Shown here piece after piece: positions 1 through 64,000 of a stretch of DNA of 64,000 nucleotides. The stretch is from assembly GCA_001004105.1 (NCBI GenBank), contig LCQK01000003.1:46805-110804 (forward strand), written 5' to 3'. How positions within the stretch are numbered: position 1 is the first letter of the stretch; every line of letters begins with the position of its first letter. This DNA is from Candidatus Jorgensenbacteria bacterium GW2011_GWB1_50_10. Its GTDB lineage: Bacteria; Patescibacteriota; Minisyncoccia; UBA6257; GWB1-50-10. Below the pieces are notes generated by a model. That model was not told where the DNA came from and ran no database searches. It saw only the letters and a list, made by a program, of their open reading frames with translations. The position numbers and the translations under genes were made by a program.

Positions 1-246
1 AAAGAAGGGCACAAAATTTTCGCGGTCGAACAATCGCGGCAATCGGTACCTTATTACAAATACTCCATTTATAGACGACCGTTCATAAATGGAGTTGTGC
101 TGGTTTTGGGAAACGAGGTGAAAGGGCTGCCGCCGTCAATTTTGAAAAAAGCTGACAAGATTCTGGAAATTCCAATGAAAGGTAAGAAGGAGTCGCTGAA
201 TGTCAGCGTGGCGTTTGGGATCGTGGTTTACGGTTTGCAATATTAA
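1..246 (+). CDS. SpoU/TrmH-family RNA methyltransferase, C-terminal fragment (5' end outside window)
   Basis: Frame 1 is open from base 1 to TAA at 244-246. The translation ...VLVLGNEVKGLPPSILKKADKILEIPMKGKKESLNVSVAFGIVVYGLQY resembles the SpoU C-terminal knot motifs. Confidence 0.6.
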   Translation, partial: KEGHKIFAVEQSRQSVPYYKYSIYRRPFINGVVLVLGNEVKGLPPSILKKADKILEIPMKGKKESLNVSVAFGIVVYGLQY

Positions 247-259
247 AAAGGTGCAGCCC

Positions 260-697
260 CTATTGGGGCTGCGAGCTGTAGTAGGTGATGGGCAGAGTAT
301 CTGGATCGGGGATGAGTTCCTCGTGGTAGGTGCCGTCTTGGTCTGTGAAAGCGAACACCGGGACTCCGGCGATGAAAAAATCACCCATCGGCGCGAGGTT
401 GGTTTGGACAGCGCTCAAAATCTTCCGCCAGATGTGCTTCCACTGGAAAAGGTCGCCCTTTCTCACGGTTATTTCGTAACGCTTGAGCTCCACTTCGGCG
501 ACCCCATCAATCTCGAAGAGATCTTTGACGAGGTTCCCTACTTCACCATCAAGCGTTTCCAGCGTGTCCCCGTCTTCGCCAACCGAAACCCACGTGACCT
601 TTGGCCCTTCCAGGAGCGGCGTTGATGATTCAACCACCAGTTCGTCCACTTTAATTGAGAGGACGTTCTGCGGCCGATAAATCATCTTGTAGCGCAT
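260..697 (-). CDS. hypothetical protein (weak Nfu/NifU N-terminal-like resemblance)
   Basis: 145-aa ORF convergent with the methyltransferase. The segment LFEIDGVAEVELKRYEITVRKGD only loosely recalls Nfu_N, so no function is assigned. Confidence 0.45.
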   Translation of the reverse strand: MRYKMIYRPQNVLSIKVDELVVESSTPLLEGPKVTWVSVGEDGDTLETLDGEVGNLVKDLFEIDGVAEVELKRYEITVRKGDLFQWKHIWRKILSAVQTNLAPMGDFFIAGVPVFAFTDQDGTYHEELIPDPDTLPITYYSSQPQ

Positions 698-813
698 GAT
701 CCCTCCGCCCGTTGATTGTTTGTTTTACTCTAATTGCTCACTCCAGCATACACCTTTTCGTTTATATCTCAAGTCAGGTTGTTTATAATTATTAGTGGTT
801 AGACATTACTGAA

Positions 814-1308
814 ATGTCCGGGTTTTTCATAAAATTCATAGTGGTTGTCTTCGGCGTTATTTTGGCGTCTACTTTATTCGTTGCGCCCTACGTGAACCAG
901 ATATCGGCTGTGAAAAGAAAATCGGAAATCAAGATTAATGACCAGTTAATTGTCGCGGAAGTTGCGAAAACCGAGGGAGAACGAGCTCGAGGCCTTGGCG
1001 GCCGGGAGGATATCGGCGTGAATGAGGGCATGCTTTTTCTTTTTGATAATGTAGGAGTTTACCCCTTTTGGATGAAAGGGATGAAGTTTGCGATAGACAT
1101 TGTTTGGATTAACGGCGACAAAATCGTGGATATTACGGAGAACGTTGCACCGGAGCCGGGAGAGAGCGATGCGGAACTGGCGGTTTATTATCCTTCAGTG
1201 CCGGTGAATAGGGTTTTAGAATTACGGGCCGGCCGGGTGCGCCTTTTGCGGACGGTGGAAGGCGATTTGGTGAAAATCCGGCCGCTCATTCCGGGAATAA
1301 CAAAATAG
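814..1308 (+). CDS. DUF192 domain protein with N-terminal TM/signal segment
   Basis: The motif GMLFLFDNVGVYPFWMKGMKFAIDIVWINGDKIV is typical of DUF192. A hydrophobic N-terminus is present, and a GTTTATAAT box lies at 781-789. Confidence 0.75.
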   Translation: MSGFFIKFIVVVFGVILASTLFVAPYVNQISAVKRKSEIKINDQLIVAEVAKTEGERARGLGGREDIGVNEGMLFLFDNVGVYPFWMKGMKFAIDIVWINGDKIVDITENVAPEPGESDAELAVYYPSVPVNRVLELRAGRVRLLRTVEGDLVKIRPLIPGITK

Positions 1309-1329
1309 ATAGTTTATAATAATTGAGAT

Positions 1330-2358
1330 ATGGCGAAAATCGCGATAAACGGGTTTGGGAGAATTGGGAGATTGTTTTTTAGGGCTGCCTTCGGTCAGAA
1401 AGGATTGGATATTGTCGCGATTAACGATTTGGGCGACTGCGAAAATCTCGCATATCTTTTGAAATACGACACGGTCTATGGCCGCTACCCCAAAGAAGTT
1501 AAAAGTCAGAATCTAGAATCTAGAAGTTATCTTACCGTTGACGGTAAGAAAGTCTTGTTTTTGCAGGAGAAAGAGCCGACGCGCCTGCCGTGGAAAGATT
1601 TGAAAGTTGATATTGTGATTGAGTCAACCGGCGTTTTTGAGTCGTACGAAAAAGCCAAAGTTCATATAGAAGCGGGCGCAAAAAGGGTGGTCTTGACGGC
1701 GCCCTCCAAAGACCCGGACGGCACGGAGGGGAAAACGGTTTTGGTCGGCGTAAACGACGATGAGGCAAAAGGCGTGGTTTTGACGTCAAACGGGAGCTGC
1801 ACCACGAACGCCGCTTCACCGGTAATTCAGATAATGTCCGAAAATCCCGGCATCAAGAAAGCGATTTTGAACACAGTGCACGGCTACACGGCGACGCAGA
1901 ATTTGGTGGACGGGCCGACTAAGGGTAAGGATTACCGGCGGGGGCGGGCGGCGGCCCAAAACATTGTTCCTTCCACAACCGGAGCGGCGACGGCAGTCAC
2001 GCGCACCATCCGCGAACTGGAGGGAAAATTTGACGGCATCGCCATGCGGGTGCCGGTCGTAAACGGCTCCATCGCCGACATAACTTTTCTTGCTTCGCGA
2101 AAGACAAGCATTGAAGAAATAAATGATATTTTCCGGAAAGCGGCTAAAAACGCCCGCTGGAAGGGGATTTTGGCGGTTTCCGAAGACCCGATTGTTTCAT
2201 CAGACATCATCAACGAACCCTACGGCGCAGTCGTGGATTTACAGTTTACAAAAGTAATCGACGGCGACTTGGTGAAGGTTCTTTCCTGGTACGACAACGA
2301 AGCCGGCTACGTGGCTACCTTAATTAAGCACGTTTTGAATGTGGCGAGTTTGATTTAA
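1330..2358 (+). CDS. gap: glyceraldehyde-3-phosphate dehydrogenase, type I
   Basis: N-terminal INGFGRIGR Rossmann motif, catalytic SCTTN, and WYDNE near the C-terminus. A TATAAT box at 1315-1320 lies 9 nt before the ATG. Confidence 0.95.
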   Translation: MAKIAINGFGRIGRLFFRAAFGQKGLDIVAINDLGDCENLAYLLKYDTVYGRYPKEVKSQNLESRSYLTVDGKKVLFLQEKEPTRLPWKDLKVDIVIESTGVFESYEKAKVHIEAGAKRVVLTAPSKDPDGTEGKTVLVGVNDDEAKGVVLTSNGSCTTNAASPVIQIMSENPGIKKAILNTVHGYTATQNLVDGPTKGKDYRRGRAAAQNIVPSTTGAATAVTRTIRELEGKFDGIAMRVPVVNGSIADITFLASRKTSIEEINDIFRKAAKNARWKGILAVSEDPIVSSDIINEPYGAVVDLQFTKVIDGDLVKVLSWYDNEAGYVATLIKHVLNVASLI

Positions 2359-2359
2359 T

Positions 2360-2839
2360 ATGGTTATTTATATCGGTGCGGATCACAGAGGATTTGAATT
2401 AAAAGAAAATCTAAAAAGTTTTTTGAAAGCCAAAGGATATCAGGTGGTGGATTTGGGGGCGGAGAGTTATGACAAGGACGATGACTACCCGGATTTTGCC
2501 TCTGCGGTTGCGCGGAAAGTGAGTTTGGATTATGAGAATGCCCGCGGGATTTTGATTTGCGCCTCCGGCGTGGGCATGGACGTGGTTGCCAATAAATTCC
2601 GCAATGTCCGTTCGGCGCTAGTGCTCTCGCCCGACCAGGCCTTTGATTCCCGAAACGACGACAACGCGAACGTTTTAGCTCTCGCGGCGGAATATTTGAA
2701 ACCCGAGGAAGCGGAGAAGATCGTTACGGTTTGGATTGAAACGCCTTTTGCCGGTGACGAGGAGAGATTCAGAAGGCGGCTGGATAAGATTTCGCGGCTG
2801 GAACTCAAGGTTACGCATCCCGTAGACGACGAGGAGTAG
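2360..2839 (+). CDS. rpiB: ribose-5-phosphate isomerase B (RpiB/LacA/LacB family)
   Basis: IYIGADHRGFELKENLK and ILICASGVGMDVVANK motifs. The gene is tightly coupled to gap. Confidence 0.9.
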   Translation: MVIYIGADHRGFELKENLKSFLKAKGYQVVDLGAESYDKDDDYPDFASAVARKVSLDYENARGILICASGVGMDVVANKFRNVRSALVLSPDQAFDSRNDDNANVLALAAEYLKPEEAEKIVTVWIETPFAGDEERFRRRLDKISRLELKVTHPVDDEE

Positions 2840-2852
2840 TGATAAGATTAAT

Positions 2853-3494
2853 TTGATGCAAATTATTCCGTCTATCAATGAAACCGATTTTGAAGAGATA
2901 AGACGCAAAATCGGGTTAGCGGCTTCTTTTGCGGAGTGGGTACATTTTGACGTCTCGGACGGAGAATTCACGGATTTTAAAAACTGGAATGAGCCGGAGA
3001 AGCTTCTGGAGTTAAGTGATGAGCTTTCAGGCATAAGATGCGAAGTTCATTTAATGGTCGCAGAACCGCAGGCGGAGGTTGAACGGTGGCTATCTGCTGG
3101 AGCGGCGAGAATAATTGTCCATGCCGAGATGGTGGAGGACGGCTGGCCGATGGTGATAGACAAAATGGATAATTTCGGCGCGGAGCTGGGGATTGCAGTA
3201 AACCCCGAGACGCCGCTCGAGATCTTGAAACCTTATTTGAAAGCTGTACCTTTCATTCAGCTTCTGGCAGTAAAACCCGGGCCCTCCGGTCAGAAGTTTA
3301 ATGAAACAATTTTGAGTAAAATCAGAATCGTTAAAAGAGAAAATCCCGAGACGCGAGTTGAAATTGACGGTGGGATTAATCTTGAAACGGCAAAATTGGC
3401 CAAAAAGGCCGGTGCGGATATTTTAGTTTCCGGCTCCTATATTTGGCAGAGTCCTGAACCTGAAAAAGCTTATGAAGCGCTCAAAGAAATCTAA
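2853..3494 (+). CDS. rpe: ribulose-phosphate 3-epimerase
   Basis: PSI..D...HFDVSDGEF, HLMV and VDGGIN motifs in a pentose-phosphate gene context. Confidence 0.85.
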   Translation: MMQIIPSINETDFEEIRRKIGLAASFAEWVHFDVSDGEFTDFKNWNEPEKLLELSDELSGIRCEVHLMVAEPQAEVERWLSAGAARIIVHAEMVEDGWPMVIDKMDNFGAELGIAVNPETPLEILKPYLKAVPFIQLLAVKPGPSGQKFNETILSKIRIVKRENPETRVEIDGGINLETAKLAKKAGADILVSGSYIWQSPEPEKAYEALKEI

Positions 3495-5085
3495 AAAGCA
3501 GCCGAACCTCATATTCATTACCGGCGGGACGGTTTCCGGCATCGGCAAGGGGATTAGCGTTGCCTCTCTCGCCGCCCTTTTAAAAATGCGGGGCTTGGAG
3601 GTTGTGCCGATTAAGATTGACCCGTATTTGAACCGCGATGCGGGGACGATGAATCCTTACCAGCATGGAGAAGTATTTGTGACCGAGGACGGCGCGGAAA
3701 CGGATTTGGATTTAGGTCACTATGAGCGATTTATTAACATTAATCTGGATGGCCGGTCAAACTTCACGACTGGCAGCGTTTACGAACATGTTATCGGCCT
3801 AGAGCGCCACGGCGATTATTTGGGGAAGACCATTCAGATTATTCCTCACGTGACCGACGAGATTAAAAGGCGGATTGTGAGCGTTTTCCATTCAAACGGC
3901 GCCGATGTGGCGGTGGTGGAAATTGGCGGGACGGTGGGCGACATTGAAGCCGAGCCGTTTTTGGAGGCCGCCCGGCAGATGTTTAGAGAACATGGTCCGA
4001 ACCGCGTTATTTTCATTCACGTGGTCAAAGTTGATTACGTTTTTCCTTCCGACGAGGAAAAAACAAAACCGATTCAGCAGTCAGTGGCGCTTCTGCGCCA
4101 GCGCGGCATTCAGCCGGATTTCTTAATTGTCCGTTCTAAGCGGCCGATTGACTTGGAGAATATTGAGAAAATTTCGCTTTTTACCAACGTTCCGCCGAAA
4201 CACGTTATCCCGGCTGTCGACGTGAGCACTATTTACGAAGTGCCGGTAAATTTCAGGCGGAGCGGCTTTGACGAATTAATCTTGAAGAAATTTGGCCGGC
4301 GATTCGGGAAATCAAACTTCGCCGTCTGGCGCCGGGCGGTAAGCAAGATGACGAGAGCGAAGAAAGTCGTACCCATCGCACTGGTGGGCAAGTACATTGA
4401 GCATGACGACGCCTATCTTTCGGTTGAGGAAGCGGTGGCCCACGCCGCCGCCGCCTCCGGAGTGAAAGTAGATTTGCTTCGGATTGATTCCGAAAGTCCG
4501 GTTTTGCTCAAAAAATTAAGAGAGATGAAAGGTATTATCGTGCCCGGCGGGTTTGGTAAAAGAGGAATTGACGGGAAAATCAGAGCGATTAGATTTGCCC
4601 GCGAGAATAATATTCCCTTTTTGGGATTGTGTCTCGGCTTACAGGTCGCGGTCATTGAGTTTGCCCGAAATGTTTGCCATCTTGGCGGCGCAAACAGCAC
4701 GGAGTTCAACCGCCGGACGCCGCATCCAGTCATTGACATAATGCCTGAGCAGAAAAAAGTGAAAGACAAGGGTGGGACGATGCGCTTGGGCACCTATAAA
4801 GCAACGCTCGCGAAGAATTCCCTGGCGCGCCGCCTTTACGGTACCCCACTTATTTTTGAGAGACACCGCCATCGTTATGAGGTGAATCCCAAATATCACA
4901 GTATCTTAAGAAGGCGAGGTCTGGTTTTATCCGGCTTGAATCTGCCGGACAGGCGGCTCGTCGAATTCATTGAGCTTCCAGAAGCAAAATTTTTCATCGC
5001 CACCCAAGCCCACCCGGAATTCAAATCCAGATTTTTGAAGCCGCACCCGCTTTTCCTGGGTCTCGTCAGGGCGTCCTTAATGTGA
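3472..5085 (+). CDS. pyrG: CTP synthase
   Basis: IFITGGTVSGIGKGI N-terminus and a GATase domain with GLCLGLQ and HRHRYEVN. Confidence 0.95.
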   Translation: MKRSKKSKKQPNLIFITGGTVSGIGKGISVASLAALLKMRGLEVVPIKIDPYLNRDAGTMNPYQHGEVFVTEDGAETDLDLGHYERFININLDGRSNFTTGSVYEHVIGLERHGDYLGKTIQIIPHVTDEIKRRIVSVFHSNGADVAVVEIGGTVGDIEAEPFLEAARQMFREHGPNRVIFIHVVKVDYVFPSDEEKTKPIQQSVALLRQRGIQPDFLIVRSKRPIDLENIEKISLFTNVPPKHVIPAVDVSTIYEVPVNFRRSGFDELILKKFGRRFGKSNFAVWRRAVSKMTRAKKVVPIALVGKYIEHDDAYLSVEEAVAHAAAASGVKVDLLRIDSESPVLLKKLREMKGIIVPGGFGKRGIDGKIRAIRFARENNIPFLGLCLGLQVAVIEFARNVCHLGGANSTEFNRRTPHPVIDIMPEQKKVKDKGGTMRLGTYKATLAKNSLARRLYGTPLIFERHRHRYEVNPKYHSILRRRGLVLSGLNLPDRRLVEFIELPEAKFFIATQAHPEFKSRFLKPHPLFLGLVRASLM

Positions 5086-5105
5086 ATAGTTTATAATGAG
5101 AGATA

Positions 5106-5972
5106 ATGGAGCCTTTACACGAGGGCAAATTAAAGCATTTAGAGGAGAAAGCAAACACAATAAGGGAGAAGGTTATTGAAACGCTCTTGGAGGCCGGTTC
5201 GGGGCACTCGGCCGGGCCCCTGGGGATGGCGGATATCTTCACCGCTCTTTATTTTCATGTTTTGCGGCATGACCCGAAGAAGCCGGATTGGGCCGACAGG
5301 GACAGATTAATACTCTCAAACGGCCACATTTGCCCGGTGCGCTACGTCGCGATGGCCTACGCCGGCTATTTTCCGGTGGAAGAATTGAAGACCCTCCGCA
5401 AATTGAACACGCGGCTGCAGGGCCACCCGCACCGGAGCGCTCTCCCCGGAGTGGAGACAACCTCGGGGCCCTTGGGTTCGGGGATTTCGCAGGCAATTGG
5501 CGTCGCTTTGGCCGCCCGGCTGGACAATAAAAAACACCGGGTCTATTGCATCACCTCCGACGGCGAGCATCAGGAGGGGAACACTTGGGAGGCGATAATG
5601 TTTGCCGGAAAAATGAAGCATCGCTTGAGTAACCTCACCGTTATTTTGGACCGGAATAACATCCAGATTGACGGTTACACTGAGAATGTGATGCCGCTGG
5701 AGCCCCTACGCGATAAATACGAAAAGTTCAGCTGGCACGTGATAGAAATTGACGGCCACAGCATGGTGCAGTTTACGGATGCGGTCGCCGAAGCGAGCGC
5801 GATTTATGAAAAGCCGACGGTGATTATCGCCCACACTATTCCGGGGAAAGGCGTGAGTTTTATGGAGCGCGACTTTACCTGGCACGGCAAGCCGCCGAAC
5901 AAGGAAGAGGCGGAAAAAGCTTTGACCGAGCTCCGCACGTTGGGTCAGAGAATTAAATCAGAACACGAATAA
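5106..5972 (+). CDS. transketolase, N-terminal (TPP-binding) subunit
   Basis: SGHSAGPLGMADI, SNGH and GPLGSG motifs; this is the split-type tkt. A TATAAT box at 5092-5097 lies 8 nt before the ATG. Confidence 0.9.
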   Translation: MEPLHEGKLKHLEEKANTIREKVIETLLEAGSGHSAGPLGMADIFTALYFHVLRHDPKKPDWADRDRLILSNGHICPVRYVAMAYAGYFPVEELKTLRKLNTRLQGHPHRSALPGVETTSGPLGSGISQAIGVALAARLDNKKHRVYCITSDGEHQEGNTWEAIMFAGKMKHRLSNLTVILDRNNIQIDGYTENVMPLEPLRDKYEKFSWHVIEIDGHSMVQFTDAVAEASAIYEKPTVIIAHTIPGKGVSFMERDFTWHGKPPNKEEAEKALTELRTLGQRIKSEHE

Positions 5973-6964
5973 TGGTAAATCCCGAAGCAAAACTTAATCC
6001 GAAGATTTTCGACAAAGACGTGGAAATGAAACCGACGCGGGACGGGTATGGCGATGGTCTGGTTTTGGCTGCTGACCATAATCCTAACGTGGTCGCGCTC
6101 TGCGCCGATTTGACGGAATCAACGCGAGCGGAGGCCTTTGCGAAGAAATATCCAGATAGGTTTTTTGAATGCGGGGTGGCCGAGCAGAATATGGCAACCA
6201 TTGCCGCGGGCCTTGGCATCTCCGGGAAAATTCCCTTCATTTCTTCTTACGCGACTTTTTCGCCGGGCCGGAACTGGGAGCAGATTCGGACGACGATTGC
6301 CTACAACGACTCCAACGTGAAAATCGCCGGGCATCACGCCGGCGTCTCGGTGGGACCGGACGGCGCGACTCACCAGGCAACGGAAGACATCGCCATCATG
6401 CGCGCGATGCCCAACATGAAAGTTTTCGTGCCATGCGACGCGATTGAGGCAAAAAAACTGGTGGTCGCCTCCGCGAAAATATGGGGGCCGGTGTATATGC
6501 GTTTCGGCCGGGAGAAAAGCGCGGTTATCACGACCGCAAGAACCCCCTTTACGCCTGGCAAGGCGGAAATATTTTGGGAATCAAAAGGAAAAATCCAATG
6601 CGCGATTATCGCCTGCGGGATACTGGTCAAGAACGCACTTCTTGCGGCGAAAGAACTGGAGGAGGAAGGCATAAAAACTATTGTTATCAACAACCACAGC
6701 ATCAAGCCGATTGACGAGCAGAAAATCATTGAAGCGGCGGAAAAAGCCGGGGCAGTCGTCATAGTGGAAGAACATCAGGTCTCAGGCGGTTTGGGCGGGG
6801 CGGTAGCCGAAGTTTTGGCAAAACATGCCCCCACGCCCATTGAATTCGTGGGCATGCAGGACACTTTCGGTGAATCGGGCCCGCCCCATGAACTCATTGA
6901 GAAATACGGGATGGGAGTGAGAGACATAAAAGCGGCAGTTAGGCGTGTCATCAAGAGAAGATGA
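5972..6964 (+). CDS. transketolase, C-terminal (pyrimidine-binding) subunit
   Basis: FECGVAEQNM and GPDGATHQATEDIA motifs. The start overlaps the stop of the N-terminal subunit. Confidence 0.9.
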   Translation: MVNPEAKLNPKIFDKDVEMKPTRDGYGDGLVLAADHNPNVVALCADLTESTRAEAFAKKYPDRFFECGVAEQNMATIAAGLGISGKIPFISSYATFSPGRNWEQIRTTIAYNDSNVKIAGHHAGVSVGPDGATHQATEDIAIMRAMPNMKVFVPCDAIEAKKLVVASAKIWGPVYMRFGREKSAVITTARTPFTPGKAEIFWESKGKIQCAIIACGILVKNALLAAKELEEEGIKTIVINNHSIKPIDEQKIIEAAEKAGAVVIVEEHQVSGGLGGAVAEVLAKHAPTPIEFVGMQDTFGESGPPHELIEKYGMGVRDIKAAVRRVIKRR

Positions 6965-8205
6965 TGAAAAGAACCAATGGCTTCACTCTCATTGAACTTT
7001 TAATCGTCATCGCCATTCTTGCCGTCTTCGCAACGGTGACTGTTTTGGTCATCAACCCCGCCGAGCTCATCAGGGCCCGTCGCGACTCCACCCGGCTCTC
7101 CGACCTTAACACCATCAATAAGACCCTGGGCCTTCTCCAAACCGACCAACCTGGCGCCTCTTTCGGCTCTAGCAACAAGGTTTACGTTTCCATCCCCGAC
7201 ACCTCCGCGACCTGCGTGAACCTCGGCCTGCCCGCCCTCCCTTCCGGCTGGACTTACGGCTGTGTCACAACTGCCAACCTCTACAATGTTAACGGCACGG
7301 GCTGGATTCCTGTGAATCTCATGAGCTTTTCCGCCGGTTCGCCCCTCTCCCGCCTGCCCGTTGACCCCATCAACGCCACCTCAACCGGCAACTACTACAC
7401 CTACGTTACCGGGGGGAGTTGGGAGTTCACCGCTTTCCCGGAATCCTCCAAGTACAAAATGGGCGGCGGGAGCGACAAGACATCAGGTGACGGCGGTCCC
7501 TATCCCGAACTTTTTGAAATCGGTTCCAATTTAGCCCTTCACCCGGTGTCCAGAGACACTTCGCTTAAGGGCTATTGGAATTTTGAAGAGGGAAGCGGAG
7601 CGACGACTTATGACTCTTCGGGCGCCGGTAATGTCGGCACCTGGAACGGTTCAGGCAGTCACTGGGCTTCCGGGCGGGTAGGAACGTATGGGGGGCAATT
7701 CAACGGCACGAATGATTATTTGGATGTTGGAAATACAAGCTCCTTAAATATCACGGGCAATATCACTTTTATGGCTTGGGTTTATCTTACTTCTCTGCCC
7801 GGCACTGGCCAATATCGGGTTATCAATCGGGGCGTTGATGGGGGGTTCGGTATGTATGTAGGCGCTGGCGATCATCCTGATGACATAGAATGCGGTATCC
7901 GAACCTCAAATGGAGGCCGAGCGATATCTTCGGACGGTTACGCTTCAAATATTTTAAATATGTGGACACACTTAGCCTGCGTTTATGACGGGTCGGCCCT
8001 TCGTTTGTATGTGAACGGTTCTCAAATTGGTTCGGCGAGCGCCTCCGGAGAAAACAATGTCGGCGGTTATAATACCAGTGTCCGGATCGGATCGGATTGG
8101 CTACCCGGCAAATTTTTTCCGGGCAGAATTGACACGGTCCGCATTTACGACCGGGGTCTTTCAGCCGATGAAGTACGGGCAATCTATGAATCCGCTAACA
8201 ACTGA
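6961..8205 (+). CDS. type IV pilin-like protein with C-terminal LamG (concanavalin A-like lectin) domain
   Basis: Prepilin leader and methylation motif NGFTLIELLIVIAILAV, then a pilin-like core (GWIPVNL...SPLSRLPVDP). The C-terminal part has YWNFEEGSGATTYDSSG...FNGTNDY and a RIDTVRIYDRGLSADEV LamG signature. Confidence 0.8.
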   Translation: MMKRTNGFTLIELLIVIAILAVFATVTVLVINPAELIRARRDSTRLSDLNTINKTLGLLQTDQPGASFGSSNKVYVSIPDTSATCVNLGLPALPSGWTYGCVTTANLYNVNGTGWIPVNLMSFSAGSPLSRLPVDPINATSTGNYYTYVTGGSWEFTAFPESSKYKMGGGSDKTSGDGGPYPELFEIGSNLALHPVSRDTSLKGYWNFEEGSGATTYDSSGAGNVGTWNGSGSHWASGRVGTYGGQFNGTNDYLDVGNTSSLNITGNITFMAWVYLTSLPGTGQYRVINRGVDGGFGMYVGAGDHPDDIECGIRTSNGGRAISSDGYASNILNMWTHLACVYDGSALRLYVNGSQIGSASASGENNVGGYNTSVRIGSDWLPGKFFPGRIDTVRIYDRGLSADEVRAIYESANN

Positions 8206-8237
8206 CGCGAATCCCATTTTGTGGTAAAATTAGTTAA

Positions 8238-9245
8238 TTGATGTTTGATGTAATCACCATCGGCACGGCAACACGGGATGTGTTTCTCACAAGCCCGTTT
8301 TTTAAGGTTTTGAAGGACCCGAAGCACTTGAAGCATATCGGTATGCCGATGGGTGAGGCGCAGTGCTTCGCTTTAGGCGCAAAAATTGAGGTGGAGCAAC
8401 CAATTTTAACGGTTGGCGGCGGCGCGGCGAACGCGGCCGTAACTTTCGCAAGACAAGGACTTAAAACCGGAGCGGTTATAGGCGTAGGCACGGACCCTAA
8501 CGGTGAGGCAGCGGTCAGAGAGCTTAAGAACGAAAAAATCAGGGTTTTCCCCGTTTACGACCCCAAGGACATGACCGGTTATTCGGTCATTCTTATCTCG
8601 TCAGGAGGGGAGCGCACCATTCTTCACTCTCGCGGCGCCTCGCGAGGAATAAAAGGCGGAGAATCAGTTTTCAAGAGAGTTAGAACCAAGTGGGTCTACG
8701 TGAGTCCGGGCGGGATACCCATTGCGGCGATGCAAAAGATTGTAATGCATTTCAAGGAAAGAGGGGCGAAAATCGCCATGAATCCCTCAAAGGATTATCT
8801 CGAAGCCGGAGCGGCAAAATTGAAGACGATTTTAAGGATTCTTGATGTTGTGATTGTAAACCGCGAGGAAGCGTCGTATCTGACAGGCGCCGACTATTCT
8901 GACCCGCGGCGGATTTTCAAAAAGTTTTCGGAGATGGTTGACGGCACTGCGGTAATGACCGACGGACCCAAAGGTTCTTACGTTGCCGACGAGGAGTATT
9001 TTTATCGGTCGGGAATATTCAAAGAAAAGAAACTGATTGACCGGACTGGGGCGGGTGACGCCTTTGGCTCGGGATTCGTCGCCGGTCTCATCCAGAAAAA
9101 AGATGTCTGGCGGGCTCTGCGCCTGGCGAACGCCAACGCCACTTCGGTCGTGGAAGCGGTGGGGGCGGAAGAGGGAATTTTGCGCAAAAAAGATTTAAGC
9201 GCCAAGCGCTGGCAATATCTGGACATGGATTTTGAAACACTATAA
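8238..9245 (+). CDS. PfkB-family carbohydrate kinase
   Basis: DVITIGTATRDVF N-terminus and the TGAGDAFGSGFVAG anion-hole motif. Confidence 0.85.
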   Translation: MMFDVITIGTATRDVFLTSPFFKVLKDPKHLKHIGMPMGEAQCFALGAKIEVEQPILTVGGGAANAAVTFARQGLKTGAVIGVGTDPNGEAAVRELKNEKIRVFPVYDPKDMTGYSVILISSGGERTILHSRGASRGIKGGESVFKRVRTKWVYVSPGGIPIAAMQKIVMHFKERGAKIAMNPSKDYLEAGAAKLKTILRILDVVIVNREEASYLTGADYSDPRRIFKKFSEMVDGTAVMTDGPKGSYVADEEYFYRSGIFKEKKLIDRTGAGDAFGSGFVAGLIQKKDVWRALRLANANATSVVEAVGAEEGILRKKDLSAKRWQYLDMDFETL

Positions 9246-10513
9246 TGCTAAACGATTCGAAAACAGCGGCGGAAAAAATAGCGAGGATTCTCCGGACCGA
9301 TAAGGATTTCATTGCGAAAATTGAAAGCCGGTTTTCGGCCGTGACCGGCAAGAAAAACGCTTTGGAAAAAATCGTTGAAGAGAATAGAAGCCGCATTAAG
9401 GACCGGCTTTTGACGCTTGGCGCTTCTTCCGAGGCGACGGCTCGTGAAATTTACAACGCCCTGATTTCAAAGATTGAAGCCGATGACAACATCATTTCTC
9501 GGGCGCTCGGCAACCTCGTCTGCTCCAAAAAAGAGGATTGCAACAAGGTTTTGGATATAGCGAGGAAAGTGATGAATTCCCAAAAAGGATTTTTTCTGAA
9601 AATCGACAAAGCACGGGAGTTTTTAATGAACGAGCCGCCAAAAAAAATTCTTTCTTTTTTGGGTTATGACTCGGTTCAAGACATGCTCCAAAAGGAAGAT
9701 TTATTGGAAGTTTATGCGGCCTTGAGGTTCATTGAAGGCAATGAATGGCTGAACAACGTTTTTTTCAAACAGTACGAAACTTTAACGCCGGCTGATTTCG
9801 AAGAGAGAGAAATTACTTTAAAGGCCCTGTCTCCCCGATGGGACCAAGCGGCCCAAACCTTTGTCGCGAAAAAACACCATAACATCAGTCACTTGAAGGA
9901 ATTGGGTTTGGTGTTTGTTATTCCCATTGCACTCGGCATCTCTGGGGAACTTCTGCGGATGTTAAGTTTGGTGCTTCATTACCTTCACGAAATCCCGTTT
10001 TATTCGGAAATGTTCCGGCGGATTGCCGAGACGCCGACCAATTTCTCCTTAAATTTTGTTTCTCTCTTGAGGGGTGATGTTTTTGACGGGCGGGTGCCCG
10101 AAGGCGAGAAATCGCTTTGGCTCGTCGTTCAAAGATACCTTGCCAAGGACGATGAAAACGACTGGCGGCTTTTTTATCCGCACATTAACCCCGAGGCCAT
10201 TCATTGGTACAAAGCTGAAAGAGATTTGGTGGAAATCGGCAACAAATTTAACCACTTCGGAACCGAAGTCGGTTTCTGGCACCATTTGGACTGGGTAGGC
10301 GATTATTTCAAAGACGAGGCCGGCGTGCCAGTCTTGGTGAGTTTCGACTTGGTGGATACGGTAATGTCTTTAGTCAAAGAGAAAGAAATGACAAAATACT
10401 TGTATCATCACCAAGAGGCGCTTTGGAACAAAATTTTCCGGGAATACTTCAGCCACGACGAGTTAGAAAAATACGCTAAGGATCATTTGTTGCAGGGATA
10501 CTTTGAAATTTAA
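9245..10513 (+). CDS. conserved-looking hypothetical protein (422 aa), no recognisable family
   Basis: Long ORF translationally coupled between the PfkB kinase and fba. I can name no motif in it. Confidence 0.6.
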   Translation: MLNDSKTAAEKIARILRTDKDFIAKIESRFSAVTGKKNALEKIVEENRSRIKDRLLTLGASSEATAREIYNALISKIEADDNIISRALGNLVCSKKEDCNKVLDIARKVMNSQKGFFLKIDKAREFLMNEPPKKILSFLGYDSVQDMLQKEDLLEVYAALRFIEGNEWLNNVFFKQYETLTPADFEEREITLKALSPRWDQAAQTFVAKKHHNISHLKELGLVFVIPIALGISGELLRMLSLVLHYLHEIPFYSEMFRRIAETPTNFSLNFVSLLRGDVFDGRVPEGEKSLWLVVQRYLAKDDENDWRLFYPHINPEAIHWYKAERDLVEIGNKFNHFGTEVGFWHHLDWVGDYFKDEAGVPVLVSFDLVDTVMSLVKEKEMTKYLYHHQEALWNKIFREYFSHDELEKYAKDHLLQGYFEI

Positions 10514-11411
10514 CATGAGAAGTTTACTGGAGATAATCCGGGAAACGGAAAAAGATAAGGTTGCAATAGGCCATTTCAATATTTCCAACCTGGAGCAGTT
10601 AAAGGCGATATCGCATGTCGCGGCGAAACTCAACGTACCGGTCATTATCGGCACATCGGAGGGCGAACGGGACTATATTGGTGTTCATCACGCCGTTGAT
10701 CTCGTCAAAAGTTACAACAAGGAGCACGCAAAAGGAAATTATCGGCTGTTTTTGAACGCCGACCACACCCATACTTTAGAGAACGCGAGGAAAGCGGCTG
10801 AAGTCGGTTATGACGCGATATTATTTGACGGCGGCAAACTGCCCCTTGAAGAAAATATCAGGGCTACGAAAGAAGTCGTAGAAATGGTGAGAAAAATCAA
10901 CAAAAACATCTTAGTTGAAGGTGAGCTGGGCTATATCGGTTCGTCTTCGGAAGTAAGGAAGGAAATTCCGGAAGGGGCGGCGATTAATCCCGGGGATTTG
11001 ACCAGACCGGAGGAAGCAGCGAGGTTCGTTGAAGAAACCGGCGTGGATATGCTTGCGCCGGCGGTGGGGAACATTCACGGCATGTTCGCGAACGCTCCGG
11101 AGCCGCGGCTTGATATAGAACGCATCCGGGAAATCAAGAAAGCGGTTGAAAACCTGCCTGCCGGCAGGCAGGTCCCGCTTGTTTTGCACGGCGCCTCCGG
11201 CAACACCGATGAAGATTTAAGTGTGGCAATCGATGCTGGAATTTCCATAATCCACATTTCCACCGAGCTTCGCGTTGCTTGGCGCAAGGGTTTGGAAGAA
11301 GCTTTGAAGGAGAATCCTGACGAAGTCGCGCCCTACAAGCTGATGCCCGAGGATTTGGCAGAAATGGAGAAAGTGGTGGAGAGAAAATTACGCCTCTTCA
11401 ATAAACTGTAA
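10503..11411 (+). CDS. fba: fructose-bisphosphate aldolase, class II
   Basis: GHFNISN, DHTH and PLVLHGASG motifs. The gene contains an in-frame copy of the 20-bp palindrome (ENLPAGRQVPLVLHG). Confidence 0.9.
   Translation: MKFNMRSLLEIIRETEKDKVAIGHFNISNLEQLKAISHVAAKLNVPVIIGTSEGERDYIGVHHAVDLVKSYNKEHAKGNYRLFLNADHTHTLENARKAAEVGYDAILFDGGKLPLEENIRATKEVVEMVRKINKNILVEGELGYIGSSSEVRKEIPEGAAINPGDLTRPEEAARFVEETGVDMLAPAVGNIHGMFANAPEPRLDIERIREIKKAVENLPAGRQVPLVLHGASGNTDEDLSVAIDAGISIIHISTELRVAWRKGLEEALKENPDEVAPYKLMPEDLAEMEKVVERKLRLFNKL
11153..11172. repeat. 20-bp perfect palindrome CCTGCCTGCCGGCAGGCAGG, copy 1 (inside fba, read as LPAGRQ)
   Basis: Exact 20-mer that equals its own reverse complement. One flanking base on each side (A/T) extends it to 22 bp. 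Confidence 0.95.
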
Positions 11412-11437
11412 GAAGCAAAAGATTAGAAATACGCTTA

Positions 11438-11453
11438 CTATGACATGTCATAG
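11438..11453. repeat. 16-bp perfect palindrome CTATGACATGTCATAG (left copy; 19-bp identity ACTATGACATGTCATAGCG)
   Basis: The identical 19-mer recurs at 11877-11895. The two copies bracket the TrpR-like gene. Confidence 0.9.
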
Positions 11454-11457
11454 CGCG

Positions 11458-11856
11458 TCAATAATGGTGCATGTAGACTTTTCCGTATTTAGTGCGGCGG
11501 TAGTATCTATAGGGTTTCTTTTTAGAAGGGTGACTGCTGTTGTATACTTTCTTTTTCCGCCCCGTTTTGCCTCGTTCCCGGTAGCTCCGATAACCACTCC
11601 CTTCCAGCGCTTTTTTGATACTGCTTACGGTCTGCGGCGAGAGATGGAGTTCCTCGACAATCTGCACGAATTTTTTCCCTGAATTCATGCGGTCTGCTAC
11701 CGCGGCGCGCATAACAAGATTATGACGTTCGTTGGAGGTGGTAAATAGTTCCAAGAGTTCTCTGGATTCTGATATCTTCTTCCAGCACGCTCTTTCCCAT
11801 TCCTTACGCGAAGAGTACTGGTTGGTTGGCGGCAACGATAATAAATTCCTGGTCAT
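11458..11856 (-). CDS. TrpR/YerC/YecD-like HTH protein with basic C-terminal tail
   Basis: The segment LFTTSNERHNLVMRAAVADRMNSGKKFVQIVEELHLSPQTVSSIKKALE resembles the Trp-repressor-like family. The C-terminus is lysine/arginine/tyrosine-rich. Confidence 0.6.
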   Translation of the reverse strand: MTRNLLSLPPTNQYSSRKEWERACWKKISESRELLELFTTSNERHNLVMRAAVADRMNSGKKFVQIVEELHLSPQTVSSIKKALEGSGYRSYRERGKTGRKKKVYNSSHPSKKKPYRYYRRTKYGKVYMHHY

Positions 11857-11877
11857 AAGGTAAGTTTAACATATCAC

Positions 11878-11893
11878 TATGACATGTCATAGC
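11878..11893. repeat. 16-bp perfect palindrome CTATGACATGTCATAG (right copy)
   Basis: Lies 22 bp upstream of the TrpR-like start codon and 52 bp upstream of the DGR target promoter -35 box. Confidence 0.9.
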
Positions 11894-11944
11894 GTTTTTA
11901 CTGGGTAGTCAGTTGTTTTGTTGCTCTATTCTCGCATATAAAAT

Positions 11945-11973
11945 TGACAAGCTTGTATAAATAGGGTATACTT
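11945..11973 (+). promoter_or_regulatory. sigma-70-type promoter of DGR target gene 1
   Basis: TTGACA (11945-11950), a 17-bp spacer, then TATACT (11968-11973). This is about 80 nt upstream of the ATG at 12054. Confidence 0.6.
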
Positions 11974-12053
11974 TAGGGCAGTACAATAATGGTGAGTCTG
12001 CGGGTCTGGTAAATGCCGGACTGGGGGACGAACCACAAAAAGAGAGGTACAAG

Positions 12054-12749
12054 ATGGCGAAAAAGACGGATGAACTGGTGCAGTTTGCGGGCCACTTCCA
12101 GTCGCTCGCGACTGCGGTTTCCCGCAACCTCGAAGAGCGCGGCGTAAACGTTGTTGAGGCAATCGCGGAGGCCGCAAAGCCGCAAGGCGCTCGGGCGGTC
12201 GCGAAGATCGTAGACGCGCTCGCCGAACTCGTTGAAAACGGCAAGCGGGTCGTCGGCGCTCTCAATCTCATCGTGGCCGACATCGCCGTGAAGACCGAAC
12301 TCTTCACAAAAAATTCGTTCTTCGGCGAGGGGAGCCCAGTAAAACTCTACATCTGGGATAACTTCCGGAACTGGGTACTCACGGCTATCCTTGAGAATAT
12401 ACCTGCGTTCCAGGGTATGCTCGTGAAGCACCAACTCACGAAGGGGATGTATGACTCGGAGATTCTCTCCGGACTCGGGCATCCCACGCCGTTCTCACCA
12501 ACCGAGTTCGCGGCTGTCATTCGCGACCTCATCTCCAAGCAATCGAGAGGCGAGGAGGGCCTTCTCCTCACGAACGGCTACGCCAACATCTTCTATGTAC
12601 AGTTGCCTGCCGGCGCAGGCGGGGAAGATGCACGCGTGGTCGCGGTGCGCGTGACCTGGAACGCCGGGGACGACGACTGGCACCTGGACGCCTACGGCTT
12701 GGACGACGACGGGTGGGGTGACGGTGTCTGCGTGTTCTCTCGCAGCTGA
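12054..12749 (+). CDS. DGR target (variable) protein 1, 231 aa, unassigned family
   Basis: GC-rich ORF whose last 37 codons are the VR. It has no signal peptide or TM segment, and an SD-like AGAGAGG lies upstream of the ATG. A paralog lies at 48342..48932. Confidence 0.85.
   Translation: MAKKTDELVQFAGHFQSLATAVSRNLEERGVNVVEAIAEAAKPQGARAVAKIVDALAELVENGKRVVGALNLIVADIAVKTELFTKNSFFGEGSPVKLYIWDNFRNWVLTAILENIPAFQGMLVKHQLTKGMYDSEILSGLGHPTPFSPTEFAAVIRDLISKQSRGEEGLLLTNGYANIFYVQLPAGAGGEDARVVAVRVTWNAGDDDWHLDAYGLDDDGWGDGVCVFSRS
12602..12623. repeat. decayed copy of the 20-bp palindrome (17/20 with a 2-nt insertion) inside target 1, read as LPAGAGG
   Basis: GTTGCCTGCCGGCGCAGGCGGG lies 9 bp upstream of the VR. 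The paralog has a 6-codon shorter segment at this point (PEDGP versus LPAGAGGEDAR). Confidence 0.6.
12632..12743 (+). repeat. DGR variable repeat VR1
   Basis: 112 bp with 99/112 identity to the TR. All 13 differences lie at TR adenines. Confidence 0.9.
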
Positions 12750-12782
12750 TCTCGGATTTTCGGTCTCTTGGCAATAGTAGTG

Positions 12783-12823
12783 CGCCCCGTTCGAGTTCTT
12801 CGGAACTTGGACGGGGCGTTTTT
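12783..12823 (+). terminator. hairpin with UUCG loop plus T5 downstream of VR1 (intrinsic terminator and/or DGR target-recognition hairpin)
   Basis: 16-bp stem (12783-12798 pairs with 12803-12818, two G-U pairs), loop TTCG, then TTTTT. It starts 40 nt after the end of the VR. Confidence 0.7.
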
Positions 12824-12831
12824 GTTATAAT
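12823..12831 (+). promoter_or_regulatory. extended -10 box TGTTATAAT, candidate promoter of the TR-containing RNA
   Basis: A perfect TGnTATAAT sits directly after the terminator and about 170 nt upstream of the TR. I saw no convincing -35 box. Confidence 0.45.
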
Positions 12832-12998
12832 AAAAATGAAATTTTTTGACATCACTGCGGTCAAGGCTTCAGTGGGAAGATTTCAAAAAACAGAAAGGTC
12901 AGCTGGTGTAGGGCGCTAACGGGTGCGAAAGACCCGGCATTAGATGCAACGCTTAGAGGAATCAAAGCGCAGTGGCAAGGGCGGCGCTTTACACGATA

Positions 12999-13110
12999 AC
13001 GCGTGGTCGCGGTGAACGTGAACTGGAACGCCGAGAACGACGACTGGAACCTGAACGCCAACGGCTTGGACGACGACAGGTGGAATGACGGTAACTGCGT
13101 GTTCTCTCGC
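12999..13110 (+). repeat. DGR template repeat (TR)
   Basis: Non-coding and rich in AAC codons in the VR frame (encodes ...VNVNWNAENDDWNLNANGLDDDRWNDGNCVFSR). It is the adenine-bearing partner of VR1. Confidence 0.9.
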
Positions 13111-13125
13111 CGCTTACCTTTTATA

Positions 13126-13470
13126 TCAGTTCTTTGGGAGCTGTTTTAGCCAACCGCCCAGCATTTTTCCAACTTCGTCAACTTTTCCAGAAAGCGCGGC
13201 GTATTTTTTCGTGTCCAGAGATTTGATTTGCCAGGCAATTTGGAGGAAAAATTTTAGTGAGTCAAGTTTAAAAGAGGAATTCCTGATTTTTGCAAACCGT
13301 TCGGCTGGCGTGAGAGGGGCGGCTGAGAAAATTTCTTCGATAATATCCAAGAAAAGCAAATCTACTTTTACGCCGAGAGTATAGCGCGAGGTTTTGGGAA
13401 AATGAGGCGCGAATTCTTGCCAAAGCGTGTAGGCCGCGATTAGTTTCTGAATAATTGGCAGTTCATTCCG
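13126..13470 (-). CDS. avd: Avd-like accessory variability determinant (four-helix-bundle / 23S-IVS protein family); start codon unresolved
   Basis: The reading frame encodes NELPIIQKLIAAYTLWQEFAPHFPKTSRYTLGVKVDLLFLDIIEEIF...KYAALSGKVDEVGKMLGGWLKQ, a typical Avd pattern. There is no in-frame ATG, GTG or TTG upstream of 13359. An ATG at 13519 is out of frame by one base across a G9 tract. Confidence 0.7.
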   Translation of the reverse strand, partial: RNELPIIQKLIAAYTLWQEFAPHFPKTSRYTLGVKVDLLFLDIIEEIFSAAPLTPAERFAKIRNSSFKLDSLKFFLQIAWQIKSLDTKKYAALSGKVDEVGKMLGGWLKQLPKN

Positions 13471-13472
13471 TC

Positions 13473-13481
13473 GGGGGGGGG
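13473..13481. repeat. homopolymeric G9 (C9 on the avd strand) tract
   Basis: Nine consecutive G, 18-26 nt upstream of the RT ATG and inside the 5' region of avd. Loss of one base would fuse the ATG at 13519 to the avd frame. Confidence 0.9.
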
Positions 13482-13498
13482 TTAGAGGACGGGAATTT

Positions 13499-14482
13499 AT
13501 GAAAATTCAATTGAGCCATAAATTCGAAGATATTATTTCACTGGAAAATCTTTTGGAAGCATGGCGAGAATTTTTGCGCGGCAAGAGAAATAAAAGAGAC
13601 GTTCAGGAATTCTCATCGCGTTTAATGGATAACATTCTATTACTTCACAGCGAACTTCGCAATAAAACCTACAAGCACGGGAAGTACGAAGCCTTTAACA
13701 TCTCCGACCCCAAACCGAGAAACATCCACAAAGCCGCCGTCCGCGACCGCCTACTTCATTACGCTATTTACAGGGTTTTATATCCGTTTTTTGATAAGGT
13801 ATTCATCGCCGATTCTTTTTCCTGCCGTTTGGGAAAAGGGACGCACAGAGCCATCAACCGCTTTAGAACTTTTGCTTATAAAGTGAGTAAAAATAATACC
13901 AAAACCTGCTGGGTTTTAAAGTTGGATATTAGGAAATTCTTCGCGAGTATTGACCATGAAATTTTGATAAAAATTCTTGAGGAATACATACCCGACCAAG
14001 ACATTATCTGGTTGCTGAAGAAAGTGATAGAAAGTTTTTATTCGACCGAACCCGGCAAGGGCCTGCCTTTAGGCAATTTAACCTCCCAGCTTTTAGTAAA
14101 TGTTTACATGAACAAGTTTGACCAATTTGTGAAACACAAGTTCAAGGCCAAGTATTACGTGAGATACGCCGATGATTTTGTGATTGTGTCGAAAAACGGA
14201 ATATGGCTTGAAAGTTTAATTCCGAGAATCAGCGAATTTCTAAACAGAGAATTGAAGTTAAAACTTCACGACGATAAGATATTCATTAAAACTTTAGCTT
14301 CGGGAGTAGATTTCCTTGGCTGGGTTCACTTTCCGGATTACCGAGTTCTGCGAACCACGACCAAAAGAAGAATGTTTAAAAGAATCAAAGAACATCCCGC
14401 GCCGGAAACAATAAATTCTTATTTGGGATTATTAAGGCACGGGAACGCTTATAAATTAAAAAGAAAAATTATTGCTGAATAA
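13499..14482 (+). CDS. DGR-type reverse transcriptase
   Basis: 327 aa. The N-terminus reads [20 protein letters not shown]. Motif 4 [20 protein letters not shown] carries the SQ typical of DGR RTs, and the catalytic motif is [11 protein letters not shown]. There is no maturase or endonuclease extension, and the gene is visibly AT-rich. Confidence 0.9.
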
Positions 14483-14498
14483 TTTTTTTTGTGTTTTA

Positions 14499-15242
14499 AT
14501 GGCGTTTATGGAAGCTAGTATTAGCAAGATAATTTTAGAGATTCGGGCGGGCACGGGCGGGGACGAGGCCTCGCTTTTTGCCGGCGATTTGGCGCGGATG
14601 TATCAGAGGTTTGCCGCCCGGCGGGGCTGGAAATTCTCGACGCTCGATGCGAGCGAGTCCGGCGCGCGCGGCTATAAGACGTTCATCGCGGAGATCGGCG
14701 GCCCGGGCGTCTACGAGGCATTGAAGAACGAATCCGGCGTGCACCGGGTGCAGAGAGTGCCGGATACCGAACGGGGCGGCCGGGTGCATACCTCAACCGT
14801 ATCGGTCGCGGTTTTACCCGTAGTGGAAACCAAGGATTTTCAAATTAAAGAAAGCGATTTGGAAGTGACTTTCTCCCGCGCCGGCGGTCCCGGCGGCCAG
14901 AACGTGAACAAAGTGGAAACTGCGGTTCGAATCACCCATAAACCCACCGGCGTTGTCGTAGGTTCCAGGGAAGAACGGAGCCAGCACGCCAATCGCGAGA
15001 AAGCGATGGAGGTCTTGCGGGCCAAGCTTTACGAGGCGCAGAAAGAACAGCAAGTGGGGTCGGTTGCGGAGTTGCGGAGAGGGCAGATCGGCTCGGCCGG
15101 ACGGGCGGAGAAGGTAAGGACATATAATTTTCCGCAGGATAGAATTACAGATCACAGAGTAAGTAAAAAATGGAGTAATATTGAAAAGATATTAGAAGGT
15201 AATCTTGACCCAATCATACAGGCATTTTTGAAAGTCAATTAA
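14499..15242 (+). CDS. prfA: class I peptide chain release factor (RF1-like, PxT-type) lacking the N-terminal domain
   Basis: [27 protein letters not shown] (P-x-T), GGPGGQNVN (GGQ) and [14 protein letters not shown] motifs. RF1 homologs have about 100 more N-terminal residues. The start at ATG 14499 is inferred; the ORF track uses TTG 14472. Confidence 0.8.
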
Positions 15243-15248
15243 AAAATC

Positions 15249-15268
15249 CCTGCCTGCCGGCAGGCAGG
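15249..15268. repeat. 20-bp palindrome, copy 2 (junction between prfA stop and the displaced prfA 3' remnant)
   Basis: Exact CCTGCCTGCCGGCAGGCAGG, 6 nt after the prfA stop codon. Confidence 0.95.
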
Positions 15269-15379
15269 CGCACCTATAATTTTCCGCAGGACAGGATAAC
15301 CGACCACCGTCAGGGCAAAAAGGTTTCAAATATTCTGAAAGTTCTCGACGGCGATTTGGACAAACTAACCGGCCGTTAA
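15269..15379 (+). pseudogene. displaced original 3' end of prfA (36 codons plus stop, out of frame with prfA)
   Basis: Encodes [36 protein letters not shown]. It shares the 17-mer TATAATTTTCCGCAGGA with 15123-15139 and is GC-rich like the prfA core. Confidence 0.75.
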
Positions 15380-16870
15380 AATTTCTATATCCTTTTGGAA
15401 TTGCTGGGCTTTCACGACCACCGGTTCGCCGTAAGCCCAGCGGTAGTAATACCACCGGCCACCGGCGTAGTATCTTGCCGCGGCGCAGCGTTCGGCAAGG
15501 ACTTGGGCATCGGCGATGTTTCTGTTTTCGCTCACGTAATTCCGGCAAGCGCTGGAATTCAGGGCGTCTTTGAGATACAAGGAAGTCGCAACGAAAGCGT
15601 CGGCGTTTGACCAGGGATTGGAAGGAGTTTGGCCGGTGATTTTCCCAATATAATCCTTGCTTTGGTTATACTCCCAGGAACTGCCGTTTTTCTCCCAACC
15701 GCCGTAGATGGCCCAGGTTGAGGGAATGAATTGGGCCGGGCCCATGGCGCCGCCGTAGGCGCCGTCTCTGTTGGCACAGGAAACCTTCGCCACGGTTGAA
15801 TTCGGGTCAATGCCGAGCTTGGAAAGAATGGCGAGGAAAATCGGAACGTCGCGGGTGGGGTGCATGGCGCCCTGGTAGCTGCAGCGGCCGACGTTTTTCC
15901 CCAGAAGAGATTCTTGCTGAAGAATGGCGAGAAGAAAAGCGGCCCGGACCCCGGTTGCGCCTTCGGCAAGGCGGGCGTATTTATAGGCCTCTTCAAAAGT
16001 GAGTTCGCCGCCTCCCAAAAGACGGAAAATTCTGCTTCTTATTTGAGCGGCAGTGGCTTGGGTTTCTTTCAGGATTTTTTGGTATTCGGATTCTTTGCCT
16101 TTGGTTACGGTCAGAAGCTGATTTTTTTCCGCTTGGGTCGTCGCGACGCTCTTTTTTTGCGATTCCTGATAATTCTTGAGATTTTCCACGTCGGATTTTT
16201 CCGCGGCGAGCTCCTGTTTTTGCTCAAGCAATTCCACCCGAAGGGCGACAACTTCGTTTAAGGCCGTCCGGATGTTGGACTGAACCAGGGTTATGTTGTT
16301 GACGTCACCGAAGAAATCCGAAAGATTGGCATTGGCCAGCAACACCTCGATCAAGCTTTGGGCGTCGGCTTCATAGAGGTCGCGGACGCCTCTCGCAAGG
16401 GCCGTTTTATGGCCGTCAATTCTGTTTTCGGTAACGTTTATGTTCTTTTGAGTGCTCGTTATTTCGTCGTCCAATTTCTGGAGATTCAGGTTGACCGCTT
16501 TAATTTGGAGGTTCAACTGGCTGATTTTGGCGTTCAGGGATTTTATTTCGTTAGTGAGGGTTTTGCCCTGTTTTTGATATTCGGCAACCGTACTTTGATG
16601 TTCAAGGATTTGGCGCTCCAATTCGGCAAGTTCGTTTTCAAGTTTCTCCCGTTCTTCCTGGCTGGTCGCGCCGTTTTCCGTGCCCGTCATCTCGGCTGCC
16701 TGGGTCGGAGTGTTCAGTTTGGTTCCGAGAAGAAGCCCCGAAAAAGCGAGGAGAACCAAAACTCCTCCTACGAATTTGATTGATTTGGTAAGAGGGATCC
16801 GGATAGCGGTCGAATAGGAGAGATTGAGACGTCTTTTACGGCTGGCCTTAATATCGTAGATTTTGCGCAT
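15365..16870 (-). CDS. membrane-anchored coiled-coil protein with C-terminal lytic-transglycosylase-like domain
   Basis: N-terminal TM segment and a long heptad-like region ([16 protein letters not shown]...). The C-terminal part has [12 protein letters not shown] and [13 protein letters not shown], which are SLT/MltB-like motifs. Confidence 0.7.
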
Positions 16871-16979
16871 CTACTTAATATAATAACACTGATATATATT
16901 CTGTTTCATCCCGTTAGAGATTGCGCTCGCGCGCAAGCTCGCCCGAAAGGCCTTTGGGGCGGGCTATCTCTAAAAAGGA

Positions 16980-17669
16980 TTATTTTTTCTTCTCTTCTTC
17001 CTTGGGCGGTGTTTCTTTTTTCTCCGGCTCCGCTGCCTGCCTGCCGGTAGGCATGGCTTTCGCTTCGGTTTCGGCCGGAGCGGCCGGTGTTTCGGCTATC
17101 GGAGGCGGCGCAACAACTTCCTCCTTCACTTTTTCGGTTACGGTCGCAATCACGGTTTCCTCCGGCGCGAGAATTTTTACTTCGGAAGGCGCGCGCAGGT
17201 CGCTAACGTGGATGCTGTCGCCCATTTTCTCCAGCTTGCCCAAATCAACCTGAAAGGAGTGGGGGATTTTGTCGGGTAGGGATTTGACTTCAATTTCGTG
17301 CAGCACCCGGACGATCACCAAACCGGCTTTTTCCGCCGGAGCGGTGCCTGTGAATTCCACCGGCACTTTTGTTTCAATCGCCTCATCCATTTTAATTTGA
17401 TGGAAATTCACCGAAAGCGTTTTTCTGGTCAGGGGATGTTCCTGAACCTCGGAAATTAAGATTGGAATTTTTCCGCCCTTCTCGTTTATCAAATAAACGA
17501 CGGTGTGGCTGCCGGCTTTGCGGTAGACTTTAACGAAATCGTTTTCCGAAACGGCAAGGTGCTGGTTTAGAACGCCGCTCCCGAAAAGTTCGGCCGGAAC
17601 CAAACCCGCCCTCCGGAGGGATTTCACTTTTTTCCCCAAAATTTCCCTTGTTTTGACTGCGAGTTCCAT
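16980..17669 (-). CDS. rplY: 50S ribosomal protein L25/Ctc with low-complexity C-terminal tail
   Basis: GKKVKSLRRAGLVPAELFG N-terminus and the two-domain Ctc form. The Glu/Lys/Pro-rich tail contains a decayed palindrome copy. Confidence 0.85.
   Translation of the reverse strand: MELAVKTREILGKKVKSLRRAGLVPAELFGSGVLNQHLAVSENDFVKVYRKAGSHTVVYLINEKGGKIPILISEVQEHPLTRKTLSVNFHQIKMDEAIETKVPVEFTGTAPAEKAGLVIVRVLHEIEVKSLPDKIPHSFQVDLGKLEKMGDSIHVSDLRAPSEVKILAPEETVIATVTEKVKEEVVAPPPIAETPAAPAETEAKAMPTGRQAAEPEKKETPPKEEEKKK
17036..17055. repeat. decayed copy (18/20) of the 20-bp palindrome inside the rplY tail (MPTGRQA)
   Basis: CCTGCCTGCCGGTAGGCATG, with two substitutions relative to the consensus. Confidence 0.7.
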
Positions 17670-17675
17670 TTCTTT

Positions 17676-17900
17676 TTATTTTTTTGTTTTCTTCGTCCCA
17701 GCCTTAGCGCGTCTCGCCCGGAAGCGTTCCACCCGACCGGTTGTGTCAATCAACGTCTTCGCACCGGTGTAGAACGGGTGGCACTTGGAACAAATTTCCA
17801 CCTCGATTTTTTCCATGGTGGCGCCGACCGTAAATTTGTTGCCGCAGGCGCAAGTAACGTGGGCTTTGGGGTAGTATTGCGGGTGGATATCTTTTTTCAT
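17676..17900 (-). CDS. rpmE: 50S ribosomal protein L31
   Basis: [23 protein letters not shown]...[10 protein letters not shown]. The ORF-track start at 17984 was trimmed back to the conserved MKKDIHP start. Confidence 0.9.
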
Positions 17901-17912
17901 AGGTTTTAGCTC

Positions 17913-17932
17913 CCTGCCTGCCGGCAGGCAGG
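17913..17932. repeat. 20-bp palindrome, copy 3 (12 nt upstream of rpmE start codon)
   Basis: Exact 20-mer. On the rpmE strand its 3' end together with the next base reads AGGGAG, 9 nt before the ATG. Confidence 0.95.
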
Positions 17933-17969
17933 TATTATTTATACATATAGTAATAGGACTGGCAAGTGC

Positions 17970-17997
17970 TTGACACCGATACAAAGTTTCCTATAAT
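17970..17997 (+). promoter_or_regulatory. consensus sigma-70 promoter for the 16S rRNA gene
   Basis: TTGACA (17970-17975), a 16-bp spacer, then TATAAT (17992-17997). This is about 170 nt upstream of the mature 16S 5' end. Confidence 0.7.
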
Positions 17998-18115
17998 GAA
18001 AGCATTATGTAGCACGGGTTTTTAAAACTTCTGTAATATGAGTTTTAAGACACCCGCGATGGGTGTTTTGTTATCCCCGATACATAACGCAAATTGAAAA
18101 CTCCACCAGTAATTG

Positions 18116-18137
18116 AAAACTTTTTTAGTTGTCCCAA
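18116..18137 (+). other. 5' arm of the pre-16S processing stem
   Basis: AAAACTTTTTTAGTTGTCCCAA is the perfect reverse complement of 19780-19801. Confidence 0.8.
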
Positions 18138-18165
18138 TTTATTTTGAATTTGGAAAGCCAAATTC

Positions 18166-19651
<1,486 letters not shown>

Positions 19652-19779
19652 TATTCTCTTCAGAGAGAGTAATAGTCGATTGCAAGATTGCTGACTGCAG
19701 GGTTCGTAATTCAGAATTCTGCAATGAGCAATTAGCAATAAAATTAGAGGTGTTAGTCGTGGAGCCTGAAGTCACGACC

Positions 19780-19801
19780 TTGGGACAACTAAAAAAGTTT
19801 T
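19780..19801 (+). other. 3' arm of the pre-16S processing stem
   Basis: TTGGGACAACTAAAAAAGTTTT pairs perfectly (22 bp) with 18116-18137. The stem encloses the 16S gene only. Confidence 0.8.
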
Positions 19802-19806
19802 TAATG

Positions 19807-19948
19807 AAAAGAAAGCGAGAATACCCTCGCTACCGTTCGCTCGCCCAGCGAGCTCGCTCACTTGCACTCTCGCCTCGCTCGTCCCGCCAAGCGGGACACC
19901 GTGCCCGCTCGGCTCAAGAGCGGCGCTCGAATATTCTCGCTTTCTTTT
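19807..19948 (+). other. 142-nt GC-rich multi-hairpin element closed by a 17-bp stem (terminator or unknown structured RNA)
   Basis: AAAAGAAAGCGAGAATA (19807-19823) pairs with TATTCTCGCTTTCTTTT (19932-19948). The interior holds three small hairpins: GCTCGC/GCGAGC, TCCCGC/GCGGGA and CCGCTC/GAGCGG. Confidence 0.5.
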
Positions 19949-19981
19949 GCGTGGGGCAGGAAGGAATAGTATAATAATGTT

Positions 19982-20359
19982 ATGCCCGACCAGAAAACCA
20001 TCCTTTTAGTTGAAGACGAACCGCTTCTTGCGAATCTTCTGAAGCAGCGCCTGGAGAAAGAGGGTTACACAATGCTTTCCGCCGGCGACGGAGAGGAAGC
20101 GCTTTCCGTTCTAAAGGCAAATCATCCGGACCTGATACTTCTTGATATCATTTTGCCAAAAATGTCCGGCTTTGAACTGATGGAAAAATTGAAGGACAAC
20201 CCGGCTTACGGCTCATCGCCCATCGTTATCATTTCCAATTTGGGGCAGGACTCAGATATAGAGAAAGGAAAGATACTCGGCGCTATCGGTTACTTTGTCA
20301 AGGCCAAGCTTTCCATTGAGGATTTAATTAAAAGAATCAAGAGTTTTCTTAACGCCTGA
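19982..20359 (+). CDS. single-domain response regulator (CheY-like receiver)
   Basis: ILLVEDEPLL...DLILLDIILPKMSGFEL...KAK receiver motifs. A TATAAT box at 19970-19975 lies 6 nt before the ATG. Confidence 0.9.
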   Translation: MPDQKTILLVEDEPLLANLLKQRLEKEGYTMLSAGDGEEALSVLKANHPDLILLDIILPKMSGFELMEKLKDNPAYGSSPIVIISNLGQDSDIEKGKILGAIGYFVKAKLSIEDLIKRIKSFLNA

Positions 20360-20440
20360 TTTATTCAAGTAAACCTAGGTTGCATACCCCCTGTGGATAA
20401 GTGCACTATCCGGGAGGGGTTAATTTGATATACTAAAAGA

Positions 20441-21038
20441 ATGAAAAAAGGTTTTACTCTTATCGAGCTTCTGGTCGTTATCGCCATTTTGGCGGTTCTT
20501 GCGACCGCAGTGGTCTTGGCTATCAACCCGGCCGAGCTCGGCCGAGCTCATTCGGCAGGCGCGGGATTCCACGAGAATCTCGGATTTGGCGGCAATAAAC
20601 AGCGCCATCGCTCTCTATTTGTCGGACATTACTTCTCCCGGCTTGGGTGGTCCGAATGGTGCTTCCTGCACTAACGCTGCCCGTTGCACTTCTGGGACAA
20701 CCGAATTTTTCTCGGCGAGCATTGGGAGCTGCGGGACAAACGCCACGACCACTGTTGACGGCAACGGCTGGGTGTCGGTTGATTTAGCGGACATCTCGAG
20801 CGGTTCGCCGCTCTCCCGTCTGCCCCTTGACCCCAATAATGGCCAAGGAAGCGGCGATTGCGCCGCCGATGGCACGACTATTTGCTTCTACGCCTTCGGC
20901 TGTAATGGCACGAACTACGAAATTAACGCGGTAATGGAGAGCACGAAATTCGCCGATGACGGCGGTGCCGCCGTTGAAGATACGGACGGCGGGGACCAAC
21001 TGGATATCTACGAAGTAGGGAACAATCTAGCCCTATAG
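20441..21038 (+). pseudogene. type IV pilin gene A, frameshifted by a 10-bp tandem duplication
   Basis: MKKGFTLIELLVVIAILAVLATAVVLAINPAEL runs in frame 1. GGCCGAGCTC is then duplicated (20530-20539 and 20540-20549), and the pilin continues in another frame (IRQARDSTRISDLAAINS...EVGNNLAL*). Removing one unit restores a pilin of about 195 aa. Confidence 0.8.
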
Positions 21039-21043
21039 CTTCA

Positions 21044-21596
21044 ATGAAAAAAGGTTTTACTCTTATCGAGCTTCTGGTCGTTATCGCCATTTTGGCGGTT
21101 CTTGCGACCGCAGTGGTCTTGGCTATCAACCCGGCGCGTTTCTGACATTGCCGCGGTTAATAGTGCGGTTATTCTTTATCTTGCTGATGTTAGAACTCCT
21201 GGCTTAGGCGGTCCTAATGATGCGGCCTGTTCTTCGGCAACGGAACGTTGCACTGCCTCAAGCACAACAGCCAGGAAAACCGGCGGCGGTTCTTGCACCA
21301 CGCATAATACATCAACTATCGTTGACGGCAACGGTTGGGTGTCGGTTGATTTTTTGAATATTTCTTCGGATTCACCGCTATCTCGACTGCCATTCGACCC
21401 GAATAATGGGTCAACTATCTGCGGAACAGGCGTTAATGCTTGCTACTACTCATTTATTTGCAACGGCACAAGTTTTGAGATAAATGGCGCGATGGAGAGT
21501 ACTAAATTTTCTAATACTGGCGGCTCTGACGTGGAGTCCGATGATGGCGGCAATCAGGCAGACCTCTACGAGGTAGGCAACAAGCTGGATATTTAA
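21044..21596 (+). pseudogene. type IV pilin gene B, frameshifted by a deletion of about 32 nt
   Basis: The first 92 nt are identical to gene A. After INPA, the region coding ELIRQARDST is missing (1 nt in place of 33), which gives a stop at 21140-21142. The rest of the pilin (RVSDIAAVNS...EVGNKLDI*) continues in another frame. Confidence 0.75.
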
Positions 21597-21605
21597 TTTA
21601 AGTTA

Positions 21606-22196
21606 ATGAACTTTGCCGGCGCTTCTTCTTTGGCGGTTTTAGTTGCCGCTTTTATTTTTCAGCTCGTTGTCTATTGGTTTAAGTCCTATAAATCTAATTG
21701 GACTCTTATTGCTTATAGGGTTAACAAGTCGCTCTTTTGGCTTGCCGCCGTTTTTGTTTTTCTTCTCTACCTCTACCTCGTCTATGCTCAATTTATTGCC
21801 TGGCGTGATGGCGGGGAACTGCTAAAACGTTTAGTGCCCCCTTACCAGAGCGTCACCTATGTTTTCGGTTATCATTTCACCCGTTTCGCGCTCTATTATT
21901 TGATTTCATTTGCCGCCTCCGTGTTGTTTTTATCGGCGGTAACTTTTTTAAATAAAAAGTTCAACGAGAAGTTCTTCGAAAAAGAAGAGCCTTATCTCGG
22001 CGCTATCGCCATTTTTCTGCTCGGCAATCCTTTATGGCGATTTGCCTGGATTTATTATTTGATAGCGTTACTTGCCGTTGCTTTTGTCGGGTCATTAGTC
22101 GTGAGTCACGTGTTAAAGAAAAGCGAGCGTTTCTCTTTATATTATTTATGGCTGCCGGTTGCTATTCTTACCTTGTTGCTGGTGAAATTTTTGTGA
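21606..22196 (+). CDS. polytopic membrane protein, unknown function
   Basis: About 6 predicted hydrophobic helices by eye. No prepilin-peptidase Asp motifs are recognisable. Confidence 0.6.
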   Translation: MNFAGASSLAVLVAAFIFQLVVYWFKSYKSNWTLIAYRVNKSLFWLAAVFVFLLYLYLVYAQFIAWRDGGELLKRLVPPYQSVTYVFGYHFTRFALYYLISFAASVLFLSAVTFLNKKFNEKFFEKEEPYLGAIAIFLLGNPLWRFAWIYYLIALLAVAFVGSLVVSHVLKKSERFSLYYLWLPVAILTLLLVKFL

Positions 22197-22367
22197 TTGG
22201 CTACCCACGCCCTAATTTTGTAAGTGTTTCCGCGGCAACCCGCTTCGCCCACCGAGGGGTGTGCCTATTCGGCACACGCAGGTTGGTGGAGATTGACTAA
22301 AATTGTGTTAGTTCAAAATTTGGAAAGGTTCTCACGGCAAAATTAGAGCGGGGTACTCAATTTTATG

Positions 22368-22395
22368 TTAAAATTTAACCAAGGTTAAATTTTAA
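22368..22395. promoter_or_regulatory. 28-bp AT-rich palindrome upstream of pilB
   Basis: TTAAAATTTAACC AA GGTTAAATTTTAA has 13-bp perfect arms and ends 10 nt before the pilB ATG. Confidence 0.5.
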
Positions 22396-22405
22396 TAAAA
22401 TTGGT

Positions 22406-24124
22406 ATGATAAACCTCCCTCCCGAAAAATTGAAAGATATTTTGGTAAAGCAGGGGCTTATTGACCCCGCTCTTTTTGATAATCTTCAAATTGAATCCCA
22501 GAGAAAAAGGCAAGACCTCGCGGATATTCTCATCTCGCAGGGCTTGGTCAATAAAGATTACCTTTATCTTCTAATCGCCCGGGCGCTTGGCGTGGAACGG
22601 GTTAATCTGGGAGTGATGAAAATAGACGAAAACATCCTTCGTTTGATTCCTGAAGACGCCGCCCGGCGCCGAAATGTGATTGTCTTCGGCCGGGAAGCCG
22701 ACGGCAGATTTCAAGTGGCGATGGATAACCCAACCGATTTAGAAACCATTGATTTTCTCCAGCTTCGTTTGGGCGGGCCCGTGAAACCGTATCTTGCGAC
22801 TGACGAAGATTTAAACCGCGGTTTTTCGCTTTACGAAAAACGCCTCACCCAGGATTTCAAGAAAATAATTGAGGAGAGTGTCAAAGAGTCGCTGCGCTCC
22901 AAAGCCAAGGGCGATTTAAAAGAAGCGGCCTCCGATTTGCCGATCGTCGCCATCGTTGACAATCTGATGGCTTACGCGCTCTCTTCCCGCGCTTCGGACA
23001 TTCACTTTGAGGTTTTAGACGATGGAGTTTTGGTTCGCTATCGGATTGACGGTGTGCTCCACGAGGTTATCAGGATGCCGAAGGAAATCCACGCTGCCAT
23101 TGTCGCCCGCATAAAGATTTTGGCAAGCCTGCGCGTTGACGAGCACTACCGCCCCCAAGACGGCCGCTTCCGCCATAAAATCGGCGACGAATTAGTGGTG
23201 GATGTCCGCGTCTCCATCATCCCAACTTTTTACGGCGAAAAGGTTGAGCTGCGGCTTCTAGCTGCCGCCCAGAAACCCCTATCGCTTTCCGAAATCGGCG
23301 CCTCCGAAGACACGGTAAAGGTTATTCGGGAAGCCATTAAAAAAAGCTACGGAATGGTTTTAATTTGCGGTCCGACTGGTTCCGGTAAAACGACCACGCT
23401 GTACTCCATTATGAACATTTTAAATAAGCCAGACGTGAACATCATTACCGTTGAAGACCCGATTGAGTACGACATGCGCTACGTAAATCAAGTGCAGGTG
23501 AATGTCCAGGCTGGCATTACTTTTGCCTCCGGCCTGCGTTCTCTTTTAAGACAGGACCCGAACATCATTATGGTCGGCGAAATCCGCGACTCGGAAACCG
23601 CCAACATCGGCGTACAGGCGGCCCTGACCGGCCACCTGATGCTTTCTAGTTTGCACACCAATGATGCCCCGACCGCCGTGCCGCGGCTTATGGATATGGG
23701 TATCCCACCGTTTCTCGTGGCCGCAGTTTTGAATGCCGTGAGCTCCCAACGCTTGGCCCGCCGGATTCATTTGGAGTGCATTGAATCATACGCGCCCGAG
23801 GCAAGCGTTCGTGCATCCATCAGCAAAACTCTAGAGGAAATCGGCGCCGACCAGAGCCAAGTCAGAATCCCCAAGATATTTTATCGGGGCCGGGGCTGCG
23901 CCGCCTGTAATCATTCCGGTTATTACGGCCGCATAGGTCTCTTTGAAACTTTAGACGTCACCGAAAACGTGAGGAAAATCATTATTGACAGGAATTTTAG
24001 TTTGGACAATTTGCGGAAGGTCGGTCGCGAAGAGGGGATGACGACGATTTTTGAAGACGGTTTGCGGAAGGTGGAGCGCGGCTTAACAACCATCGAAGAA
24101 TTATTTAGAGTTATAAGAGAGTAA
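22406..24124 (+). CDS. pilB: type IV pilus assembly ATPase (GspE/PilB family)
   Basis: Walker A GPTGSGKTTT, an Asp box, Walker B IIMVGEIRD, a His box, and a tetracysteine CxxC...CxxC region. Confidence 0.92.
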   Translation: MINLPPEKLKDILVKQGLIDPALFDNLQIESQRKRQDLADILISQGLVNKDYLYLLIARALGVERVNLGVMKIDENILRLIPEDAARRRNVIVFGREADGRFQVAMDNPTDLETIDFLQLRLGGPVKPYLATDEDLNRGFSLYEKRLTQDFKKIIEESVKESLRSKAKGDLKEAASDLPIVAIVDNLMAYALSSRASDIHFEVLDDGVLVRYRIDGVLHEVIRMPKEIHAAIVARIKILASLRVDEHYRPQDGRFRHKIGDELVVDVRVSIIPTFYGEKVELRLLAAAQKPLSLSEIGASEDTVKVIREAIKKSYGMVLICGPTGSGKTTTLYSIMNILNKPDVNIITVEDPIEYDMRYVNQVQVNVQAGITFASGLRSLLRQDPNIIMVGEIRDSETANIGVQAALTGHLMLSSLHTNDAPTAVPRLMDMGIPPFLVAAVLNAVSSQRLARRIHLECIESYAPEASVRASISKTLEEIGADQSQVRIPKIFYRGRGCAACNHSGYYGRIGLFETLDVTENVRKIIIDRNFSLDNLRKVGREEGMTTIFEDGLRKVERGLTTIEELFRVIRE

Positions 24125-24130
24125 AATTTT

Positions 24131-25342
24131 ATGCAATATCATTACATCGCATCGCAGCCGGACGGCAAGGTGTCTGAAGGTGACGTTGACGCCAAGGACG
24201 TTGCCGAAGTCCTGACGTATCTTACCTCGCATGGGCTTCGGCCGGTTTCCGTAAAGCCGATTGCGCAAATTTCCAAAAAGAAAAGGTTGGGTCTTTTTGG
24301 CGGGACCATTAATCTAACCGACCAGATATTCCTCTCAAAATATCTGGCGCTGATGCTCAAAATCGGCACAAGCTTATTGCAAGCTATTAATATCTTGGTT
24401 GAAGATTTTCAGAAATCGTCCGTGCGGGCTTTTTTAGTGGAAATCCGCTCCAACCTTGAAAAGGGCCGACCCTTTCATACAACCTTCGCCAAATATCCGA
24501 AAATCTTCAGCCAGGTCTACATTAATCTGGTGAAAGCCGGCGAGGCCTCCGGCAACCTGGAAAATGTTTTTGAAAACCTGACGGCATCTCTCTCTAAAGA
24601 AAAAATGCTCAAAGACCAGATGCGGAGCGCGCTCGTTTACCCGATTTTGCTTCTTGTTACTTCCGCACTGATTTTGGTGTTTCTCGTCACCTTTGCCCTG
24701 CCGAAAATAGCCGGCGTTTTTTTGGAATCGGGTTTTGAGCCGCCTCTTTTTTCAAGAGTTGTTTTTAGTATCGGCCTTTTCTTCGGCAAGTTCGGGATTC
24801 TTGTGATAGCTGCCGTCTTCGGCGGTGCGATTGCGCTTGTTGCGGCCTACCGTTCCTTGCTTTTGTTCAAAAAATTCGTCACCTCCGTCATAAGTGAAAT
24901 CCCCGTCATTAAAGACATTATCAGAAAAATTGCCCTCCAGCGTTTTGCCGCTACCCTTGCATCGCTCATTAAAGCCGGCGTGCCATTAACCAATGCTCTT
25001 GAAATTACTGCTGATGCCGCTGGCAACATTGAGTTGAAACAGGCGCTTTTGCGGATTTCTCGGGAAGGATTAATGAAAGGGCTTACCGTGGGCGATGCCT
25101 TTAAAAGGGAACCATTTTTCCCGCGAACCGTCGTTAATTTAGTCGCTATTTCCGAAAAAGCCGGTCATATTGAAGAGGTTTTGGAAACGCTTGCTGATTT
25201 CTACACTTCGGAAATTGATAGTTCCTTAAAGACGCTTGTTTCATTCCTCGAGCCCGCTCTTCTTCTTGTTATCGGTTTTATAATTGGCTTGATTGCCCTT
25301 GCTATAATAGTGCCTATTTACCAGCTTACCACCCAATTCTAA
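24131..25342 (+). CDS. pilC: type IV pilus platform protein (GspF/PilC family)
   Basis: Two T2SSF repeats with a three-TM-block topology, located directly after pilB. Confidence 0.9.
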   Translation: MQYHYIASQPDGKVSEGDVDAKDVAEVLTYLTSHGLRPVSVKPIAQISKKKRLGLFGGTINLTDQIFLSKYLALMLKIGTSLLQAINILVEDFQKSSVRAFLVEIRSNLEKGRPFHTTFAKYPKIFSQVYINLVKAGEASGNLENVFENLTASLSKEKMLKDQMRSALVYPILLLVTSALILVFLVTFALPKIAGVFLESGFEPPLFSRVVFSIGLFFGKFGILVIAAVFGGAIALVAAYRSLLLFKKFVTSVISEIPVIKDIIRKIALQRFAATLASLIKAGVPLTNALEITADAAGNIELKQALLRISREGLMKGLTVGDAFKREPFFPRTVVNLVAISEKAGHIEEVLETLADFYTSEIDSSLKTLVSFLEPALLLVIGFIIGLIALAIIVPIYQLTTQF

Positions 25343-26430
25343 TGAGGGGCTTTACTCTTATAGAAGTTTTAATAACGGTCGCAATTATTACAGCCGTTTC
25401 CGCGGCCGGTTATGTCGCGTTTTCCAAGTTCAAAGGTTCGCAAGCCGTTGAGCTCACAATGAACGAAATTACGGCCGTCATAAAGGACGTCCAAAAAAGA
25501 GCAGTGACACAGCAGGACGGCAAGCAATGGGGGCTCCGTTTCACTAATTCAACGTCAACCACGCACAGCTATCAGGTTTGGAGCGGTCCGAGCTATGCTT
25601 CGGGAACGATTAGCAGGACCTATTACCTCGGTCGCGGCACGCTCTTCGGCAACCCCGCCGACGATCTGAATGTAGACGAAATTTTCTCGGCGATAAGCGG
25701 GAAGCTCTTGGAGACAAGAGTCATTTCTTTAATAAATCGAAGAAAAGATGGTGTTGTCGGCGACATAATTCTTACTTCCCGGGGCGCGATTACAACGAGA
25801 AAAGAGAGCGGTCTTGTCGGCTATTGGCATTTTGACGAGAGTACAGCAACAACGACTTATGACGCTTCGGGGTTTGCCAATGCCGGCACGCTCACCAACG
25901 GTCCGGCATGGCAATCGGCGTCTAATTGCAAGGCGGGGACATGTTTGAGTTTTGACGGGACGAATGATTATGTGAATGTGATTGATTCAGCCTCACTCGA
26001 TATCACTGGCGCAATCACTGTTAGCGCTTGGGTATACGCGGATAGTTACCCCTCTACTTATCCAACGGTAGTGGCAAAAGGAAACTCCGCAAGCGCTTGG
26101 GAGCTTGACGTGAAGAATGATGGAACGATCGAATGGGAAGGGTTTATCGGTGGTACTCAAAGGATTTGCAATGGTGGCTCATTTAACCTTAACCAGTGGG
26201 TTTATATTGTAGGCCTATTTGATGGTAGCGACATGAAAATATTCGTTAATGGTTCAGAGGTGAAGTCATGTTCTTTCCCAGGGGTGTTAGGTACAAATAA
26301 TTCTGCCTTGGAAATCGGTTCCAGAACCAATGGAGGCGCCGTTTGGGACGGTTTTATTGATGGAGTCCGTATCTACAACAGCGCCTTGAGCGCCCAGGAA
26401 ATTTTGAATTTATATAATGATTTAAAATAA
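25342..26430 (+). CDS. prepilin-type pseudopilin with LamG domain
   Basis: MRGFTLIEVLITVAII leader and methylation motif, then GLVGYWHFDESTATTTYDASG...FDGTNDY and GVRIYNSALSAQEI. Confidence 0.8.
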   Translation: MRGFTLIEVLITVAIITAVSAAGYVAFSKFKGSQAVELTMNEITAVIKDVQKRAVTQQDGKQWGLRFTNSTSTTHSYQVWSGPSYASGTISRTYYLGRGTLFGNPADDLNVDEIFSAISGKLLETRVISLINRRKDGVVGDIILTSRGAITTRKESGLVGYWHFDESTATTTYDASGFANAGTLTNGPAWQSASNCKAGTCLSFDGTNDYVNVIDSASLDITGAITVSAWVYADSYPSTYPTVVAKGNSASAWELDVKNDGTIEWEGFIGGTQRICNGGSFNLNQWVYIVGLFDGSDMKIFVNGSEVKSCSFPGVLGTNNSALEIGSRTNGGAVWDGFIDGVRIYNSALSAQEILNLYNDLK

Positions 26431-26434
26431 ATTT

Positions 26435-27700
26435 ATGAGAAGGTTCTGGCGCGATATAAAAGGACAAAGTTTGATTGAAGTTTTAATCGGTTTGGCGATT
26501 GGTGCCGTTTTAATCGGCGCTGCGAGTTTGGGCGTTACTTTCATGCTTCGCTCTAGCGCCGCCAGTCAGAATGTTCAGATTGGAACGGGTCTTGCCCAAG
26601 ATTTGGTGGACAAGGCTCGTTCCGTATCGGCCGCCAAGTGGCAGGATATTTACCACCTCACCAAAGGAACGAGCACATCTTATTTTGTAAATGCTTTTGG
26701 CACGCAGCTTGTTGTTGTAGAAGGTCAGGAAGGCGTTATCAGCAATGAAAATACGAATGGTTTGGTCGGTTACTGGAAGTTTGATGAGGCGACGAGTACG
26801 GCGACTACTACGACCTTCGACGCTTCCGGAAAGTCCAACCACGGCACTCTCACGAGCGGCGTTTCAAGAGCTACCTCAACTTGTAAAGTTAGTTATTGTT
26901 TGGATTTTGATGGAGTGGATGATTATGTTGATTCCGGAAGCGGTTCAAGTTTGGATATTACTCAAAATGTAACACTCGTGTCGTGGGTTAAGTTGGATAC
27001 TTATACCTCGGGCGGCACTAACACTGACAGGGCAAGCATTGTGCAGAAGACGGGGCAATATTATATGACAGTGAATTCAGCAAACGGAACACTCGACGCC
27101 TTCTTTGGTGGGGTCACTGGTAGTCATACGCCTTCAAATTCTACAGTTTCATTGAATCAGTGGATGCACACCGCAATCACTTATGATGGTGCAAATATAA
27201 AATGGTATATAGACGGTGTTTTAGACAAAACATCGGCCGCGACCGGTACCATTACTAGTGATCCCCGAAGCGTTCGTATCGGCGGGGAACCGGCTTTTGG
27301 TCGTTTTCTGAACGGTTCCATTGACGAAGTCCGCGTCTACAACCGCGCTCTTTCCGCCGACGAAATCCAGCGGCTTTGGAATTCCGTGCCTTTCACGCAT
27401 TACTTTAACGTTGGAAACGTAAACCGCGATACGAACGGCAATATTGTTTCCTCCGGCGGAAATGAAGATCCTTCAACCCAAAAAATCACGGTGACTGTGC
27501 AGTGGCCGGGGAGCGGCAGTAATGTCGGTCAGATTCAAATTGTTGATTATTTAACCCGCTGGCAGAACCAAGTGTTTCAGCAAAGCGATTGGCTGGGTGG
27601 TTCTGGCCAAATAGGCCCGATTACCTTACCGAATTCTAAATACGACAGCGCGACGAGCGTTTCCAACCCCGCCGGTTCAATCAGAATTCAAGGACTATAA
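26435..27700 (+). CDS. prepilin-type pseudopilin with LamG domain
   Basis: GQSLIEVLIGLAIGAVLIG N-terminus, then GLVGYWKFDEATS...FDGVDDY and EVRVYNRALSADEI. Confidence 0.75.
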   Translation: MRRFWRDIKGQSLIEVLIGLAIGAVLIGAASLGVTFMLRSSAASQNVQIGTGLAQDLVDKARSVSAAKWQDIYHLTKGTSTSYFVNAFGTQLVVVEGQEGVISNENTNGLVGYWKFDEATSTATTTTFDASGKSNHGTLTSGVSRATSTCKVSYCLDFDGVDDYVDSGSGSSLDITQNVTLVSWVKLDTYTSGGTNTDRASIVQKTGQYYMTVNSANGTLDAFFGGVTGSHTPSNSTVSLNQWMHTAITYDGANIKWYIDGVLDKTSAATGTITSDPRSVRIGGEPAFGRFLNGSIDEVRVYNRALSADEIQRLWNSVPFTHYFNVGNVNRDTNGNIVSSGGNEDPSTQKITVTVQWPGSGSNVGQIQIVDYLTRWQNQVFQQSDWLGGSGQIGPITLPNSKYDSATSVSNPAGSIRIQGL

Positions 27701-27765
27701 TATTAGAAGGACTATAACATTAGAAGCAGATTCAAGTTTATCCGCTTCTATTAAAAAATTTCAAT

Positions 27766-27799
27766 GCTTCAATTTATCCCATATGGGATAAATTGAAGC
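27766..27799. terminator. 34-bp perfect palindrome, bidirectional terminator between convergent genes
   Basis: GCTTCAATTTATCCCA TA TGGGATAAATTGAAGC has a 16-bp stem and lies between the 27700 (+) and 27846 (-) gene ends. Confidence 0.65.
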
Positions 27800-27845
27800 G
27801 GGTCTAAATTTTACTAAACAACCTTAACTTTTCTCCTACCAACCT

Positions 27846-29288
27846 CTACAATGTAACTACAAAACTCCCACTCGGGATATTGGTGATTTCCTGCGGTAAG
27901 ATAAAGCGCAGGTTTTTCTCCTTTTGTTTTTCAGGGAGGTAGGTGTCGGTCAAGAACATTACGGTTTGGGCCGGCGAGCCGATTTTGCGGATGTCGTGGC
28001 CACCGGTGTCTACGACCAGATATTTTGCCGTTGCCGGGGGCAAAGCATTTATCTCTTCGGCAATTTGAACATATTTCGCGTTGAATGCTTCCGCCACGTC
28101 CGCCCGTTTCGCCCAATCAAGGAAGTAAGTTTGGTAGGCGTTTAGAATAAGTAAAATAAGAAAGAGAAAACTGATTGCTTTAAGTAAACGGCTGTTAGTT
28201 TCCGTTTTCAAAAATTCGTAGAGCGAGGCGCCGCCCAAAGCCGCAATTATGAAAACCGGGGGAGCCATAAGAAACGAGCGGAGCGCGTGCGGCAGGCCTT
28301 CGTTTGAAACAACAACGGGAAGAGTGGCAACGATGAGCCAACTGAACAAAATCCAAAAAGCGAAGCGGCCCGGCATTTTTTTGTTGAGGAGACCATAAAG
28401 CAATCCCAGAGCGAAAAGAATTCCAACTGGCCAATAAAGAAGCGGCTCACCCGGAAGGTTGTGCCGCGGGTTCCAGTCGCCCGCAAAATTGAACATGCCG
28501 GCGGTCTTTAGGATATTCAACCCCAAATCTTTTAGCGGAGTAAGGGAATTAAAAATTGAGATTTCACTCGTGCGGCCGAAGAAGTCCTGTGGATGGCTCC
28601 AAAAATAAATTCCGAGCGGCAGAGAAATAAGAACGGCCGCAACAACAAAGATTGAACCGATGCGCAAACTTTTCCGCCAGCCGAATATTTTTCCGCAGAA
28701 AACAAGAATCAAGATGACGAGAAGCGGGGTAGCCCGGTAAGCGATGTAGGAATACATTCCCAAGCTGTAAATAATTCCGGCCAAGGCCGGCAGCCACTTT
28801 GTTTGCCGCCTGAACGACAAGAGGAGAAAATACAATCCCCATGTCAGGAAAAATGGCGCCATGATTGCCCGAAAGCCAACGCGAGAGAAATTTATATGCC
28901 AGAAACTCGTAGCGATTAGAAAAGTAGCGAGTAGCGCGATTCGTTTATCCTCAAATAGCTCTCTCGTTAAAAAATAGATTCCCAAGACGGTTAAGATGCC
29001 GAAAATCGCGCTCGGCAACCTTAATACCCACGGTTCATTCGCACCAAAAATTTTTAAGAACAGCGCTTGAATATTGATGAAAAGCCCTTCCCGGCCGTTG
29101 TTTTCTTCATAGAAAACCTTGAATCCGCCGGCTGGCGGAGCCGCTTGCAGCGCTTGTACCGCGTTATTGCCGTTCATTGCTTCATCGGAGTAAAGGCCAG
29201 GCGGAAGGTTTTTAAAGTCATAAAACCTAAAGAAAGAAGCAATAAGGACAATCAAAAGAATCAGGAAAATTTTTGAACGAGAGTGCAT
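27846..29288 (-). CDS. GT39/ArnT-like (PMT_2) polyprenol-phosphate-dependent glycosyltransferase
   Basis: Polytopic membrane protein with an N-terminal FFRFYDFKNLPPGLYSDEAMNG loop typical of the family. Confidence 0.75.
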   Translation of the reverse strand: MHSRSKIFLILLIVLIASFFRFYDFKNLPPGLYSDEAMNGNNAVQALQAAPPAGGFKVFYEENNGREGLFINIQALFLKIFGANEPWVLRLPSAIFGILTVLGIYFLTRELFEDKRIALLATFLIATSFWHINFSRVGFRAIMAPFFLTWGLYFLLLSFRRQTKWLPALAGIIYSLGMYSYIAYRATPLLVILILVFCGKIFGWRKSLRIGSIFVVAAVLISLPLGIYFWSHPQDFFGRTSEISIFNSLTPLKDLGLNILKTAGMFNFAGDWNPRHNLPGEPLLYWPVGILFALGLLYGLLNKKMPGRFAFWILFSWLIVATLPVVVSNEGLPHALRSFLMAPPVFIIAALGGASLYEFLKTETNSRLLKAISFLFLILLILNAYQTYFLDWAKRADVAEAFNAKYVQIAEEINALPPATAKYLVVDTGGHDIRKIGSPAQTVMFLTDTYLPEKQKEKNLRFILPQEITNIPSGSFVVTL

Positions 29289-29309
29289 TTGTTTTATAAT
29301 TATATCATT

Positions 29310-29726
29310 ATGGAAACAAAGAACTTTGACGAAAATCTCGAAAAGAGTTTATCACGGCTGGGGAAACAAATAGAGACCGAGAGCCGAGTGCCGGAGGCAA
29401 AAGAGCTCCACGAAAAAGAATTGGTTAAACTTTCCTTGAAATCCATTGCCGAAGAATCAAAAAGCGAACGGTCGACCGAAGAAGAATCCGCTCCGCCGGT
29501 CCGGGAACCCAAAGCCACTCTTCTTCCTTCTTATCTTCAAAATGACGGCGTTCCGGAGAACGTCAAAACCGAAATTGAGGGACTGATAAACCTTGTTTTT
29601 GCGGAAGGCCTGGAAAAAGCGCTCGTTGAGGCGGAGCGGCACGGCCCGTTTGTGGAAGACGCTTTTCACGACGCACTGGTGGACAAACTTCTGCCCGAAC
29701 TGAAAAAGAGGGGAATCTTAAGCTGA
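29310..29726 (+). CDS. small acidic hypothetical protein
   Basis: The start was moved to ATG 29310, 9 nt after the TATAAT box at 29295-29300. The gene is coupled to the downstream ATPase. Confidence 0.55.
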   Translation: METKNFDENLEKSLSRLGKQIETESRVPEAKELHEKELVKLSLKSIAEESKSERSTEEESAPPVREPKATLLPSYLQNDGVPENVKTEIEGLINLVFAEGLEKALVEAERHGPFVEDAFHDALVDKLLPELKKRGILS

Positions 29727-29727
29727 A

Positions 29728-32076
29728 ATGTTTTATTTCATTTTAATAGCCGTTTGCGCCGCTCTTTTAATTTGGGGCGGCTGGTTTCTAAGAAAGCGTT
29801 TAAAATTACGCCATCACCTTGATGTTTTGGGGATGAAGCTGTATCTTGTGCGTCTCCCGAAGAGCGGAAAAGAAGGCAAGGACTTGAAACAGGAAATAAA
29901 TTTGTCCGAGCAGCTTTTTACGGCCCTCGCGAGTTTCGGTAAGCCATTTGTTTTTGAAATCGCCGTGCCGTACGTGGGCGAAGAGATTCATTTTTTTGTC
30001 GGCGTTCACCGCTCTTTCAGCGAGGCGTTAGTGCGCCAAATTCAAGCTATTTGGCCCGACGCCGATGTCCGCCCCACCGACGATTACAATATTTTCAATT
30101 ACTCGGGCCGGACCTTGGGCGCGAGCGTGGTTTTGAGCGAGAGATTTGTTTTGCCGGTCCGGACTTATGTCGAAGTCGGCGCTGACACGTTCCTGCCCTT
30201 TTTGGGCGCTTTCTCCAAAATCAGCGAGCTCGGCGAGGGCGGCGCCATTCAGTTCGTGATTCGGCGGGCCGAAAGAAGCCGTTATAAAAAAGAAATAAAT
30301 TCCGCTCTGAAGTTTTTGAAGAAAGGCGGCAGTTTGAGTGAAATTCTCAGTCACCCCCTTTCGCTTTCTTTGGAAGATGTTGGTAAAGTGCTCCACGGCG
30401 AAGAAAAATTAAAAAAAGGAAATTATATTCTCGATGAAGCGAGCATTAAAACGCTTGAAATCAAGCTCGCCAAACAGCTTTTTGAAGTGAATGTCAGGAT
30501 TTTTGCTTCGGGACCGAGCAATTTCAAGGCAGAGGAGATTTTCGGGGGACTCGCCGCCGGCTTTTCTCAATTTGGAGCGCTCCAACGTAATTCTTTTAAA
30601 GTCGTTCAGCCGAAAAACATCAAAGGTCTGGTTCACGAGTTTTCTTTCCGCGAATTTAATTCTAACGAAGCAATGGTTCTTACAAGCGAAGAATTGGCAA
30701 GTATTTTTCATTTCCCGACGGCTTTTACTGAAACGCCGAAAATCAAGGAATTGAAAGCTCGGGAGGCGACGCCGCCGGCGAACCTTCCCAAAAACGGCGT
30801 GATGTTGGGCCTTGCTTCTTTTCGGGGCGGGAGCGAGGAGGTAAAAATCACCGACGACGATCGGCGGCGCCATCTTTACCTTATCGGCCAGACCGGCACC
30901 GGCAAATCCAATTTGCTTCTTAATATGGTCTCCGACGACCTGCGGAACGGGAAGGGACTCGCTGTTTTGGACCCCCACGGCGATTTGGTGGAGGAAATTT
31001 TAGGGCTTATGCCGAGCGGAAGAATGAAGGATGTCGTCGTTTTTGACCCGGGCGACATTGAGCGGCCTCTGGGTTTAAACATGATTGAATACAATTTCAG
31101 CCGGCCGGAGGAGAAGACGTTTATCGTGAATGAAATGCAGAATATTTTCAACAAGCTTTTTACGGCTGAAACAATGGGACCGATGTTCGAGCAGTATATG
31201 CGCAACGCCCTGTTGCTTTTGATGGAGGATATGCAGAGCGACCCGGCGACCTTAATGGAAATTTCACGGGTTTTCACCGACTCCCTTTTTCGGAAAACAA
31301 AACTCACTCGGACCAAAAATCCGGCGGTCTATGATTTTTGGGAAAAGGAAGCAGTTAAAGCCGGCGGCGAGGCGGCACTCGCCAATATGACTCCCTACAT
31401 CACTTCCAAGTTCAATAATTTTACGGCGAACGATTTTATGCGCCCCATCATCGGCCAGGTTAAATCGGCTTTTAACTTCAGAGAATTGATGGACGACGGC
31501 AAGATCTTGCTCGTCAATTTGTCCAAAGGCAGAATCGGCGACATCAACGCCAATCTCTTGGGTATGATTATTACCGGCAAGATTTTGATGGCCGCGCTCT
31601 CAAGGGTGGACGTCCCCGAAGACAAAAGAAAAGATTTTTATCTCTACATCGACGAGTTCCAGAATTTCACGACCGATTCCATTGCCGTGATTTTGTCGGA
31701 AGCGCGGAAATACCGGCTGAACCTCGTGATTGCCCACCAGTTTATCGGCCAGCTTACCGAGAAAATAAGGGATGCGGTTTTTGGCAACGTCGGGTCGCTC
31801 GTTGCTTTCCGGGTCGGGGCGCAGGATGCCGAATTTCTAACGAAGCAGTTTGCGCCCGTCTTCAGCGAGCAGGACCTTTTGAACATTGATAATTTCAACG
31901 CCTACGTTAAACTTCTTATAAATGGGGAGACCTCAAAACCCTTTAATATCAAAACCGTGCCGGCGCCGAAGGGGGAAAGAAACCTAGCAGAGCGCATTAA
32001 AGAAAATTCCAGAAATTTTTACGGTCGGGGGCGCGCCGAGGTGGAAGAAGAAATATACAAGCGATTGAGAACTTAA
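29728..32076 (+). CDS. TraD/VirD4-like (T4SS coupling protein-like) P-loop ATPase fused to an N-terminal TM plus uncharacterised domain
   Basis: Walker A GQTGTGKSNLL and Walker B LYIDEFQNF, plus an AHQFIGQL motif. N-terminal residues 1 to about 330 are homologous to the separate ORF 60165..61556. Confidence 0.75.
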   Translation: MFYFILIAVCAALLIWGGWFLRKRLKLRHHLDVLGMKLYLVRLPKSGKEGKDLKQEINLSEQLFTALASFGKPFVFEIAVPYVGEEIHFFVGVHRSFSEALVRQIQAIWPDADVRPTDDYNIFNYSGRTLGASVVLSERFVLPVRTYVEVGADTFLPFLGAFSKISELGEGGAIQFVIRRAERSRYKKEINSALKFLKKGGSLSEILSHPLSLSLEDVGKVLHGEEKLKKGNYILDEASIKTLEIKLAKQLFEVNVRIFASGPSNFKAEEIFGGLAAGFSQFGALQRNSFKVVQPKNIKGLVHEFSFREFNSNEAMVLTSEELASIFHFPTAFTETPKIKELKAREATPPANLPKNGVMLGLASFRGGSEEVKITDDDRRRHLYLIGQTGTGKSNLLLNMVSDDLRNGKGLAVLDPHGDLVEEILGLMPSGRMKDVVVFDPGDIERPLGLNMIEYNFSRPEEKTFIVNEMQNIFNKLFTAETMGPMFEQYMRNALLLLMEDMQSDPATLMEISRVFTDSLFRKTKLTRTKNPAVYDFWEKEAVKAGGEAALANMTPYITSKFNNFTANDFMRPIIGQVKSAFNFRELMDDGKILLVNLSKGRIGDINANLLGMIITGKILMAALSRVDVPEDKRKDFYLYIDEFQNFTTDSIAVILSEARKYRLNLVIAHQFIGQLTEKIRDAVFGNVGSLVAFRVGAQDAEFLTKQFAPVFSEQDLLNIDNFNAYVKLLINGETSKPFNIKTVPAPKGERNLAERIKENSRNFYGRGRAEVEEEIYKRLRT

Positions 32077-32078
32077 AA

Positions 32079-32681
32079 ATGAAGAGAAAGGACCTATATT
32101 TAGCGGCTGGCATCGGTTTTATCTTCGGTGTTTTGCTGCTTTTGCCCCTGAAAAACATCGGGTTTGCCGTCACGCCGAAGCTGATTTTTCTTTCGGTTTT
32201 CGGATTTGCGGTTTTTGCTCCCTTCGCACTCTTCGTTCTTTACGTTGCAAGCCGTTTTATTCCGGCTCTTTACCAATTCGGCAAATTTGCGGCCGTAGGC
32301 GCCTTAAACACCGTGATTGATTTGGGGGCTCTGAATTTTTTGATAATCTTGACCGGCATTTCAACGGGCATTTATTATAGTTCTTTCAAGGCCATCTCGT
32401 TTCTTGCGGCAGTCGGAAACAGTTATTTCTGGAACAAGTTCTGGACTTTTGGAAGCGCGAGACCAGCTTCGGCCAAGGAATTCAGCCGCTTTATTTTTTT
32501 CACCTTCATTGGGCTGATCATCAACGTCGGAGTAGCAACCCTTATTGTTGACATTGCCAGTCCGGTTTTCGGCGCACCCGCCAAACTAATGGCCAATGTC
32601 GGCGCAGTGGTCGCGACCGTTGTTTCGCTTCTCTGGAATTACTTCGCCTATAAGAGGTTTGTTTTTAAATCAACGCCATGA
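32079..32681 (+). CDS. GtrA-family membrane protein
   Basis: FGKFAAVGALNTVIDLGALNFL and YFWNKFWTF motifs. Confidence 0.8.
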   Translation: MKRKDLYLAAGIGFIFGVLLLLPLKNIGFAVTPKLIFLSVFGFAVFAPFALFVLYVASRFIPALYQFGKFAAVGALNTVIDLGALNFLIILTGISTGIYYSSFKAISFLAAVGNSYFWNKFWTFGSARPASAKEFSRFIFFTFIGLIINVGVATLIVDIASPVFGAPAKLMANVGAVVATVVSLLWNYFAYKRFVFKSTP

Positions 32682-33406
32682 AGCCATTTCTTTCGGTTAT
32701 AATTCCGGCTTACAATGAGGAAAAAAGGCTTCCCGCCACGTTGATTGACGTTGATAGATATTTAAGAAGCGCAGACTTCTCCTGCGAAATTATTGTGGTT
32801 GACGACGGTTCTAAAGACGGCACAGCGGAAATTGTTAAAAAATTTGAAGATTCTATTGGAAACCTGCGCCTGATTAAAAACGAAGAAAATCACGGCAAGG
32901 GACACGCGGTGAAACAGGGAATGCTCGCGGCCGAAGGCGAATATCGGCTTTTTATGGATGCCGATAATTCCACTTCGGTAGACCAATTCCAAAAAATTCT
33001 ACCTTTCCTAAAAGAAGGGTACGAGGTTATTATCGGTTCCCGTGATATTAAAGGAGCAGAGCTTGTGCCGCCGCAGCCTCTTTACAAAAGAGCATTGGGT
33101 AATATCGGTAATTTAGTTATTCAAATTCTTCTTCTTTGGGGGATTTGGGATACGCAGTGCGGTTTTAAATGTTTTAGCGGTAAAGCCACCCAAAGGATTT
33201 TTAGTTTAGTCACGATTGAGCGGTGGGGGTTTGACGTTGAGGCTTTGGCGCTGGGGAAGAAAATGGGTTATAAAATAAAAGAAGTGCCAGTGAGGTGGGT
33301 TAACAATCCTTATTCACAAGTAAAATTAAGCGGATATCTCACGTCTCTTTGGGATGTTTTCAAAATAAGGTTTCGGCTTTGGAAAGGGGATTATAAATAT
33401 GAGTAA
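32678..33406 (+). CDS. family 2 glycosyltransferase (polyprenol-phosphate sugar transferase-like)
   Basis: LSVIIPAYNEE, VDDGSKDGT and FMDADNS (DxD) motifs. Confidence 0.85.
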   Translation: MKPFLSVIIPAYNEEKRLPATLIDVDRYLRSADFSCEIIVVDDGSKDGTAEIVKKFEDSIGNLRLIKNEENHGKGHAVKQGMLAAEGEYRLFMDADNSTSVDQFQKILPFLKEGYEVIIGSRDIKGAELVPPQPLYKRALGNIGNLVIQILLLWGIWDTQCGFKCFSGKATQRIFSLVTIERWGFDVEALALGKKMGYKIKEVPVRWVNNPYSQVKLSGYLTSLWDVFKIRFRLWKGDYKYE

Positions 33407-34397
33407 TAACTATTCAGAACTTAGGCAAGATTTGGTCTCCGGCGACTGGATTTTGGTTGCGCCAAAGCGGGGCGCGAAACCCCACACTTTTTTAAGAAAG
33501 AAAGCGCGCTCGCCGGCCCCGCTCAAGAATTGCCCCTTCGAAAACATTCTAAAGACACACAAACCAATTTTTGTTTATAACGGCGGCGGGAAAAATGATA
33601 GTTGGGAAGTTGTGATCGTTGAAAATAAATATCCGGCGGTGGTTCATAAGAACGTTTGCGCCAAAAGTTTTCGTCACGGCATTTATTCCCTGGTCGGCGG
33701 CGTTGGCCACCATAACCTTATTGTTACGCGGGACCATAACCGTAACTTTGCGGCCCTAACGTCTTTGGAAGCCAATCAAGTGTTCCAAGTTTTCCGCGAC
33801 CGCTATTTAATGCTTCTTAACGATTCTTGTCTTGCTTATATCTTAATTTTTCATAATTGGGGGCCGGATGCCGGCGCCACCATTTATCATCCCCATTACC
33901 AGCTTATTGCCGTCCCTGTAGTGCCGCCCGACGTTCGGCATTCTCTTACCGGTTCTTCAAATTACTTTAAAAAATACAAGCACTGCGTTCATTGCGATAT
34001 GATTAAAGCCGAAAAAAAAGAAGGGAAGAGGATTGTTTATGAAAACCGAGGAGCCGTTATTATTGCTCCTTTTGTTTCTCGCGAGCCTTTTGAGCTCCGG
34101 ATTTTCCCCAAAAAACATTCACCCTATTTCGAAAATATTCTTGATACCGAATTGGAAGACGTTGTCTCCGCTCTTCAGCTCGCTTTGAAAAGAATTGAGA
34201 AAAAATTAGGCAATTCCGATTACAACTTTTTCATCCATACGGCGCCCGTCAAGGAAAAGGAGAAATACCGCCATTACCATTGGCATATCGAAGTTATCCC
34301 CAAAACGAACATTTCCGCAGGTTTCGAGCTCGGCACCGGCATCGAGATAAACGTCGTTGATCCGGACGCGGCCGCAAGAATCTTGAGGACAAGATAA
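33399..34397 (+). CDS. GalT-like HIT-superfamily nucleotidyltransferase/phosphorylase
   Basis: WILVAPKRGAKP, ENKYPAV and the IYHPHYQLIA (HxHxQ) motif. Confidence 0.7.
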   Translation: MSNNYSELRQDLVSGDWILVAPKRGAKPHTFLRKKARSPAPLKNCPFENILKTHKPIFVYNGGGKNDSWEVVIVENKYPAVVHKNVCAKSFRHGIYSLVGGVGHHNLIVTRDHNRNFAALTSLEANQVFQVFRDRYLMLLNDSCLAYILIFHNWGPDAGATIYHPHYQLIAVPVVPPDVRHSLTGSSNYFKKYKHCVHCDMIKAEKKEGKRIVYENRGAVIIAPFVSREPFELRIFPKKHSPYFENILDTELEDVVSALQLALKRIEKKLGNSDYNFFIHTAPVKEKEKYRHYHWHIEVIPKTNISAGFELGTGIEINVVDPDAAARILRTR

Positions 34398-34404
34398 ATC
34401 CAGA

Positions 34405-34860
34405 ATGAACGAGATTCTTACCACGATTCTTGTCGCCGCCTCGCCTATTTTTGAAATCCGGGGAGCAATACCTCTTGCGATTTTTGGGTTTAATATGCCG
34501 CCGTTTGAGGCCTACGTCTTGGGAATAATAGGGAATTTTTTGCCGGTTTTGCCGCTCCTTTTCTTTTGGAATTTCCTTTACGAAAAACTTGTGCACCGGC
34601 TCTACCAGCTTAACCGTTTTTTCAACTGGCTTTTTGAGAGAACGAGAGCCAAGCACGCCGACCATTTTGCCCTTTGGCAGGACGTCGCTCTTTTGGTTTT
34701 TGTGGCCATTCCTCTGCCCATGACCGGGGCCTGGAGCGGGACGGTTGCGGCTTTTGTTTTCGGGGTGCCGATAAAGCAGGCGGCGCTCATGATTTGCCTT
34801 GGCAATATGATATCGGGCTTGATTGTTTTATTATTATCCAAGGGCGTTTCGCTCATATGA
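34405..34860 (+). CDS. small membrane protein (COG2426 / small multidrug export-like)
   Basis: ASPIFEIRGAIPLAI N-terminus and four hydrophobic segments. Confidence 0.6.
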   Translation: MNEILTTILVAASPIFEIRGAIPLAIFGFNMPPFEAYVLGIIGNFLPVLPLLFFWNFLYEKLVHRLYQLNRFFNWLFERTRAKHADHFALWQDVALLVFVAIPLPMTGAWSGTVAAFVFGVPIKQAALMICLGNMISGLIVLLLSKGVSLI

Positions 34861-35585
34861 GTAAACTCATCATTGCCAACTGGAAAATGAATCCGTCCAC
34901 TGTGTCGCAAGCAGTGAAGCTCGCACGCGCGGAGGATAAGAAAGGCGTGGTTATCGCGCCGCCGTTTCCTTTCCTTCCGTTGGTTTCAAAAGTTTTAAGG
35001 AAAGCAAAATTGGGGGCACAGGACGCTTTTTGGGTGCCGAAAGGCGCCTATACCGGCGAGGTTTCCATCCATCAACTTAAAACTTTGCGCGTTAAATACG
35101 TGATAATCGGCCACTCCGAGCGCAGGGGGCTTGGCGAAACGGATTGGTTGATCAATAAGAAAATCAGAGCCGCTCTTGCCGAAGACCTCACGGTTATTTT
35201 GTGCGTCGGCGAACCGTGGAGGGTTCGACGCAAAGGACTTGCCGCCGCAAAAAGATTTGTAAAACAGCAACTTCAAAAAGATTTAAAGGGAACTGATAAG
35301 CTAACGAAGTTGAAAGCTGAAAGCTTAATTACTGCTTACGAGCCCGTCTGGGCCATCGGCACCGGCCATGCCGACAGGCCCGAAGGTGCAGTTGAAATGA
35401 TTAAATTCATTAAAAAAAATCTACAATCTAAAACCTATAACCTAAAATCTAGAGTACTGTACGGCGGGTCGGTTACCGGGAGGAACGCAGCCGGGTTTTT
35501 GAAACAAAAAGAAATTGGTGGCGCTCTGGTCGGCGGGGCGAGTTTGAAACCATCCGAATTTAAGAGAATCATCCGGAGTTTATAG
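34857..35585 (+). CDS. tpiA: triosephosphate isomerase
   Basis: MSKLIIANWKMNPS start, overlapping the previous stop as ATGA. IIGHSERR and AYEPVWAIGTG motifs. The longer ORF-track start at 34674 was rejected. Confidence 0.9.
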   Translation: MSKLIIANWKMNPSTVSQAVKLARAEDKKGVVIAPPFPFLPLVSKVLRKAKLGAQDAFWVPKGAYTGEVSIHQLKTLRVKYVIIGHSERRGLGETDWLINKKIRAALAEDLTVILCVGEPWRVRRKGLAAAKRFVKQQLQKDLKGTDKLTKLKAESLITAYEPVWAIGTGHADRPEGAVEMIKFIKKNLQSKTYNLKSRVLYGGSVTGRNAAGFLKQKEIGGALVGGASLKPSEFKRIIRSL

Positions 35586-35590
35586 TTTTT

Positions 35591-36664
35591 ATGGTTAGTT
35601 CCTGGCGAAAATTTGACTGGCTTCTTTTTTCCGCGCTTCTTGCGATTGCTCTTGCGAGCTTGGTTTCGCTTTTGAGTTCCAATGCAATCCTTTTTTACAA
35701 ACAGCTTGTTTGGTACATAATCGCGTTCTGTCTCATTCTTTTCTCCATCCGTATCGACTGGCGCGGCCTTATCAAAGAGTCTTATTTCCGCTACGGGATT
35801 TACTGGTTCGCCGTCGCTCTTCTTCTTATAGTTGACTTATCGGGGAAAACCATAAGAGGCGTAACAAGCTGGCTCCAATTCGGTGATTTTCAATTTGAAC
35901 CGGCCGAACTCGCCAAACTTGGGCTGATTCTGCTCCTTGCCGGATTTTTTTCCAGGCGCCACATCGCCGCTTGGGTCGGCAAAAACATCGCCCTCTCTTT
36001 TTTCTACGCCTTAATCCCGACGGTCCTCGTCGCCGTTCAACCCGACCTCGGTTCGGCGCTCGTCGTTTTCGGAATTTGGATCGGTTTTTTGCTTCTTTCC
36101 GGAATAAATAAAAAAAGATTAGCCGTGGGTTTCTTGGTAGCTATCCTCTTTGCCGGCCTGCTTTGGGGTTTCTTTCTTAAGCCCTATCAAAAAGACCGGC
36201 TTCTCGGGTTCGTCAATCCCGAACGCGACCCGCTGGGCGTAAACTACAACGTTATCCAGTCGAAAATCGCCATCGGTTCAGCAGGATTCTGGGGCAAAGG
36301 TTTTGGCGCGGGCACGCAAGTCCAGTTCGGTTTTCTTCCCGAGGCGGAGACCGATTTTATTTTCGCCGCCTTCGTTGAGGAATGGGGGATCGTGAGCGGG
36401 CTCATTATTATTCTCGCTTTTCTCCTCGTAGTTTCCCGGATTGTAAAAATCGGCATTGAGGCGAAGAACAACGACTACAAATTCATTACTTTGGGGACGG
36501 CGCTTGTTCTCGCTATTCATTTTCTCCTTAATATCGGCTCAAACTTGGGTTTTTTGCCCGTGACGGGCATTAATTTCCCGTTTTTAAGCTACGGCGGTTC
36601 CAATATCTTGACAGTCGCGATTCTCGTAAGTATAGTAGAAAGAATCAAGCTTGAATCCTCATGA
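35591..36664 (+). CDS. FtsW/RodA/SpoVE-family peptidoglycan polymerase
   Basis: Ten-TM pattern by eye, with QPDLGSALV, ETDFIFAAF and PFLSYGGSN motifs. Confidence 0.88.
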   Translation: MVSSWRKFDWLLFSALLAIALASLVSLLSSNAILFYKQLVWYIIAFCLILFSIRIDWRGLIKESYFRYGIYWFAVALLLIVDLSGKTIRGVTSWLQFGDFQFEPAELAKLGLILLLAGFFSRRHIAAWVGKNIALSFFYALIPTVLVAVQPDLGSALVVFGIWIGFLLLSGINKKRLAVGFLVAILFAGLLWGFFLKPYQKDRLLGFVNPERDPLGVNYNVIQSKIAIGSAGFWGKGFGAGTQVQFGFLPEAETDFIFAAFVEEWGIVSGLIIILAFLLVVSRIVKIGIEAKNNDYKFITLGTALVLAIHFLLNIGSNLGFLPVTGINFPFLSYGGSNILTVAILVSIVERIKLESS

Positions 36665-37698
36665 TTAACGAAAGAGGCCTTTTAAATTTGCGTTTCCTTA
36701 TTGCTTTAGGAGGCGTTTTATTTTTAATACTTGCGACCGCTTATTTTTTCTACGGTTTGGAACCGAATCTCGCCTCCGGCGAGTCGAGAAATGACAGTCC
36801 CTCCGCCGCCGCCTCGGTTTTCAAAATTTCCAAAGGCGAAGGTCTGAAAGAAATCGGCGCCCATCTCTCGCAAGGCGACTTCATTAAATCCATCACGATT
36901 TTCAAACTTTATTCGTTATTCTCCGGCAACGCCCAGAAATTTAAGCCGGGCATCTACGAAATAAATTCCGGGATGAGCGTTCCGGAAATAGTGAAGGTAT
37001 TGACCGCCGGCGGAGAGAATGAAGTGACAATTGTTATTCCCGAGGGCACCGCTTTGAAAGACATCGATTCCGTCCTCGCCGCCTCCGGCATCATAGAGAA
37101 AGGTTCTTTGGTGAAATATTCATTTGCCGCGCTCCGGCCGGATTATCCGTTCTTAAACGACGTGAGTTCGCTCGAGGGTTTTCTCTTTCCTGATACTTAT
37201 CGTTTTGAAGTCTCTTCGCAAACCGAAACGGTTGTGAAAACAATGCTTGATAATTTCAAAGTCAAAGTTTGGGAGGGCTTGAGTTCCAAAAACAATTGGT
37301 ATGATACGCTTATTCTCGCTTCCTTTCTGGAGCGGGAAGTGATTGATTTCGCTGACCGGCAGATTGTGGCCGGAATCCTATTGAAAAGACTCAAACTCGG
37401 CATGCCCTTGCAAGTTGATGCCACTATAAGCTATCTTAAATGTAATGGTGAACTCAAGGGGTGCCGAGGGGCCCTCATCACTAAAAAGGATCTGAGTTTG
37501 CCTTCGCCATACAACACTTATCAGAGGTTAGGTTGGACGCCAACCCCCATTTCTAATCCGGGGGAGGTCTCCATTTCTGCGGCTTTGAATCCCGTTTCCA
37601 GTTCTTATTTGTATTATCTTTCCGCCAAAGGAACTCAGGAAACGATTTTTGCGAAGACGCTCGAGGAACACAACCGCAACCGGGCTAAATATCTATAG
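36661..37698 (+). CDS. mltG: endolytic transglycosylase MltG (YceG-like)
   Basis: N-terminal TM segment, LASFLEREV with a catalytic-Glu context, and LPSPYNTYQRLGWTPTPISNPG. Confidence 0.85.
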   Translation: MINERGLLNLRFLIALGGVLFLILATAYFFYGLEPNLASGESRNDSPSAAASVFKISKGEGLKEIGAHLSQGDFIKSITIFKLYSLFSGNAQKFKPGIYEINSGMSVPEIVKVLTAGGENEVTIVIPEGTALKDIDSVLAASGIIEKGSLVKYSFAALRPDYPFLNDVSSLEGFLFPDTYRFEVSSQTETVVKTMLDNFKVKVWEGLSSKNNWYDTLILASFLEREVIDFADRQIVAGILLKRLKLGMPLQVDATISYLKCNGELKGCRGALITKKDLSLPSPYNTYQRLGWTPTPISNPGEVSISAALNPVSSSYLYYLSAKGTQETIFAKTLEEHNRNRAKYL

Positions 37699-37772
37699 AC
37701 CTCAAAGTGCTACATCCCGTTTAACCGAGAGAAGCCTTTCGCGTTTCAATCGTCTTAAAATAAAAGGGCATT

Positions 37773-40700
37773 ATGTCAAAAGTAAAAGTTTTTTCATATT
37801 ACAAGGGACCCAAGTTCACAGGACCGAATCTCATAGAATTTCAGCTCAATTCCTTCAATTGGTTTCTGAAGACGGGCCTGAAGGAGCTTTTTGATGAGAT
37901 TTCGCCGATTAAGGACCACACTGGGAACGAGTTGGAACTTCATTTTTTGGATTACAAGTTCGACCCGCCCAAATACACCGAAGAGCAATCCAAATACAAA
38001 GACCTGACCTATGAGGCCGCTCTTCGGGTCAATTTAAAGCTCGTTGACAAGACCGTGAAGCAGAGCCGGACCCAGGAAGTTTATCTCGGCGACTTTCCGA
38101 TAATGACCGAGCGCGGCACCTTCATTATCAACGGCGTGGAGCGGGTGGTCATCGCCCAGCTCATCCGTTCGGCCGGTGTCTATTTTACCGCGTCCGTTTT
38201 CCGGGGGCGGAAGCTTTTCGGCGCCAAAGTGATTCCCAACCGCGGCAGTTGGATAGAATTAGAAACTGATGCAAGCGGCCTTATCGGCGTGAAAATTGAC
38301 CGCAAGAGGCGGGTGCCCGTAACCTCGCTCCTCCGGATTTTCGGTCTGCAGTCGAATGATGCAATTTTGAAGAAATTTGCCAACGTTGATACCGGCAAAA
38401 TCAAATTCATTGAAGCAACTTTAAAACAGGATGATGCCAAAACCGTTGATGAGGCCTATATTGAAATTTACAAGCGCCTTCGGCCGGGGGATTTGGCGAC
38501 CGCCGACAACGCCCGGTCCTTGATTGAACCAATGTTCCAGCGTTTCGACCGCTACGATCTGGGCGCCGTCGGCCGCTTCAAATTCAATCAGCGATTGGAA
38601 ATAACCAAAAAGAAAAACGGCCTTTTGGATTTGGAAGATGTCGCTCAGCTAGTCAAAGAAGCAATCAGATTGAACAATGATTTACTTGCCGAGCCGGACG
38701 AAATCGACCATCTGGGGAACCGCCGGGTAAGAGCGGTCGGGGAACTGATGCAGTCGCGCCTCCGCGTCGGCTTCGCGAGAATGCGCCGCGGCGTCCAGGA
38801 CCGGATGTCCACTCTGGAACGGAAAGGACTCCAGCCCGCCCAGCTCGTAAACTACAAAGTACTGACCGCCGTTATCCGCGATTTTTTCACTTCTTCCCAG
38901 CTTTCGCAATTCATGGACCAAGTGAACCCTTTAGCTGAATTGGAACACAAGCGGCGGCTATCCGCCATGGGTCCCGGGGGTCTCACGCGTGAGCGAGCCG
39001 GCTTTGAGGTCCGCGACGTGAACCCATCCTATTATGGGCGGATTTGTCCCATTCAGACGCCGGAAGGCGCGAACATCGGTCTCGTCAACTACTTGGCCAA
39101 TTACGCCCGTTTGAATGACTTTGGGTTTTTGGAAGCACCTTATTTTGCTGTCTTGAGGGGCAAGGTTACTTCTAAAGTCGTTTGGTTGGATGCGATCGAG
39201 GAGCAGAAGCACATTATCGGCCAGGCTGACACCAAAACCGACGAGGACGGCCGCATTGCGAAGGAAAGGGTGGCCGCGAGAATCAAAGGCAAGCCGGGGC
39301 AGTGCAAGCGGGAAGAGTTGGAATTCATGGACGTTTCGCCCAACCAGTTCGTGAGCATCGCCACATCTCTCATTCCTTTTCTGGAACATGATGACGCGAA
39401 CCGGGCGCTCATGGGCTCCAACATGCAGCGCCAGGCCGTTCCTTCTATTAAACCGCAGGCGCCCTTGGTCGGCACCGGCGTTGAAGAAAAAGCAGCTTAC
39501 GATTCCCGGCAGGTTTTAATTTCCGACCACGACGGCGTGGTCGCGGCCGTCGACGGCAAGGAAATCGTGATTAAAACCGATGGCGGCGAAAAGGTTTACA
39601 ACATCATCAAATTCCGCCGGTCCAATCAGTCCACTTGTCTTTCCCAACAGCCGGTGGTTCGGGTGGGCGACAAAGTGAAGAGTGGAACGCTTCTCGCCGA
39701 CGGTCCCGCGACCGAAGGGGGAGTGCTTGCCCTGGGCCAGAATCTTTTGGTCGCTTTTATGCCCTGGCACGGCGGCAATTACGAGGATGCCATCATTTTA
39801 TCGGAGCGCGTCCAACAGGAGGATTTATTCACCTCCATTCACATTGAAACGTTCGTTTGTTCCGTCCGCGACACCAAACTGGGTCCCGAGATGACGACGC
39901 CGGACATTCCAAACGTAGCCGAAGACAAATTAAGGAACCTGGACGAAGAGGGCATTGTCCGCATCGGTGCCGAAGTGCGGGCGAACGACATTTTGGTCGG
40001 AAAGATTTCTCCCAAAGGCGAATCGGAACTCACCTCCGAAGAGCGGCTCCTGCGGGCCATCTTCGGCGAGAAGGCGCGGGACGTTAAAGATTCATCTCTC
40101 ACTATTCCCCACGGCAAGCAAGGTCGTGTGATTGGCGTGAAAATCTTCTCGCGCGACAAAGGTGACAAACTCGAACCGGGTATCATTAAAAAAATCCAGA
40201 TTGAGATCGCCCAACTACGCAAAATCCGGGCCGGCGACAAGCTGACTGGCCGGCACGGCAACAAAGGCGTTATTTCCCAAATCAGGGCCGTTGAAGACAT
40301 GCCCCATCTTGAGGACGGCACGCCGGTGGACGTCATTTTGAATCCCCTGGGTGTTGTCTCCCGAATGAACCTCGGCCAGGTTCTGGAAACGCATCTCGGC
40401 TTTGCCGCCAAAAAACTTGGCTACCGCGCCGTGGTGCCGCCCTTTGTTGGCGCCTCCGAAGAAGAAATTAAATCGGAAATGGAAAGCGCGGGTATTCCTA
40501 AGACGGGGAAGATTAAGGTTTACGACGGTTTGACCGGCGAGCCCTTCCGAGAACCGGTGATGGTGGGTTATGTCTACATAATGAAACTCAACCACTTAGT
40601 TGAGGACAAAATCCACATGCGCTCCACCGGTCCTTATTCTTTGATTACCCAGCAACCTTTGGGTGGCAAGGCCCAGCTCGGCGGCCAGCGCTTCGGCGAA

Positions 40701-40952
40701 ATGGAGGTTTGGGCCCTTGAGGGCTACGGGGCCGCTCATACCCTTCAGGAGATGCTTACTATAAAATCCGACGATGTTCTCGGCCGATCAGCGGCCTTTG
40801 AATCTATTATTCGCGGCCAGGATATTAGAAAGCCGAATATTCCCGCTTCTTTCAACGTGCTCGTTTCGGAATTGAAGGCTCTGGGTTTGGGCGTTGATAC
40901 CGTGGGCGGCGAAGACGGCGAGAAAGACAATAAAGAAGAACATGACGAATAG
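37773..40952 (+). CDS. rpoB: DNA-directed RNA polymerase beta subunit
   Basis: GTFIINGVERVVIAQL, RLSAMGPGGL, NMQRQAVP and GRHGNKGVIS motifs. Confidence 0.97.
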   Translation: MSKVKVFSYYKGPKFTGPNLIEFQLNSFNWFLKTGLKELFDEISPIKDHTGNELELHFLDYKFDPPKYTEEQSKYKDLTYEAALRVNLKLVDKTVKQSRTQEVYLGDFPIMTERGTFIINGVERVVIAQLIRSAGVYFTASVFRGRKLFGAKVIPNRGSWIELETDASGLIGVKIDRKRRVPVTSLLRIFGLQSNDAILKKFANVDTGKIKFIEATLKQDDAKTVDEAYIEIYKRLRPGDLATADNARSLIEPMFQRFDRYDLGAVGRFKFNQRLEITKKKNGLLDLEDVAQLVKEAIRLNNDLLAEPDEIDHLGNRRVRAVGELMQSRLRVGFARMRRGVQDRMSTLERKGLQPAQLVNYKVLTAVIRDFFTSSQLSQFMDQVNPLAELEHKRRLSAMGPGGLTRERAGFEVRDVNPSYYGRICPIQTPEGANIGLVNYLANYARLNDFGFLEAPYFAVLRGKVTSKVVWLDAIEEQKHIIGQADTKTDEDGRIAKERVAARIKGKPGQCKREELEFMDVSPNQFVSIATSLIPFLEHDDANRALMGSNMQRQAVPSIKPQAPLVGTGVEEKAAYDSRQVLISDHDGVVAAVDGKEIVIKTDGGEKVYNIIKFRRSNQSTCLSQQPVVRVGDKVKSGTLLADGPATEGGVLALGQNLLVAFMPWHGGNYEDAIILSERVQQEDLFTSIHIETFVCSVRDTKLGPEMTTPDIPNVAEDKLRNLDEEGIVRIGAEVRANDILVGKISPKGESELTSEERLLRAIFGEKARDVKDSSLTIPHGKQGRVIGVKIFSRDKGDKLEPGIIKKIQIEIAQLRKIRAGDKLTGRHGNKGVISQIRAVEDMPHLEDGTPVDVILNPLGVVSRMNLGQVLETHLGFAAKKLGYRAVVPPFVGASEEEIKSEMESAGIPKTGKIKVYDGLTGEPFREPVMVGYVYIMKLNHLVEDKIHMRSTGPYSLITQQPLGGKAQLGGQRFGEMEVWALEGYGAAHTLQEMLTIKSDDVLGRSAAFESIIRGQDIRKPNIPASFNVLVSELKALGLGVDTVGGEDGEKDNKEEHDE

Positions 40953-43900
40953 AAATTCCGACGTTAAATCAATATCCATCAGAATGGCTTCGCCTGGGGA
41001 AATTCTACAGTGGTCTCACGGTGAAGTTATTAAGCCCGAAACGTTGAATTACCGCACCCAGCGGCCGGAGAAGGACGGGCTTTTTTCCGAACGGATTTTC
41101 GGTCCGACCCGAGATTACGAGTGCTACTGCGGCAAATACAAGAAAATCCGGTACAAGGGCGTGGTCTGCGAGAAATGCGGCGTAGAAGTGACGCGGGCCC
41201 AGGTCCGACGCGAAAGGATGGGACACATCAATCTCGCCACCCCCATCGTTCATATCTGGTTTTTGAAAACCGTGCCGAGTCGCTTGAGCTTGCTTTTGGA
41301 CATCTCCGTGCCGAAGCTGGAGAAAGTCATCTATTACGCCGCTTTTGTCGTGACTTCAGTGAATGAAGAAGCGAAATCTCAAACTCTCCTTAAGCTGAAG
41401 CAAGAATTCAAATCCCTGAAGAAAGAAAAGAAAAGCGCCGAAGACAACCTAGAAGAAGCGAAGGAACGGCAGGAGGAAATCCTCTCCGTTTTGAAGCCGG
41501 GTTTGATTCTTACGGAAGCCGAGTACTACGCCCTTTCGCGGGTTTTCGGCGACGTTTTTGAAGCCGACCGCGGCGCGGGAGCCGTGAGGAAAATTCTTGA
41601 AGGCATAGATTTGAACATTCTCGTGAAGGATTTAAATAAAGAACTTGAAACTTTAAAAGATGTCACGCGCCGCCGCCGCGTCTTGCAGCGTTTGCGGCTT
41701 ATCAGGTCGCTGCAAAAATCAGGGCTACGGCCCGAGTGGATGGTTTTGACCGTGCTCCCGGTTCTCCCGCCGGAATTGCGGCCGATGGTCGCCTTGGACG
41801 GCGGGCGTTACGCCACCGCCGACTTGAACGATCTCTATCGCCGCGTCATCAACCGCAACAACCGGCTCAAAAAACTCGTTGATTTGAAAGCGCCGGAGGT
41901 CATTGTCGTGAACGAAAAGAGAATGCTTCAGGAAGCAGTTGACGCTTTAATTGATAATTCTTCGAGTTTGGGCACTCAGATTCTTTCCACCCGTCGCCGC
42001 CCGCTCCGGTCGCTCGCCGACCTTTTGAAAGGCAAGCAAGGCCGGTTCCGCCAGAACCTGCTCGGCAAACGGGTTGATTACTCGGGCCGCTCGGTCATCG
42101 TCGTCGGCCCCGAATTGAAATTGAACGAATGCGGCCTGCCGAAAAATCTCGCTCTTGAGCTTTTCCGGCCGTTTGTCATCAACAAAATCATTGAACGGGG
42201 CCACGCTTACAACATCAAGCAGGCCAACCGCTTAATTGAACAGGGAACTTCCGACGTCTGGGCTATTTTGGAAGAAGTGATGGCGAACAAGAGGATTCTT
42301 TTAAACCGCGCACCCACTCTCCACCGTCTCGGCATTCAGGCCTTCAAACCGCTCCTTATTGAAGACCTCGCCATTCGGATTCCGCCGCTCGTCTGTTCGG
42401 CCTTCAACGCCGACTTCGACGGCGACCAAATGGCCGTTCACTTGCCGCTCACCGTTGAGGCGCAGTACGAAGCCAAATATTTAATGGACGCCGCCAAGAA
42501 CTTATTGAAACCGGCCAACGGCGAGCCGATTGTGACGCCTACCCAAGATGTGGTTTTGGGAATTTATTACCTGACGAGAGGGAAGAAGGACGCGAAAGGT
42601 GAAGGCAAAATATTTTCTGATTTCACGGAAGCGATGCTTGCTTATGAGGCCGGTCTTTTGGATCTGAACGCCGAGATTAGAGTAAGGCATGATGGCAAAA
42701 TAATCGCGACGACTTACGGCCGGCTGATTTTTAACAGTATCCTGCCGGAGGGATTTGGCTTTGTGAACGACCATCTCACCAAATCCAAGCTGGCAAAGTT
42801 GGTGAGCCGCATTATTGATAAATATGGAATTGAATCCTCCCACGAGTATCTGGACAGAATCAAAAACCTCGGTTTTCTTTACGCCACTATTTCCTCAATC
42901 AGTTTCAGCATTGACGACACGATAATTCCGAAAGAAAAAGAGGAAATTCTTGCGAAGGGCAACGATGAGGTGGCCGCGATTGAAGCGCAGTACCACGAAG
43001 GGCTTTTAACCGAAAAAGAGCGCCAGCGCAACATTATTGGTGTCTGGACTCGCGTTTCGGGACAGGTGAGCGACTTAGTTGCCAAAGAACTGTCGCCGTC
43101 AAATCCGCTCTATTCCATCATCAACTCCGGTGCCCGCGGCACCTGGGCTCAACTGCACCAGGTGATGGGCATGAAGGGACTTCTCACGAACCCGAAGAAC
43201 GAAACCATCGAATTGCCCGTCAAATCCTCCTTTAAGGAAGGCCATAAGGTCCTGGAGTATTTTATTTCCACCCACGGCGCCCGCAAGGGTTCGACCGACA
43301 CCGCCCTAAAGACCGCCTCCGCCGGCTACTTGACGCGCCGGCTCGTTGACGTGGCCCAAGACGTAATCGTGAAAGAAAAAGACTGCAAAACGGAGAAGGG
43401 TATAGAGCTTATAAGAAAGGAAGGCGACGCCTATGGCTATGACTTCGGCGACCGGGTTTATTCCCGAACCACCCTGGAAGACGTGAAAATCGGCCGGAGG
43501 GCCGTGGTAAAAGCCGGCGAAGTTATAAGCCGCGCCGCCTCCGAAGAAATTCAGACCTCCGACATCGCTTCTGTCAAAGTGCGTTCGCCCATCACCTGCA
43601 ATTCGCTCTACGGGATTTGTTCCGCCTGTTACGGTTGGGATTTGGCTACGGAAAAACCCGTTCTAATCGGCGAAGCGGTTGGCATTGTGGCGGCGCAGTC
43701 CATCGGTGAGCCGGGCACCCAGCTTACCATGCGAACTTTCCACATCGGAGGAGTCGCGGGCGTGGACATCACCGCCGGCCTCCCTCGGGTGGAGGAGGTT
43801 TTTGAGGCAAGGCCGCCGAAAGGCAAAGCCGTGCTTGCCAAGGACGGCGGCACGGTTGTGGGCATTGAAGAACAAGGTCTCACTAAAGTCATCAAAATTA

Positions 43901-44592
43901 AGGAAACCGTTCCCAAGAGCAAAACTAAGAAAAACGCCTTTGTTGAGTATCTAGTGCCGGCGGGTGTAACCCTTAACGTCAAAGAAAGCGACGTTGTCAA
44001 AAAAGGCGATTTGCTTTCCGAAGGCCATCTTGATTTGAAAGAACTTCTGGAGTACCGCGATATTGAAGCGGTGAAGCATTATATCATCAACGAAGTTCAA
44101 AAAATTTACGTCCCCGAAGGCACCTCCATCAACGACAAGCACGTGGAAATTATCGTCCGGCAGATGCTCTCCAGGGTGCTCGTCAAAGACTCGGGTGACA
44201 CGAACTTTATGGCGGGGGACATTCTTGAAAAATCAAAATTCCGGGAAGTCAATCTGGGAATGAAACGTGAGGGCAAGAATCCGGCCAAAGCATTGCAGCT
44301 TATTTTGGGCATCACCCGTGTGGCACTCACCACCGAAAGCTTCCTTTCCTCAGCTTCGTTTCAGGAGACAAGCCGGGTGCTGGTGGGCGCTTCCGTGGAA
44401 GGCAAGGTTGACACCTTGCGCGGCCTTAAGGAGAACGTCATTATCGGCAAGCTCATTCCGGTCGGCAGCGGTTACCGCGGCATTCCTGAGGGCGAAATTG
44501 CACGCCTTAAGGAAATCTTTTACCCAGCCGTTGCCCCGCCGGAAGAAGAAATGCCGCCCACGCCCTCAATTGACGTTCCGGAAAACGCCTGA
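40942..44592 (+). CDS. rpoC: DNA-directed RNA polymerase beta' subunit
   Basis: The start was set at ATG 40942 (MTNRNSDVKSISIRMASPGEILQWSHGEV), overlapping rpoB by 11 nt. Zn-finger CYCGKYK...CEKCGVEV, the NADFDGDQMAVH catalytic loop and a trigger-loop region are present. Confidence 0.97.
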   Translation: MTNRNSDVKSISIRMASPGEILQWSHGEVIKPETLNYRTQRPEKDGLFSERIFGPTRDYECYCGKYKKIRYKGVVCEKCGVEVTRAQVRRERMGHINLATPIVHIWFLKTVPSRLSLLLDISVPKLEKVIYYAAFVVTSVNEEAKSQTLLKLKQEFKSLKKEKKSAEDNLEEAKERQEEILSVLKPGLILTEAEYYALSRVFGDVFEADRGAGAVRKILEGIDLNILVKDLNKELETLKDVTRRRRVLQRLRLIRSLQKSGLRPEWMVLTVLPVLPPELRPMVALDGGRYATADLNDLYRRVINRNNRLKKLVDLKAPEVIVVNEKRMLQEAVDALIDNSSSLGTQILSTRRRPLRSLADLLKGKQGRFRQNLLGKRVDYSGRSVIVVGPELKLNECGLPKNLALELFRPFVINKIIERGHAYNIKQANRLIEQGTSDVWAILEEVMANKRILLNRAPTLHRLGIQAFKPLLIEDLAIRIPPLVCSAFNADFDGDQMAVHLPLTVEAQYEAKYLMDAAKNLLKPANGEPIVTPTQDVVLGIYYLTRGKKDAKGEGKIFSDFTEAMLAYEAGLLDLNAEIRVRHDGKIIATTYGRLIFNSILPEGFGFVNDHLTKSKLAKLVSRIIDKYGIESSHEYLDRIKNLGFLYATISSISFSIDDTIIPKEKEEILAKGNDEVAAIEAQYHEGLLTEKERQRNIIGVWTRVSGQVSDLVAKELSPSNPLYSIINSGARGTWAQLHQVMGMKGLLTNPKNETIELPVKSSFKEGHKVLEYFISTHGARKGSTDTALKTASAGYLTRRLVDVAQDVIVKEKDCKTEKGIELIRKEGDAYGYDFGDRVYSRTTLEDVKIGRRAVVKAGEVISRAASEEIQTSDIASVKVRSPITCNSLYGICSACYGWDLATEKPVLIGEAVGIVAAQSIGEPGTQLTMRTFHIGGVAGVDITAGLPRVEEVFEARPPKGKAVLAKDGGTVVGIEEQGLTKVIKIKETVPKSKTKKNAFVEYLVPAGVTLNVKESDVVKKGDLLSEGHLDLKELLEYRDIEAVKHYIINEVQKIYVPEGTSINDKHVEIIVRQMLSRVLVKDSGDTNFMAGDILEKSKFREVNLGMKREGKNPAKALQLILGITRVALTTESFLSSASFQETSRVLVGASVEGKVDTLRGLKENVIIGKLIPVGSGYRGIPEGEIARLKEIFYPAVAPPEEEMPPTPSIDVPENA

Positions 44593-44604
44593 TAAAGTGG
44601 CAAT

Positions 44605-45000
44605 ATGTATGAATTAACCGCCGTTACCAAAGAAGAAAATTTTGCGCCCCTGAAGGAGGTTCTCGCAAGAAGCGGTGTAAAGATATTAAGCGAAGAAGCG
44701 CCGAAAAAAATTCACATGTTTTACCCTGTGAAAAAAGAAAGGTACGGCTTTTTAGGTGTCTTTAAATTTGAAAGCGCTCCCGAGGCGCTAGGGCGACTCT
44801 CGGCCGATTTGAATCTAAAAGGGGAAGTTCTCCGTTTTGTTATTGTCAAACCAAAAAAGGTGAAAATTAGGGAAAACGAGAGCCCGACTAGATCTACCGC
44901 CCCCCGCGATTTTTTAAAGGCTCCGATTGTGAAAAAGCCGGCTGAGGCCGCCTTGACCAACGAAGAGCTTGAGAAAAAGATAGAGGAAATTCTAAAATAA
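44605..45000 (+). CDS. rpsF: 30S ribosomal protein S6
   Basis: MYELTAV... with FLGVFKFE and LRFVIVK, in the S6-SSB-S18 operon order. Confidence 0.85.
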   Translation: MYELTAVTKEENFAPLKEVLARSGVKILSEEAPKKIHMFYPVKKERYGFLGVFKFESAPEALGRLSADLNLKGEVLRFVIVKPKKVKIRENESPTRSTAPRDFLKAPIVKKPAEAALTNEELEKKIEEILK

Positions 45001-45005
45001 AAACA

Positions 45006-45470
45006 ATGAACTTAAACAGAGTCATTTTAATCGGACGGCTCACGGGAGATCCGCAGCTCCGAACCACGCCAGCCGGCCAGCCGGTTACAACTATTTCGCT
45101 TGCAACGAACAGGGTTTGGACCAATAAAGCGGGCGAGAAGCAGCAGGATGTCCAGTTTCACAATGTCGTTATCTGGGGCAGGCAAGCGGAAGTCGTCAAT
45201 CAATTCCTGAAGAAAGGAAGTTTGGCAATGGTGGAAGGGCGGCTCCAAACCCGCACTTGGCAGGACAACCAAGGGCAGAACCGGCGGACGACGGAAATCG
45301 TCTGCGAGCGGATTCAATTCGGCCCGCGGGCGGGCGGTTCGCCTGCGCCGGCGGGAGAGGGCACCGATGCCGCTCCCGCGTTTGGAGGAACCGACAGCGA
45401 AGTTAAAGAAACGCTCCCGGAAATAAACATTGATGGCGACGAGATAAAACCGGAAGACATCCCTTTTTAA
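45006..45470 (+). CDS. ssb: single-stranded DNA-binding protein
   Basis: MNLNRVILIGRLTGDPQLR OB-fold start, a Gly/Pro-rich linker and an acidic C-terminus DIPF. Confidence 0.92.
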   Translation: MNLNRVILIGRLTGDPQLRTTPAGQPVTTISLATNRVWTNKAGEKQQDVQFHNVVIWGRQAEVVNQFLKKGSLAMVEGRLQTRTWQDNQGQNRRTTEIVCERIQFGPRAGGSPAPAGEGTDAAPAFGGTDSEVKETLPEINIDGDEIKPEDIPF

Positions 45471-45473
45471 AAT

Positions 45474-45674
45474 ATGCGCCAGTGCAATTTTTGCTCTCAA
45501 AATGTAAAAGCGATAGATTTTAAGGATGTCGCCGTTCTGCGCCGCTATATTTCGGGTCAGGCGAAAATCATTGACCCTCGCCACACCGGCGTCTGCGCCA
45601 AACACCAGCGCCAGCTCGCGAGGGCCGTGAAACGCGCCCGTGTCATGGCTCTTCTGCCTTTTGTCCGCCGTTGA
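45474..45674 (+). CDS. rpsR: 30S ribosomal protein S18
   Basis: IDFKDVAVLRRYISGQAKIIDPRHTGVCAKHQRQLARAVKRAR. Confidence 0.92.
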   Translation: MRQCNFCSQNVKAIDFKDVAVLRRYISGQAKIIDPRHTGVCAKHQRQLARAVKRARVMALLPFVRR

Positions 45675-45676
45675 AG

Positions 45677-46192
45677 ATGGACAGGGCTCTTTTTGAATTT
45701 TTCCATTCGCTTGCTAACCGGGCCGCGTTCTTGGACGGCCTCATTGGCTTTCTGGCGGTTTATTTTGTCTATTTTTTAGTTGCCGGGCTTTTGTTTTTTT
45801 TGTACAAAATGAAAGCTGCACCGAGGCACAAGGTTTTTGCGTTTCTTACGCTTTCTTTAGGTGCCGTTCTTTCCCGGGGAATTTTCACCGAAATCATCAG
45901 GTTCTTCTACGACCGGCCAAGGCCCTTTGAGGTTTTGAACATCACCCCGCTTTTTCTTGACGAAAACCCCGCTTTCCCTTCGGGACACACCGCCCTTTTA
46001 TTCGCTCTTTCGTTCGCTCTTCTTCATTTCAATAAAAAACTGGGTTATTGGTTTTTGGGATTTTCCTTACTTGTTGGCATCTCAAGAATCATTGCCGGCG
46101 TCCATTGGCCGAGCGATATTTTGAGCGGCATAGTCGTCGCTTTTATCTCGGTTTGGATCGTCCGCCTCCTTTTGAAGAAATACGAGATTTAG
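45677..46192 (+). CDS. PAP2-family phosphatase (BcrC/undecaprenyl-diphosphatase-like)
   Basis: RPRP, PSGHTA and SRIIAGVHWPSD motifs. The ATG at 45677 is preferred over the TTG at 45671. Confidence 0.8.
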   Translation: MDRALFEFFHSLANRAAFLDGLIGFLAVYFVYFLVAGLLFFLYKMKAAPRHKVFAFLTLSLGAVLSRGIFTEIIRFFYDRPRPFEVLNITPLFLDENPAFPSGHTALLFALSFALLHFNKKLGYWFLGFSLLVGISRIIAGVHWPSDILSGIVVAFISVWIVRLLLKKYEI

Positions 46193-46251
46193 TTTAAAGT
46201 TACCTTTGTTATACCCCTATGCACCTTAAGCACGGGGGTCTTATCGCGTTT

Positions 46252-48228
46252 ATGGGTCAATTTCAAATCACAAAAACATTTCAGCCGGACGGTGACCAAC
46301 CAAAAGCGATAAAGGCGCTTGTTGAAGGGCTAAATTATGGTTACGGAAACCAGACGCTTTTGGGCGTGACCGGTTCGGGCAAAACCTTTACGGTTGCAAA
46401 TGTCATCGAAAAAATCGGCAAGCCCACACTCTACATTGCTCACAACAAGACCCTGGCGGCCCAGCTCTGCAATGAGCTCCGGGAGTTTTTTCCGGGAAAT
46501 TCTGTCCATTATTTCGTCTCCTACTACGACTACTATCAGCCGGAGGCCTACATGCCCATAACTGACACTTATATCGGCAAGGAAGCGATGATTAACGACG
46601 AGATAGACAAGTTGCGCCACGCGGCGACAACTGCGCTTTTGACGCGCAATGACGTGATTGTGGTCGCGTCCGTCTCCTGCATTTACGGCCTTGGCGCGCC
46701 CGAGGTTTACGCCGAGAATATCTTCCATTTCAAAGCCGGCGACAAAGTGGACCGTTCCAAATTCGTGCGCAAGCTCGTGGAATTGCAGTTTAAGCGGACG
46801 AGCGCCGACCTGAAACGCGGCACTTTCCGGTTGCGGGGCGACAATTGGGAAATCATGCCGCCGGATCGGGAAGTGATTTACAATCTGGAATTGGAGAAAG
46901 GAAAAATAAAAACCATTTACGAAATTGACCCGGTAAAAGGTTTTCAAAAGGAAAAAACACCCACCCTTTCTGAAATTTACATTGCCCCCGCTAGACATTT
47001 CATCACACCTTTACCGGAGCGCGAGCGGGCGATTAAAGCGATTGAAGCGGAACTTGCAGAGCGGCTGAAATATTTTGAAAGGGAGGGAAAACTGCTTGAG
47101 GCCGAGCGGCTGGAACGCCGGACAAGAGGGGACTTAGCCATGATTCGGGAAATCGGCTACTGCAACGGCATTGAGAATTATTCGCGCCATCTCTCCGGCC
47201 GCCGAGCTGGTGAGCCGCCGGAGACGCTGCTTGATTATTTTCCAAAGGACTTCTTGACCGTGATTGACGAATCGCATGTTACTGTGCCTCAACTTCACGG
47301 TATGTACGAGGGTGATGCCTCGCGGAAGAAAACGCTCATTGAATTCGGTTTCCGGCTGCCTTCCGCCGCCGACAATCGGCCGCTTATGTTTCCGGAATTC
47401 GAAAGCAAAGTGGGGCAGGTAATTTACACTTCGGCGACCCCGGGCCCGTACGAGAGGAGAAAAAGCAATCAGATCGTAGAGCAAATCATCCGGCCGACCG
47501 GTTTGGTTGACCCGGAAATAGTTATTCGACCGGCTCGAGGCCAGGTTGACGATTTGATTCCGAGAATTAAAGAAAGAGTAGACGTGAAAGAGCGCGTTTT
47601 AGTGACCACGCTTACCAAGCGAATGGCCGAAGATTTAAGTTCTTATTTGGAAGAGCAGGGCATTAAAGTGACGTATCTCCACAGCGACGTTAAAACTTTG
47701 GATAGAATCAGGATTTTGACGAATTTGAGAAGAGGTAATTTCGACGTTCTGGTCGGCGTGAATCTGCTCCGCGAAGGACTGGACCTGCCGGAAGTTTCGC
47801 TTGTCGCGATTTTGGACGCGGATAAGGAGGGGTTTCTGCGTTCGGAAACCTCGCTTATCCAGACCATTGGCCGGGCCTCCCGCAATGTCAGTGGCCAAGT
47901 TTTGATTTATGCCGATAACATTACCGGTTCGGTAAAGCGCGCCGTGGATGAAACTGAACGCCGCCGCAAAATCCAGATTGAATATAACTTGCGTCACGGC
48001 ATCACGCCGAAAACAATCGTGAAGAAAATCACCGACATCGTGCCGGTCGAGGAAATCCTGAATTTGGAAATGAAACCCTTGCCGCGCTCTAAAGCGGAAA
48101 TTAAGAAAATAATCGCCGGAAAAGAAAAAGAAATGAGAGAAGCAGCAAGTAGACTTGATTTTGAACTCGCGGCAGTTTTAAGAGATGAAATTAAAGCTTT
48201 ATCTAAGAAGGCGGGGAAGCAGTTTTGA
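46252..48228 (+). CDS. uvrB: excinuclease ABC subunit B
   Basis: [20 protein letters not shown] start, [10 protein letters not shown] Walker A, and a C-terminal UVR domain [15 protein letters not shown]. Confidence 0.95.
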
Positions 48229-48341
48229 GAAGTTGACAAGATTAGATTTTTGTGCTAAAGCTTAAACTAGCACGAACTGGCAACCTAAAGCCCCAACGAA
48301 TGTTGAGGGTGAGAGGAAACCATAACAAGGAGAGGCAAAGA

Positions 48342-48932
48342 ATGATGAAGGGAACGAACGGACTCGAGTGGCTTGCGGACCGCTGGCAGTCGGTTGCGAC
48401 TGCAGTTCCCCGCCGCTTTGAGAATCGTGGAGTTAGCGGCGGGGAGGTAATTGCCGCCGTAACCAAGCCCCAGACCAGGAGTATTGTGGTCCAGACCGAG
48501 CCCTTTGCTAAGGACTCGTTCTTTGGGGAGAGCGGTCCCGCGGAGCTCTGCATTTGGGACAACTTCCGAACCCAGGTGCTATCAGCAGTTTCCGAGACCG
48601 TGCCCGCGTTTCGAGGCACGCTCACGAGAACTGAGCTTGAGGAGCACATGGGGGACTCCGAGATTTTCGCCAACGGGACATCCCGGCCGCTCCTCTCGCC
48701 GGACGATTTTGTTGCGGTCGTCCGTGACCTCATCTCCCGCCAGCCGAGAGGTGAGAGGGGAATCCTTCTCACAAACGGGGATGCCAACATCTTCCATGTG
48801 CAGCCGGAGGATGGACCTGTGGTTGCGGTGCGTGGGCGCTGGCGCGTTGGTCTCGGCGGTTGGAGCCTGCGCGCGTATGGCCGGGACGACGTCAGATGGC
48901 TCAAAGGCCACTGCGTGTTCTCCCGCGGCTGA
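48342..48932 (+). CDS. DGR target-family paralog 2 (196 aa) with diverged VR-like C-terminus
   Basis: The start at ATG 48342 follows AAGGAGAGG, and [22 protein letters not shown] aligns with the MAKKTDELVQFAGHFQSLATAV start of target 1. Shared blocks include IWDNFR, PAF.G, VIRDLIS.Q.RGE.G.LLTNG.ANIF.VQ and the C-terminal CVFSR. Confidence 0.8.
48819..48926 (+). repeat. VR-like repeat (VR2), diverged from the TR at both adenine and non-adenine positions
   Basis: Aligns codon-for-codon with TR 13003-13110. By hand count there are about 19 mismatches at TR adenines and about 17 elsewhere. The conserved ends are GTGGT.GCGGTG and CTGCGTGTTCTC.CGC. Confidence 0.6.
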
Positions 48933-48965
48933 CCCATCTACCGCAGTTCTCGCAAAGTAGCACAG

Positions 48966-48998
48966 ACAGGCCGCAAGAGGTTTCCTCTTGCGGCCTGT
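48966..48998 (+). terminator. perfect 15-bp hairpin downstream of VR2 (terminator and/or DGR-type hairpin)
   Basis: ACAGGCCGCAAGAGG TTT CCTCTTGCGGCCTGT, then TCCTGTTTTT. It starts 40 nt after the end of VR2, the same spacing as at VR1. Confidence 0.7.
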
Positions 48999-49062
48999 TC
49001 CTGTTTTTACTAAACTTGAGATACTACCCCTATATGAACCAAAAAGAGGGGCAGTTTCTGTT

Positions 49063-51588
49063 ATGCAGGACAAAATTGTTATAAAAGGAGCAAGAGAGCA
49101 TAATCTCAAGAACGTCAATCTGGAAATTCCTCGCGACAAAATGGTGGTTTTTACCGGGCTTTCCGGGTCGGGGAAATCCTCGCTGGCTTTTGACACGATT
49201 TTTGCCGAGGGCCAGCGCCGCTACATTGAATCGCTCTCGGCCTATGCCCGGCAGTTTTTAGGTCGTTTGGACAAGCCTGATGTTGACGAAATTGACGGAT
49301 TATCGCCCGCGATTTCCATTGACCAGAAAAGCCATTCTCACAACCCGCGCTCCACGGTCGCGACCGTCACGGAAATTTACGATTATCTCCGCGTTCTTTT
49401 CGCCCGCGTGGGCATTCCCCATTGTCCGAAGTGCGGCCGGGAAATCAAAAAAATGACGAACGAGGAAATTGTGGATACCGTGCTCCGGATTTATCAAAAC
49501 AAAAAATCCGACAAAAACCTCGTGGTTTTGGCGCCGGCTGTCCGCGGCCGGAAAGGGGAATATTATCAGCTCCTTTACGATTTCTTAAACGCCGGTTTTC
49601 GAGAAGCACGCATTGACGGTAAGATTCATAACTTGCGGGAAAGAATTGAGCTTAGCCGTTACAAACAGCACACAATAGAGCTCGTGGTGGATAGATTGCC
49701 TGACGGTTTGGATATGCGCGAGAAGGACAATCGCTTGCGTTTGGCCGAAGCGGTGGAGTCGGCCTTGAAATACGGCAACGATGTTGTAACCGTGATTGCC
49801 GATGAAGAAGAAACTTCGCTCTCCGCCAAATTCACTTGTCCCAACGACAGTTACTCTTTTCCGGAAATAGAGCCGCGACTTTTTTCCTTCAACAGCCCCT
49901 ACGGCGCCTGCGAGGTCTGCCACGGTTTAGGGACGGAGAGCATTTGGTCGGAAAAACCCTGTCCCAAATGTTTAGGCAAGCGTCTGCGAGACGAAGCGTT
50001 AAGTGTTCTCATTGCTGATAAAAGCATTGCCTCGGTTGTGGCAAATTCTATAAGCAACGCCCGTAAATTCTGCGATGAAGTGGAAGGAAAAATTGACGAG
50101 AATTTCAAGGAGGTGGTTTCAGCGCCACTGCGCGAAATCAAAAACCGGCTGAAATTCATGATTGATGTCGGTTTGGAATATCTCACGCTTGAACGGCGAG
50201 CCGGGACGCTCTCGGGCGGCGAAGCTCAGCGTATCCGCCTCGCCTCCCAAATCGGTTCGCGTCTCACCGGCACGCTCTACATATTGGACGAACCGACTAT
50301 CGGTCTTCACCAGCGCGACAACGCGAAACTCATCGCTACTCTCCAAGATTTGCGGGATTTAGGGAACACCGTCCTCGTTGTGGAGCACGACGAGGAAACC
50401 ATCCGCCAGTCGGATTATCTCGTGGACATCGGGCCGGGCGCCGGCGTCCACGGCGGTAAAATCGTGGCCCAAGGGTCGATTCCCGAAATTCTCTCCGACA
50501 AAAAATCCAAGTCGCTCACCATCGATTACCTGAACGGCAGGGAATTCATTCCCGTGCCGGAGAAAAGACGGCCGGTGACGCGGAAGGGCGACTTTTTGGT
50601 GATAAAGGGCGCAAGCGCGAATAATCTGAAAGACATTGACGTGCAAATTCCCTTGCACCGGTTTGTGGCCGTAACCGGTGTTTCCGGCTCAGGAAAAAGT
50701 TCCTTGGTTTATGATGTCATCTACAAAGCGCTCGCCAATGCCTGGAACGGCGCAAATTATAAAGTCGGCGCGCATAAAGGCATGACCGGTTTGGAAAATT
50801 TGAACCGTGTGATTAATATTGACCAGTCGCCGATAGGTCGTACCCCGCGTTCCAATCCAGCCACTTATGTCGGCGCTTGGACTTTTATCCGCGAGCTTTT
50901 TGCCGCAACCGAAGACGCCCGCGTCCGCGGCTACAAGCCGGGACGCTTCAGTTTCAATGTCCGCGGCGGGCGGTGCGAAAACTGTGAAGGCCACGGCACG
51001 ATTGCGATTGAAATGCACTTTTTGCCGACCGTTTACGTCACTTGCGACGTCTGCAAAGGCAAGCGTTTTGATCGCGAGACTCTGGAAGTTGAATATAAAC
51101 ATAAGAACATTTATGACATCTTAAAGATGACCGTGGAGGAAACAGTGGAGTTTTTCCGCGATATTCCCTGGCTTTACGACCGGCTGAAAATTCTGGAAGA
51201 AGTGGGTTTGGGCTATTTAACGCTGGGGCAGTCGGCGACGACTTTGTCTGGCGGCGAGGCCCAGCGGATAAAACTCACGGCCGAACTCGGCAAGCGCGAC
51301 ACTAGGAAAACGATTTATCTTCTTGATGAACCGACGACCGGTCTTCATTTTGCCGACGTTCAGAATCTTTTGAAAGTTTTGGACCGGTTGGTCGCGCGCG
51401 GCAATACTGTTGTTGTGATTGAACATAACTTGGATGTCATCAAGACCGCTGACTGGGTGATTGACTTGGGGCCCGAAGGCGGCGAAAAGGGCGGGGAGAT
51501 GATTGTCGCCGCGCCACCCGAAGGCGTCATGAAAAAAGCCGGTAGTTTTACGGGCGCTTACCTCAAGAAAGCCCTCGCTAAAAAATGA
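49063..51588 (+). CDS. uvrA: excinuclease ABC subunit A
   Basis: The start was set at [18 protein letters not shown]. Two ABC modules ([12 protein letters not shown] and [11 protein letters not shown]), Zn fingers and LSGGE signatures are present. The ORF-track start at 48988 was rejected. Confidence 0.95.
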
Positions 51589-52814
51589 AAAAACTTCACG
51601 CCAAAATGCCAGATTCGCCGGGCGTCTACTTAATGAAAAACGCTCGCGGCCGGATTCTTTATATCGGCAAGGCGGCAAATTTAAAAAGGCGGGTTTCCAG
51701 TTATTTTTTGCGTCCCGCACGCCTGCCTGCCGGCAGGCAGGATTCGCGAATTGAAAAAATGGTGAGCGAGGTGCGCAAGATTGATTACAAAAAAACCGAC
51801 ACTGCTTTGGAAGCACTAATTTTGGAGGCGACTCTTATTAAAAAACACGAACCGCCCTATAACGTCAGAGAAAAAGACGACAAGAGCTTCCTTTACGTGG
51901 AAATAACGAAAGATAAATTCCCGCGAGTGCTTTTGGTGCGCGGCCGTGCCTACCGGCAGGCAGGCAAAAGCCGGGCGGGAGGGGATAGATTTGGACCGTT
52001 TACTTCTGCTTCAAGTGCGCGGGAGGCGCTCCGCATCATCCGCAAAATTTTTCCGTTCAGCGTCCATCCGGCGGATAAAATCGGCAAATTCAAGAAACCC
52101 TGTTTTGACTACGAAATTGGTCTTTGTCCGGGTACTTGCGCCGGTCTTATAGATAAGACCGATTATCTGAAGAACGTCAGAAACATCAAACTGCTTTTCC
52201 AAGGCAAGAAAGCGGCCATATTGAGGACGCTAAAACGGGAAATGGAAGCGGCGAGCAAGCGGCTGGACTTCGAAAAAGCCGCCAAATTACGGGGCCGGAT
52301 TTTCGCGCTGGAGCACGTGCAGGACGTGGCGCTCATCAAGAGCGAGGAAGACAGCGGTACGGAAAACAAGGCAAGAATTGAAGGATACGACATTTCCGAT
52401 ATTTCCGGGACATCGGCCGTGGGAGCGATGGTTGTTTTTCGCGGCGGCAGACCGGCACCGAATGAATACCGGAAGTTCAAAATCGGCACGGTTTTTAAAC
52501 CGAACGATACTGCAATGTTGAAAGAAGTGATTGGCCGGCGTTTGAACCATCGGGAATGGCCGCTGCCCGATTTATTCCTGATTGACGGCGGCAAGCCGCA
52601 GGTGAACGCCGCAAAAAAGATTCTCAGAGATTCCGGTTTCGTGATTCCGGTCGTGGGCATCGCCAAGGGCGCGAAACGAAAGAAAAACGAATTCATTGGT
52701 TCTATACCCTACAACCTATCACCTATAACCTTGATTAAGGTTCGCAACGAAGCCCACCGTTTCGCCCAAAGTTACCACAAAAGGTTAAGGAAAATAATCT
52801 CACTAGGTTTGTAA
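51585..52814 (+). CDS. uvrC: excinuclease ABC subunit C (short form, 409 aa)
   Basis: GIY-YIG N-terminus (GVYLMKNARGRILYIGKAANLKRRVSSYF), a UVR domain (DFEKAAKLRGRIFALE) and an RNase H-like endonuclease region. It carries one perfect and one decayed palindrome copy in-frame. I did not see a C-terminal (HhH)2 region. Confidence 0.88.
   Translation: MKKLHAKMPDSPGVYLMKNARGRILYIGKAANLKRRVSSYFLRPARLPAGRQDSRIEKMVSEVRKIDYKKTDTALEALILEATLIKKHEPPYNVREKDDKSFLYVEITKDKFPRVLLVRGRAYRQAGKSRAGGDRFGPFTSASSAREALRIIRKIFPFSVHPADKIGKFKKPCFDYEIGLCPGTCAGLIDKTDYLKNVRNIKLLFQGKKAAILRTLKREMEAASKRLDFEKAAKLRGRIFALEHVQDVALIKSEEDSGTENKARIEGYDISDISGTSAVGAMVVFRGGRPAPNEYRKFKIGTVFKPNDTAMLKEVIGRRLNHREWPLPDLFLIDGGKPQVNAAKKILRDSGFVIPVVGIAKGAKRKKNEFIGSIPYNLSPITLIKVRNEAHRFAQSYHKRLRKIISLGL
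51722..51741. repeat. 20-bp palindrome, copy 4 (inside uvrC, RLPAGRQD)
   Basis: Exact 20-mer within a loop of the GIY-YIG domain. Confidence 0.95.
51945..51964. repeat. decayed palindrome copy (18/20) inside uvrC (RAYRQAGK)
   Basis: CGTGCCTACCGGCAGGCAGG. Confidence 0.7.
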
Positions 52815-52842
52815 AGGATTGAATTTATTGCTTGAATTTAAC

Positions 52843-52878
52843 GCCTCAAAATATCAGTATATGCTGAGATTTTGAGGC
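52843..52878. terminator. hairpin GCCTCAAAAT..ATTTTGAGGC after uvrC (member of a 2-copy hairpin family)
   Basis: GCCTCAAAATATCAGTATATGCTGAGATTTTGAGGC shares the core TCAGTATATGCTGAG with 53417-53458. Confidence 0.6.
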
Positions 52879-52899
52879 AAGCTCTGTTATAATAAACTT

Positions 52900-53412
52900 G
52901 TGGCCAAGACATCAAGAGATGCAAGAAGACATATAAGGGCAATAAGTGAGTTTTTTGCTGCCGGGAAAGCTGTAACCGAAGCCGCAGTTAATGATTTTAT
53001 CGGCACCTACAAAAAGAGGAAATTCTTAAAGCAAAGTTTGCGCCGGCTAATTGAAAAGGGTTTGGTTGAAAAGAAAAATAACAAGTTTGTTCCGACTCTC
53101 GCTGGTATCAGGTTTTTTCGTTCAAACATTGAGAGATCGTTGAAACCAAAAAATTGGGATGGTAAGTGGTACCTTTTAAGTTTTGACGTTCCGGTTAAAC
53201 TGAACGTAAAGAGAGACTATTTAAGAAGGGTGCTTAAAAGTTATGATTTTTATCCGCTCCAAAAGAGCGTTTGGGTGGGCCCGAATAAATTCGGCGACGA
53301 CCTTTGGGAATTTGTCGTTCAAAAGGAACTTAATAAATATTGCCGGGTTATGGTGGTGAGCGTTTTAGAAGGGGATGAGGATTTAAAAAAGTATTTCAAA
53401 ATCGGGTTTTAA
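52900..53412 (+). CDS. PaaX-like / Cas2-fold-containing putative regulator (GTG start)
   Basis: A winged-helix-like N-terminus (LRRLIEKGLVEKKNNKFVPTLAG) is followed by WDGKWYLLSFDVPVKLNVKRDYLRRVLKSYDFYPLQKSVWVGP. A TGTTATAAT box at 52885-52893 lies 6 nt before the GTG. Confidence 0.55.
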   Translation: MAKTSRDARRHIRAISEFFAAGKAVTEAAVNDFIGTYKKRKFLKQSLRRLIEKGLVEKKNNKFVPTLAGIRFFRSNIERSLKPKNWDGKWYLLSFDVPVKLNVKRDYLRRVLKSYDFYPLQKSVWVGPNKFGDDLWEFVVQKELNKYCRVMVVSVLEGDEDLKKYFKIGF

Positions 53413-53416
53413 TTTG

Positions 53417-53458
53417 TGTGCCTCAAAAACTCAGTATATGCTGAGTTTTTGAGGCACA
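53417..53458. terminator. 18-bp-stem hairpin after the PaaX-like gene (second family member)
   Basis: TGTGCCTCAAAAACTCAG TATATG CTGAGTTTTTGAGGCACA. Confidence 0.65.
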
Positions 53459-53503
53459 AACATGGTTAATTTGTTTAAATATTCAGTGGTATAATATTTA
53501 GTA

Positions 53504-55267
53504 ATGTCAGAAACGAGAATTTGCCAGAATTGCAAGCAACAATTCACGATTGAGCCGGACGATTTCGCGTTTTATAAAAAGATAAGCGTCCCGCCACCGA
53601 CGTGGTGCCCGGAGTGCAGGTTAGTGAGAAGGTTAATTGTTCGTAATGAACGGAGTTTGTATAGAAGAATCTGTGATCTTTGTGGAAAAGAGAAAATAAT
53701 GATGTTTTATCCTCAAAGTCCTTTCAAGGTATATTGCTACGAATGTTGGTTTGGCGATAACTGGAATCCAATGGGGTATGGGAAAGAATATGACTTTTCA
53801 CAGCCCTTTTTCGAACAGTTTAGTGATTTGCTCCATGTGGTACCGAGGCCGGGGATTCTAAAACAAGGATTCGCTATTGAGAGTGAATACACCAACCGAG
53901 TCAGCGAAATTAGAAATTGTTATCTTATTTTTGGCTCAACAGCTAGCGAAAACTGTTTTTACGGTTCGTGGGTAAATGATTCTAAAGAATGCGTTGACTG
54001 TTACAACCTCGGCAAATGCGAAAGATGTTATGACTGCACCGATTGTGTCGGTTGCTATAACCTTCAGTACTCTCGTGACTGCCATAGTTGCAGTAATTCT
54101 TATTTTCTTTTGAATTGCCGCAACTGCGAGAGTTGCTTTGGTTGCACGAATCTCCGCAATAAAAGCTACTGTGTTTTTAATAAACAATACGGCAAGGAGG
54201 AATATCAAAAACTACTCGAGGAACACAATTTGAAAAGCTCAGCCGCTATCAAAAGACTCCAGTCCCGGTTCATTTCGGAGCGTTCCAAGCATATTGTGCC
54301 GTCAATAATCCAACATCACAGTACGGATGTAAGCGGTAACTGGATTGAAGAATCCAAGAATGTTCATTACAGCTTCAACTGCCGAAATGTCGAGGATGGT
54401 AAGTACGTACTGGCGGCAGTAATTGCAAAAGATGTAATGGATTATGCTCATTTCGGACGCGGCGTTGAACGTATTTATGATTCAATCAACATTGGCCGCC
54501 AAGCCTCATCCGTCTTTTTTAGCAATGAAAGCTGGGACCAATCTTCAAATTTGCAGTATTGCATGAATTGCCGAGGTTCACAGAACCTTTTCGGGTGCAT
54601 CGGAGTTCGTAACAAAAGTTACTGTATCTTGAACAGGGAATATACCAAAGAAGAATACGAGAAGCTGGTTCCCCGCATTATTGAGCACATGAATACTATG
54701 CCCTACGCCGACAAGAAAGATAGGGTATACAAGTACGGCGAATTTTTCCCGCCGGAAATAACGCCATTCGCTTATAACGAGTCCCTCTCCCAAGAATTTT
54801 TTCCTCTAACAAAAGAAAGAGCGTCAGAACTCGGGTACCGCTGGAAAGATGAAGAGAATCGGAGCTACAAGATAACTGTAAAAAATAACGAAATTCCTGA
54901 TACTATTCGACTTGTTTCCGACGCGATACTCGATGATGTCATTGGCTGCGAACATGGTGGAAAATGCAACGAACAGTGCACGACGGCTTTTAAAATTGTT
55001 CCTCAAGAGCTTAATTTTTATAGACAATTTAATATTCCCCTTCCAAATCTTTGTCCCAACTGCCGTCATTATCAGAGATTAAAACAAAGAAATCCCCTAA
55101 AGCTTTGGCACAGAAAATGTATGTGTGATTACCAGGTTTATAAAAATACGGTGAAGCACGTTCATCATCCGGAAGGAAAGTGCCCGAACGAATTTAAAAC
55201 GTCCTACGCCCCCGAGAGGCCGGAAATCGTCTACTGCGAGCAGTGTTATAATTTCGAGGTAGTATGA
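53504..55267 (+). CDS. cysteine-rich protein with N- and C-terminal zinc-ribbon-like modules and internal Cys-repeat region
   Basis: CQNCKQQFTIEPDDFAFYKKISVPPPTWCPECR, repeated C..C..C.NL..S..C units (residues about 150-215), and a C-terminal CPNCRHYQRLK...CEQCY. A TATAAT box at 53490-53495 lies 8 nt before the ATG. Confidence 0.6.
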   Translation: MSETRICQNCKQQFTIEPDDFAFYKKISVPPPTWCPECRLVRRLIVRNERSLYRRICDLCGKEKIMMFYPQSPFKVYCYECWFGDNWNPMGYGKEYDFSQPFFEQFSDLLHVVPRPGILKQGFAIESEYTNRVSEIRNCYLIFGSTASENCFYGSWVNDSKECVDCYNLGKCERCYDCTDCVGCYNLQYSRDCHSCSNSYFLLNCRNCESCFGCTNLRNKSYCVFNKQYGKEEYQKLLEEHNLKSSAAIKRLQSRFISERSKHIVPSIIQHHSTDVSGNWIEESKNVHYSFNCRNVEDGKYVLAAVIAKDVMDYAHFGRGVERIYDSINIGRQASSVFFSNESWDQSSNLQYCMNCRGSQNLFGCIGVRNKSYCILNREYTKEEYEKLVPRIIEHMNTMPYADKKDRVYKYGEFFPPEITPFAYNESLSQEFFPLTKERASELGYRWKDEENRSYKITVKNNEIPDTIRLVSDAILDDVIGCEHGGKCNEQCTTAFKIVPQELNFYRQFNIPLPNLCPNCRHYQRLKQRNPLKLWHRKCMCDYQVYKNTVKHVHHPEGKCPNEFKTSYAPERPEIVYCEQCYNFEVV

Positions 55268-56895
55268 TTGCAGAAGAACTTAAAAAAATCGCGGGAGAAA
55301 TAGCGAACGACGCCGAAACACTTGAAAAATACAGCCGGGATGCGAGTTTATTTGAGATTAAGCCGGAGGTAGTTGTTTTTCCGAAGGACGCGGAAGACGT
55401 TAAAAAACTTGTTGCTTTCGTAGGTAAAAACAAGAAAAAGAACAAAAATTTATCGCTCACGCCGAGGGCGGGCGGGAGCGATATGACGGGCGGACCCCTC
55501 ACCGAATCAATTGTCGTTGATTTCAAGCATTTCGACCGTATCAAGGCGATAGGAGACGATTACGCCGTTGCCGAACCCGGCGTTTTTTACCGTGATTTCG
55601 AAAGGGAAACACTAAAGAAAAATTTGATTTTGCCGACCTATCCGGCCTCGCGTGAGATGTGCGCTCTGGGCGGAATGGTCGCGAACAACGCCGCTGGCGA
55701 GAAAACCTTAAAATACGGCAAAACCATTGACTATGTGGAAGAAATCAAAACCGTCCTTGCCGACGGCAAAGAATATCTGATTAAGCCGCTCAATCAGAAA
55801 GAATTGGCTAAGAAGATTAAAGGAAAGGGTTTTGAGAATAAAGTCTACCGTGAGATTTTCCGGTTAATCAAAAGAAATTACGAAATAATCCGGAAAGCAA
55901 AGCCAAGCGTTTCCAAAAATTCAGCAGGGTTAAATCTTTGGGATGTCTGGGACGGCAAAACTTTTGACCTCGTCAAACTTTTCGTCGGTTCCCAGGGGAC
56001 GCTCGGGCTTATTACGGAAGCGAAGCTGCGGCTCGTGCCGGCCGGGAAGTACTCGGGTTTGCTCGTAATTTTCATGAAAGACATGGCGGCTTTACCGGAA
56101 GTCATAAACAAAACTTTGAAATTGAAGCCGGCAAGTTTTGAATCCTTTGACGACCACACCTTCGGACTTGCCCTAAAATTCTTCACCGGCTTTTTGAAAG
56201 TGATGGGCGTGAACATCGTCTCGCTCGGTTTGCAATTTCTGCCCGAATTTTTCCACGTTCTCATAAACGGCATGCCAAAAATGGTTCTTCTTGCCGAATT
56301 TGAAGAAGAAAGCCAGGAAGAAGTGAACCGTAAAATAAGAGAATTAAAGCGTGCCTTGAAACCGTTCGAACTTTCCACCAAAAGCGCACCCACCGCTGAA
56401 TCGTCGAAGAAATACTGGGTGATGCGGCGGGAAAGCTTCAATCTTCTCCGGCACAAGGTGAAAGGGCTGAAAACCGCTCCTTTCATAGACGACGTCATTG
56501 TTCGGCCGGAGCATCTGCCGGAATTCCTGCCCAAACTTTACGAAATTCTGGACCGCTACAAGTTTTTATATACCGTGGCCGGCCACGTCGGCGACGGAAA
56601 TTTCCACATTATTCCGCTTATGGATTTTAACGACCAAAAACAGGTTGACTTGATTCCCAAAGCGGCCGATGAGGTTTATGATTTGGTTTTGCGATACGGC
56701 GGCTCCATCACCGCCGAGCACAATGATGGTTTGATTCGGGGCGCTTATCTTAAAAAGATGTATGGCTCGAAAATCTTCGCTCTTTTCCGGAAAGTCAAAA
56801 AAATATTCGACCCGCAGGATATTTTCAATCCCGGCAAAAAATCCGAGGCGGCAAACCTCAAAACACTTCTTTACAAAAACTTGAGAAAACAATAG
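55264..56895 (+). CDS. FAD-binding oxidoreductase (GlcD / D-lactate dehydrogenase-like)
   Basis: FAD_binding_4-type motifs LSLTPRAGGSDMTGG and GGMVANNAAG, plus a C-terminal GGSITAEHNDG. Confidence 0.8.
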   Translation: MIAEELKKIAGEIANDAETLEKYSRDASLFEIKPEVVVFPKDAEDVKKLVAFVGKNKKKNKNLSLTPRAGGSDMTGGPLTESIVVDFKHFDRIKAIGDDYAVAEPGVFYRDFERETLKKNLILPTYPASREMCALGGMVANNAAGEKTLKYGKTIDYVEEIKTVLADGKEYLIKPLNQKELAKKIKGKGFENKVYREIFRLIKRNYEIIRKAKPSVSKNSAGLNLWDVWDGKTFDLVKLFVGSQGTLGLITEAKLRLVPAGKYSGLLVIFMKDMAALPEVINKTLKLKPASFESFDDHTFGLALKFFTGFLKVMGVNIVSLGLQFLPEFFHVLINGMPKMVLLAEFEEESQEEVNRKIRELKRALKPFELSTKSAPTAESSKKYWVMRRESFNLLRHKVKGLKTAPFIDDVIVRPEHLPEFLPKLYEILDRYKFLYTVAGHVGDGNFHIIPLMDFNDQKQVDLIPKAADEVYDLVLRYGGSITAEHNDGLIRGAYLKKMYGSKIFALFRKVKKIFDPQDIFNPGKKSEAANLKTLLYKNLRKQ

Positions 56896-56909
56896 ACTGG
56901 TTTTCAATC

Positions 56910-58193
56910 ATGCATAACCGAAAGCGGCTCGTTATTTTCTTGATTGTCTTGGTTCTGATTTCGGCGCTTGCCGCCTTTTTTGCTTACGAGCCGCTCTTCC
57001 AAAGGTGGAGCGGTTTTCGGCCGTGGCGGCTGGGATTGGACTTGGCCGGCGGCACTTATCTCGTTTACGAGGTTGACTTGAGCGGCGTGGCGCAGAGTGA
57101 CCGCGATTCAGTGGTGAAAGGTTTGCGCGACGTGATTGAGCGGCGAGTCAATCTTTTCGGCGTCTCCGAACCAAAGGTTTATTTGGAAACCAGCGGCGGC
57201 ATCAATCGCCTTGTTGTGGAGCTGGCCGGCATTAAGGATGTGAGCGCCGCCATCGCCCAAATTGGGGAAACGCCTTTCCTAGATTTCCGTGAGGTAATTG
57301 AAGGCCAAGAAGTGGTAGACGGCGAGGCGACGACAACCGCGAATATTGTCCCGACTGAACTTACTGGCCGCTACGTCAAGGGCGCCCAGCTCGGTTTTGA
57401 TTCGGTGAGCGGTCAGCCCCAGATTTATCTTCAGTTCACCGACGAGGGCGCCAAAATCTTTGAAGAAGTGACCGGCCGCAACGTCGGCAAGCCGCTCTGC
57501 ATATTCTTGGACAATCAAATCCGGAGCTTTGAAGAGGACTGCCCGATCGTGCAGGCGAAGATTTCCGGCGGCAACGCCCAAATTACCGGCCGGTTTACGA
57601 CCGCCGAGGCGCGGCAGATCGTTGAAAGATTCAACGCCGGAGCCTTGCCCGCGCCCATCAAGCTCATCAATCAGCAAACAATAAGCGCCGACTTCGGCAA
57701 GGATTCCCTCACTAAGGCGGTTTTTGCCGGCGCCATCGGCACCGCCGTCGTCATTCTTTTCATGCTTATTTATTACCGCCGCCTTGGGATTTTCGCCGCC
57801 GCCGCGCTTCTCATGTATGTTGCTCTCACGCTCGGCGTTTTTAAAATCATTCCCGTTACCATGACTTTGGCGGGCATTGCCGGTTTCATTCTTTCCATCG
57901 GCATGGCCGTTGACGCGAACATTCTTGTTTTCGAGCGGACCAAGGAAGAAATCAAAAAGGGTCTTTCCAAAACCGCGGCGATTGAAGAAGGTTTCCGCCG
58001 AGCCTGGACTTCCATCCGCGATTCCAATGTGAGCACGATGATCACTTCGGCCGTGCTCTATTATTTCACTTCCAGTTTCGTGAAAGGATTCGCCCTCGCC
58101 CTATTCCTCGGCGTCGTCGTTTCCATGTTTTCCGCGATCACGATAACGAGGGTGCTGCTCCGGGTTTTCACCAAGGACATTCCAAAAACATGA
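56910..58193 (+). CDS. secD: protein translocase subunit SecD
   Basis: LGLDLAGGTYLVYEVD, a periplasmic domain, then six TM segments with GMAVDANILVFER. Confidence 0.9.
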   Translation: MHNRKRLVIFLIVLVLISALAAFFAYEPLFQRWSGFRPWRLGLDLAGGTYLVYEVDLSGVAQSDRDSVVKGLRDVIERRVNLFGVSEPKVYLETSGGINRLVVELAGIKDVSAAIAQIGETPFLDFREVIEGQEVVDGEATTTANIVPTELTGRYVKGAQLGFDSVSGQPQIYLQFTDEGAKIFEEVTGRNVGKPLCIFLDNQIRSFEEDCPIVQAKISGGNAQITGRFTTAEARQIVERFNAGALPAPIKLINQQTISADFGKDSLTKAVFAGAIGTAVVILFMLIYYRRLGIFAAAALLMYVALTLGVFKIIPVTMTLAGIAGFILSIGMAVDANILVFERTKEEIKKGLSKTAAIEEGFRRAWTSIRDSNVSTMITSAVLYYFTSSFVKGFALALFLGVVVSMFSAITITRVLLRVFTKDIPKT

Positions 58194-59074
58194 TTGACGT
58201 CATCAAACATAAAAATATATACCTCGGTGTTTCTTTGGCGCTCGTCGTTTTGAGCTGGGCTTTGGTCGGTTTCCTAGGTTTGAAGCCGGGCATTGATTTG
58301 GTTGGCGGCACGGTCTGGCAGATTGACGCGCCGGAGGCGGATTTGGATGAAGTGCGGTCGGTTTTGAACGAAAATGGAGCGGCGGATTTTCAGATCAAGA
58401 TTGCGGGCGACGGCAGCTTCATTATCCGGTTGAAGGATTTGAGCGAAGAAAATCACCAAGGTTACTTGAGAGCGCTCCAGGATGAATTTCCCGCCGTAAC
58501 CGAGATGAATTTCTCGAGCATCGGCCCGACCATCGGCTCGGAACTCCGCCGAAGCTCCATTTGGGCGATTATTCTGGTTTTAATCGGCATCTCGCTCTAC
58601 GTCGCTTTCGCTTTCCGGAAAGTTTCCGAACCGGTCAAATCCTGGAAATACGGTTTGATTACTCTCCTTACGCTCCTTCATGACGTGAGCATTCCGGCCG
58701 GCCTTTTGGCCGTTTTGGGTGAGTGGAAAGGAATTGAGATAGACACCAATTTCATTGTCGCCCTTCTCGTGGTAATGGGCTTTTCCGTCCACGACACGAT
58801 AGTCGTTTTCGACCGGGTTCGGGAAAATCTTCAGCTTTTCCGCGGGCGCAACACGCCATTGGGTGAAATTGTGAACCGAAGCGTCAATGAAACCATAGCC
58901 CGCTCAATCAACACGTCGCTCACGCTGGTCCTTGTTCTTTTGGCGCTCATGGTTTTCGGTCCCGCCCCGCTTTTCTATTTTGTTCTTACGATTCTCTTCG
59001 GCACCGTCGTCGGCACCTATTCCTCCATTTTCGTCGCTAGCCCTATGCTGTACCTTTGGCAGAAAAAGAGGTGA
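58190..59074 (+). CDS. secF: protein translocase subunit SecF
   Basis: GIDLVGGT, LHDV and GFSVHDTIVVFDRVREN motifs. The gene overlaps the secD stop. Confidence 0.9.
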   Translation: MIDVIKHKNIYLGVSLALVVLSWALVGFLGLKPGIDLVGGTVWQIDAPEADLDEVRSVLNENGAADFQIKIAGDGSFIIRLKDLSEENHQGYLRALQDEFPAVTEMNFSSIGPTIGSELRRSSIWAIILVLIGISLYVAFAFRKVSEPVKSWKYGLITLLTLLHDVSIPAGLLAVLGEWKGIEIDTNFIVALLVVMGFSVHDTIVVFDRVRENLQLFRGRNTPLGEIVNRSVNETIARSINTSLTLVLVLLALMVFGPAPLFYFVLTILFGTVVGTYSSIFVASPMLYLWQKKR

Positions 59075-59138
59075 GTGGGTGGGGATTGACGCCCTTTCCC
59101 AAAAGTGCTAAAGTTTAGATTAATAATTTGTTACCAAT

Positions 59139-60158
59139 ATGGTTGATTTAGACAAATTCATTGCCAAAGTTACAGCCGATTTCAGCCCCAAACACCGCCG
59201 GGTAATTGAGGGCCGTTTTGGCCTGAAGTCCGGCAACCGGGCCACCCTGCAGAAAATAGGCGACGAGCTTCACATCACCCGCGAGCGGGTGAGGCAAATA
59301 GAAAGCCAGGCGGTGGGTAAACTTAAAACCAGGGTTGCGGCGGAGGCCGACAGCATCATTGCCGCATCACGGACATATTTAGCCGGAGCGGGTGGCATAA
59401 TGCGGGACGACAAATTCATCCGCGACCTGACCCACGTTTTGGAAACCGCCGATAAAAACACGAAATATCCGGAAGCCAAAATCAGGTTCGTTCTTTTGGT
59501 TGCCGGCGTTCCCAATTTCCAGGCCGCCGACGATTTCATGCACGGCTTTTGGTATACCGACGAAAAAGCCCGGGACGGTTTTTTGGGTTTCGTTAAAAGA
59601 GTCAAGAAGACCCTTGAAACGAGCCGCCGGGACGAAGTTTTGGAGAAAAAAGTTTATCTTGCCGAGTGTAAGGATTGCGCCACGGCTCATTTTTTGAACG
59701 TGCCGCGCATTTTTGGCGTGAATGTCTTCGGCGATTTTGGTTTGCGGGAATGGCCCGAGATTGAACCAAAAACCGTCCGCGACAAGGCCTATTTGGTTTT
59801 GAAAAAGGAGGGAAAGCCGCTGCATTTTTCCGATATCGCCAAATTCATTACCCGCGCTGGTCTTTCCAAAAGAACGGCTCACGTTCAGACCGTTCACAAC
59901 GAACTCATTAAAGACAACCGGTTCGTTTTGGTCGGCCGTGGCATTTACGCTCTCACCGAGCACGGCTTTGAGCCGGGCACTGTTCGGGAAGTAATCGGCA
60001 AGCTTTTGAAAAAGAAAGGACCGCTCTCTTCCACCGAAGTGGTGCGGCTTGTGAACCAACAGAGAATTTTGAAAGAAAACACCATCCTTTTGGGTTTGCA
60101 GAATAAGCGCCACTTCAAGCGTTTGACCGACGGACGTTATCATATAAGAGAAGCGTAA
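59139..60158 (+). CDS. sigma-70 region-4-like HTH protein with C-terminal HARE-HTH-like domain
   Basis: RFGLKSGNRATLQKIGDELHITRERVRQIESQAVGKLK, followed later by AYLVLKKEGKPLHFSDIAKFI. A candidate promoter TTGACG-17-TAAAGT lies at 59086-59114. Confidence 0.6.
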   Translation: MVDLDKFIAKVTADFSPKHRRVIEGRFGLKSGNRATLQKIGDELHITRERVRQIESQAVGKLKTRVAAEADSIIAASRTYLAGAGGIMRDDKFIRDLTHVLETADKNTKYPEAKIRFVLLVAGVPNFQAADDFMHGFWYTDEKARDGFLGFVKRVKKTLETSRRDEVLEKKVYLAECKDCATAHFLNVPRIFGVNVFGDFGLREWPEIEPKTVRDKAYLVLKKEGKPLHFSDIAKFITRAGLSKRTAHVQTVHNELIKDNRFVLVGRGIYALTEHGFEPGTVREVIGKLLKKKGPLSSTEVVRLVNQQRILKENTILLGLQNKRHFKRLTDGRYHIREA

Positions 60159-60164
60159 AAGCGC

Positions 60165-61556
60165 ATGCTTAAAAATCTCTTCGGCCACATCCTCGACGTT
60201 ATTGAAGAACTTTTCAAGCAGGAGGAGGTTTGGGTTTTTTTGTTTCTGATACTGCTCGGCGGGGCTTTAATTCTGTTTTTGCCCATAAAATACATCATCT
60301 GGGCGCTTTTGCCTTTTATAATTTTTGTGATTATTTTCTCACTCACCCGCTCGCTCTGGCTTTTCTGGCGGCAAGAAATGTACAAGCAAAAACATTTTAA
60401 GTGCGTGCTTTTAGAGCTCCGAATCCCGCGGCAGATTAAGAAAACGCCGGAGGCGATGGAACAGGTTTTGGCGGCGATGCATTCGCTACGGAACACGGCC
60501 AATAATCTTGGAGAAAAATATTGGGACGGTGAAATAACGCGTTGGTTCTCTCTAGAAGTTGTAAGTTTTGGCGGCGAAGTTCACTTCTATATCCGGGTTT
60601 ATGAAAAACAAAGAAACCTGCTTGAAGCCGCCCTTTTCTCTTATTATTCGGATATTGAAGTGGTGGAAGTGGAAGATTATGTTAATACATTTCCGCGGGA
60701 TTTACCCGAGGTGTACCGGCGGGATATGGACCTGTGGGGCAGCGAGATGGTCTTGAGGAAAGAAGACCTTTTCCCCATCAAAACTTACCCTTCTTTTGAA
60801 GCGGAGCTGGAAGAAAGACAGAACGACCCGATGTCCACCTTTTTGGAGGTTTTAGGCAAAGTTAAGCCCAGTGAAGTTGTCGGCATCCAAATTTTAATTG
60901 CCCCGGGTCTGGATGACTGGGATAAAAAATGGGAACCCCTTGTAAATAAATTAAAAGAACCAAAAACCAAAAAAGAGGAGAAGAAAGGCGCCGAGGGGCA
61001 AATGGAAAGTTTTGCGCGGTTTATTGCCCGGTCGCCGGTGGAAACCGACGTCTTGAAAGCCGTTGAAGAGAACCTTTCTAAGCCCGCTTTTAATACTTTA
61101 GTTCGTTTTATCTATCTCTCGCCCAAAAATATTTTTTATGACAGTTTTGCCCGCCGCGGCTTATCTGGCGCTTTCAATCAATACTCAACCCTCCATCTGA
61201 ACGGTTTTGTGCAAAATTACAAAATGAGTACGAGAACGCTTATTTGGCACTGGCCTCACCTTTTTCCCAGGTGGCGCAATGAATATAGAAAACAGCGACT
61301 CCTCTTCACATATCTCCGAAGAGAAGTGCCGCCCGAGACCTGGATGGGCCGGTTCATGACATCATATCCGTTAAACTTTAATTTTACCTCCCATCGTTTT
61401 CATCTGAACATAGAGGGAGCGGCTACTGTTTTTCATCCGCCGAGCTTAATCGTTCTTACCGAGCCGCATATCAGGCACTTGGAGAGCCGCCGCATGGGTC
61501 CGCCGTCCGGTTTGCCGATTTTCGGCGAAGACGAGGAGGTGGAAAAATACAAGTAG
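60165..61556 (+). CDS. TM protein homologous to the N-terminal half of ORF 29728..32076
   Basis: The blocks LLELRIPR, FSLEVVSFGGEVHFYIRV, PIKTY and VGIQILIAP align with LYLVRLPK, FVFEIAVPYVGEEIHFFVGV, PVRTY and GAIQFVIRRA. Confidence 0.65.
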   Translation: MLKNLFGHILDVIEELFKQEEVWVFLFLILLGGALILFLPIKYIIWALLPFIIFVIIFSLTRSLWLFWRQEMYKQKHFKCVLLELRIPRQIKKTPEAMEQVLAAMHSLRNTANNLGEKYWDGEITRWFSLEVVSFGGEVHFYIRVYEKQRNLLEAALFSYYSDIEVVEVEDYVNTFPRDLPEVYRRDMDLWGSEMVLRKEDLFPIKTYPSFEAELEERQNDPMSTFLEVLGKVKPSEVVGIQILIAPGLDDWDKKWEPLVNKLKEPKTKKEEKKGAEGQMESFARFIARSPVETDVLKAVEENLSKPAFNTLVRFIYLSPKNIFYDSFARRGLSGAFNQYSTLHLNGFVQNYKMSTRTLIWHWPHLFPRWRNEYRKQRLLFTYLRREVPPETWMGRFMTSYPLNFNFTSHRFHLNIEGAATVFHPPSLIVLTEPHIRHLESRRMGPPSGLPIFGEDEEVEKYK

Positions 61557-62081
61557 ATGAATTTACTGCAGTCAATCATCAATGCCGTTTCCGATTTTCC
61601 CTGGGTGCGCACTTTTTGGAGCGTCCGTTTCATTTTCATTGTTTTGAACATAATTCTCGCCGTTCTTTTCGTTTACGTTTTCATCCGGGCCCTGAAATAC
61701 CGGCCGAAGTTTTACTTCGATTCGGAAGCACTCGCCAAAAGAAAGAAAATCATAAGAGAAGGCGCGAAGTGGGGAGATAAGTGGAAATATCTTTTGGAAA
61801 AAGCCCGAGCGCATCCGCCGCAGTCGCTCTTTATGGGCGTGGTTGAAGCCGACGGTTTGGTGGATAGCGTTTTGAAAAAAATAGGCGTGCCTGGGGAACA
61901 CATGGCCGACCGCCTGGAGCGGCTTGCCGGCCGGAACTTGAAGACCATTGAGCGCCTCTGGAGAGCGCATAAAGTCCGCAATGACCTGGCTCACACGCCG
62001 GGCTTCACGCTTGATTCACACGACGCTGAGGAGATTTTGGGGGATTACGAAGCATTCCTAAAAGAAATAGGAGCGATATAG
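61557..62081 (+). CDS. single-TM hypothetical protein with an R-x4-H (HEPN-like) motif
   Basis: The start abuts the previous stop. One hydrophobic helix is followed by ...LWRAHKVRNDLAHTPGFTL.... Confidence 0.5.
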   Translation: MNLLQSIINAVSDFPWVRTFWSVRFIFIVLNIILAVLFVYVFIRALKYRPKFYFDSEALAKRKKIIREGAKWGDKWKYLLEKARAHPPQSLFMGVVEADGLVDSVLKKIGVPGEHMADRLERLAGRNLKTIERLWRAHKVRNDLAHTPGFTLDSHDAEEILGDYEAFLKEIGAI

Positions 62082-62105
62082 TTTGAAAATTGAAAATTTT
62101 TTGAC

Positions 62106-63587
62106 ATGCCTAAGCCTGGAAAAATACAAATAATCCGTTATGCGCCGCCGCCGCCGGACCTGCCGGTCTACGGCCGCATTGACCCGAAAGACGTTTCTTT
62201 CATCGGCCGGACCAATTACGTGGCGGCCCTGGAAGAGAAAAAATTCATCTTCGGTATCAAGCGCCACGACCGGAGGCGGCACCTTTACGTCATCGGCAAA
62301 AGCGGTGTCGGCAAGTCCAAGGCGCTGGAGCTTTTAATCCGGCAGGATATTGCTTTCGGGCACGGCCTTTGCCTCATTGACCCGCACGGCGACGTGATTG
62401 AGGCGACTTTGGATTTTGTGCCGCAAAGCCGCGTGGAGGACGTGGTGATTATTGACCCGTCGGATTCGGAGCATCCAGTTTCTTTTAATCCTCTTCAGAA
62501 TGTTGACCCGTTTTTCAAACATCAGCTGACTCAAGGGCTGATTGAGGTGATGGAGAAGCAGTTCGGCGCAAACTGGACGCCGCGCCTGGAGCATGTTTTC
62601 CGTTTCACTTGCCTTGCTCTTTTGGATTATCCTCACGGCACGATGCGGGGGATGATTTCCATGCTCACCGACCGCAATTACCGGCAAAAAGTCATTGAAT
62701 ACATCGGCGACGATATGGTCAAGCGTTTCTGGGCCATTGAATTCGCCGACTGGTCGGAGAAATTCGACACCGACGCTATCATCCCGCTCGTGAACAAGCT
62801 CGGCCAGTTCCTTTCCGACCCGATGCTCCGGAATATCTTCGGCCAGAAAGAAAATAAGATTGATTTGGAAGAACTGATGAACAAAAAGAAAATTATTTTG
62901 ATTAACCTTTCTAAGGGCCGGCTCGGCGAGGAAAATTCCAGTTTTTTCGGCTCCATGTTCATCACCAAAATCAAACAGGCGGGCATGGCCCGGGCTAAGA
63001 TACCCGAGTCGGCGCGGCACGATTTTTATCTTTATGTTGACGAGTTTCAGAACGTTGTGACTGAAACTTTCGAAAATTTGCTGACCGAAGCGAGAAAATA
63101 CGGTCTTTGCATGACTATTGCCCATCAGTACCTAGGTCAGCTTCTGCCGAAAGTGAAAGCCGCAGTTTTGGGCAATGTCGGCAGCCTGATTGTTTTCCGG
63201 GTTGGCGGTGAGGACGCGGAGACGCTGGAGCCAGAAATGGCGCCACTTTTCAAAAACAAAGACATGATTAACCTCGGCATGCAGGAGTTTTACATCAAAA
63301 TGATAATCGACGGCGAGTCCTACGACCCGTTCTCGGCGGAAACCTTGAAAATATTGCCCTCACCCCACGGTTCGCTCAAAAAGGAAATCATCGAGGCCTC
63401 GCGCCGGAAATATTCCATTCCCGCCGATGCCGCCAAAAAACTCATTGAAGAAGAAGAGTCAACGATTATCAGGAGCGCCCAGGAAAAAGCCATTATTACC
63501 GGCGGCAAGGATAAAAAAGACCTGCCTGCCGGCAGGCAGGAAAGTGAAGAAAGCGACGCCGCCAAAATGGAAGAGCCACTCATATAG
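62106..63587 (+). CDS. TraD/VirD4-like P-loop ATPase (stand-alone version of the C-terminal half of ORF 29728..32076)
   Basis: RRHLYVIGKSGVGKSKALE (Walker A), LYVDEFQNV (Walker B), AHQYLGQL and GNVGSLIVFRVGGEDAE. The C-terminal tail carries palindrome copy 5. Confidence 0.78.
   Translation: MPKPGKIQIIRYAPPPPDLPVYGRIDPKDVSFIGRTNYVAALEEKKFIFGIKRHDRRRHLYVIGKSGVGKSKALELLIRQDIAFGHGLCLIDPHGDVIEATLDFVPQSRVEDVVIIDPSDSEHPVSFNPLQNVDPFFKHQLTQGLIEVMEKQFGANWTPRLEHVFRFTCLALLDYPHGTMRGMISMLTDRNYRQKVIEYIGDDMVKRFWAIEFADWSEKFDTDAIIPLVNKLGQFLSDPMLRNIFGQKENKIDLEELMNKKKIILINLSKGRLGEENSSFFGSMFITKIKQAGMARAKIPESARHDFYLYVDEFQNVVTETFENLLTEARKYGLCMTIAHQYLGQLLPKVKAAVLGNVGSLIVFRVGGEDAETLEPEMAPLFKNKDMINLGMQEFYIKMIIDGESYDPFSAETLKILPSPHGSLKKEIIEASRRKYSIPADAAKKLIEEEESTIIRSAQEKAIITGGKDKKDLPAGRQESEESDAAKMEEPLI
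63521..63540. repeat. 20-bp palindrome, copy 5 (inside ATPase tail, DLPAGRQE)
   Basis: Exact 20-mer. Confidence 0.95.
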
Positions 63588-63630
63588 GGCTATAATAATT
63601 GAATAAAGGTCGCACAATTTAAGCCGTAAA

Positions 63631-63936
63631 ATGGTTTTAATTTACACTACCTGCAAAGACGTGGAACAGGCGAAAAAGCTGGGGCAAACGCTCGTGGAAA
63701 AGAAACTCGCCGCCTGCGTCAATGTTTGGCCCTTGAATACCATGTACTTCTGGGAGGGGAAGCTTACTGATGACACCGAGGCGGCACTTCTCATAAAGAC
63801 GAACGAGCCGAAGATTGCCGAGGTTGAGAGTTTCATTTTGAAGAATCACTCTTATTCCACCCCTTTTGTCGGGTCGGTTCTTGTTCACCGTTTGAATCGC
63901 GAATACAAAGAATGGATGGGAACGGTGCTGGCTTAA
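63631..63936 (+). CDS. cutA: divalent-cation tolerance protein CutA
   Basis: LIYTTC...LAACVNV...YFWEGK...EAALLIKT...HSYSTP pattern. Confidence 0.85.
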   Translation: MVLIYTTCKDVEQAKKLGQTLVEKKLAACVNVWPLNTMYFWEGKLTDDTEAALLIKTNEPKIAEVESFILKNHSYSTPFVGSVLVHRLNREYKEWMGTVLA

Positions 63937-64000
63937 GAAGCTGTCAAAACTGTAAGCAAGAATTCCGAATTGAGCCGGAAGATTTCGATTTTTATGAAAA
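63912..64000 (+). CDS. N-terminal fragment of a second Cys-rich zinc-ribbon protein (paralog of 53504..55267; 3' end outside window)
   Basis: MDGNGAGLRSCQNCKQEFRIEPEDFDFYE matches CQNCKQQFTIEPDDFAFYK. It overlaps the end of cutA by 25 nt. Confidence 0.55.
   Translation, partial: MDGNGAGLRSCQNCKQEFRIEPEDFDFYE

Follow-up and report, generated by a model that had tools for sequence, protein, structure and literature searches.

Why does one 20-nt perfect palindrome recur, repeatedly in frame inside essential genes, in the 64-kb stretch of DNA analysed here (the window)? The palindrome, CCTGCCTGCCGGCAGGCAGG (PAL), is present in five exact copies, starting at 11153, 15249, 17913, 51722 and 63521, all of which were recovered where the sequence-only reading had placed them, and in two copies with two mismatches, starting at 17036 and 51945. 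Its claimed excess over chance held: 100 dinucleotide-preserving shuffles of the window yielded 0.00 matches (expectation 0). PAL reads the same on both strands and, as had been noted, is free of stops in every frame (PACRQAG, LPAGRQ or CLPAGR). The copies and the features attached to them are as follows.

11152..11172, no strand assigned: PAL in fba (ORF 10503-11411); exact PAL with an additional A (21 nt), in frame; encodes NLPAGRQ and turns the junction I into V
12602..12623, plus strand: degenerate PAL in DGR target 1, TTGCCTGCCGG-CG-CAGGCGGG, with an internal 2-nt insertion; encodes LPAGAGG
15249..15268, no strand assigned: exact PAL after prfA, starting 7 nt past the prfA stop and bordering the relic of a prfA 3' end on its 5' side
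15269..15367, plus strand: prfA relic, a diverged prfA C-terminus that continues the CLPAGR frame of the preceding PAL
17036..17055, minus strand: exact copy of the variant PAL-b, in frame in the L25 tail as MPTGRQ; also carries the extended consensus GCC...GGC
17913..17932, no strand assigned: exact PAL in the spacer that separates the divergent rpmE (minus strand, ATG at ~17900) and 16S rRNA (from 18166) genes, ending 12 nt upstream of the rpmE ATG
51717..51741, no strand assigned: uvrC site 1, exact PAL plus junction bases; RP-H-DSR becomes RP-ARLPAGRQ-DSR, net +21 nt
51945..51965, plus strand: uvrC site 2, PAL-b-like CGTGCCTACCGGCAGGCAGG plus C, 21 nt in frame; LLVRG|KSR becomes LLVRG-RAYRQAG-KSR
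63521..63540, no strand assigned: exact PAL in the tail of a TraG/VirD4-like ATPase (ORF 62106-63587), C-terminal and in frame as DLPAGRQE

The three intragenic exact copies do share one frame (NLPAGRQV in fba, RLPAGRQD in uvrC, DLPAGRQE in the ATPase), which is also used by the minus-strand L25 copy (MPTGRQA); uvrC site 2 reads AYRQAG, a different frame. The gene earlier called simply an ATPase carries PAL in its tail as described, and its identity can be refined to a TraG/VirD4-like coupling protein.

Comparison with orthologues revealed both filled and empty sites. The empty fba allele, GTA AAA|ATT CCT (locus L125), corresponds to AAA A[A+PAL]TT in the window, L123, L124 and L163, a net in-frame gain of 21 nt. 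The same nucleotide position is filled in at least five non-sister lineages, and in the fba tree the filled alleles are scattered and not monophyletic, each lying beside empty alleles. Across four lineages the insert shows 0/21 differences, compared with 16.7/45 and 11.5/45 (26-37%) in its flanks. In L192, whose fba is 92% identical to that of the window, a second unit is nested within the fba PAL. The fba copies are evidently young, and reuse of this site may mean that A|T following an A-run is weakly preferred as a target and that very few positions permit an in-frame insert. The uvrC gene (ORF 51585-52814) holds two sites, each with a net gain of 21 nt relative to orthologues. At site 1 an identical complex 27-nt junction is found in the window and L121, lineages that are only 61% identical, and L165 retains a decayed remnant at the same place. 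Site 2 is filled by exact PAL-b in L162 and empty in L122; its insert differs at 1/21 positions vs 15/57 in the flanks. The identical site 1 junction and the conserved site 2 insert would be poorly explained by independent insertion; maintenance at the DNA level, or lateral transfer of filled alleles, may have played a part. The copy at 12602 had been described as missing from the DGR paralogue; alignment with 48342-48926 bears this out, target 1 having a net 6 aa (18 nt) more at the degenerate PAL. A DGR reverse transcriptase is located nearby in the window and in L123.

Two comparisons concern non-coding sites. A REP-like hairpin family in L147 has four empty members and one filled, the latter with exactly 20 nt added in the loop and no target duplication. 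In L151, PAL occupies the variable loop of a tRNA-Met between G46 and U47, again exactly +20 nt without target duplication, and the gene is still called as a tRNA. Target-site duplication is absent at all three clean filled/empty pairs (the L147 hairpin, the L151 tRNA-Met and L192). The unit is 20 nt, often 22 nt as A-PAL-T; non-coding insertions are exactly 20 nt and coding ones a net 21 nt, or 18 nt. The extra nucleotide in genes restores the frame, and its place varies from case to case: in fba it is a 5' A and in L192 a T within the loop, whereas L021 has additional A's in one arm and uvrC site 1 a G 4 nt upstream. As read from these alignments, filled and empty sites prove insertion at fba, twice in uvrC, in the DGR target relative to its paralogue, in the L147 hairpin, in the L151 tRNA and in L192, and they show that PAL enters existing sequence as a block of exactly 20 nt, leaving no duplication of the target site.

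Nested copies occur in L018, L042, L021 and L192, the outer copy being split 9|11 or 11|9 and always at C^CGG (chance ~0.001). Other copies lie within pseudo-tRNA fragments, within other repeats, and at the points where foreign or duplicated pieces are joined on (the relic of prfA, tRNA 5' fragments). PAL does mark the 5' edge of what had been read as a prfA 3' duplication, but the second C-terminus is diverged and no recent duplicate; the upstream, functional prfA C-terminus is the orthologous one. Only 25% of PAL copies fall in ORFs of at least 150 aa, compared with 77% of control positions, and genic copies that persist do so in permissive loops or tails. LPAGRQ, the sole Cys-free frame, is favoured among surviving coding copies (14/27 overall; 11/15 in ORFs of at least 300 aa). 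The flanks, previously described as often A-rich, are not so in general; the enrichment is for A at -1 and T at +1 (A..T 41/169 vs ~11 expected; T..A 2/169), and the commonest flanking trinucleotides are GCG, CGA and AGA. Short tandem repeats, mostly of period 7, adjoin 9.3% of copies vs 0.8% of controls. These data show that PAL lands preferentially in places prone to be single-stranded (the loops of hairpins and tRNAs, and PAL's own C^CGG centre) and also at A|T steps and short tandem-repeat tracts.

Among the loci compared, 175 copies are exact PAL vs 42 with 1-3 mismatches, and one asymmetric variant, PAL-b (CATGCCTACCGGCAGGCAGG), is recurrent. The copies at 17036 and 51945 had been taken for decayed PAL; each does have two mismatches to PAL, but the former is exact PAL-b and the latter one mismatch from it, placing both in a separate subfamily. 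PAL-b is exact in seven viral stretches (a control two-mismatch variant in none) and makes 21-nt tandem arrays. On viral contig L160, the only place where such an array was seen beside a rep gene, at least 11 units of 21 nt abut a Rep3_C fragment at the contig end; neither a PAL-b-type array nor a rep gene was found in the 64-kb window. PAL-b has a predicted folding energy of -3.6 kcal/mol, compared with -8.0 kcal/mol for PAL. The copies show that PAL-b is copied faithfully and can grow into such 21-nt tandem arrays. Candidate sibling modules are PAL-b, an LRQAQGK/FDKLRA element and small loop palindromes such as TCCGCCGCGGCGGA.

The exact 20-mer is present, with unrelated flanks, in at least 120 genome loci of many phyla and in 35 stretches of viral contigs. 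The matches listed for these loci include Patescibacteria, Bacteroidota (cultured members among them), Omnitrophota, Planctomycetota and others; no cyanobacteria are among them. Copy number is lineage-specific: the window carries 7 copies per 64 kb, and none was found in 10/15 related CPR loci (~190 kb total). Outside fba and uvrC, no insertion position is common to different lineages, most copies are single and lack inverted doublets, and strain-level polymorphism was looked for and not found. Finding the same sequence in essential genes, a tRNA, hairpins and spacers of unrelated bacteria and phages indicates that PAL behaves as an ultra-small mobile element. A RAYT/IS200-like gene, suggested as a search target in the sequence-only reading, was detected neither in the window ORFs examined nor recurrently near the 120 listed copies. 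More broadly, the 30 less obvious ORFs of the window included no transposase (Y1_Tnp, RAYT or other), no gene family recurred within ~4-8 kb of the 120 listed copies, and no longer element bounded by PAL half-sites was found in 0.9 Mb of loci.

Several known systems invite comparison. The small dispersed repeats SDR1-8 of Nostoc and related cyanobacteria, described by Elhai et al. (2008, Genome Res 18:1484), are reportedly 21-27 nt long, nearly exact, dispersed and judged mobile by filled and empty sites; they are also said to be associated with tandem heptamer tracts and nesting, and no enzyme is known for them. PAL agrees with SDRs in size (20-22 nt; SDRs ~21-27 nt), near-exact dispersed copies, filled and empty sites, nesting and period-7 tracts nearby. 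It differs in being a perfect 20-nt palindrome of different sequence, in being identical across phyla and viral contigs with cyanobacteria absent among the matches listed, and in being documented in frame in essential genes and in a tRNA. SDR5 inserts precisely inside HIP1, another short palindrome, between bases 3 and 4 (PMC4390886). The palindromes of REPs are imperfect and tagged with GTAG or CGTC; most are extragenic, with occasional copies inside genes, notably repair genes (PMC3733652). PAL likewise is a short, GC-rich, mainly extragenic and occasionally genic hairpin, thought to be non-autonomous, with lineage-specific copy number. Its stem, however, is perfect and its ends are CCTG/CAGG; neither PAL nor its flanks show GTAG or CGTC, the tag that RAYT needs for cleavage. 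REP and REPIN sequences are specific to a species or genus, often form inverted doublets and flank a RAYT gene, whereas the PAL 20-mer is found in many phyla, mostly as single copies, and none of these traits was seen for it in the window or the listed loci. RPEs are ~100-150 bp (30-50 aa), carry a CGTC tag and are restricted to Rickettsia (Ogata et al., 2000, as summarised in PMC3733652 and PMC3184786). PAL is similar in being palindromic and in inserting in frame into surface-exposed or permissive parts of ORFs that keep their function, and dissimilar in being ~5-7x shorter (20-22 nt, 6-7 aa) and cross-phylum. The earlier REP/RPE-type reading stands for a very short palindromic element that inserts in frame into ORFs, and falls on the cross-phylum range, the missing GTAG/CGTC tag and the length: the resemblance is in behaviour, not membership.

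Yeast mitochondrial GC clusters are organellar, ~30-50 nt long and have a putative AG target duplication (PMC4478555). Like clusters such as GC42, PAL is a GC-rich palindromic mini-element whose host genome is richer in AT; in both, units merge or nest, stems are more conserved than synonymous sites, and exchange between species seems to occur. PAL differs in its lack of target duplication. MITEs have TIRs matching a parent IS, a target-site duplication and a typical length of >50 bp; PAL is shorter, shows no duplication at the three clean pairs, and no longer element bounded by its half-sites appeared in the 0.9 Mb of loci. DUS/USS and HIP1 originate by point mutation, are spread evenly at about one per kb and are lineage-specific. 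PAL is like them a short exact motif, hugely over-represented, tolerated in frame in genes and conserved amid diverging flanks; unlike them it arises by block insertion, is depleted from genes and is common to unrelated phyla. The even, high density expected in one competent lineage is not observed either, with zero copies in ~190 kb of related genomes.

We consider it probable that PAL is a selfish, non-autonomous, ultra-small mobile module, closest to the cyanobacterial small dispersed repeats. New copies would be made from existing ones by an activity supplied in trans, most likely a hairpin- or ssDNA-specific HUH/Y1 enzyme (RAYT, IS200/IS605-like) or, alternatively, another structure-specific nuclease-ligase acting at replication forks. 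Either this activity or PAL-bearing DNA itself may move horizontally, which would explain the identical sequence in different phyla; phage contigs do carry PAL. Against this reading, a perfect, untagged palindrome without an asymmetric cleavage tag fits a RAYT/IS200 substrate poorly, PAL-b folds poorly yet spreads, and the survival of an essential gene at the 20-nt stage, before the +1 compensation, is left unexplained.

That PAL is instead an adapter, linker or assembler product, or consists of ancestral residues without insertion, has next to no chance of being right. An identical short GC-rich palindrome in unrelated assemblies could indeed resemble a contaminating linker, but an artefact is excluded by the in-frame copies in essential genes with a compensating nucleotide, by diverged copies and subfamilies, and by the presence of PAL in genomes of cultured isolates and in assemblies from many groups, which were built by different assemblers and include short-read, long-read and single-cell ones; two independent assemblies of the source organism also carry the same copies. 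Ancestry fares no better: empty alleles of fba and of both uvrC sites lack the inserted residues, and since repeat-free orthologues encode nothing LPAGRQ-like there, the "no insertion" objection fails. Empty orthologues, independent assemblies and cultured isolates refute this reading for practical purposes. A different proposal, that PAL moves without a dedicated transposase, is unlikely. Both PAL strands are the same self-complementary oligonucleotide, so released copies can self-anneal into a blunt 20-bp "linker" that would be joined or copied into nicks or breaks. Release could occur through hairpin excision, nuclease products or cDNA, entry at hairpin tips, C^CGG nicks or stalled forks, and error-prone synthesis would yield the 21-nt variants. 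Exact 20-nt insertions without target duplication, an extra nucleotide placed differently in each coding case, A..T flanks as expected from fill-in of an A-PAL self-duplex, copies at the prfA relic and tRNA 5' fragment junctions, the DGR reverse transcriptase near PAL in the window and L123, and the finding of no linked enzyme near the listed copies or in the window ORFs searched are all consistent with it. It does not account for why PAL and a few others, and not other palindromes, cross phyla, and asymmetric PAL-b, unable to form a perfect self-duplex, still propagates faithfully. A free intermediate was not observed, and most CPR genomes are not known to have end-joining.

Selection or transmission bias could also keep PAL as a functional or "driven" motif, either a site for a dimeric protein (operator-, iteron- or uptake-signal-like) or an RNA hairpin, although we regard this as decidedly unlikely. 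The unchanged fba insert amid diverged flanks in four lineages, the uvrC site 2 insert better conserved than its surroundings and the identical 27 nt at uvrC site 1 in distant lineages favour such a role, as does the iteron-like L160 array, whose 21-nt spacing corresponds to two helical turns. The spread of PAL-b despite its weak hairpin potential suggests recognition of sequence rather than structure, and stems of yeast mitochondrial GC clusters likewise evolve below the synonymous rate (PMC4478555). However, copy load is strongly lineage-specific with most related genomes free of PAL, positions beyond fba and uvrC are not common to lineages, and copies sit in pseudo-tRNA fragments, other repeats and each other. 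PAL is also depleted from genes, decayed copies exist, and the phyla that share it have unrelated DNA-uptake and replication machinery; known DNA uptake sequences, moreover, arise by point mutation and PAL by block insertion. Very improbable, finally, is that the shared fba and uvrC sites are one or a few old insertions whose filled alleles spread by homologous recombination, as proposed for yeast GC42 (PMC4478555). The A+PAL junction is the same in every filled fba allele, and the two pristine alleles at uvrC site 1 likewise agree at theirs. Filled alleles do not form a single clade, and the diverged prfA fragment attached at a PAL suggests that homologous DNA was acquired from a foreign source. 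Yet synonymous differences begin 3-9 nt from the insert, on both sides and in every pair, so that no conversion tract is visible, and RecA-type exchange requires longer identical flanks. Recombination would in any case cover at most the shared sites and leave the dispersed copies.

Beyond the selfish module itself, we tentatively raise the possibility that PAL and its siblings belong to a pan-bacterial class of ultra-small mobile DNA, with 20-22-nt units that would insert into ssDNA loops without target duplication, by a mechanism outside known transposon families, and cross phyla unchanged. The process might run through a hairpin-oligonucleotide intermediate, acted on by an enzyme that is widely shared or carried by phages. 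If such a class exists, ultra-small modules would routinely reshape the loops of essential proteins and tRNAs.

A perfect 20-nt palindrome (PAL, CCTGCCTGCCGGCAGGCAGG) is dispersed through the window. Scanning gave five exact copies and two with two mismatches, and dinucleotide-preserving shuffles put chance matches at 0.00.

PAL and PAL-like copies in the window
11153, exact, in fba, translated as NLPAGRQV
15249, exact, 7 nt after the prfA stop codon
17036, two mismatches, minus strand, in the gene for ribosomal protein L25, translated as MPTGRQA
17913, exact, in the spacer between rpmE and the 16S rRNA gene (which starts at 18166), 12 nt ahead of the rpmE start codon
51722, exact, uvrC site 1, translated as RLPAGRQD
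51945, two mismatches, uvrC site 2, translated as AYRQAG
63521, exact, in the tail of the 62106-63587 protein, a TraG/VirD4-like coupling ATPase, translated as DLPAGRQE

The copies in fba, uvrC site 1, the 62106-63587 protein and L25 share one frame of the palindrome, and the second uvrC copy uses another. The scan, shuffles and translations bear out the sequence-only reading of dispersed copies lying in-frame in genes; the copies at 17036 and 51945, which it had called decayed, belong instead to a sister family, PAL-b. The 64 kb contain seven PAL-like copies; of 15 related CPR loci, 10 have none (∼ 190 kb in total). As single-stranded DNA, PAL is predicted to form an 8-bp stem with a CCGG loop (−8.0 kcal/mol). 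An Rfam search at E ≤ 1 over 10.5-18.5 kb returned only the 16S rRNA, PAL matching no known RNA family there. The PAL downstream of prfA is immediately followed by a second prfA C-terminus (15269-15367), complete yet diverged; its conservation pattern suggests as source a functional prfA of another lineage, joined on at the palindrome, and not a recent tandem duplication. Two TraG/VirD4/TrwB-like coupling-protein ATPases occur within the 64 kb (29728-32073 and 62106-63584), with PAL only in the tail of the second.

Comparison of alleles with and without the palindrome (filled and empty) identifies the copies in genes as insertions. By the sequence-only reading, insertion would be refuted if orthologs already carried LPAGRQ-like residues at these sites; uvrC and fba orthologs, and a paralog of the target of a diversity-generating retroelement (DGR), were found without them. 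At uvrC site 1 nearly all of 60 aligned orthologs read RP-H-DSRIEK and the window RP-ARLPAGRQ-DSRIEK. The empty DNA is CCT CAC GAA TCG (in locus L122) and the filled DNA CCC GCA CGC CTG CCT GCC GGC AGG CAG GAT TCG, a net gain of 21 nt. At site 2, nearly all of the 60 have LLVR-GKSRA and the window LLVRG-RAYRQAG-KSRA, a 21-nt insert (CGTGCCTACCGGCAGGCAGGC) in an empty GGC/AAA. AV-K-IPLVLHG is what most of 120 fba orthologs have; the filled form (K/E/Q)(N/D)LPAGR(Q/R)(V/A)PLVLHG is found in the window and in five others. The empty fba allele is GTA AAA/ATT CCT (L125); with the insert, the DNA becomes AAA A(A+PAL)TT (window, L123, L124) or CAA G(A+PAL)TT (L163). The DGR target (12054-12749) carries LPAGAG, which is absent from its paralog (48342-48926). 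This second target lies 36 kb away; the reverse transcriptase is at 13499-14482, and a template-like repeat at ∼ 13000-13110 is 73% identical at the protein level to the target C-terminus. At the corresponding syntenic position, the relatives L123 and L167 also have genes for bAvd and/or RVT_1. The L25 and ATPase tails were dropped from these comparisons, being too variable to define empty sites.

Coding DNA is depleted of PAL: only 25% of copies fall in ORFs of ≥ 150 aa, compared with 77% of random positions (loci of ≤ 52% G+C). The LPAGRQ frame, the only Cys-free frame of the palindrome, is used by 14 of 27 coding copies in ORFs of ≥ 150 aa and by 11 of 15 in ORFs of ≥ 300 aa. Judged by eye, hosts elsewhere look like GatB, FtsK, dTDP-glucose dehydratase (RfbB) and a secreted Bacteroidota protein. 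Genes gain 21 nt net (the DGR target 18 nt), and the extra base is placed differently from case to case. In fba it is an A at the 5′ edge; the nested unit of L192 has a T in its loop, L021 has additional A's in one arm, and uvrC site 1 has a G four bases upstream. This variability argues for a 20-nt unit with a compensating +1, or for error-prone copying, rather than a fixed 21-mer. A one-nucleotide target duplication as source of the 21st base was rejected; it fits uvrC site 2 (C..C) and does not fit fba (A..T) or uvrC site 1.

Insertion is also visible outside genes. The viral contig L147 carries a REP-like hairpin family (GGGTGCCCCATCCTTGCGGTTTTTG/CAAGGGTGGGTC) with four empty copies and one into whose loop, at its 3′ edge, PAL has been inserted; the filled hairpin is longer by exactly 20 nt, with no duplication. 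Other copies of this family hold a different small palindrome, TCCGCCGCGGCGGA, in the loop.

Hairpin loops of L147 with TCCGCCGCGGCGGA
1146-1193
2990-3037
8899-8946
10502-10549

Small palindromes that behave like PAL suggest a wider set of loop-inserting modules. Another small perfect palindrome, TCCGCCAGCTGGCGGA, adjoins a PAL at L016:152-181.

The only intact PAL-bearing tRNA is a viral tRNA-Met(CAT) (L151, 2239-2330), in which PAL sits between G46 and U47 of the canonical AGGUC variable loop; with PAL as an extra arm the ARAGORN call is kept (92 nt). A related locus, L128:8616, shows the same insertion followed by deletion of part of the T-arm and a dispersed repeat, TTCGACAGGCTCACCAC. In fragments of tRNA 5′ ends, PAL lies either where the D-loop ends on its 3′ side or slightly within the 3′ strand of the D-stem (L015:4041, L037:2127, L085:67 and L158:515), or in the 5′ strand of the D-arm (L030:3628); in all five, tRNA identity is lost after PAL. 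We rejected the reading of such loci as functional tRNAs interrupted in the D-loop: in-silico excision of PAL gives no tRNA in L015, L037, L085, L099 or L158, which are 5′ fragments or pseudo-tRNAs, and in L030 gives only an 86-nt call running into an adjacent intact tRNA-Val. The L030 fragment lies ∼ 50 nt upstream of that tRNA, whose sequence it shares. Junctions of partial gene copies are repeatedly marked by PAL.

PAL also inserts into itself (L018, L042, L021 and L192). Each of the four outer copies is divided into 9 and 11 or 11 and 9 nt, that is, at C^CGG; the chance of a common nesting point is roughly (2/19)^3, ∼ 0.001. The fba of L192 is 92% identical to that of the window, and its second unit is nested within that same fba PAL. 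At L021:2790-2850 the outer PAL is the older one and both units are in-frame (DLPA-LPAGRQ-AVRQG, 42 nt) in an ORF that reads like dTDP-glucose 4,6-dehydratase, two extra A's in the outer right arm restoring the frame. Among 169 copies, the flanking bases are A..T in 41 (∼ 11 expected), C..C or G..G in 40 and T..A in 2, and the A..T excess means that the unit is often a 22-nt palindrome. This form, ACCTGCC...GGCAGGT (window 11152-11173, L002, L005, L010 and L040), contains two inward-facing ACCTGC sites, the type IIS recognition sequence of BspMI/BfuAI (cut N4/N8). The N4 cuts would fall between positions 9 and 10 and positions 11 and 12. Nested copies insert at exactly these points, and HpaII/MspI-type enzymes also cut there, at C^CGG; the agreement may be coincidental. 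Short tandem repeats, mostly of period 7, surround 9.3% of PAL copies and 0.8% of control positions.

In near-copies, 51 of 74 mismatches cluster at positions 2/19 and 8/13, because a discrete variant, PAL-b (CATGCCTACCGGCAGGCAGG), recurs. PAL-b is exact in the window L25 gene (minus strand) and at uvrC site 2 of L162, the window copy of that site being one mismatch off; L086 and L087 have a partial form (CCTGCCTACCGGCAGGCAGG) with the G8>A change only. It occurs in seven viral-contig stretches; a control 20-mer with two other mismatches had no viral match. PAL-b is asymmetric and folds weakly (−3.6 kcal/mol), so both arms must be copied faithfully and a strong hairpin is not needed. G8>A (equivalent to C13>T), in the outer pair of the GCCGGC core that closes the hairpin, is by far the commonest near-copy change, and L189 has a symmetric double change at 8/13. 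Deamination of methylated cytosines could account for the excess, as could descent from PAL-b.

Examples of near-copies
window, 17036
window, 51945
L038:3289
L142:1676
L164:3395
L189:2362

The 30.8-kb viral contig L160 (IMGVR_UViG_3300025106_000007) has at least 18 PAL or PAL-b copies. At 3914-4142, at least 11 perfect tandem 21-nt units (GCCATGCCTACCGGCAGGCAG, PAL-b plus 1) run off the contig end, in frame (minus strand) with a fragment matching the Rep3_C initiator (PF21205, E = 1.4e-8). Two readings fit the array: iteron-like repeats, or a rep gene containing an expansion of in-frame (LPAGRHG)n.

A second mini-insert family, unrelated to PAL and absent from the window, has the core CCTTCGRCAAGCTCAGGG and frames reading LRQAQGK, FDKLRA and STSSGQA; the loci compared hold six occurrences for ∼ 0.05 expected. 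An L(R/Q)Q(A/V)QGK(P) mini-insert fills the fba loop used by PAL in at least eight other orthologs, and the family is also found in a nearby uvrC loop (orthologs P0008 and P0051).

Loci with the CCTTCGRCAAGCTCAGGG family
L126:10640-10680
L126:16040-16080
L016, L032, L076, L087, L176-L178, L187 and L190

A scan of one genome per species found exact PAL in at least 120 stretches, and IMG/VR added a further 35. Among the matches listed are Patescibacteria, Bacteroidota, Omnitrophota, Planctomycetota, Elusimicrobia, Verrucomicrobia and Ignavibacteria, together with Thermodesulfovibrionales, Bdellovibrionales and MAGs labelled Gamma- and Deltaproteobacteria. At least seven Bacteroidota matches are cultured isolates (e.g. 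Winogradskyella echinorum KCTC 22026, Flagellimonas yonaguniensis 334s03, Longitalea luteola, Aquiflexum lacus and Aestuariivivens sediminis), and the assemblies listed include short-read, long-read and single-cell data. Flanks are unrelated between PAL loci, genomic or viral. In the literature searched, no report mentions the 20-mer, its cores, its peptides or those of the second mini-insert family (RQAQGK, FDKLR) in a relevant context.

The same sites are filled in separate lineages. On a neighbour-joining tree of fba, filled alleles appear at five or more separate positions, and the nearest neighbour of each is without PAL. Across four filled lineages the 21-nt insert has no differences, and the 45 nt on either side have means of 16.7 and 11.5. 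The uvrC site 1 copy is pristine in the window and in L121 (proteins 61% identical) and visibly decayed in L165 (GCG GGC AGG CAT); in the protein alignment, other inserts at this site in P0003, P0029 and P0044 may be decayed remnants. The pattern looks like that of a young element multiplying in bursts within particular lineages, and PAL would re-hit the few sites that tolerate a 7-residue insert and meet a weak A/T preference. Maintenance or lateral spread of filled alleles are live partial explanations, since the junction at uvrC site 1 is both complex and identical and the site 2 insert has diverged little (1/21 differences, compared with 15/57 in the flanks). No recombination tract was visible around the shared fba and uvrC inserts in comparisons of filled-allele DNA. 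A strain-level empty site was not found in two other assemblies of the organism, in which the same four copies are present and identity is 99.95-100%. Metagenome contigs gave no match to a gapped pattern of the rpmE flanks, a search that also missed the known filled allele.

All-against-all clustering of 2154 ORFs from the 120 loci listed gave no family in more than six loci, and those in up to six were generic ABC/PAS-type proteins. No transposase was seen among 30 less obvious ORFs of the window. A longer parent element bounded by two 10-nt halves was discarded, since isolated half-sites are almost all decayed full copies. In the mechanism that we infer, a structure-specific activity provided in trans would copy PAL from existing copies and integrate it into single-stranded DNA. 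The clean 20-nt addition without duplication, the preference for loops and palindrome centres, the subfamily structure and the presence of PAL in phage contigs all point this way. The main mechanistic rival is an enzyme-free 'self-annealing linker' route. It is rather doubtful that the mechanism behind PAL would prove to be of an undescribed kind.

The mobile in-frame mini-palindrome of the sequence-only reading stands, and its membership of the REP or RPE families does not. PAL behaves like REPs but lacks their GTAG/CGTC tag, species specificity and doublet organization (PMC3733652), and no RAYT was visible among the 30 window ORFs or as a recurrent neighbour of the copies listed. It shares in-frame insertion with Rickettsia RPEs and differs in size and taxonomic range; unlike MITEs, it has neither target duplication nor a parent IS. 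The closest kind is the small dispersed repeats (SDRs) of cyanobacteria, reportedly described by Elhai et al. in 2008 as mobile units of 21-27 nt; we know of no work since then that settles their mechanism. An organellar analogue is found in yeast mitochondrial GC clusters, which differ from PAL in being organellar and in having a putative target duplication (PMC4478555). One SDR family inserts precisely within the HIP1 palindrome (PMC4390886). PAL differs from all these systems, and is new, in being a perfect palindrome of 20 nt that has the same sequence in different phyla and in phages and is documented within essential genes and a tRNA. Since, unlike REPs and SDRs, the same sequence is found in distant phyla and phages, its mover must be very widespread or travel with it.

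If confirmed, PAL would be among the smallest mobile DNA units known (20 nt). Because cultured Bacteroidota carry it, the mechanism becomes open to laboratory testing. PAL can serve to mark recent insertion activity and to flag mis-annotated peptides (spurious LPAGRQ, CLPAGR and PACRQAG). It adds an extra arm to a tRNA and, in genome-reduced CPR bacteria, naturally supplies essential proteins with loop insertions of 6-7 residues (fba, uvrC and L25 and, elsewhere, probably GatB, FtsK and RfbB), which bears on the abundance of short inserts in CPR proteins.

What the first reader, a model, noticed from the sequence alone, without database searches (positions are those of the whole stretch)
11437..11895. 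TrpR/YerC-like regulator bracketed by two identical 19-bp palindromic sites next to the DGR target promoter
ACTATGACATGTCATAGCG occurs at 11437-11455 and again at 11877-11895, with a perfect 16-bp palindrome CTATGACATGTCATAG as its core. The two copies bracket the 132-aa TrpR-like gene (11458..11856, minus strand).

The right copy lies in the divergent intergenic region, 22 bp upstream of the regulator start and 52 bp upstream of the -35 box of the DGR target gene. The left copy abuts the regulator stop codon.

There are two readings:
- The sites are operators for the dimeric HTH protein, giving autoregulation and possibly control of the DGR target.
- The sites are the termini of a small inserted cassette.

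A dedicated transcription factor wired to a DGR target would be unusual.
Basis: inference. Interest (0 to 1): 0.5.

Follow-up and report, generated by a model that had tools for sequence, protein, structure and literature searches.

The report
Self-bracketed TrpR-like repressor, not DGR-specific
The two identical palindromes are the binding sites of the small TrpR-like repressor they flank, an arrangement shared by about 50 relatives in Patescibacteria, and the neighbouring DGR is a separate module that arrived beside them rather than their dedicated target.

Summary
**Observation:** real. A motif model (PWM) trained on other genomes finds no third site in the 64 kb.

**What it is:** the cognate operators of an undescribed, Paceibacteria-restricted family of TrpR/YerC-like proteins.
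- Of 52 homologous loci, 46 have an upstream palindrome of type YRTG-N6-CAYR, 47 a downstream one, and 42 both.
- The upstream site sits at a fixed distance from an extended -10 (TGnTAnnnT). It covers about -35 to -22 of the regulator's own promoter, which points to autorepression.
- Protein residues 42 and 93 co-vary with the central bases of the site.
- The motif layout matches the validated HisR (YerC) operator.

**The downstream copy:** a family-wide trait, present even between convergent genes. It lies at no promoter and is not a canonical terminator. Its role (looping or roadblock) is inferred.

**DGR link:** not supported.
- A collinear relative (L030) has fba-site-regulator-site-prfA with no DGR.
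- Homologous DGRs elsewhere lack both regulator and sites and carry their own promoter.

**Cassette-termini reading:** not supported.

**Unexplained:** related genomes hold orphan, mosaic and arrayed copies, and a minority have hairpin-capable outer arms.

The parts
11876..11894 (.). Upstream operator: 19-mer with the 16-bp perfect palindrome CTATGACATGTCATAG at 11877-11892. It occupies about -35 to -22 of the regulator's promoter.
   Evidence: PWM 32.5 bits. Homologues have an equivalent site within 400 bp upstream in 46 of 52 loci. On the gene side, TGnTAnnnT starts 9-10 nt after the 14-mer core in 56% of loci, and TAnnnT in 75%, against 4% or less for other site classes.
11863..11871 (-). 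Extended -10 element TGtTAAACT of the regulator promoter. The hexamer TAAACT is at 11868-11863 and begins exactly 9 nt after the palindrome core.
   Evidence: Promoter scan (ATGACA-16-TAAACT with a TG). The same ATATGTTAAACTTA occurs upstream of the two paralogues of the same genome. Family-wide register.
11458..11856 (-). TrpR/YerC-like HTH regulator (132-aa ORF; probable true start TTG at 11835, giving 125 aa). It has a helical core at residues 17-84, a basic linker YRSYRERGKTGRKKK, and a conserved C-terminal beta-hairpin RTKYGKVY.
   Evidence: Pfam Trp_repressor 24.6 bits, below the cut-off of 27. TIGR02531 18.8 bits against a cut-off of 42.2. At least 179 homologues, all Patescibacteria. 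Alignment A1. AF2 model with pLDDT 77. Top fold hits are TrpR/YerC structures, but weak. Profile against PDB gives 3kor at E=2.6e-4.
11437..11455 (.). Downstream copy of the same operator, 2 nt after the regulator's stop codon and 26 nt after the stop of the convergent fba gene. It lies at no promoter and is not a canonical terminator.
   Evidence: PWM 31.4 bits. Homologues have a site within 200 bp downstream in 47 of 52 loci. Of 14 loci with a convergent downstream neighbour of at least 150 aa, 13 have the site. No T-tract follows it. No -10 element at the fixed register.
11944..14482 (+). Adjacent but separate module: the DGR cassette. It comprises its own promoter TTGACA-17-TATACT at 11944-11972, the target gene at 12054-12749 with VR at 12632-12747, a hairpin plus T-tract at 12782-12819, TR at 12999-13114, Avd at 13126-13359 on the minus strand, and RT at 13499-14482.
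   Evidence: The cassette is absent from the collinear relative L030. A homologous DGR in L174 has the same promoter type but no regulator and no sites.

Best explanation
The two palindromes are the cognate DNA-binding sites of the TrpR/YerC-like protein encoded between them. That protein belongs to an undescribed family restricted to Paceibacteria-type Patescibacteria.

**Upstream site (shown by comparative evidence).** It sits at about -35 to -22 of the gene's own extended -10 promoter. A bound dimer would therefore exclude RNA polymerase, giving negative autoregulation.

**Downstream site.** It is shown to be a conserved second, equally strong operator that belongs to the gene unit itself. 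It does not belong to a neighbouring promoter. By inference, it either cooperates with the upstream site through a loop of about 440-590 bp that encloses the gene, or it acts as a bound roadblock insulating the small gene from convergent or read-through transcription.

**Paralogues.** Genomes carry two or three paralogues, each bracketed by its own variant of the palindrome. Residues 42 and 93 track the central bases of the site.

**DGR.** The DGR beside the window's copy is an independent cassette with its own promoter. It lies in the regulator-prfA intergenic region in this lineage. The regulator is not a dedicated DGR factor.
For: **(1) Conserved architecture.**
- Of 52 non-redundant homologous loci, 46 have an upstream YRTG-N6-CAYR palindrome, 47 a downstream one, and 42 both.
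- In 34 of those 42 the central hexamer is the same on both sides.
- Only 26 sites occur in the remaining 388 kb.

**(2) Fixed promoter register.** TGnTAnnnT starts 9-10 nt after the core on the gene side of upstream sites in 56% of loci, and TAnnnT in 75%. The figure is 4% or less for downstream sites, orphan sites and the gene-distal side. The window has TGtTAAACT at exactly +9.

**(3) Specificity co-variation in 62 regulators.**
- Residue 42 is N with ACA-type sites, Y with ACG and H with CTA (MI 1.02 of 1.55 bits).
- Residue 93 is R in 35 of 35 ACA/ACG cases and L in 15 of 17 CTA cases.
- Overall identity within types (0.55) barely exceeds that between types (0.52).

**(4) Same-genome paralogues.** They obey the code and differ even at the first flank base: C...G, G...C and A...T.

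**(5) Precedent.** HisR (YerC, TrpR family) binds cacTTTA-N6-TAAAgtg, was validated in vitro, and about half of hisR genes are autoregulated (PMC9413887). The consensus here is rGyrC-TATG-N6-CATA-GyrCy.

**(6) Protein.** Profile and fold searches put TrpR/YerC structures first.

**(7) Downstream site independent of neighbour orientation.** It is present in 13 of 14 loci whose downstream gene converges.

**(8) DGR independence.** Shown by L030 and L174-L177. The window has no further site.
Against: - No binding experiment exists.
- Pfam and NCBIfam scores for this protein are below their curated cut-offs, and fold matches are weak (E 0.5-1).
- Up-down spacing shows no convincing helical phasing (Rayleigh p=0.013 at a 10.0-bp period, 0.46 at 10.5). 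Looping is therefore unproven, and a roadblock role is pure inference.
- Orphan copies in related metagenome contigs are rare in divergent intergenic regions: 2 observed against about 9.5 expected, with 20 in convergent regions. That is not what a simple promoter-operator regulon predicts.
- A quarter to a third of sites have complementary outer arms beyond the likely protein footprint. This model does not explain them.
- DGR parts abut regulator homologues in three other independent loci (L003, L018, L051). Some non-random association with DGRs is therefore not excluded.
Confidence: 0.7

Rival explanations
1. The palindromes are primarily dispersed, hairpin-capable repeat elements of these genomes, analogous to REP/BIME. 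They mark gene boundaries and act as RNA or DNA hairpins, or as protein-bound bidirectional roadblocks and terminators. The TrpR-like proteins are their dedicated binding factors, and the site at the regulator's own promoter is one special use.
For: - The exact 16-mer occurs in at least 119 metagenome stretches, and only 23-27 of 151 sites lie near a family member.
- 128 of 151 sites are intergenic.
- Orphan-site contexts are tandem 63, convergent 20 and divergent 2, against 60.7, 14.8 and 9.5 expected from intergenic base pairs.
- There are mosaics of two to four palindrome types abutting at an 18-bp period, and arrays of six to eight copies.
- Among sites already symmetric to offset 5, outer-arm complementarity of at least 3 further bp occurs in 27-35%, against 2-3% in a shuffled-partner control.
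- Another gene, nitroreductase-like, is bracketed by site pairs in L139, L142 and L159.
Against: - In this window there are only the two copies in 64 kb, and their hairpins are weak (-4.6 to -11.3 kcal/mol).
- The estimated density elsewhere, about 1 site per 15 kb, is far below that of REPs.
- The centre of the site is itself palindromic and co-varies with protein residues. That indicates recognition of double-stranded DNA by a symmetric dimer.
- No T-tracts follow the sites.
- The protein has no catalytic domain and no fusions.
- Some long arms are symmetric divergent -10 boxes (L030, L021).
- Extension of palindromes by template-switch 'correction' of quasipalindromes is a known mutational bias (own knowledge). 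It could produce the arms without any selection.
Confidence: 0.17
2. The regulator is functionally wired to the DGR. It controls the target gene, or the DGR as a whole, through the site in the shared divergent intergenic region.
For: - DGR components abut regulator homologues in independent, distantly related loci: L003 (the regulator lies between Avd/TR and RT), L018 (just after the RT) and L051 (36% identity, directly upstream of target-VR-TR-RT).
- Target-like genes lie beside sites in L032, L049 and L151.
- In about 450 kb of genome loci, the only RT hits found by tblastn are adjacent to the regulator.
Against: - L030 has the regulator and its sites at the same position with no DGR.
- None of four target-homologue loci has the regulator or a site, including L174 with a complete DGR of the same architecture. 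The target's promoter travels with the cassette.
- The window's site centre is about 95 bp upstream of the predicted target transcription start, and no site lies near TR, Avd or RT.
- The enrichment statistic is post hoc.
- L003 and L018 have homologous DGRs but different regulator types at different positions.
Confidence: 0.08
3. The two direct copies are the termini of a small mobile or inserted cassette that carries the regulator gene.
For: - There is a 19-bp identical direct repeat at both gene ends.
- The site-gene-site unit occurs as several paralogues per genome in non-syntenic places.
- Homologous DGRs in L003 and L018 have the unit at different positions.
- There are weak HTH similarities to the N-termini of IS630-type transposases.
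Against: - The unit is vertically conserved at the same place in L030 (regulator 54%, flanking genes 52-78% identity), while the DGR and orf422 are the indels.
- There is no presence/absence polymorphism of the unit, no target-site duplication, and no recombinase or transposase domain or fusion among about 280 family clusters.
- Viral contigs contain no copies.
- One 'terminus' is an integral part of the promoter.
Confidence: 0.05

Closest known systems
HisR (YerC) and TrpR, the TrpR family of ligand-dependent repressors
   Same: A small all-helical HTH protein. The best sequence and fold matches are TrpR/YerC structures. The palindromic operator of about 20 bp has the same layout as the HisR motif: cacTTTA-N6-TAAAgtg against cacTATG-N6-CATAgtg here. 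Autoregulation through a site in the gene's own promoter is frequent (PMC9413887).
   Different: - Scores are below the curated family cut-offs.
- There is an extra conserved basic linker and a C-terminal beta-hairpin, and linker residue 93 tracks site type.
- There is a second operator directly after the stop codon in about 90% of members.
- Genomes carry two or three orthogonal paralogues.
- There is no link to amino-acid biosynthesis genes, and the ligand is unknown.
Repressors with auxiliary operators that bracket or lie inside their operon (lambda CI OL/OR, lac O1/O2/O3, gal OE/OI)
   Same: Identical high-affinity sites lie a few hundred bp apart, one at the promoter and one beyond or inside the transcription unit. 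In those systems the sites cooperate by DNA looping (own knowledge).
   Different: Oligomerisation beyond a dimer is untested here, and no clear helical phasing was found. The distal site lies immediately after the regulator's own stop codon.
REP/BIME elements with their RAYT genes
   Same: The gene is flanked by the very palindromes its product is thought to bind. Each paralogue has its own palindrome class. Orphan copies, mosaics of different classes and clusters lie in intergenic DNA, mostly not between divergent genes.
   Different: The protein is an HTH with no HUH/Y1 nuclease domain. Copy number is low, at 2 in this 64-kb window. The palindromes are perfect through the centre. Mobility is not shown.
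IS-encoded end-binding repressors (for example IS1 InsA)
   Same: A small HTH protein whose binding sites flank its own gene, with one site overlapping its promoter (own knowledge).
   Different: There is no transposase partner, no terminal inverted repeats distinct from the palindromes, no target duplications, and the position is vertically conserved.

Membership tests
TrpR family (Pfam PF01371 Trp_repressor) | Sequence match above the curated gathering score | tested here: not met
   24.6 bits against a cut-off of 27 for the window protein. Many homologues do carry a precomputed PF01371 hit, and the family profile finds the TrpR-like structure 3kor at E=2.6e-4.
TrpR family | TrpR-like helical fold (an intertwined dimer of helix bundles with helix-turn-helix D-E) | tested here: inconclusive
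   The AF2 monomer (pLDDT 77) has five helices. The top Foldseek PDB hits are 3kor, 3frw, 1trr, 1tro and 3g1c, but with E 0.5-1 and TM 0.35-0.46. The dimer was not modelled.
TrpR family | Binds a palindromic operator of about 18-20 bp as a dimer | tested here: met
   This is indirect evidence only. A conserved palindrome of about 24 bp lies at the promoter of 46 of 52 members, protein residues co-vary with site type, and the layout matches the HisR motif. No binding assay has been done.
TrpR family | Amino-acid co-repressor (Trp or His) and control of the matching biosynthesis or uptake genes | tested here: not met
   No trp or his genes lie among the neighbours. The recurrent neighbours are a Cys-rich ~590-aa protein, pilin-like LamG proteins and housekeeping genes. 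Ligand binding itself cannot be tested with these tools.
YerC/YecD (NCBIfam TIGR02531) | Score above the curated cut-off | tested here: not met
   18.8 bits against a cut-off of 42.2.
DGR accessory gene | Consistent co-occurrence with the DGR RT/TR/VR across relatives | tested here: not met
   The collinear L030 has the regulator without a DGR. L174 has the same DGR type without the regulator or sites. Only about 4 of about 52 regulator loci hold a DGR.
REP/RAYT | HUH/Y1 transposase-like protein flanked by REPs | tested here: not met
   Only HTH-type matches were found. All of about 280 family clusters are proteins of 55-226 aa without additional domains.
REP/RAYT | Many dispersed extragenic copies per genome | tested here: inconclusive
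   The window has 2 copies in 64 kb. Related contigs show orphan copies, mosaics and arrays. No complete genome could be scanned.
Insertion sequence, MITE or mobile cassette | Transposase or recombinase, terminal repeats with target duplication, and presence/absence polymorphism | tested here: not met
   No catalytic domain was found. The position is conserved in L030, while the DGR is the indel. Viral contigs contain none.
Intrinsic (Rho-independent) terminator | GC-rich hairpin followed by a T-tract | tested here: not met
   No terminator call falls in 11300-12200. Downstream sites in 47 loci lack a T-tract. Hairpin energies in the window are -4.6 to -11.3 kcal/mol.

The most novel reading that the evidence does not exclude
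Orthogonal TrpR-like paralogues and their hairpin-capable palindromes form a Paceibacteria-wide system that punctuates gene boundaries. The protein-bound, orientation-free sites would act as roadblocks, insulators or terminators. They occur singly, as 18-bp-period mosaics of different types, and in arrays. Each regulator gene is enclosed by its own sites. The same sites would mark regions where DGR and surface-protein cassettes (Cys-rich proteins, pilin-like proteins) preferentially land or are retained.
Probability: 0.15. Interest if true: 0.75.

Novelty: new variant of a known kind. Interest (0 to 1): 0.45.

Why it matters
Almost nothing is known about transcriptional control in Patescibacteria (CPR). 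Literature searches found no description of this family or its sites.

This work provides four things:
- a lineage-specific transcription-factor family with a clear operator;
- a promoter model (an extended -10 with the operator in place of a -35);
- a candidate recognition code at residues 42 and 93;
- recurrent candidate targets, the Cys-rich ~590-aa proteins.

All of these can be tested directly with purified proteins from uncultivated organisms.

The work also corrects an attractive but wrong idea. The regulator is not a dedicated DGR factor, and the DGR is a self-contained cassette with its own promoter.

The family-wide second operator after the stop codon, and the mosaic, arrayed and hairpin-capable orphan copies, are unusual. 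If they prove to be boundary elements, that would be of wider interest.

Tried and rejected
- **Small peptide genes in the palindrome arrays (L034/L141, L001).** Translation on both strands gave no consistent ORFs. The arrays look like tandem duplications of non-coding, operator-bearing units.
- **Helical phasing of up-down spacing as evidence for looping.** Not convincing.
- **Downstream site as an intrinsic terminator.** No T-tracts, and weak hairpins in the window.
- **Known RNA families.** No Rfam match in 10400-15400 at E<=1.
- **Phage origin.** The 16-mer is absent from viral contigs.
- **Transposase relationship.** An exhaustive profile search found only small stand-alone proteins.
- **Hidden divergent paralogues beside orphan sites.** A family HMM run over all ORFs left 70 sites orphan.
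- **Extra weak sites near DGR parts in the window.** None found.
- **My first inference of hairpin selection.** It rested on within-site symmetry exceeding between-site agreement. It is weakened for flank offsets 1-5, because flank bases proved paralogue-specific. A shuffled-partner control still supports extra complementarity beyond offset 5 in a minority of sites.
- **Footprinting with L052.** That relative is too close to be informative.
- **Exact DGR indel boundaries against L030.** They could only be bracketed, at roughly 11925-11950 on the left and 14469 on the right.
Full report
**1. Observation**

The 19-mer ACTATGACATGTCATAGCG occurs at 11437-11455 and at 11876-11894. Its core, CTATGACATGTCATAG, is a perfect 16-bp palindrome. 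Even allowing 3 mismatches it is found only twice in the window, against 0.08 expected from shuffles.

The copies flank the ORF 11458..11856 on the minus strand. The left copy ends 2 nt before the stop codon. The right copy lies 19 nt from the ATG.

The more likely start is the TTG at 11835. It is preceded by AGGAA and is the start used by an independent gene call of the identical protein.

The DGR next door is real.
- VR is at 12632-12747 and TR at 12999-13114, and 13 of 14 mismatches fall at TR adenines.
- An Avd lies on the minus strand.
- The RT is at 13499-14482.

The target protein is 100% identical to UY26_C0003G0267 of Candidatus Jorgensenbacteria bacterium GW2011_GWA1_48.

**2. The protein**

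The protein scores below the curated cut-offs: Pfam Trp_repressor 24.6 bits against 27, and TIGR02531 YerC/YecD 18.8 bits against 42.2.

It has at least 179 close homologues, all from Patescibacteria: Jorgensen-, Wolfe-, Lipton- and Brennerbacteria and 'Paceibacterota'. An exhaustive profile search of 1.84 billion representatives finds about 280 clusters. All are stand-alone proteins of 55-226 aa with no fused domains.

The alignment shows three conserved parts:
- a helical core;
- a basic segment, YRSYRERGKTERKKK;
- an invariant C-terminal RTKYG motif, which the AF2 model (pLDDT 77) folds as a beta-hairpin.

TrpR/YerC-type structures are the best fold and profile matches. The profile gives 3kor at E=2.6e-4. 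The Foldseek hits are only weakly significant.

I therefore call the protein TrpR-like without asserting family membership.

**3. The site-gene-site layout is a property of the whole family**

I fetched 51 genome loci and three further contigs that encode homologues of 31-100% identity. Nearly all are bracketed by perfect palindromes of one family, (C/T)TATG-N6-CATA(G/A). The central hexamers are palindromic: ACATGT, ACGCGT, CTATAG, ATGCAT, ATATAT or CCATGG.

Counting sites with at most one mismatch in 52 non-redundant loci:

| Site position | Loci |
|---|---|
| Within 400 bp upstream | 46 |
| Within 200 bp downstream of the stop | 47 |
| Both | 42 |
| Both, sharing the same hexamer | 34 of the 42 |

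The remaining 388 kb of those loci hold only 26 sites.

The consensus over 118 perfect-core sites is rGyrC-TATG-N6-CATA-GyrCy, about 24 bp.

**4. The upstream site is a promoter operator**

On the gene-proximal side of upstream sites, an extended -10 element TGnTAnnnT begins 9-10 nt after the 14-mer core in 56% of loci. A plain TAnnnT does so in 75%. The same register is found in 4% or less of downstream sites, orphan sites and gene-distal flanks.

The palindrome therefore occupies about -35 to -22 of an extended -10 promoter. The window fits exactly:
- TGtTAAACT lies at 11871-11863.
- Its hexamer starts 9 nt after the core.
- The predicted transcription start is near 11856.
- The RBS is AGGAA.
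- The start codon is the TTG at 11835.

A protein bound there would block RNA polymerase. That this is autorepression is an inference from position. The positional conservation itself is shown.

**5. Evidence that the encoded protein is what binds**

*(a) Co-variation.* Among 62 non-redundant regulators, two residues track the site type.
- Residue 42 (TS-x-ER) is N with ACA(TGT) sites, Y with ACG(CGT) and H with CTA(TAG). MI is 1.02 of a possible 1.55 bits.
- Residue 93 (YRSY-x-ER) is R in 35 of 35 ACA/ACG cases and L in 15 of 17 CTA cases.
- Overall identity within types (0.55) hardly exceeds that between types (0.52).

*(b) Paralogues of the same genome.* Each is bracketed by its own variant.

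| Regulator | Residue 42 | Bracketing site |
|---|---|---|
| Window protein | N | CTATGACATGTCATAG |
| P0013 | N | GTATGACATGTCATAC |
| P0004 | Y | ATATGACGCGTCATAT |

*(c) Precedent.* HisR (YerC), a validated member of the TrpR family, binds cacTTTA-N6-TAAAgtg. About half of hisR genes are autoregulated (PMC9413887). The layout is the same as here.

**6. The downstream site**

It belongs to the gene unit and not to a neighbouring promoter.
- It is present in 13 of 14 loci where the downstream gene (at least 150 aa) converges on the regulator, as fba does in the window.
- It has no -10 element at the fixed register.
- No T-tract follows it.
- In the window it folds weakly, at -11.3 kcal/mol.
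- Centre-to-centre spacing to the upstream site is 432-621 bp in all but two of 47 loci, which reach 774 and 778, and 439 bp in the window. Helical phasing is not convincing.

Its function is therefore inferred, not shown. The two candidates are cooperative looping with the promoter operator, as with auxiliary operators of lac, gal or lambda CI (own knowledge), or a bound roadblock that insulates a 0.4-kb gene from convergent or read-through transcription.

In some loci the downstream site doubles as the 5' site of the next gene. It lies 4-60 nt before the start codon of a Cys-rich ~590-aa protein in L004, L008, L068, L086 and L178.

**7. The DGR is not the regulator's business**

*The collinear relative.* L030, a Jorgensenbacteria MAG, is collinear with the window over at least seven genes: L31, L25, orf501, prfA (78% identity), regulator (54%), fba (60%) and sugar kinase (52%). 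It lacks the whole DGR, and it lacks orf422.

There the palindrome lies between the divergent prfA and regulator genes, as a 42-bp perfect palindrome that includes TGcTATAAT on the regulator side. Alignment places the DGR indel between roughly 11925-11950 and 14469. The RT's last codons overlap the conserved prfA leader.

*The reverse test.* Four homologues of the target gene on long contigs have no regulator and no family palindrome. L174 among them has a complete DGR of the same architecture, target-Avd(-)-RT. Each carries its own TTGACA-17-TATAAT promoter, like the window's TTGACA-17-TATACT at 11944-11972.

In the window no further site exists near the TR, Avd or RT. The existing site is centred about 95 bp upstream of the predicted target transcription start.

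*A caveat.* DGR parts do abut regulator homologues in three other independent loci.
- In L003 the regulator lies between Avd/TR and the RT.
- In L018 it lies just after the RT.
- In L051 it lies directly upstream of target-VR-TR-RT.

Target-like genes also lie beside sites in L032, L049 and L151.

L003 and L018 have homologous DGRs (RTs 67% identical) but different regulator types at different positions. That looks like repeated juxtaposition, not co-inheritance. The enrichment is post hoc, and I treat it as unexplained.

**8. Not cassette termini**

The unit is vertically conserved while its neighbours come and go. There is no recombinase or transposase, no fusion, no copy in viral contigs, and no presence/absence polymorphism of the unit. 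One 'terminus' is part of the promoter.

**9. What remains odd**

- Some hits in high-GC contigs are probably chance.
- Many sit in low-GC, Patescibacteria-like contigs that hold several family sites.
- Only 23-27 of 151 sites are near a family member, even by HMM.
- 128 of 151 are intergenic.
- After de-duplication, orphan sites lie in tandem (63) or convergent (20) intergenic regions and rarely in divergent ones: 2 observed against about 9.5 expected from base pairs.

*Mosaics, brackets and arrays.*
- Different palindrome types abut at an exact 18-bp period in L139, L065, L111, L158, L171, L055, L168 and L173.
- A nitroreductase-like gene is bracketed by such pairs.
- Arrays of 5-8 copies occur in non-coding DNA and contain no consistent small ORFs.

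*Outer arms.* Beyond flank offset 5, the arms remain complementary for at least 3 further bp in 27-35% of sites, against 2-3% in a shuffled-partner control. A few cases are symmetric divergent -10 boxes (L030, L021). Most are not.

This could reflect hairpin or cruciform function. It could also reflect the known tendency of quasipalindromes to be 'corrected' by template switching (own knowledge).

None of this is visible in the window itself, where the regulator appears to have only its two sites within 64 kb.

**10. Verdict**

- The operator and autoregulation reading is supported. It can be generalised to an undescribed Patescibacteria family with a conserved second operator after the stop codon and an apparent recognition code.
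- The DGR-control and cassette readings are not supported.
- Literature searches found no prior description.
- I rate it a new variant of a known kind, an autoregulated palindrome-binding HTH repressor, of moderate interest. There is a minority chance (about 0.15) that the sites are boundary elements of a more unusual, REP/BIME-like or roadblock type.

Noticed in passing
window 11153-11172, 15249-15268, 17036-17055, 17913-17932, 51722-51741, 51945-51964, 63521-63540: A second, unrelated GC-rich 20-bp palindrome, CCTGCCTGCCGGCAGGCAGG, occurs 7 times (5 copies perfect; 0 expected by chance). Some copies lie inside coding regions: in fba it encodes LPAGRQ, and one lies in L25. Others are followed by T-runs like terminators. 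It also occurs in L015 and L053.
   Followed up: partly
window 12782-12819: A strong 17-bp GC-rich hairpin followed by TTTTT starts 33 nt after the stop of the DGR target gene and its VR. It could be the target's terminator, or the hairpin/cruciform that some DGRs need for target recognition.
   Followed up: no
window 9245-10513 and 11944-14482, compared with L030: Relative to the collinear Jorgensenbacteria MAG L030, the window has two insertions or deletions: orf422 (no Pfam or NCBIfam match) between the sugar kinase and fba, and the whole DGR. The RT stop codon (14480-14482) overlaps the conserved leader of prfA. The prfA product lacks the N-terminal domain of RF1 in both genomes.
   Followed up: partly
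L178 5449-8991; L065 1890-5640; L009 886-2664; L004, L008, L022, L068, L086, L089, L114, L131: A family of Cys-rich ~590-aa proteins has an N-terminal CQNCK...FYxKIxVPPPTxCPxCR motif and no Pfam or NCBIfam match. It recurs beside the palindromes, often with a site 4-60 nt before the start codon, sometimes in tandem copies separated by sites and sometimes with no regulator nearby. It is the best candidate for a regulon member.
   Followed up: partly
L139 4629-4660 and 5384-5415; L065 1850-1881 and 3688-3719; L111 3754-3785; L158 2109-2140; L171 3620-3651; L055, L168, L173: Heterotypic mosaics. Palindromes of different central types (CTATAG, ACATGT, ACGCGT, ATGAAT) abut at an exact 18-bp period, with up to four in a row. 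In L139, L142 and L159 such pairs bracket a nitroreductase-like gene.
   Followed up: partly
L034 800-2160 (the same region as L141); L076 420-1033; L001 350-1290; L010 2563-4317; L093 50-352: Arrays of 5-8 palindromes at irregular spacings of 84-195 bp lie in AT-rich non-coding DNA, partly as longer repeat units. No consistent small ORFs were found.
   Followed up: partly
L003 1917-6541 and L018 1360-5390: Two homologous DGRs (RTs 67% identical, targets 56%) have targets with a type IV pilin-like N-terminus, shared with the LamG pilin-like genes that flank other regulators. They carry different regulator and site types at different positions: between TR and RT in L003, and after the RT in L018.
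   Followed up: partly
L174 3300-3500, L176 3300-3500: Upstream of homologues of the DGR target gene there is a conserved promoter (cCTTGACA-N17-TATAAT) and a conserved leader containing the hairpin AAAGAGCC...GGCTCTTT. The window's leader (11980-12053) does not obviously share it.
   Followed up: no

Follow-up and report, generated by a model that had tools for sequence, protein, structure and literature searches.

The locus considered here raises two questions: whether a pair of repeats in a Candidatus Jorgensenbacteria genome is the work of a diversity-generating retroelement (DGR), and, if it is, whether and by what means the mutagenesis of that element is held in check. DGRs of CPR/Patescibacteria were reportedly first surveyed by Paul et al. 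in 2017, who are said to have mined these same groundwater genomes, and a TR/VR pair alone is one more example of a well-catalogued class. The question of how DGR mutagenesis is restrained is open; in the words of a 2024 preprint, DGR regulatory mechanisms "await discovery". A homopolymeric tract in the avd gene of this element offers a concrete hypothesis that is testable on sequence data. The window, by which we mean the whole 64,000-nucleotide stretch of DNA that was analysed, is numbered from its first letter. The repeat pair and its edges are as follows.

12632-12743, plus strand: VR, the last 37 codons of the target gene; 99/112 positions equal to TR, 13/13 mismatches at TR adenines
12999-13110, plus strand: TR, non-coding, with 27 adenines and nine AAC/AAT codons in the VR frame
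12728-12771, plus strand: IMH-like boundary, 16 GC-rich nt equal to TR (CTGCGTGTTCTCTCGC) and then divergence from TR, by direct alignment
13111-13147, plus strand: IMH*-like divergent segment, then a short T-run hairpin (~13127-13143) that overlaps the avd stop codon, by direct reading and MFE fold

An ungapped scripted alignment of the two copies gives 99 identities over 112 positions, and all 13 mismatches fall on TR adenines (A>G in eight cases, A>C in three, A>T in two). Changed positions make up 13 of the 27 adenines of the TR and none of its 85 other bases; the probability of 13/13 mismatches landing on A by chance is 5.9e-10 (hypergeometric). The repeat length, the identity and the adenine-only spectrum are exactly those described in the initial annotation, which had named mismatches at non-A positions as one outcome that would speak against it; on realignment there is none at the 85 such positions. 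Read in the frame of the CDS at 12054-12749, VR and TR differ in ten codons, and eight of the nine AAC/AAT codons of the TR are recoded. The ten codons, the eight AAC/AAT among them and both peptides are as previously given, and the 255-nt spacing from VR to TR and the position of the VR as the last 37 codons of the CDS were likewise reproduced. Identity sets in abruptly at 12632, and the last shared stretch reads ...TTCTCTCGC, past which the flanks are partly alike (AGCTGATCTC versus CGCTTACCTT). The proposed IMH/IMH*-type boundary is recovered as the 16-nt identical GC-rich block followed by divergence, with a GC-rich hairpin after the VR. A repeat-finding scan recovers the pair independently of the scripted alignment.

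Downstream of the TR lie two genes that meet head-to-head.

13126-13519, minus strand: avd (accessory variability determinant), convergent with TR and head-to-head with the reverse transcriptase gene; ATG at 13519-13517
13499-14482, plus strand: DGR reverse transcriptase (RT), 327 aa, RVT_1 E 1e-26; its first seven codons overlap the first seven of avd on the other strand

The RT gene is reached 389 nt past the TR. Its ORF is intact, and the best solved match of its product is the Bordetella phage bRT (8ub7, E 1e-40, residues 9-308). The protein carries LGNLTSQ, YADD and the conserved R74, and has L at the position of I181; we take R74 and I181 of bRT to be residues with a role in adenine mutagenesis. 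NCBIfam has no DGR-specific RT model, and its group II intron model stayed below cutoff on the RT. Homology of the accessory gene product to Avd is seen with both Pfam bAvd (54.7 bits, cutoff 40) and NCBIfam DivGenRetAVD (62.6 bits over the full length, below the cutoff of 80). The order of the cassette is thus target (with VR), TR, avd on the opposite strand, and RT. The genes around it are housekeeping genes (an aldolase, a release factor, ribosomal protein L25 and 16S rRNA), which indicates that the DGR is chromosomal and not phage-borne. The identification of the repeats as the TR and VR of a DGR, first made from the mismatches, is backed by the mismatch spectrum, the DGR-type RT, the Avd homologue, the IMH/IMH* boundary and the hairpin, and we are highly confident that this is a Patescibacteria-type DGR, complete and encoded in the chromosome.

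The gene that carries the VR, a promoter-like site ahead of it and a paralogue elsewhere in the window were located as follows.

12054-12749, plus strand: DGR target gene, an ORF of 231 aa, with an N-terminal helical region and a C-terminal domain of ~160 aa that includes the VR
11944-11972, plus strand: promoter-like site ahead of the target gene (TTGACA, 17 nt, TATACT), 11/12 matches in a consensus scan; putative function
48252-48932, plus strand: target paralogue between uvrB and uvrA, with a degenerate VR-like end at 48815-48926

About 40 homologues of the target were found, and the few that have a source name are from Patescibacteria. Pfam and NCBIfam have no match for the target or its paralogue, and Pfam has none for any of 32 family members; a PDB sequence search with the target returned noise only, and a Foldseek search of the target against the PDB gave nothing significant. 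The family alignment shows a conserved core (QxxGExGxLLTNGYANIFYV) and a C-terminus that is variable on an invariant scaffold of W, W, V and S and ends in VFSR. The AlphaFold models of the target are confident, with a pLDDT of 87.7 for the whole protein and 95.4 for the isolated domain; likeness to C-type lectins is weak, as is likeness to the Mtd and TvpA folds. The C-terminal part may be a divergent C-type-lectin-like domain. The initial annotation had expected the target family to be new; the family has no Pfam match, and domainless CPR targets as such have already been reported (Roux et al. 2021, PMC8144416).

The VR-like end of the paralogue differs from the TR at 38 of 112 positions, 19 of them among the 27 adenines and 19 among the 85 other bases (Fisher P 1e-5), and the C-terminus of the paralogue is invariant in 5/5 cluster members. 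The 19 non-A mismatches and the invariant C-terminus rule out a second live VR at 48252-48932. The paralogue appears to be a past target, one that homing from the TR of the window no longer reaches.

Relatives of the RT number 284 among contigs of a one-genome-per-species collection and at least 539 among metagenome contigs. Identity is 64-76% for the best 80 from either collection, and the genome records among the relatives that name a phylum are nearly all Patescibacteria. Wherever the flank is long enough, avd is found directly upstream of RT and on the other strand in essentially all loci, and the arrangement of the window's cassette is kept in nearly all of ~150 related loci. Of 146 related loci, 120 have a repeat of the avd-adjacent region upstream of it in the same orientation, and the VR is upstream and on the same strand in all of these (120/120). 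Mismatches between the repeats of related loci number 2,048 at TR adenines and 234 elsewhere. The target family of the window is itself diversified by at least 14 distinct sister loci, counted after removal of duplicate contigs. Four pairs of otherwise identical contigs from different samples differ almost exclusively in their VRs, and 21/21, 3/3, 10/10 and 24/27 of these differences are at TR adenines; the clade is therefore active in nature. One sister locus, L022, has its avd out of frame, yet its VR differs between samples, so the assembled frame is no simple predictor of activity. The L147/L154 differences at 1063-1185 were considered as TR variation and set aside, a TR/VR assembly collapse at a contig end being more likely.

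Two further structures flank the TR on its 5' side.

12906-12994, plus strand: structured RNA directly 5' of TR; long-range helix P1 (12907-12917 with 12983-12993) enclosing two hairpins, one of them with the loop AGAGGAAUC
12782-12829, plus strand: GC-rich hairpin (17-bp stem) and a subsequent T run, 33 nt past the target stop codon, from a terminator scan

The 5' element is conserved as a structure. In an alignment of 75 loci, compensatory changes are seen in 18 of 22 pairs, and 93.3% of cells are paired; shuffles give 76.4% (0/500 as high as observed), and sliding the partners gives 32-50%. A loop motif, AGAGnAUUC, stands 40-46 nt before the TR in ~75 of 120 loci, irrespective of their targets. 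Rfam, scanned with 12700-13560 at E up to 1, yielded no family for the 5' element and only two chance miRNA matches, on the hairpin. The hairpin at 12782-12829 has a DNA fold z-score of -4.4, and 0/200 shuffles fold as well; it is probably both the terminator of the target gene and the inverted repeat downstream of the IMH. The hairpin that follows the TR (~13127-13143) is a putative terminator, and it is present together with GTTTT in most of 15 sister loci aligned. From this T-run hairpin and a TATAAT at 12826-12831, seen by direct reading, we infer a discrete TR RNA of ~300 nt, whose ends and promoter, like the role of the 5' element, are predicted ones. By analogy, one may speculate that the 5' structured part plays the role that the spacer 3' of the TR has in BPP-1. 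The covarying RNA element provides a defined handle for finding TRs and for reconstituting CPR DGRs.

An unexpected part of the cassette is the 5' end of avd, for which two further features are needed.

13461-13129, minus strand: Avd-homologous body, with stop codon at 13128-13126; frame broken at the C9 tract
13473-13481: homopolymeric G9 tract (C9 on the avd strand), inside the avd 5' end and 17 nt upstream of the RT start codon

The start of avd, M-x-Q-L-N-F-H, is the reverse complement of RT codons 1-7, a head-to-head overlap of 21 nt. By locus comparison this ATG inside the 5' end of the RT gene is conserved in related loci, and the C tract separates it from the Avd body. In the window the ATG frame, read through C9, soon reaches a stop; the body and its only conserved start are in different frames, and, as assembled, the frame of the body is without ATG, GTG or TTG before codon 35. 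As computed for the window, the frame would be intact with C8 or C11 in place of C9, and Avd would have 130 or 131 aa. The Leu codon of "LPII" was considered as an alternative start and rejected: it varies across loci (TTG, CTG, TTA, CTA and others), as expected of a sense codon.

The G9 tract is the only run of G or C of at least 7 in the 64-kb window. Of 123 related locus clusters, 110 (~90%) have at least G8 at the corresponding site; most of these tracts are G8-G11, and G14 and G18 occur once each. The linker that joins avd codon 7 to the tract is stop-free in the ATG frame in 41/41 loci, compared with stops in 10 and 32 for the other two frames. Where the tract is at least 8 long, the ATG is in frame with Avd in 15 of 69 clusters and shifted by +1 in 34 and by +2 in 20; where it is short or absent, the ATG is in frame in 6/7. 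Five groups of otherwise identical contigs from different assemblies differ by one base in the tract. In four of the five, tract length is the sole difference over 3.4-4.2 kb, and two groups toggle between in-frame and out-of-frame by tract length. By comparison, none of 84 A/T runs of at least 7 differs in the same contig comparisons. The tract at the window's locus is G9 in all three assemblies, and an exact-flank pattern search for the tract of the window's strain in JGI metagenome contigs gave no match. Gene calling makes avd 73 aa in L005 and leaves it uncalled in the three assemblies of the window's locus; the tract would explain such truncated or missed avd calls in these genomes.

Judged from assembled sequence, this pattern is the signature of a slippage-prone contingency tract, with the qualification that one-base differences between assemblies could in part be homopolymer sequencing error. 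A further reading, which we put forward tentatively and as a little less likely than not, is that hypermutation in the clade would be under stochastic, heritable on/off control via the G8-G11 avd tract, most cells and assembled genomes being OFF and slippage variants alone making Avd, and that the 5' RNA would be the counterpart of the BPP-1 spacer that recruits RT-Avd.

The tract might instead be a cis element for the RT strand, for example within the RT 5' UTR, at its ribosome-binding region or in the DGR RNA, with Avd made constitutively through programmed +1/-1 frameshifting or transcriptional slippage and not through heritable phase variation. We consider this unlikely, though several observations favour it. 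The distance from the tract to the RT ATG is constrained, mostly to 10-25 nt, and a recurrent [C]TTA[A/G]A[A/G]G motif follows the tract. The frames are also non-uniform, and the excess of +1 (34 of 69 clusters) hints that Avd may be rescued by transcriptional slippage or ribosomal frameshifting on the proline-coding C run. C runs decoded by tRNA-Pro and long homopolymers are known slippage sites. However, all three frames occur, so that no single programmed shift fits every locus, tract length differs at the DNA level between otherwise identical contigs, and loci that lack the tract are in frame. A cis role or frameshifting and gating by phase variation are compatible with each other.

The control by phase variation that we propose has to be set against the state of the window's own copy, which the initial annotation had called active-looking. 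The part of that description that stands concerns the past: zero non-A mismatches in 112 nt, together with an intact RT, would argue for recent activity and favour recent homing. For the present, the identical VR in the public assemblies found and the out-of-frame avd would speak against current activity. The whole locus, VR included, is identical in three independent assemblies, with 10-14 contigs identical at the consensus level. The target protein shows no difference among 10 contigs and three GenBank protein accessions (100% identity to a hypothetical protein of Candidatus Jorgensenbacteria, GW2011 groundwater series), and its 90%-identity cluster is a single sequence. With avd out of frame as assembled, the window's element could be a recently inactivated copy.

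Carried further, this would make the element a decayed DGR, a cassette that was active until recently but has a frozen VR and an avd reduced by frameshift to a pseudogene, the G tract being the mere site of the lesion. The frame of avd relative to its sole conserved ATG and the identity of locus and target across assemblies and contigs would all be expected of such an element, and over half of the candidate DGRs in one survey were discarded as defective (Wu et al. 2018, PMC5758913). We nevertheless hold it to be improbable. It leaves aside the lack of any non-A mismatch in 112 nt and the intact RT ORF, and the same tract is found in the same place in ~90% of more than 100 related loci, a recurrence that makes a chance lesion impossible. 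Moreover, 54 of 69 sister clusters are out of frame too, yet sister VRs, that of L022 included, differ at adenines. Ordinary duplication of a gene end, diverged by chance or selection and no product of a retroelement, has next to no chance of being right and is already refuted by mismatch spectrum and genomic context, as it has the mere existence of a repeat for it and, against it, a probability of 6e-10 for 13/13 mismatches on one base class, the adjoining DGR RT and Avd, and the same pattern in 120 related loci.

The adenine-only mismatches, the components of the cassette and the adenine-restricted VR differences between sister contigs are observed; the mechanism that would connect them is drawn from the homologous system of Bordetella phage BPP-1. 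A non-coding RNA consisting of the conserved 5' structured element, the TR and the 3' hairpin would be transcribed, and RT and Avd would copy its TR into cDNA, misincorporating opposite template adenines. The IMH boundary and the GC-rich hairpin downstream of it would then guide this cDNA to the VR, which it would replace, and up to ~10 codons, mostly AAC/AAT, would be recoded at the C-terminus of a small protein that may resemble C-type lectins. Under the phase-variation reading, synthesis of Avd would be gated by the hypermutable poly-G/C tract in the avd 5' end. The G9 of the window would put avd out of frame and leave the element quiescent, and Avd would be restored by slippage to G8/G11 or by a frameshift during transcription or translation.

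In kind and layout the window's element is a known one for CPR, given its B3 layout and its place in the Patescibacteria RT clade. [quoted passage not shown] 2018, PMC5758913). In the window the TR lies upstream of a reverse-strand avd, which is followed by RT, and the target lies upstream on the TR strand. DGR clade 2 is restricted to Patescibacteria and has targets without recognisable transmembrane or conserved domains (Roux et al. 2021, PMC8144416). With these B3/clade 2 DGRs the window shares gene order, orientation and chromosomal setting, and its target is also small and without a recognisable domain or transmembrane segment. Its RT falls in a large clade restricted to Patescibacteria, and the layout shows no difference from theirs. 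The literature searched, to which Paul et al. 2017 does not belong, holds no mention of the 21-nt avd/RT overlap, of the homopolymeric avd tract or of the RNA 5' of the TR, and no paper in the literature searched joins DGRs with a homopolymer or poly-G. Both the avd tract and the RNA beside the TR are clade-wide properties, and specialists may already know of them.

The likeness to the BPP-1 DGR (mtd-avd-TR-brt) extends to adenine-specific transfer from TR to VR, a VR at the 3' end of the target, the IMH/IMH* boundary, a GC-rich hairpin after the IMH, and the pairing of Avd with RT, bRT being the closest solved RT. Unlike in BPP-1, avd here is on the opposite strand between TR and RT, and the conserved RNA structure is 5' of the TR, where BPP-1 has its spacer 3' of the TR. 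The element is also cellular and not phage-borne, with a target that is weakly like the Mtd and TvpA folds.

A second likeness is to the poly-G/C contingency loci of Neisseria, Haemophilus, Campylobacter and Helicobacter. As in these, an ORF has a G/C homopolymer of 8-11 nt within its 5' end, the avd relatives include all three frames, and otherwise identical sequences differ by one base. In contrast to those loci, the candidate contingency tract described here is found in Patescibacteria, and the gene that it would gate encodes the accessory protein of a retroelement and is not a surface or restriction-modification gene.

An RNA structure with strong covariation (alignment A3) is conserved in this clade of diversity-generating retroelements (DGRs) directly 5' of the template repeat (TR), at window positions 12906-12994. 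It is present whatever the target family, and Rfam holds no family for it. Downstream of the TR, within window 13473-13519, lies the junction of the accessory gene avd and the reverse transcriptase (RT) gene. Here, and at the avd/RT junction of loci L005-L168, the two genes overlap head-to-head by 21 nt. An internal G8-G11 tract puts avd out of frame in 54 of the 69 related locus clusters, and the length of this tract differs among contigs that are identical elsewhere.

The window also holds a paralogue of the target gene, away from the cassette:

48252-48932, DGR target paralogue, between uvrB and uvrA

Of the 27 adenines of the TR, 19 are mismatched in the VR-like end of this paralogue, as are 19 of the 85 non-A positions; public sequences show no variation in this end. 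The paralogue is probably a former DGR target. Two homologues, P0010 and P0012, also lie distant from any RT (loci L001 and L003).

Among the other genes of the window, several are pilin-like: they begin with the N-terminus of a type IV pilin and contain LamG-like regions (6961-8205, 20440-21409 and 25819-26036). One 93-nt segment encoding the N-terminus occurs twice at 100% identity (20440-20532 and 21043-21135). A full-length bacterial 16S rRNA gene (18166-19651; 1421 bits) lies ~3.7 kb downstream of the DGR. The release factor as called is short (247 aa), and a second, diverged copy of the final ~35 codons of its gene lies within 15243-15380, just past the gene's stop (15242) and one copy of the palindromic 12-mer CCTGCCGGCAGG. 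It looks as if the end of this gene was duplicated or an insertion displaced it.

The palindrome itself occurs seven times in the window, against 0.12 expected (one mismatch allowed):

11157, 15253, 17040, 17917, 51726, 51949 and 63525, copies of CCTGCCGGCAGG

Some copies are internal to ORFs, where they translate as ...LPAGRQ... The palindrome looks like a dispersed element of REP-like type.
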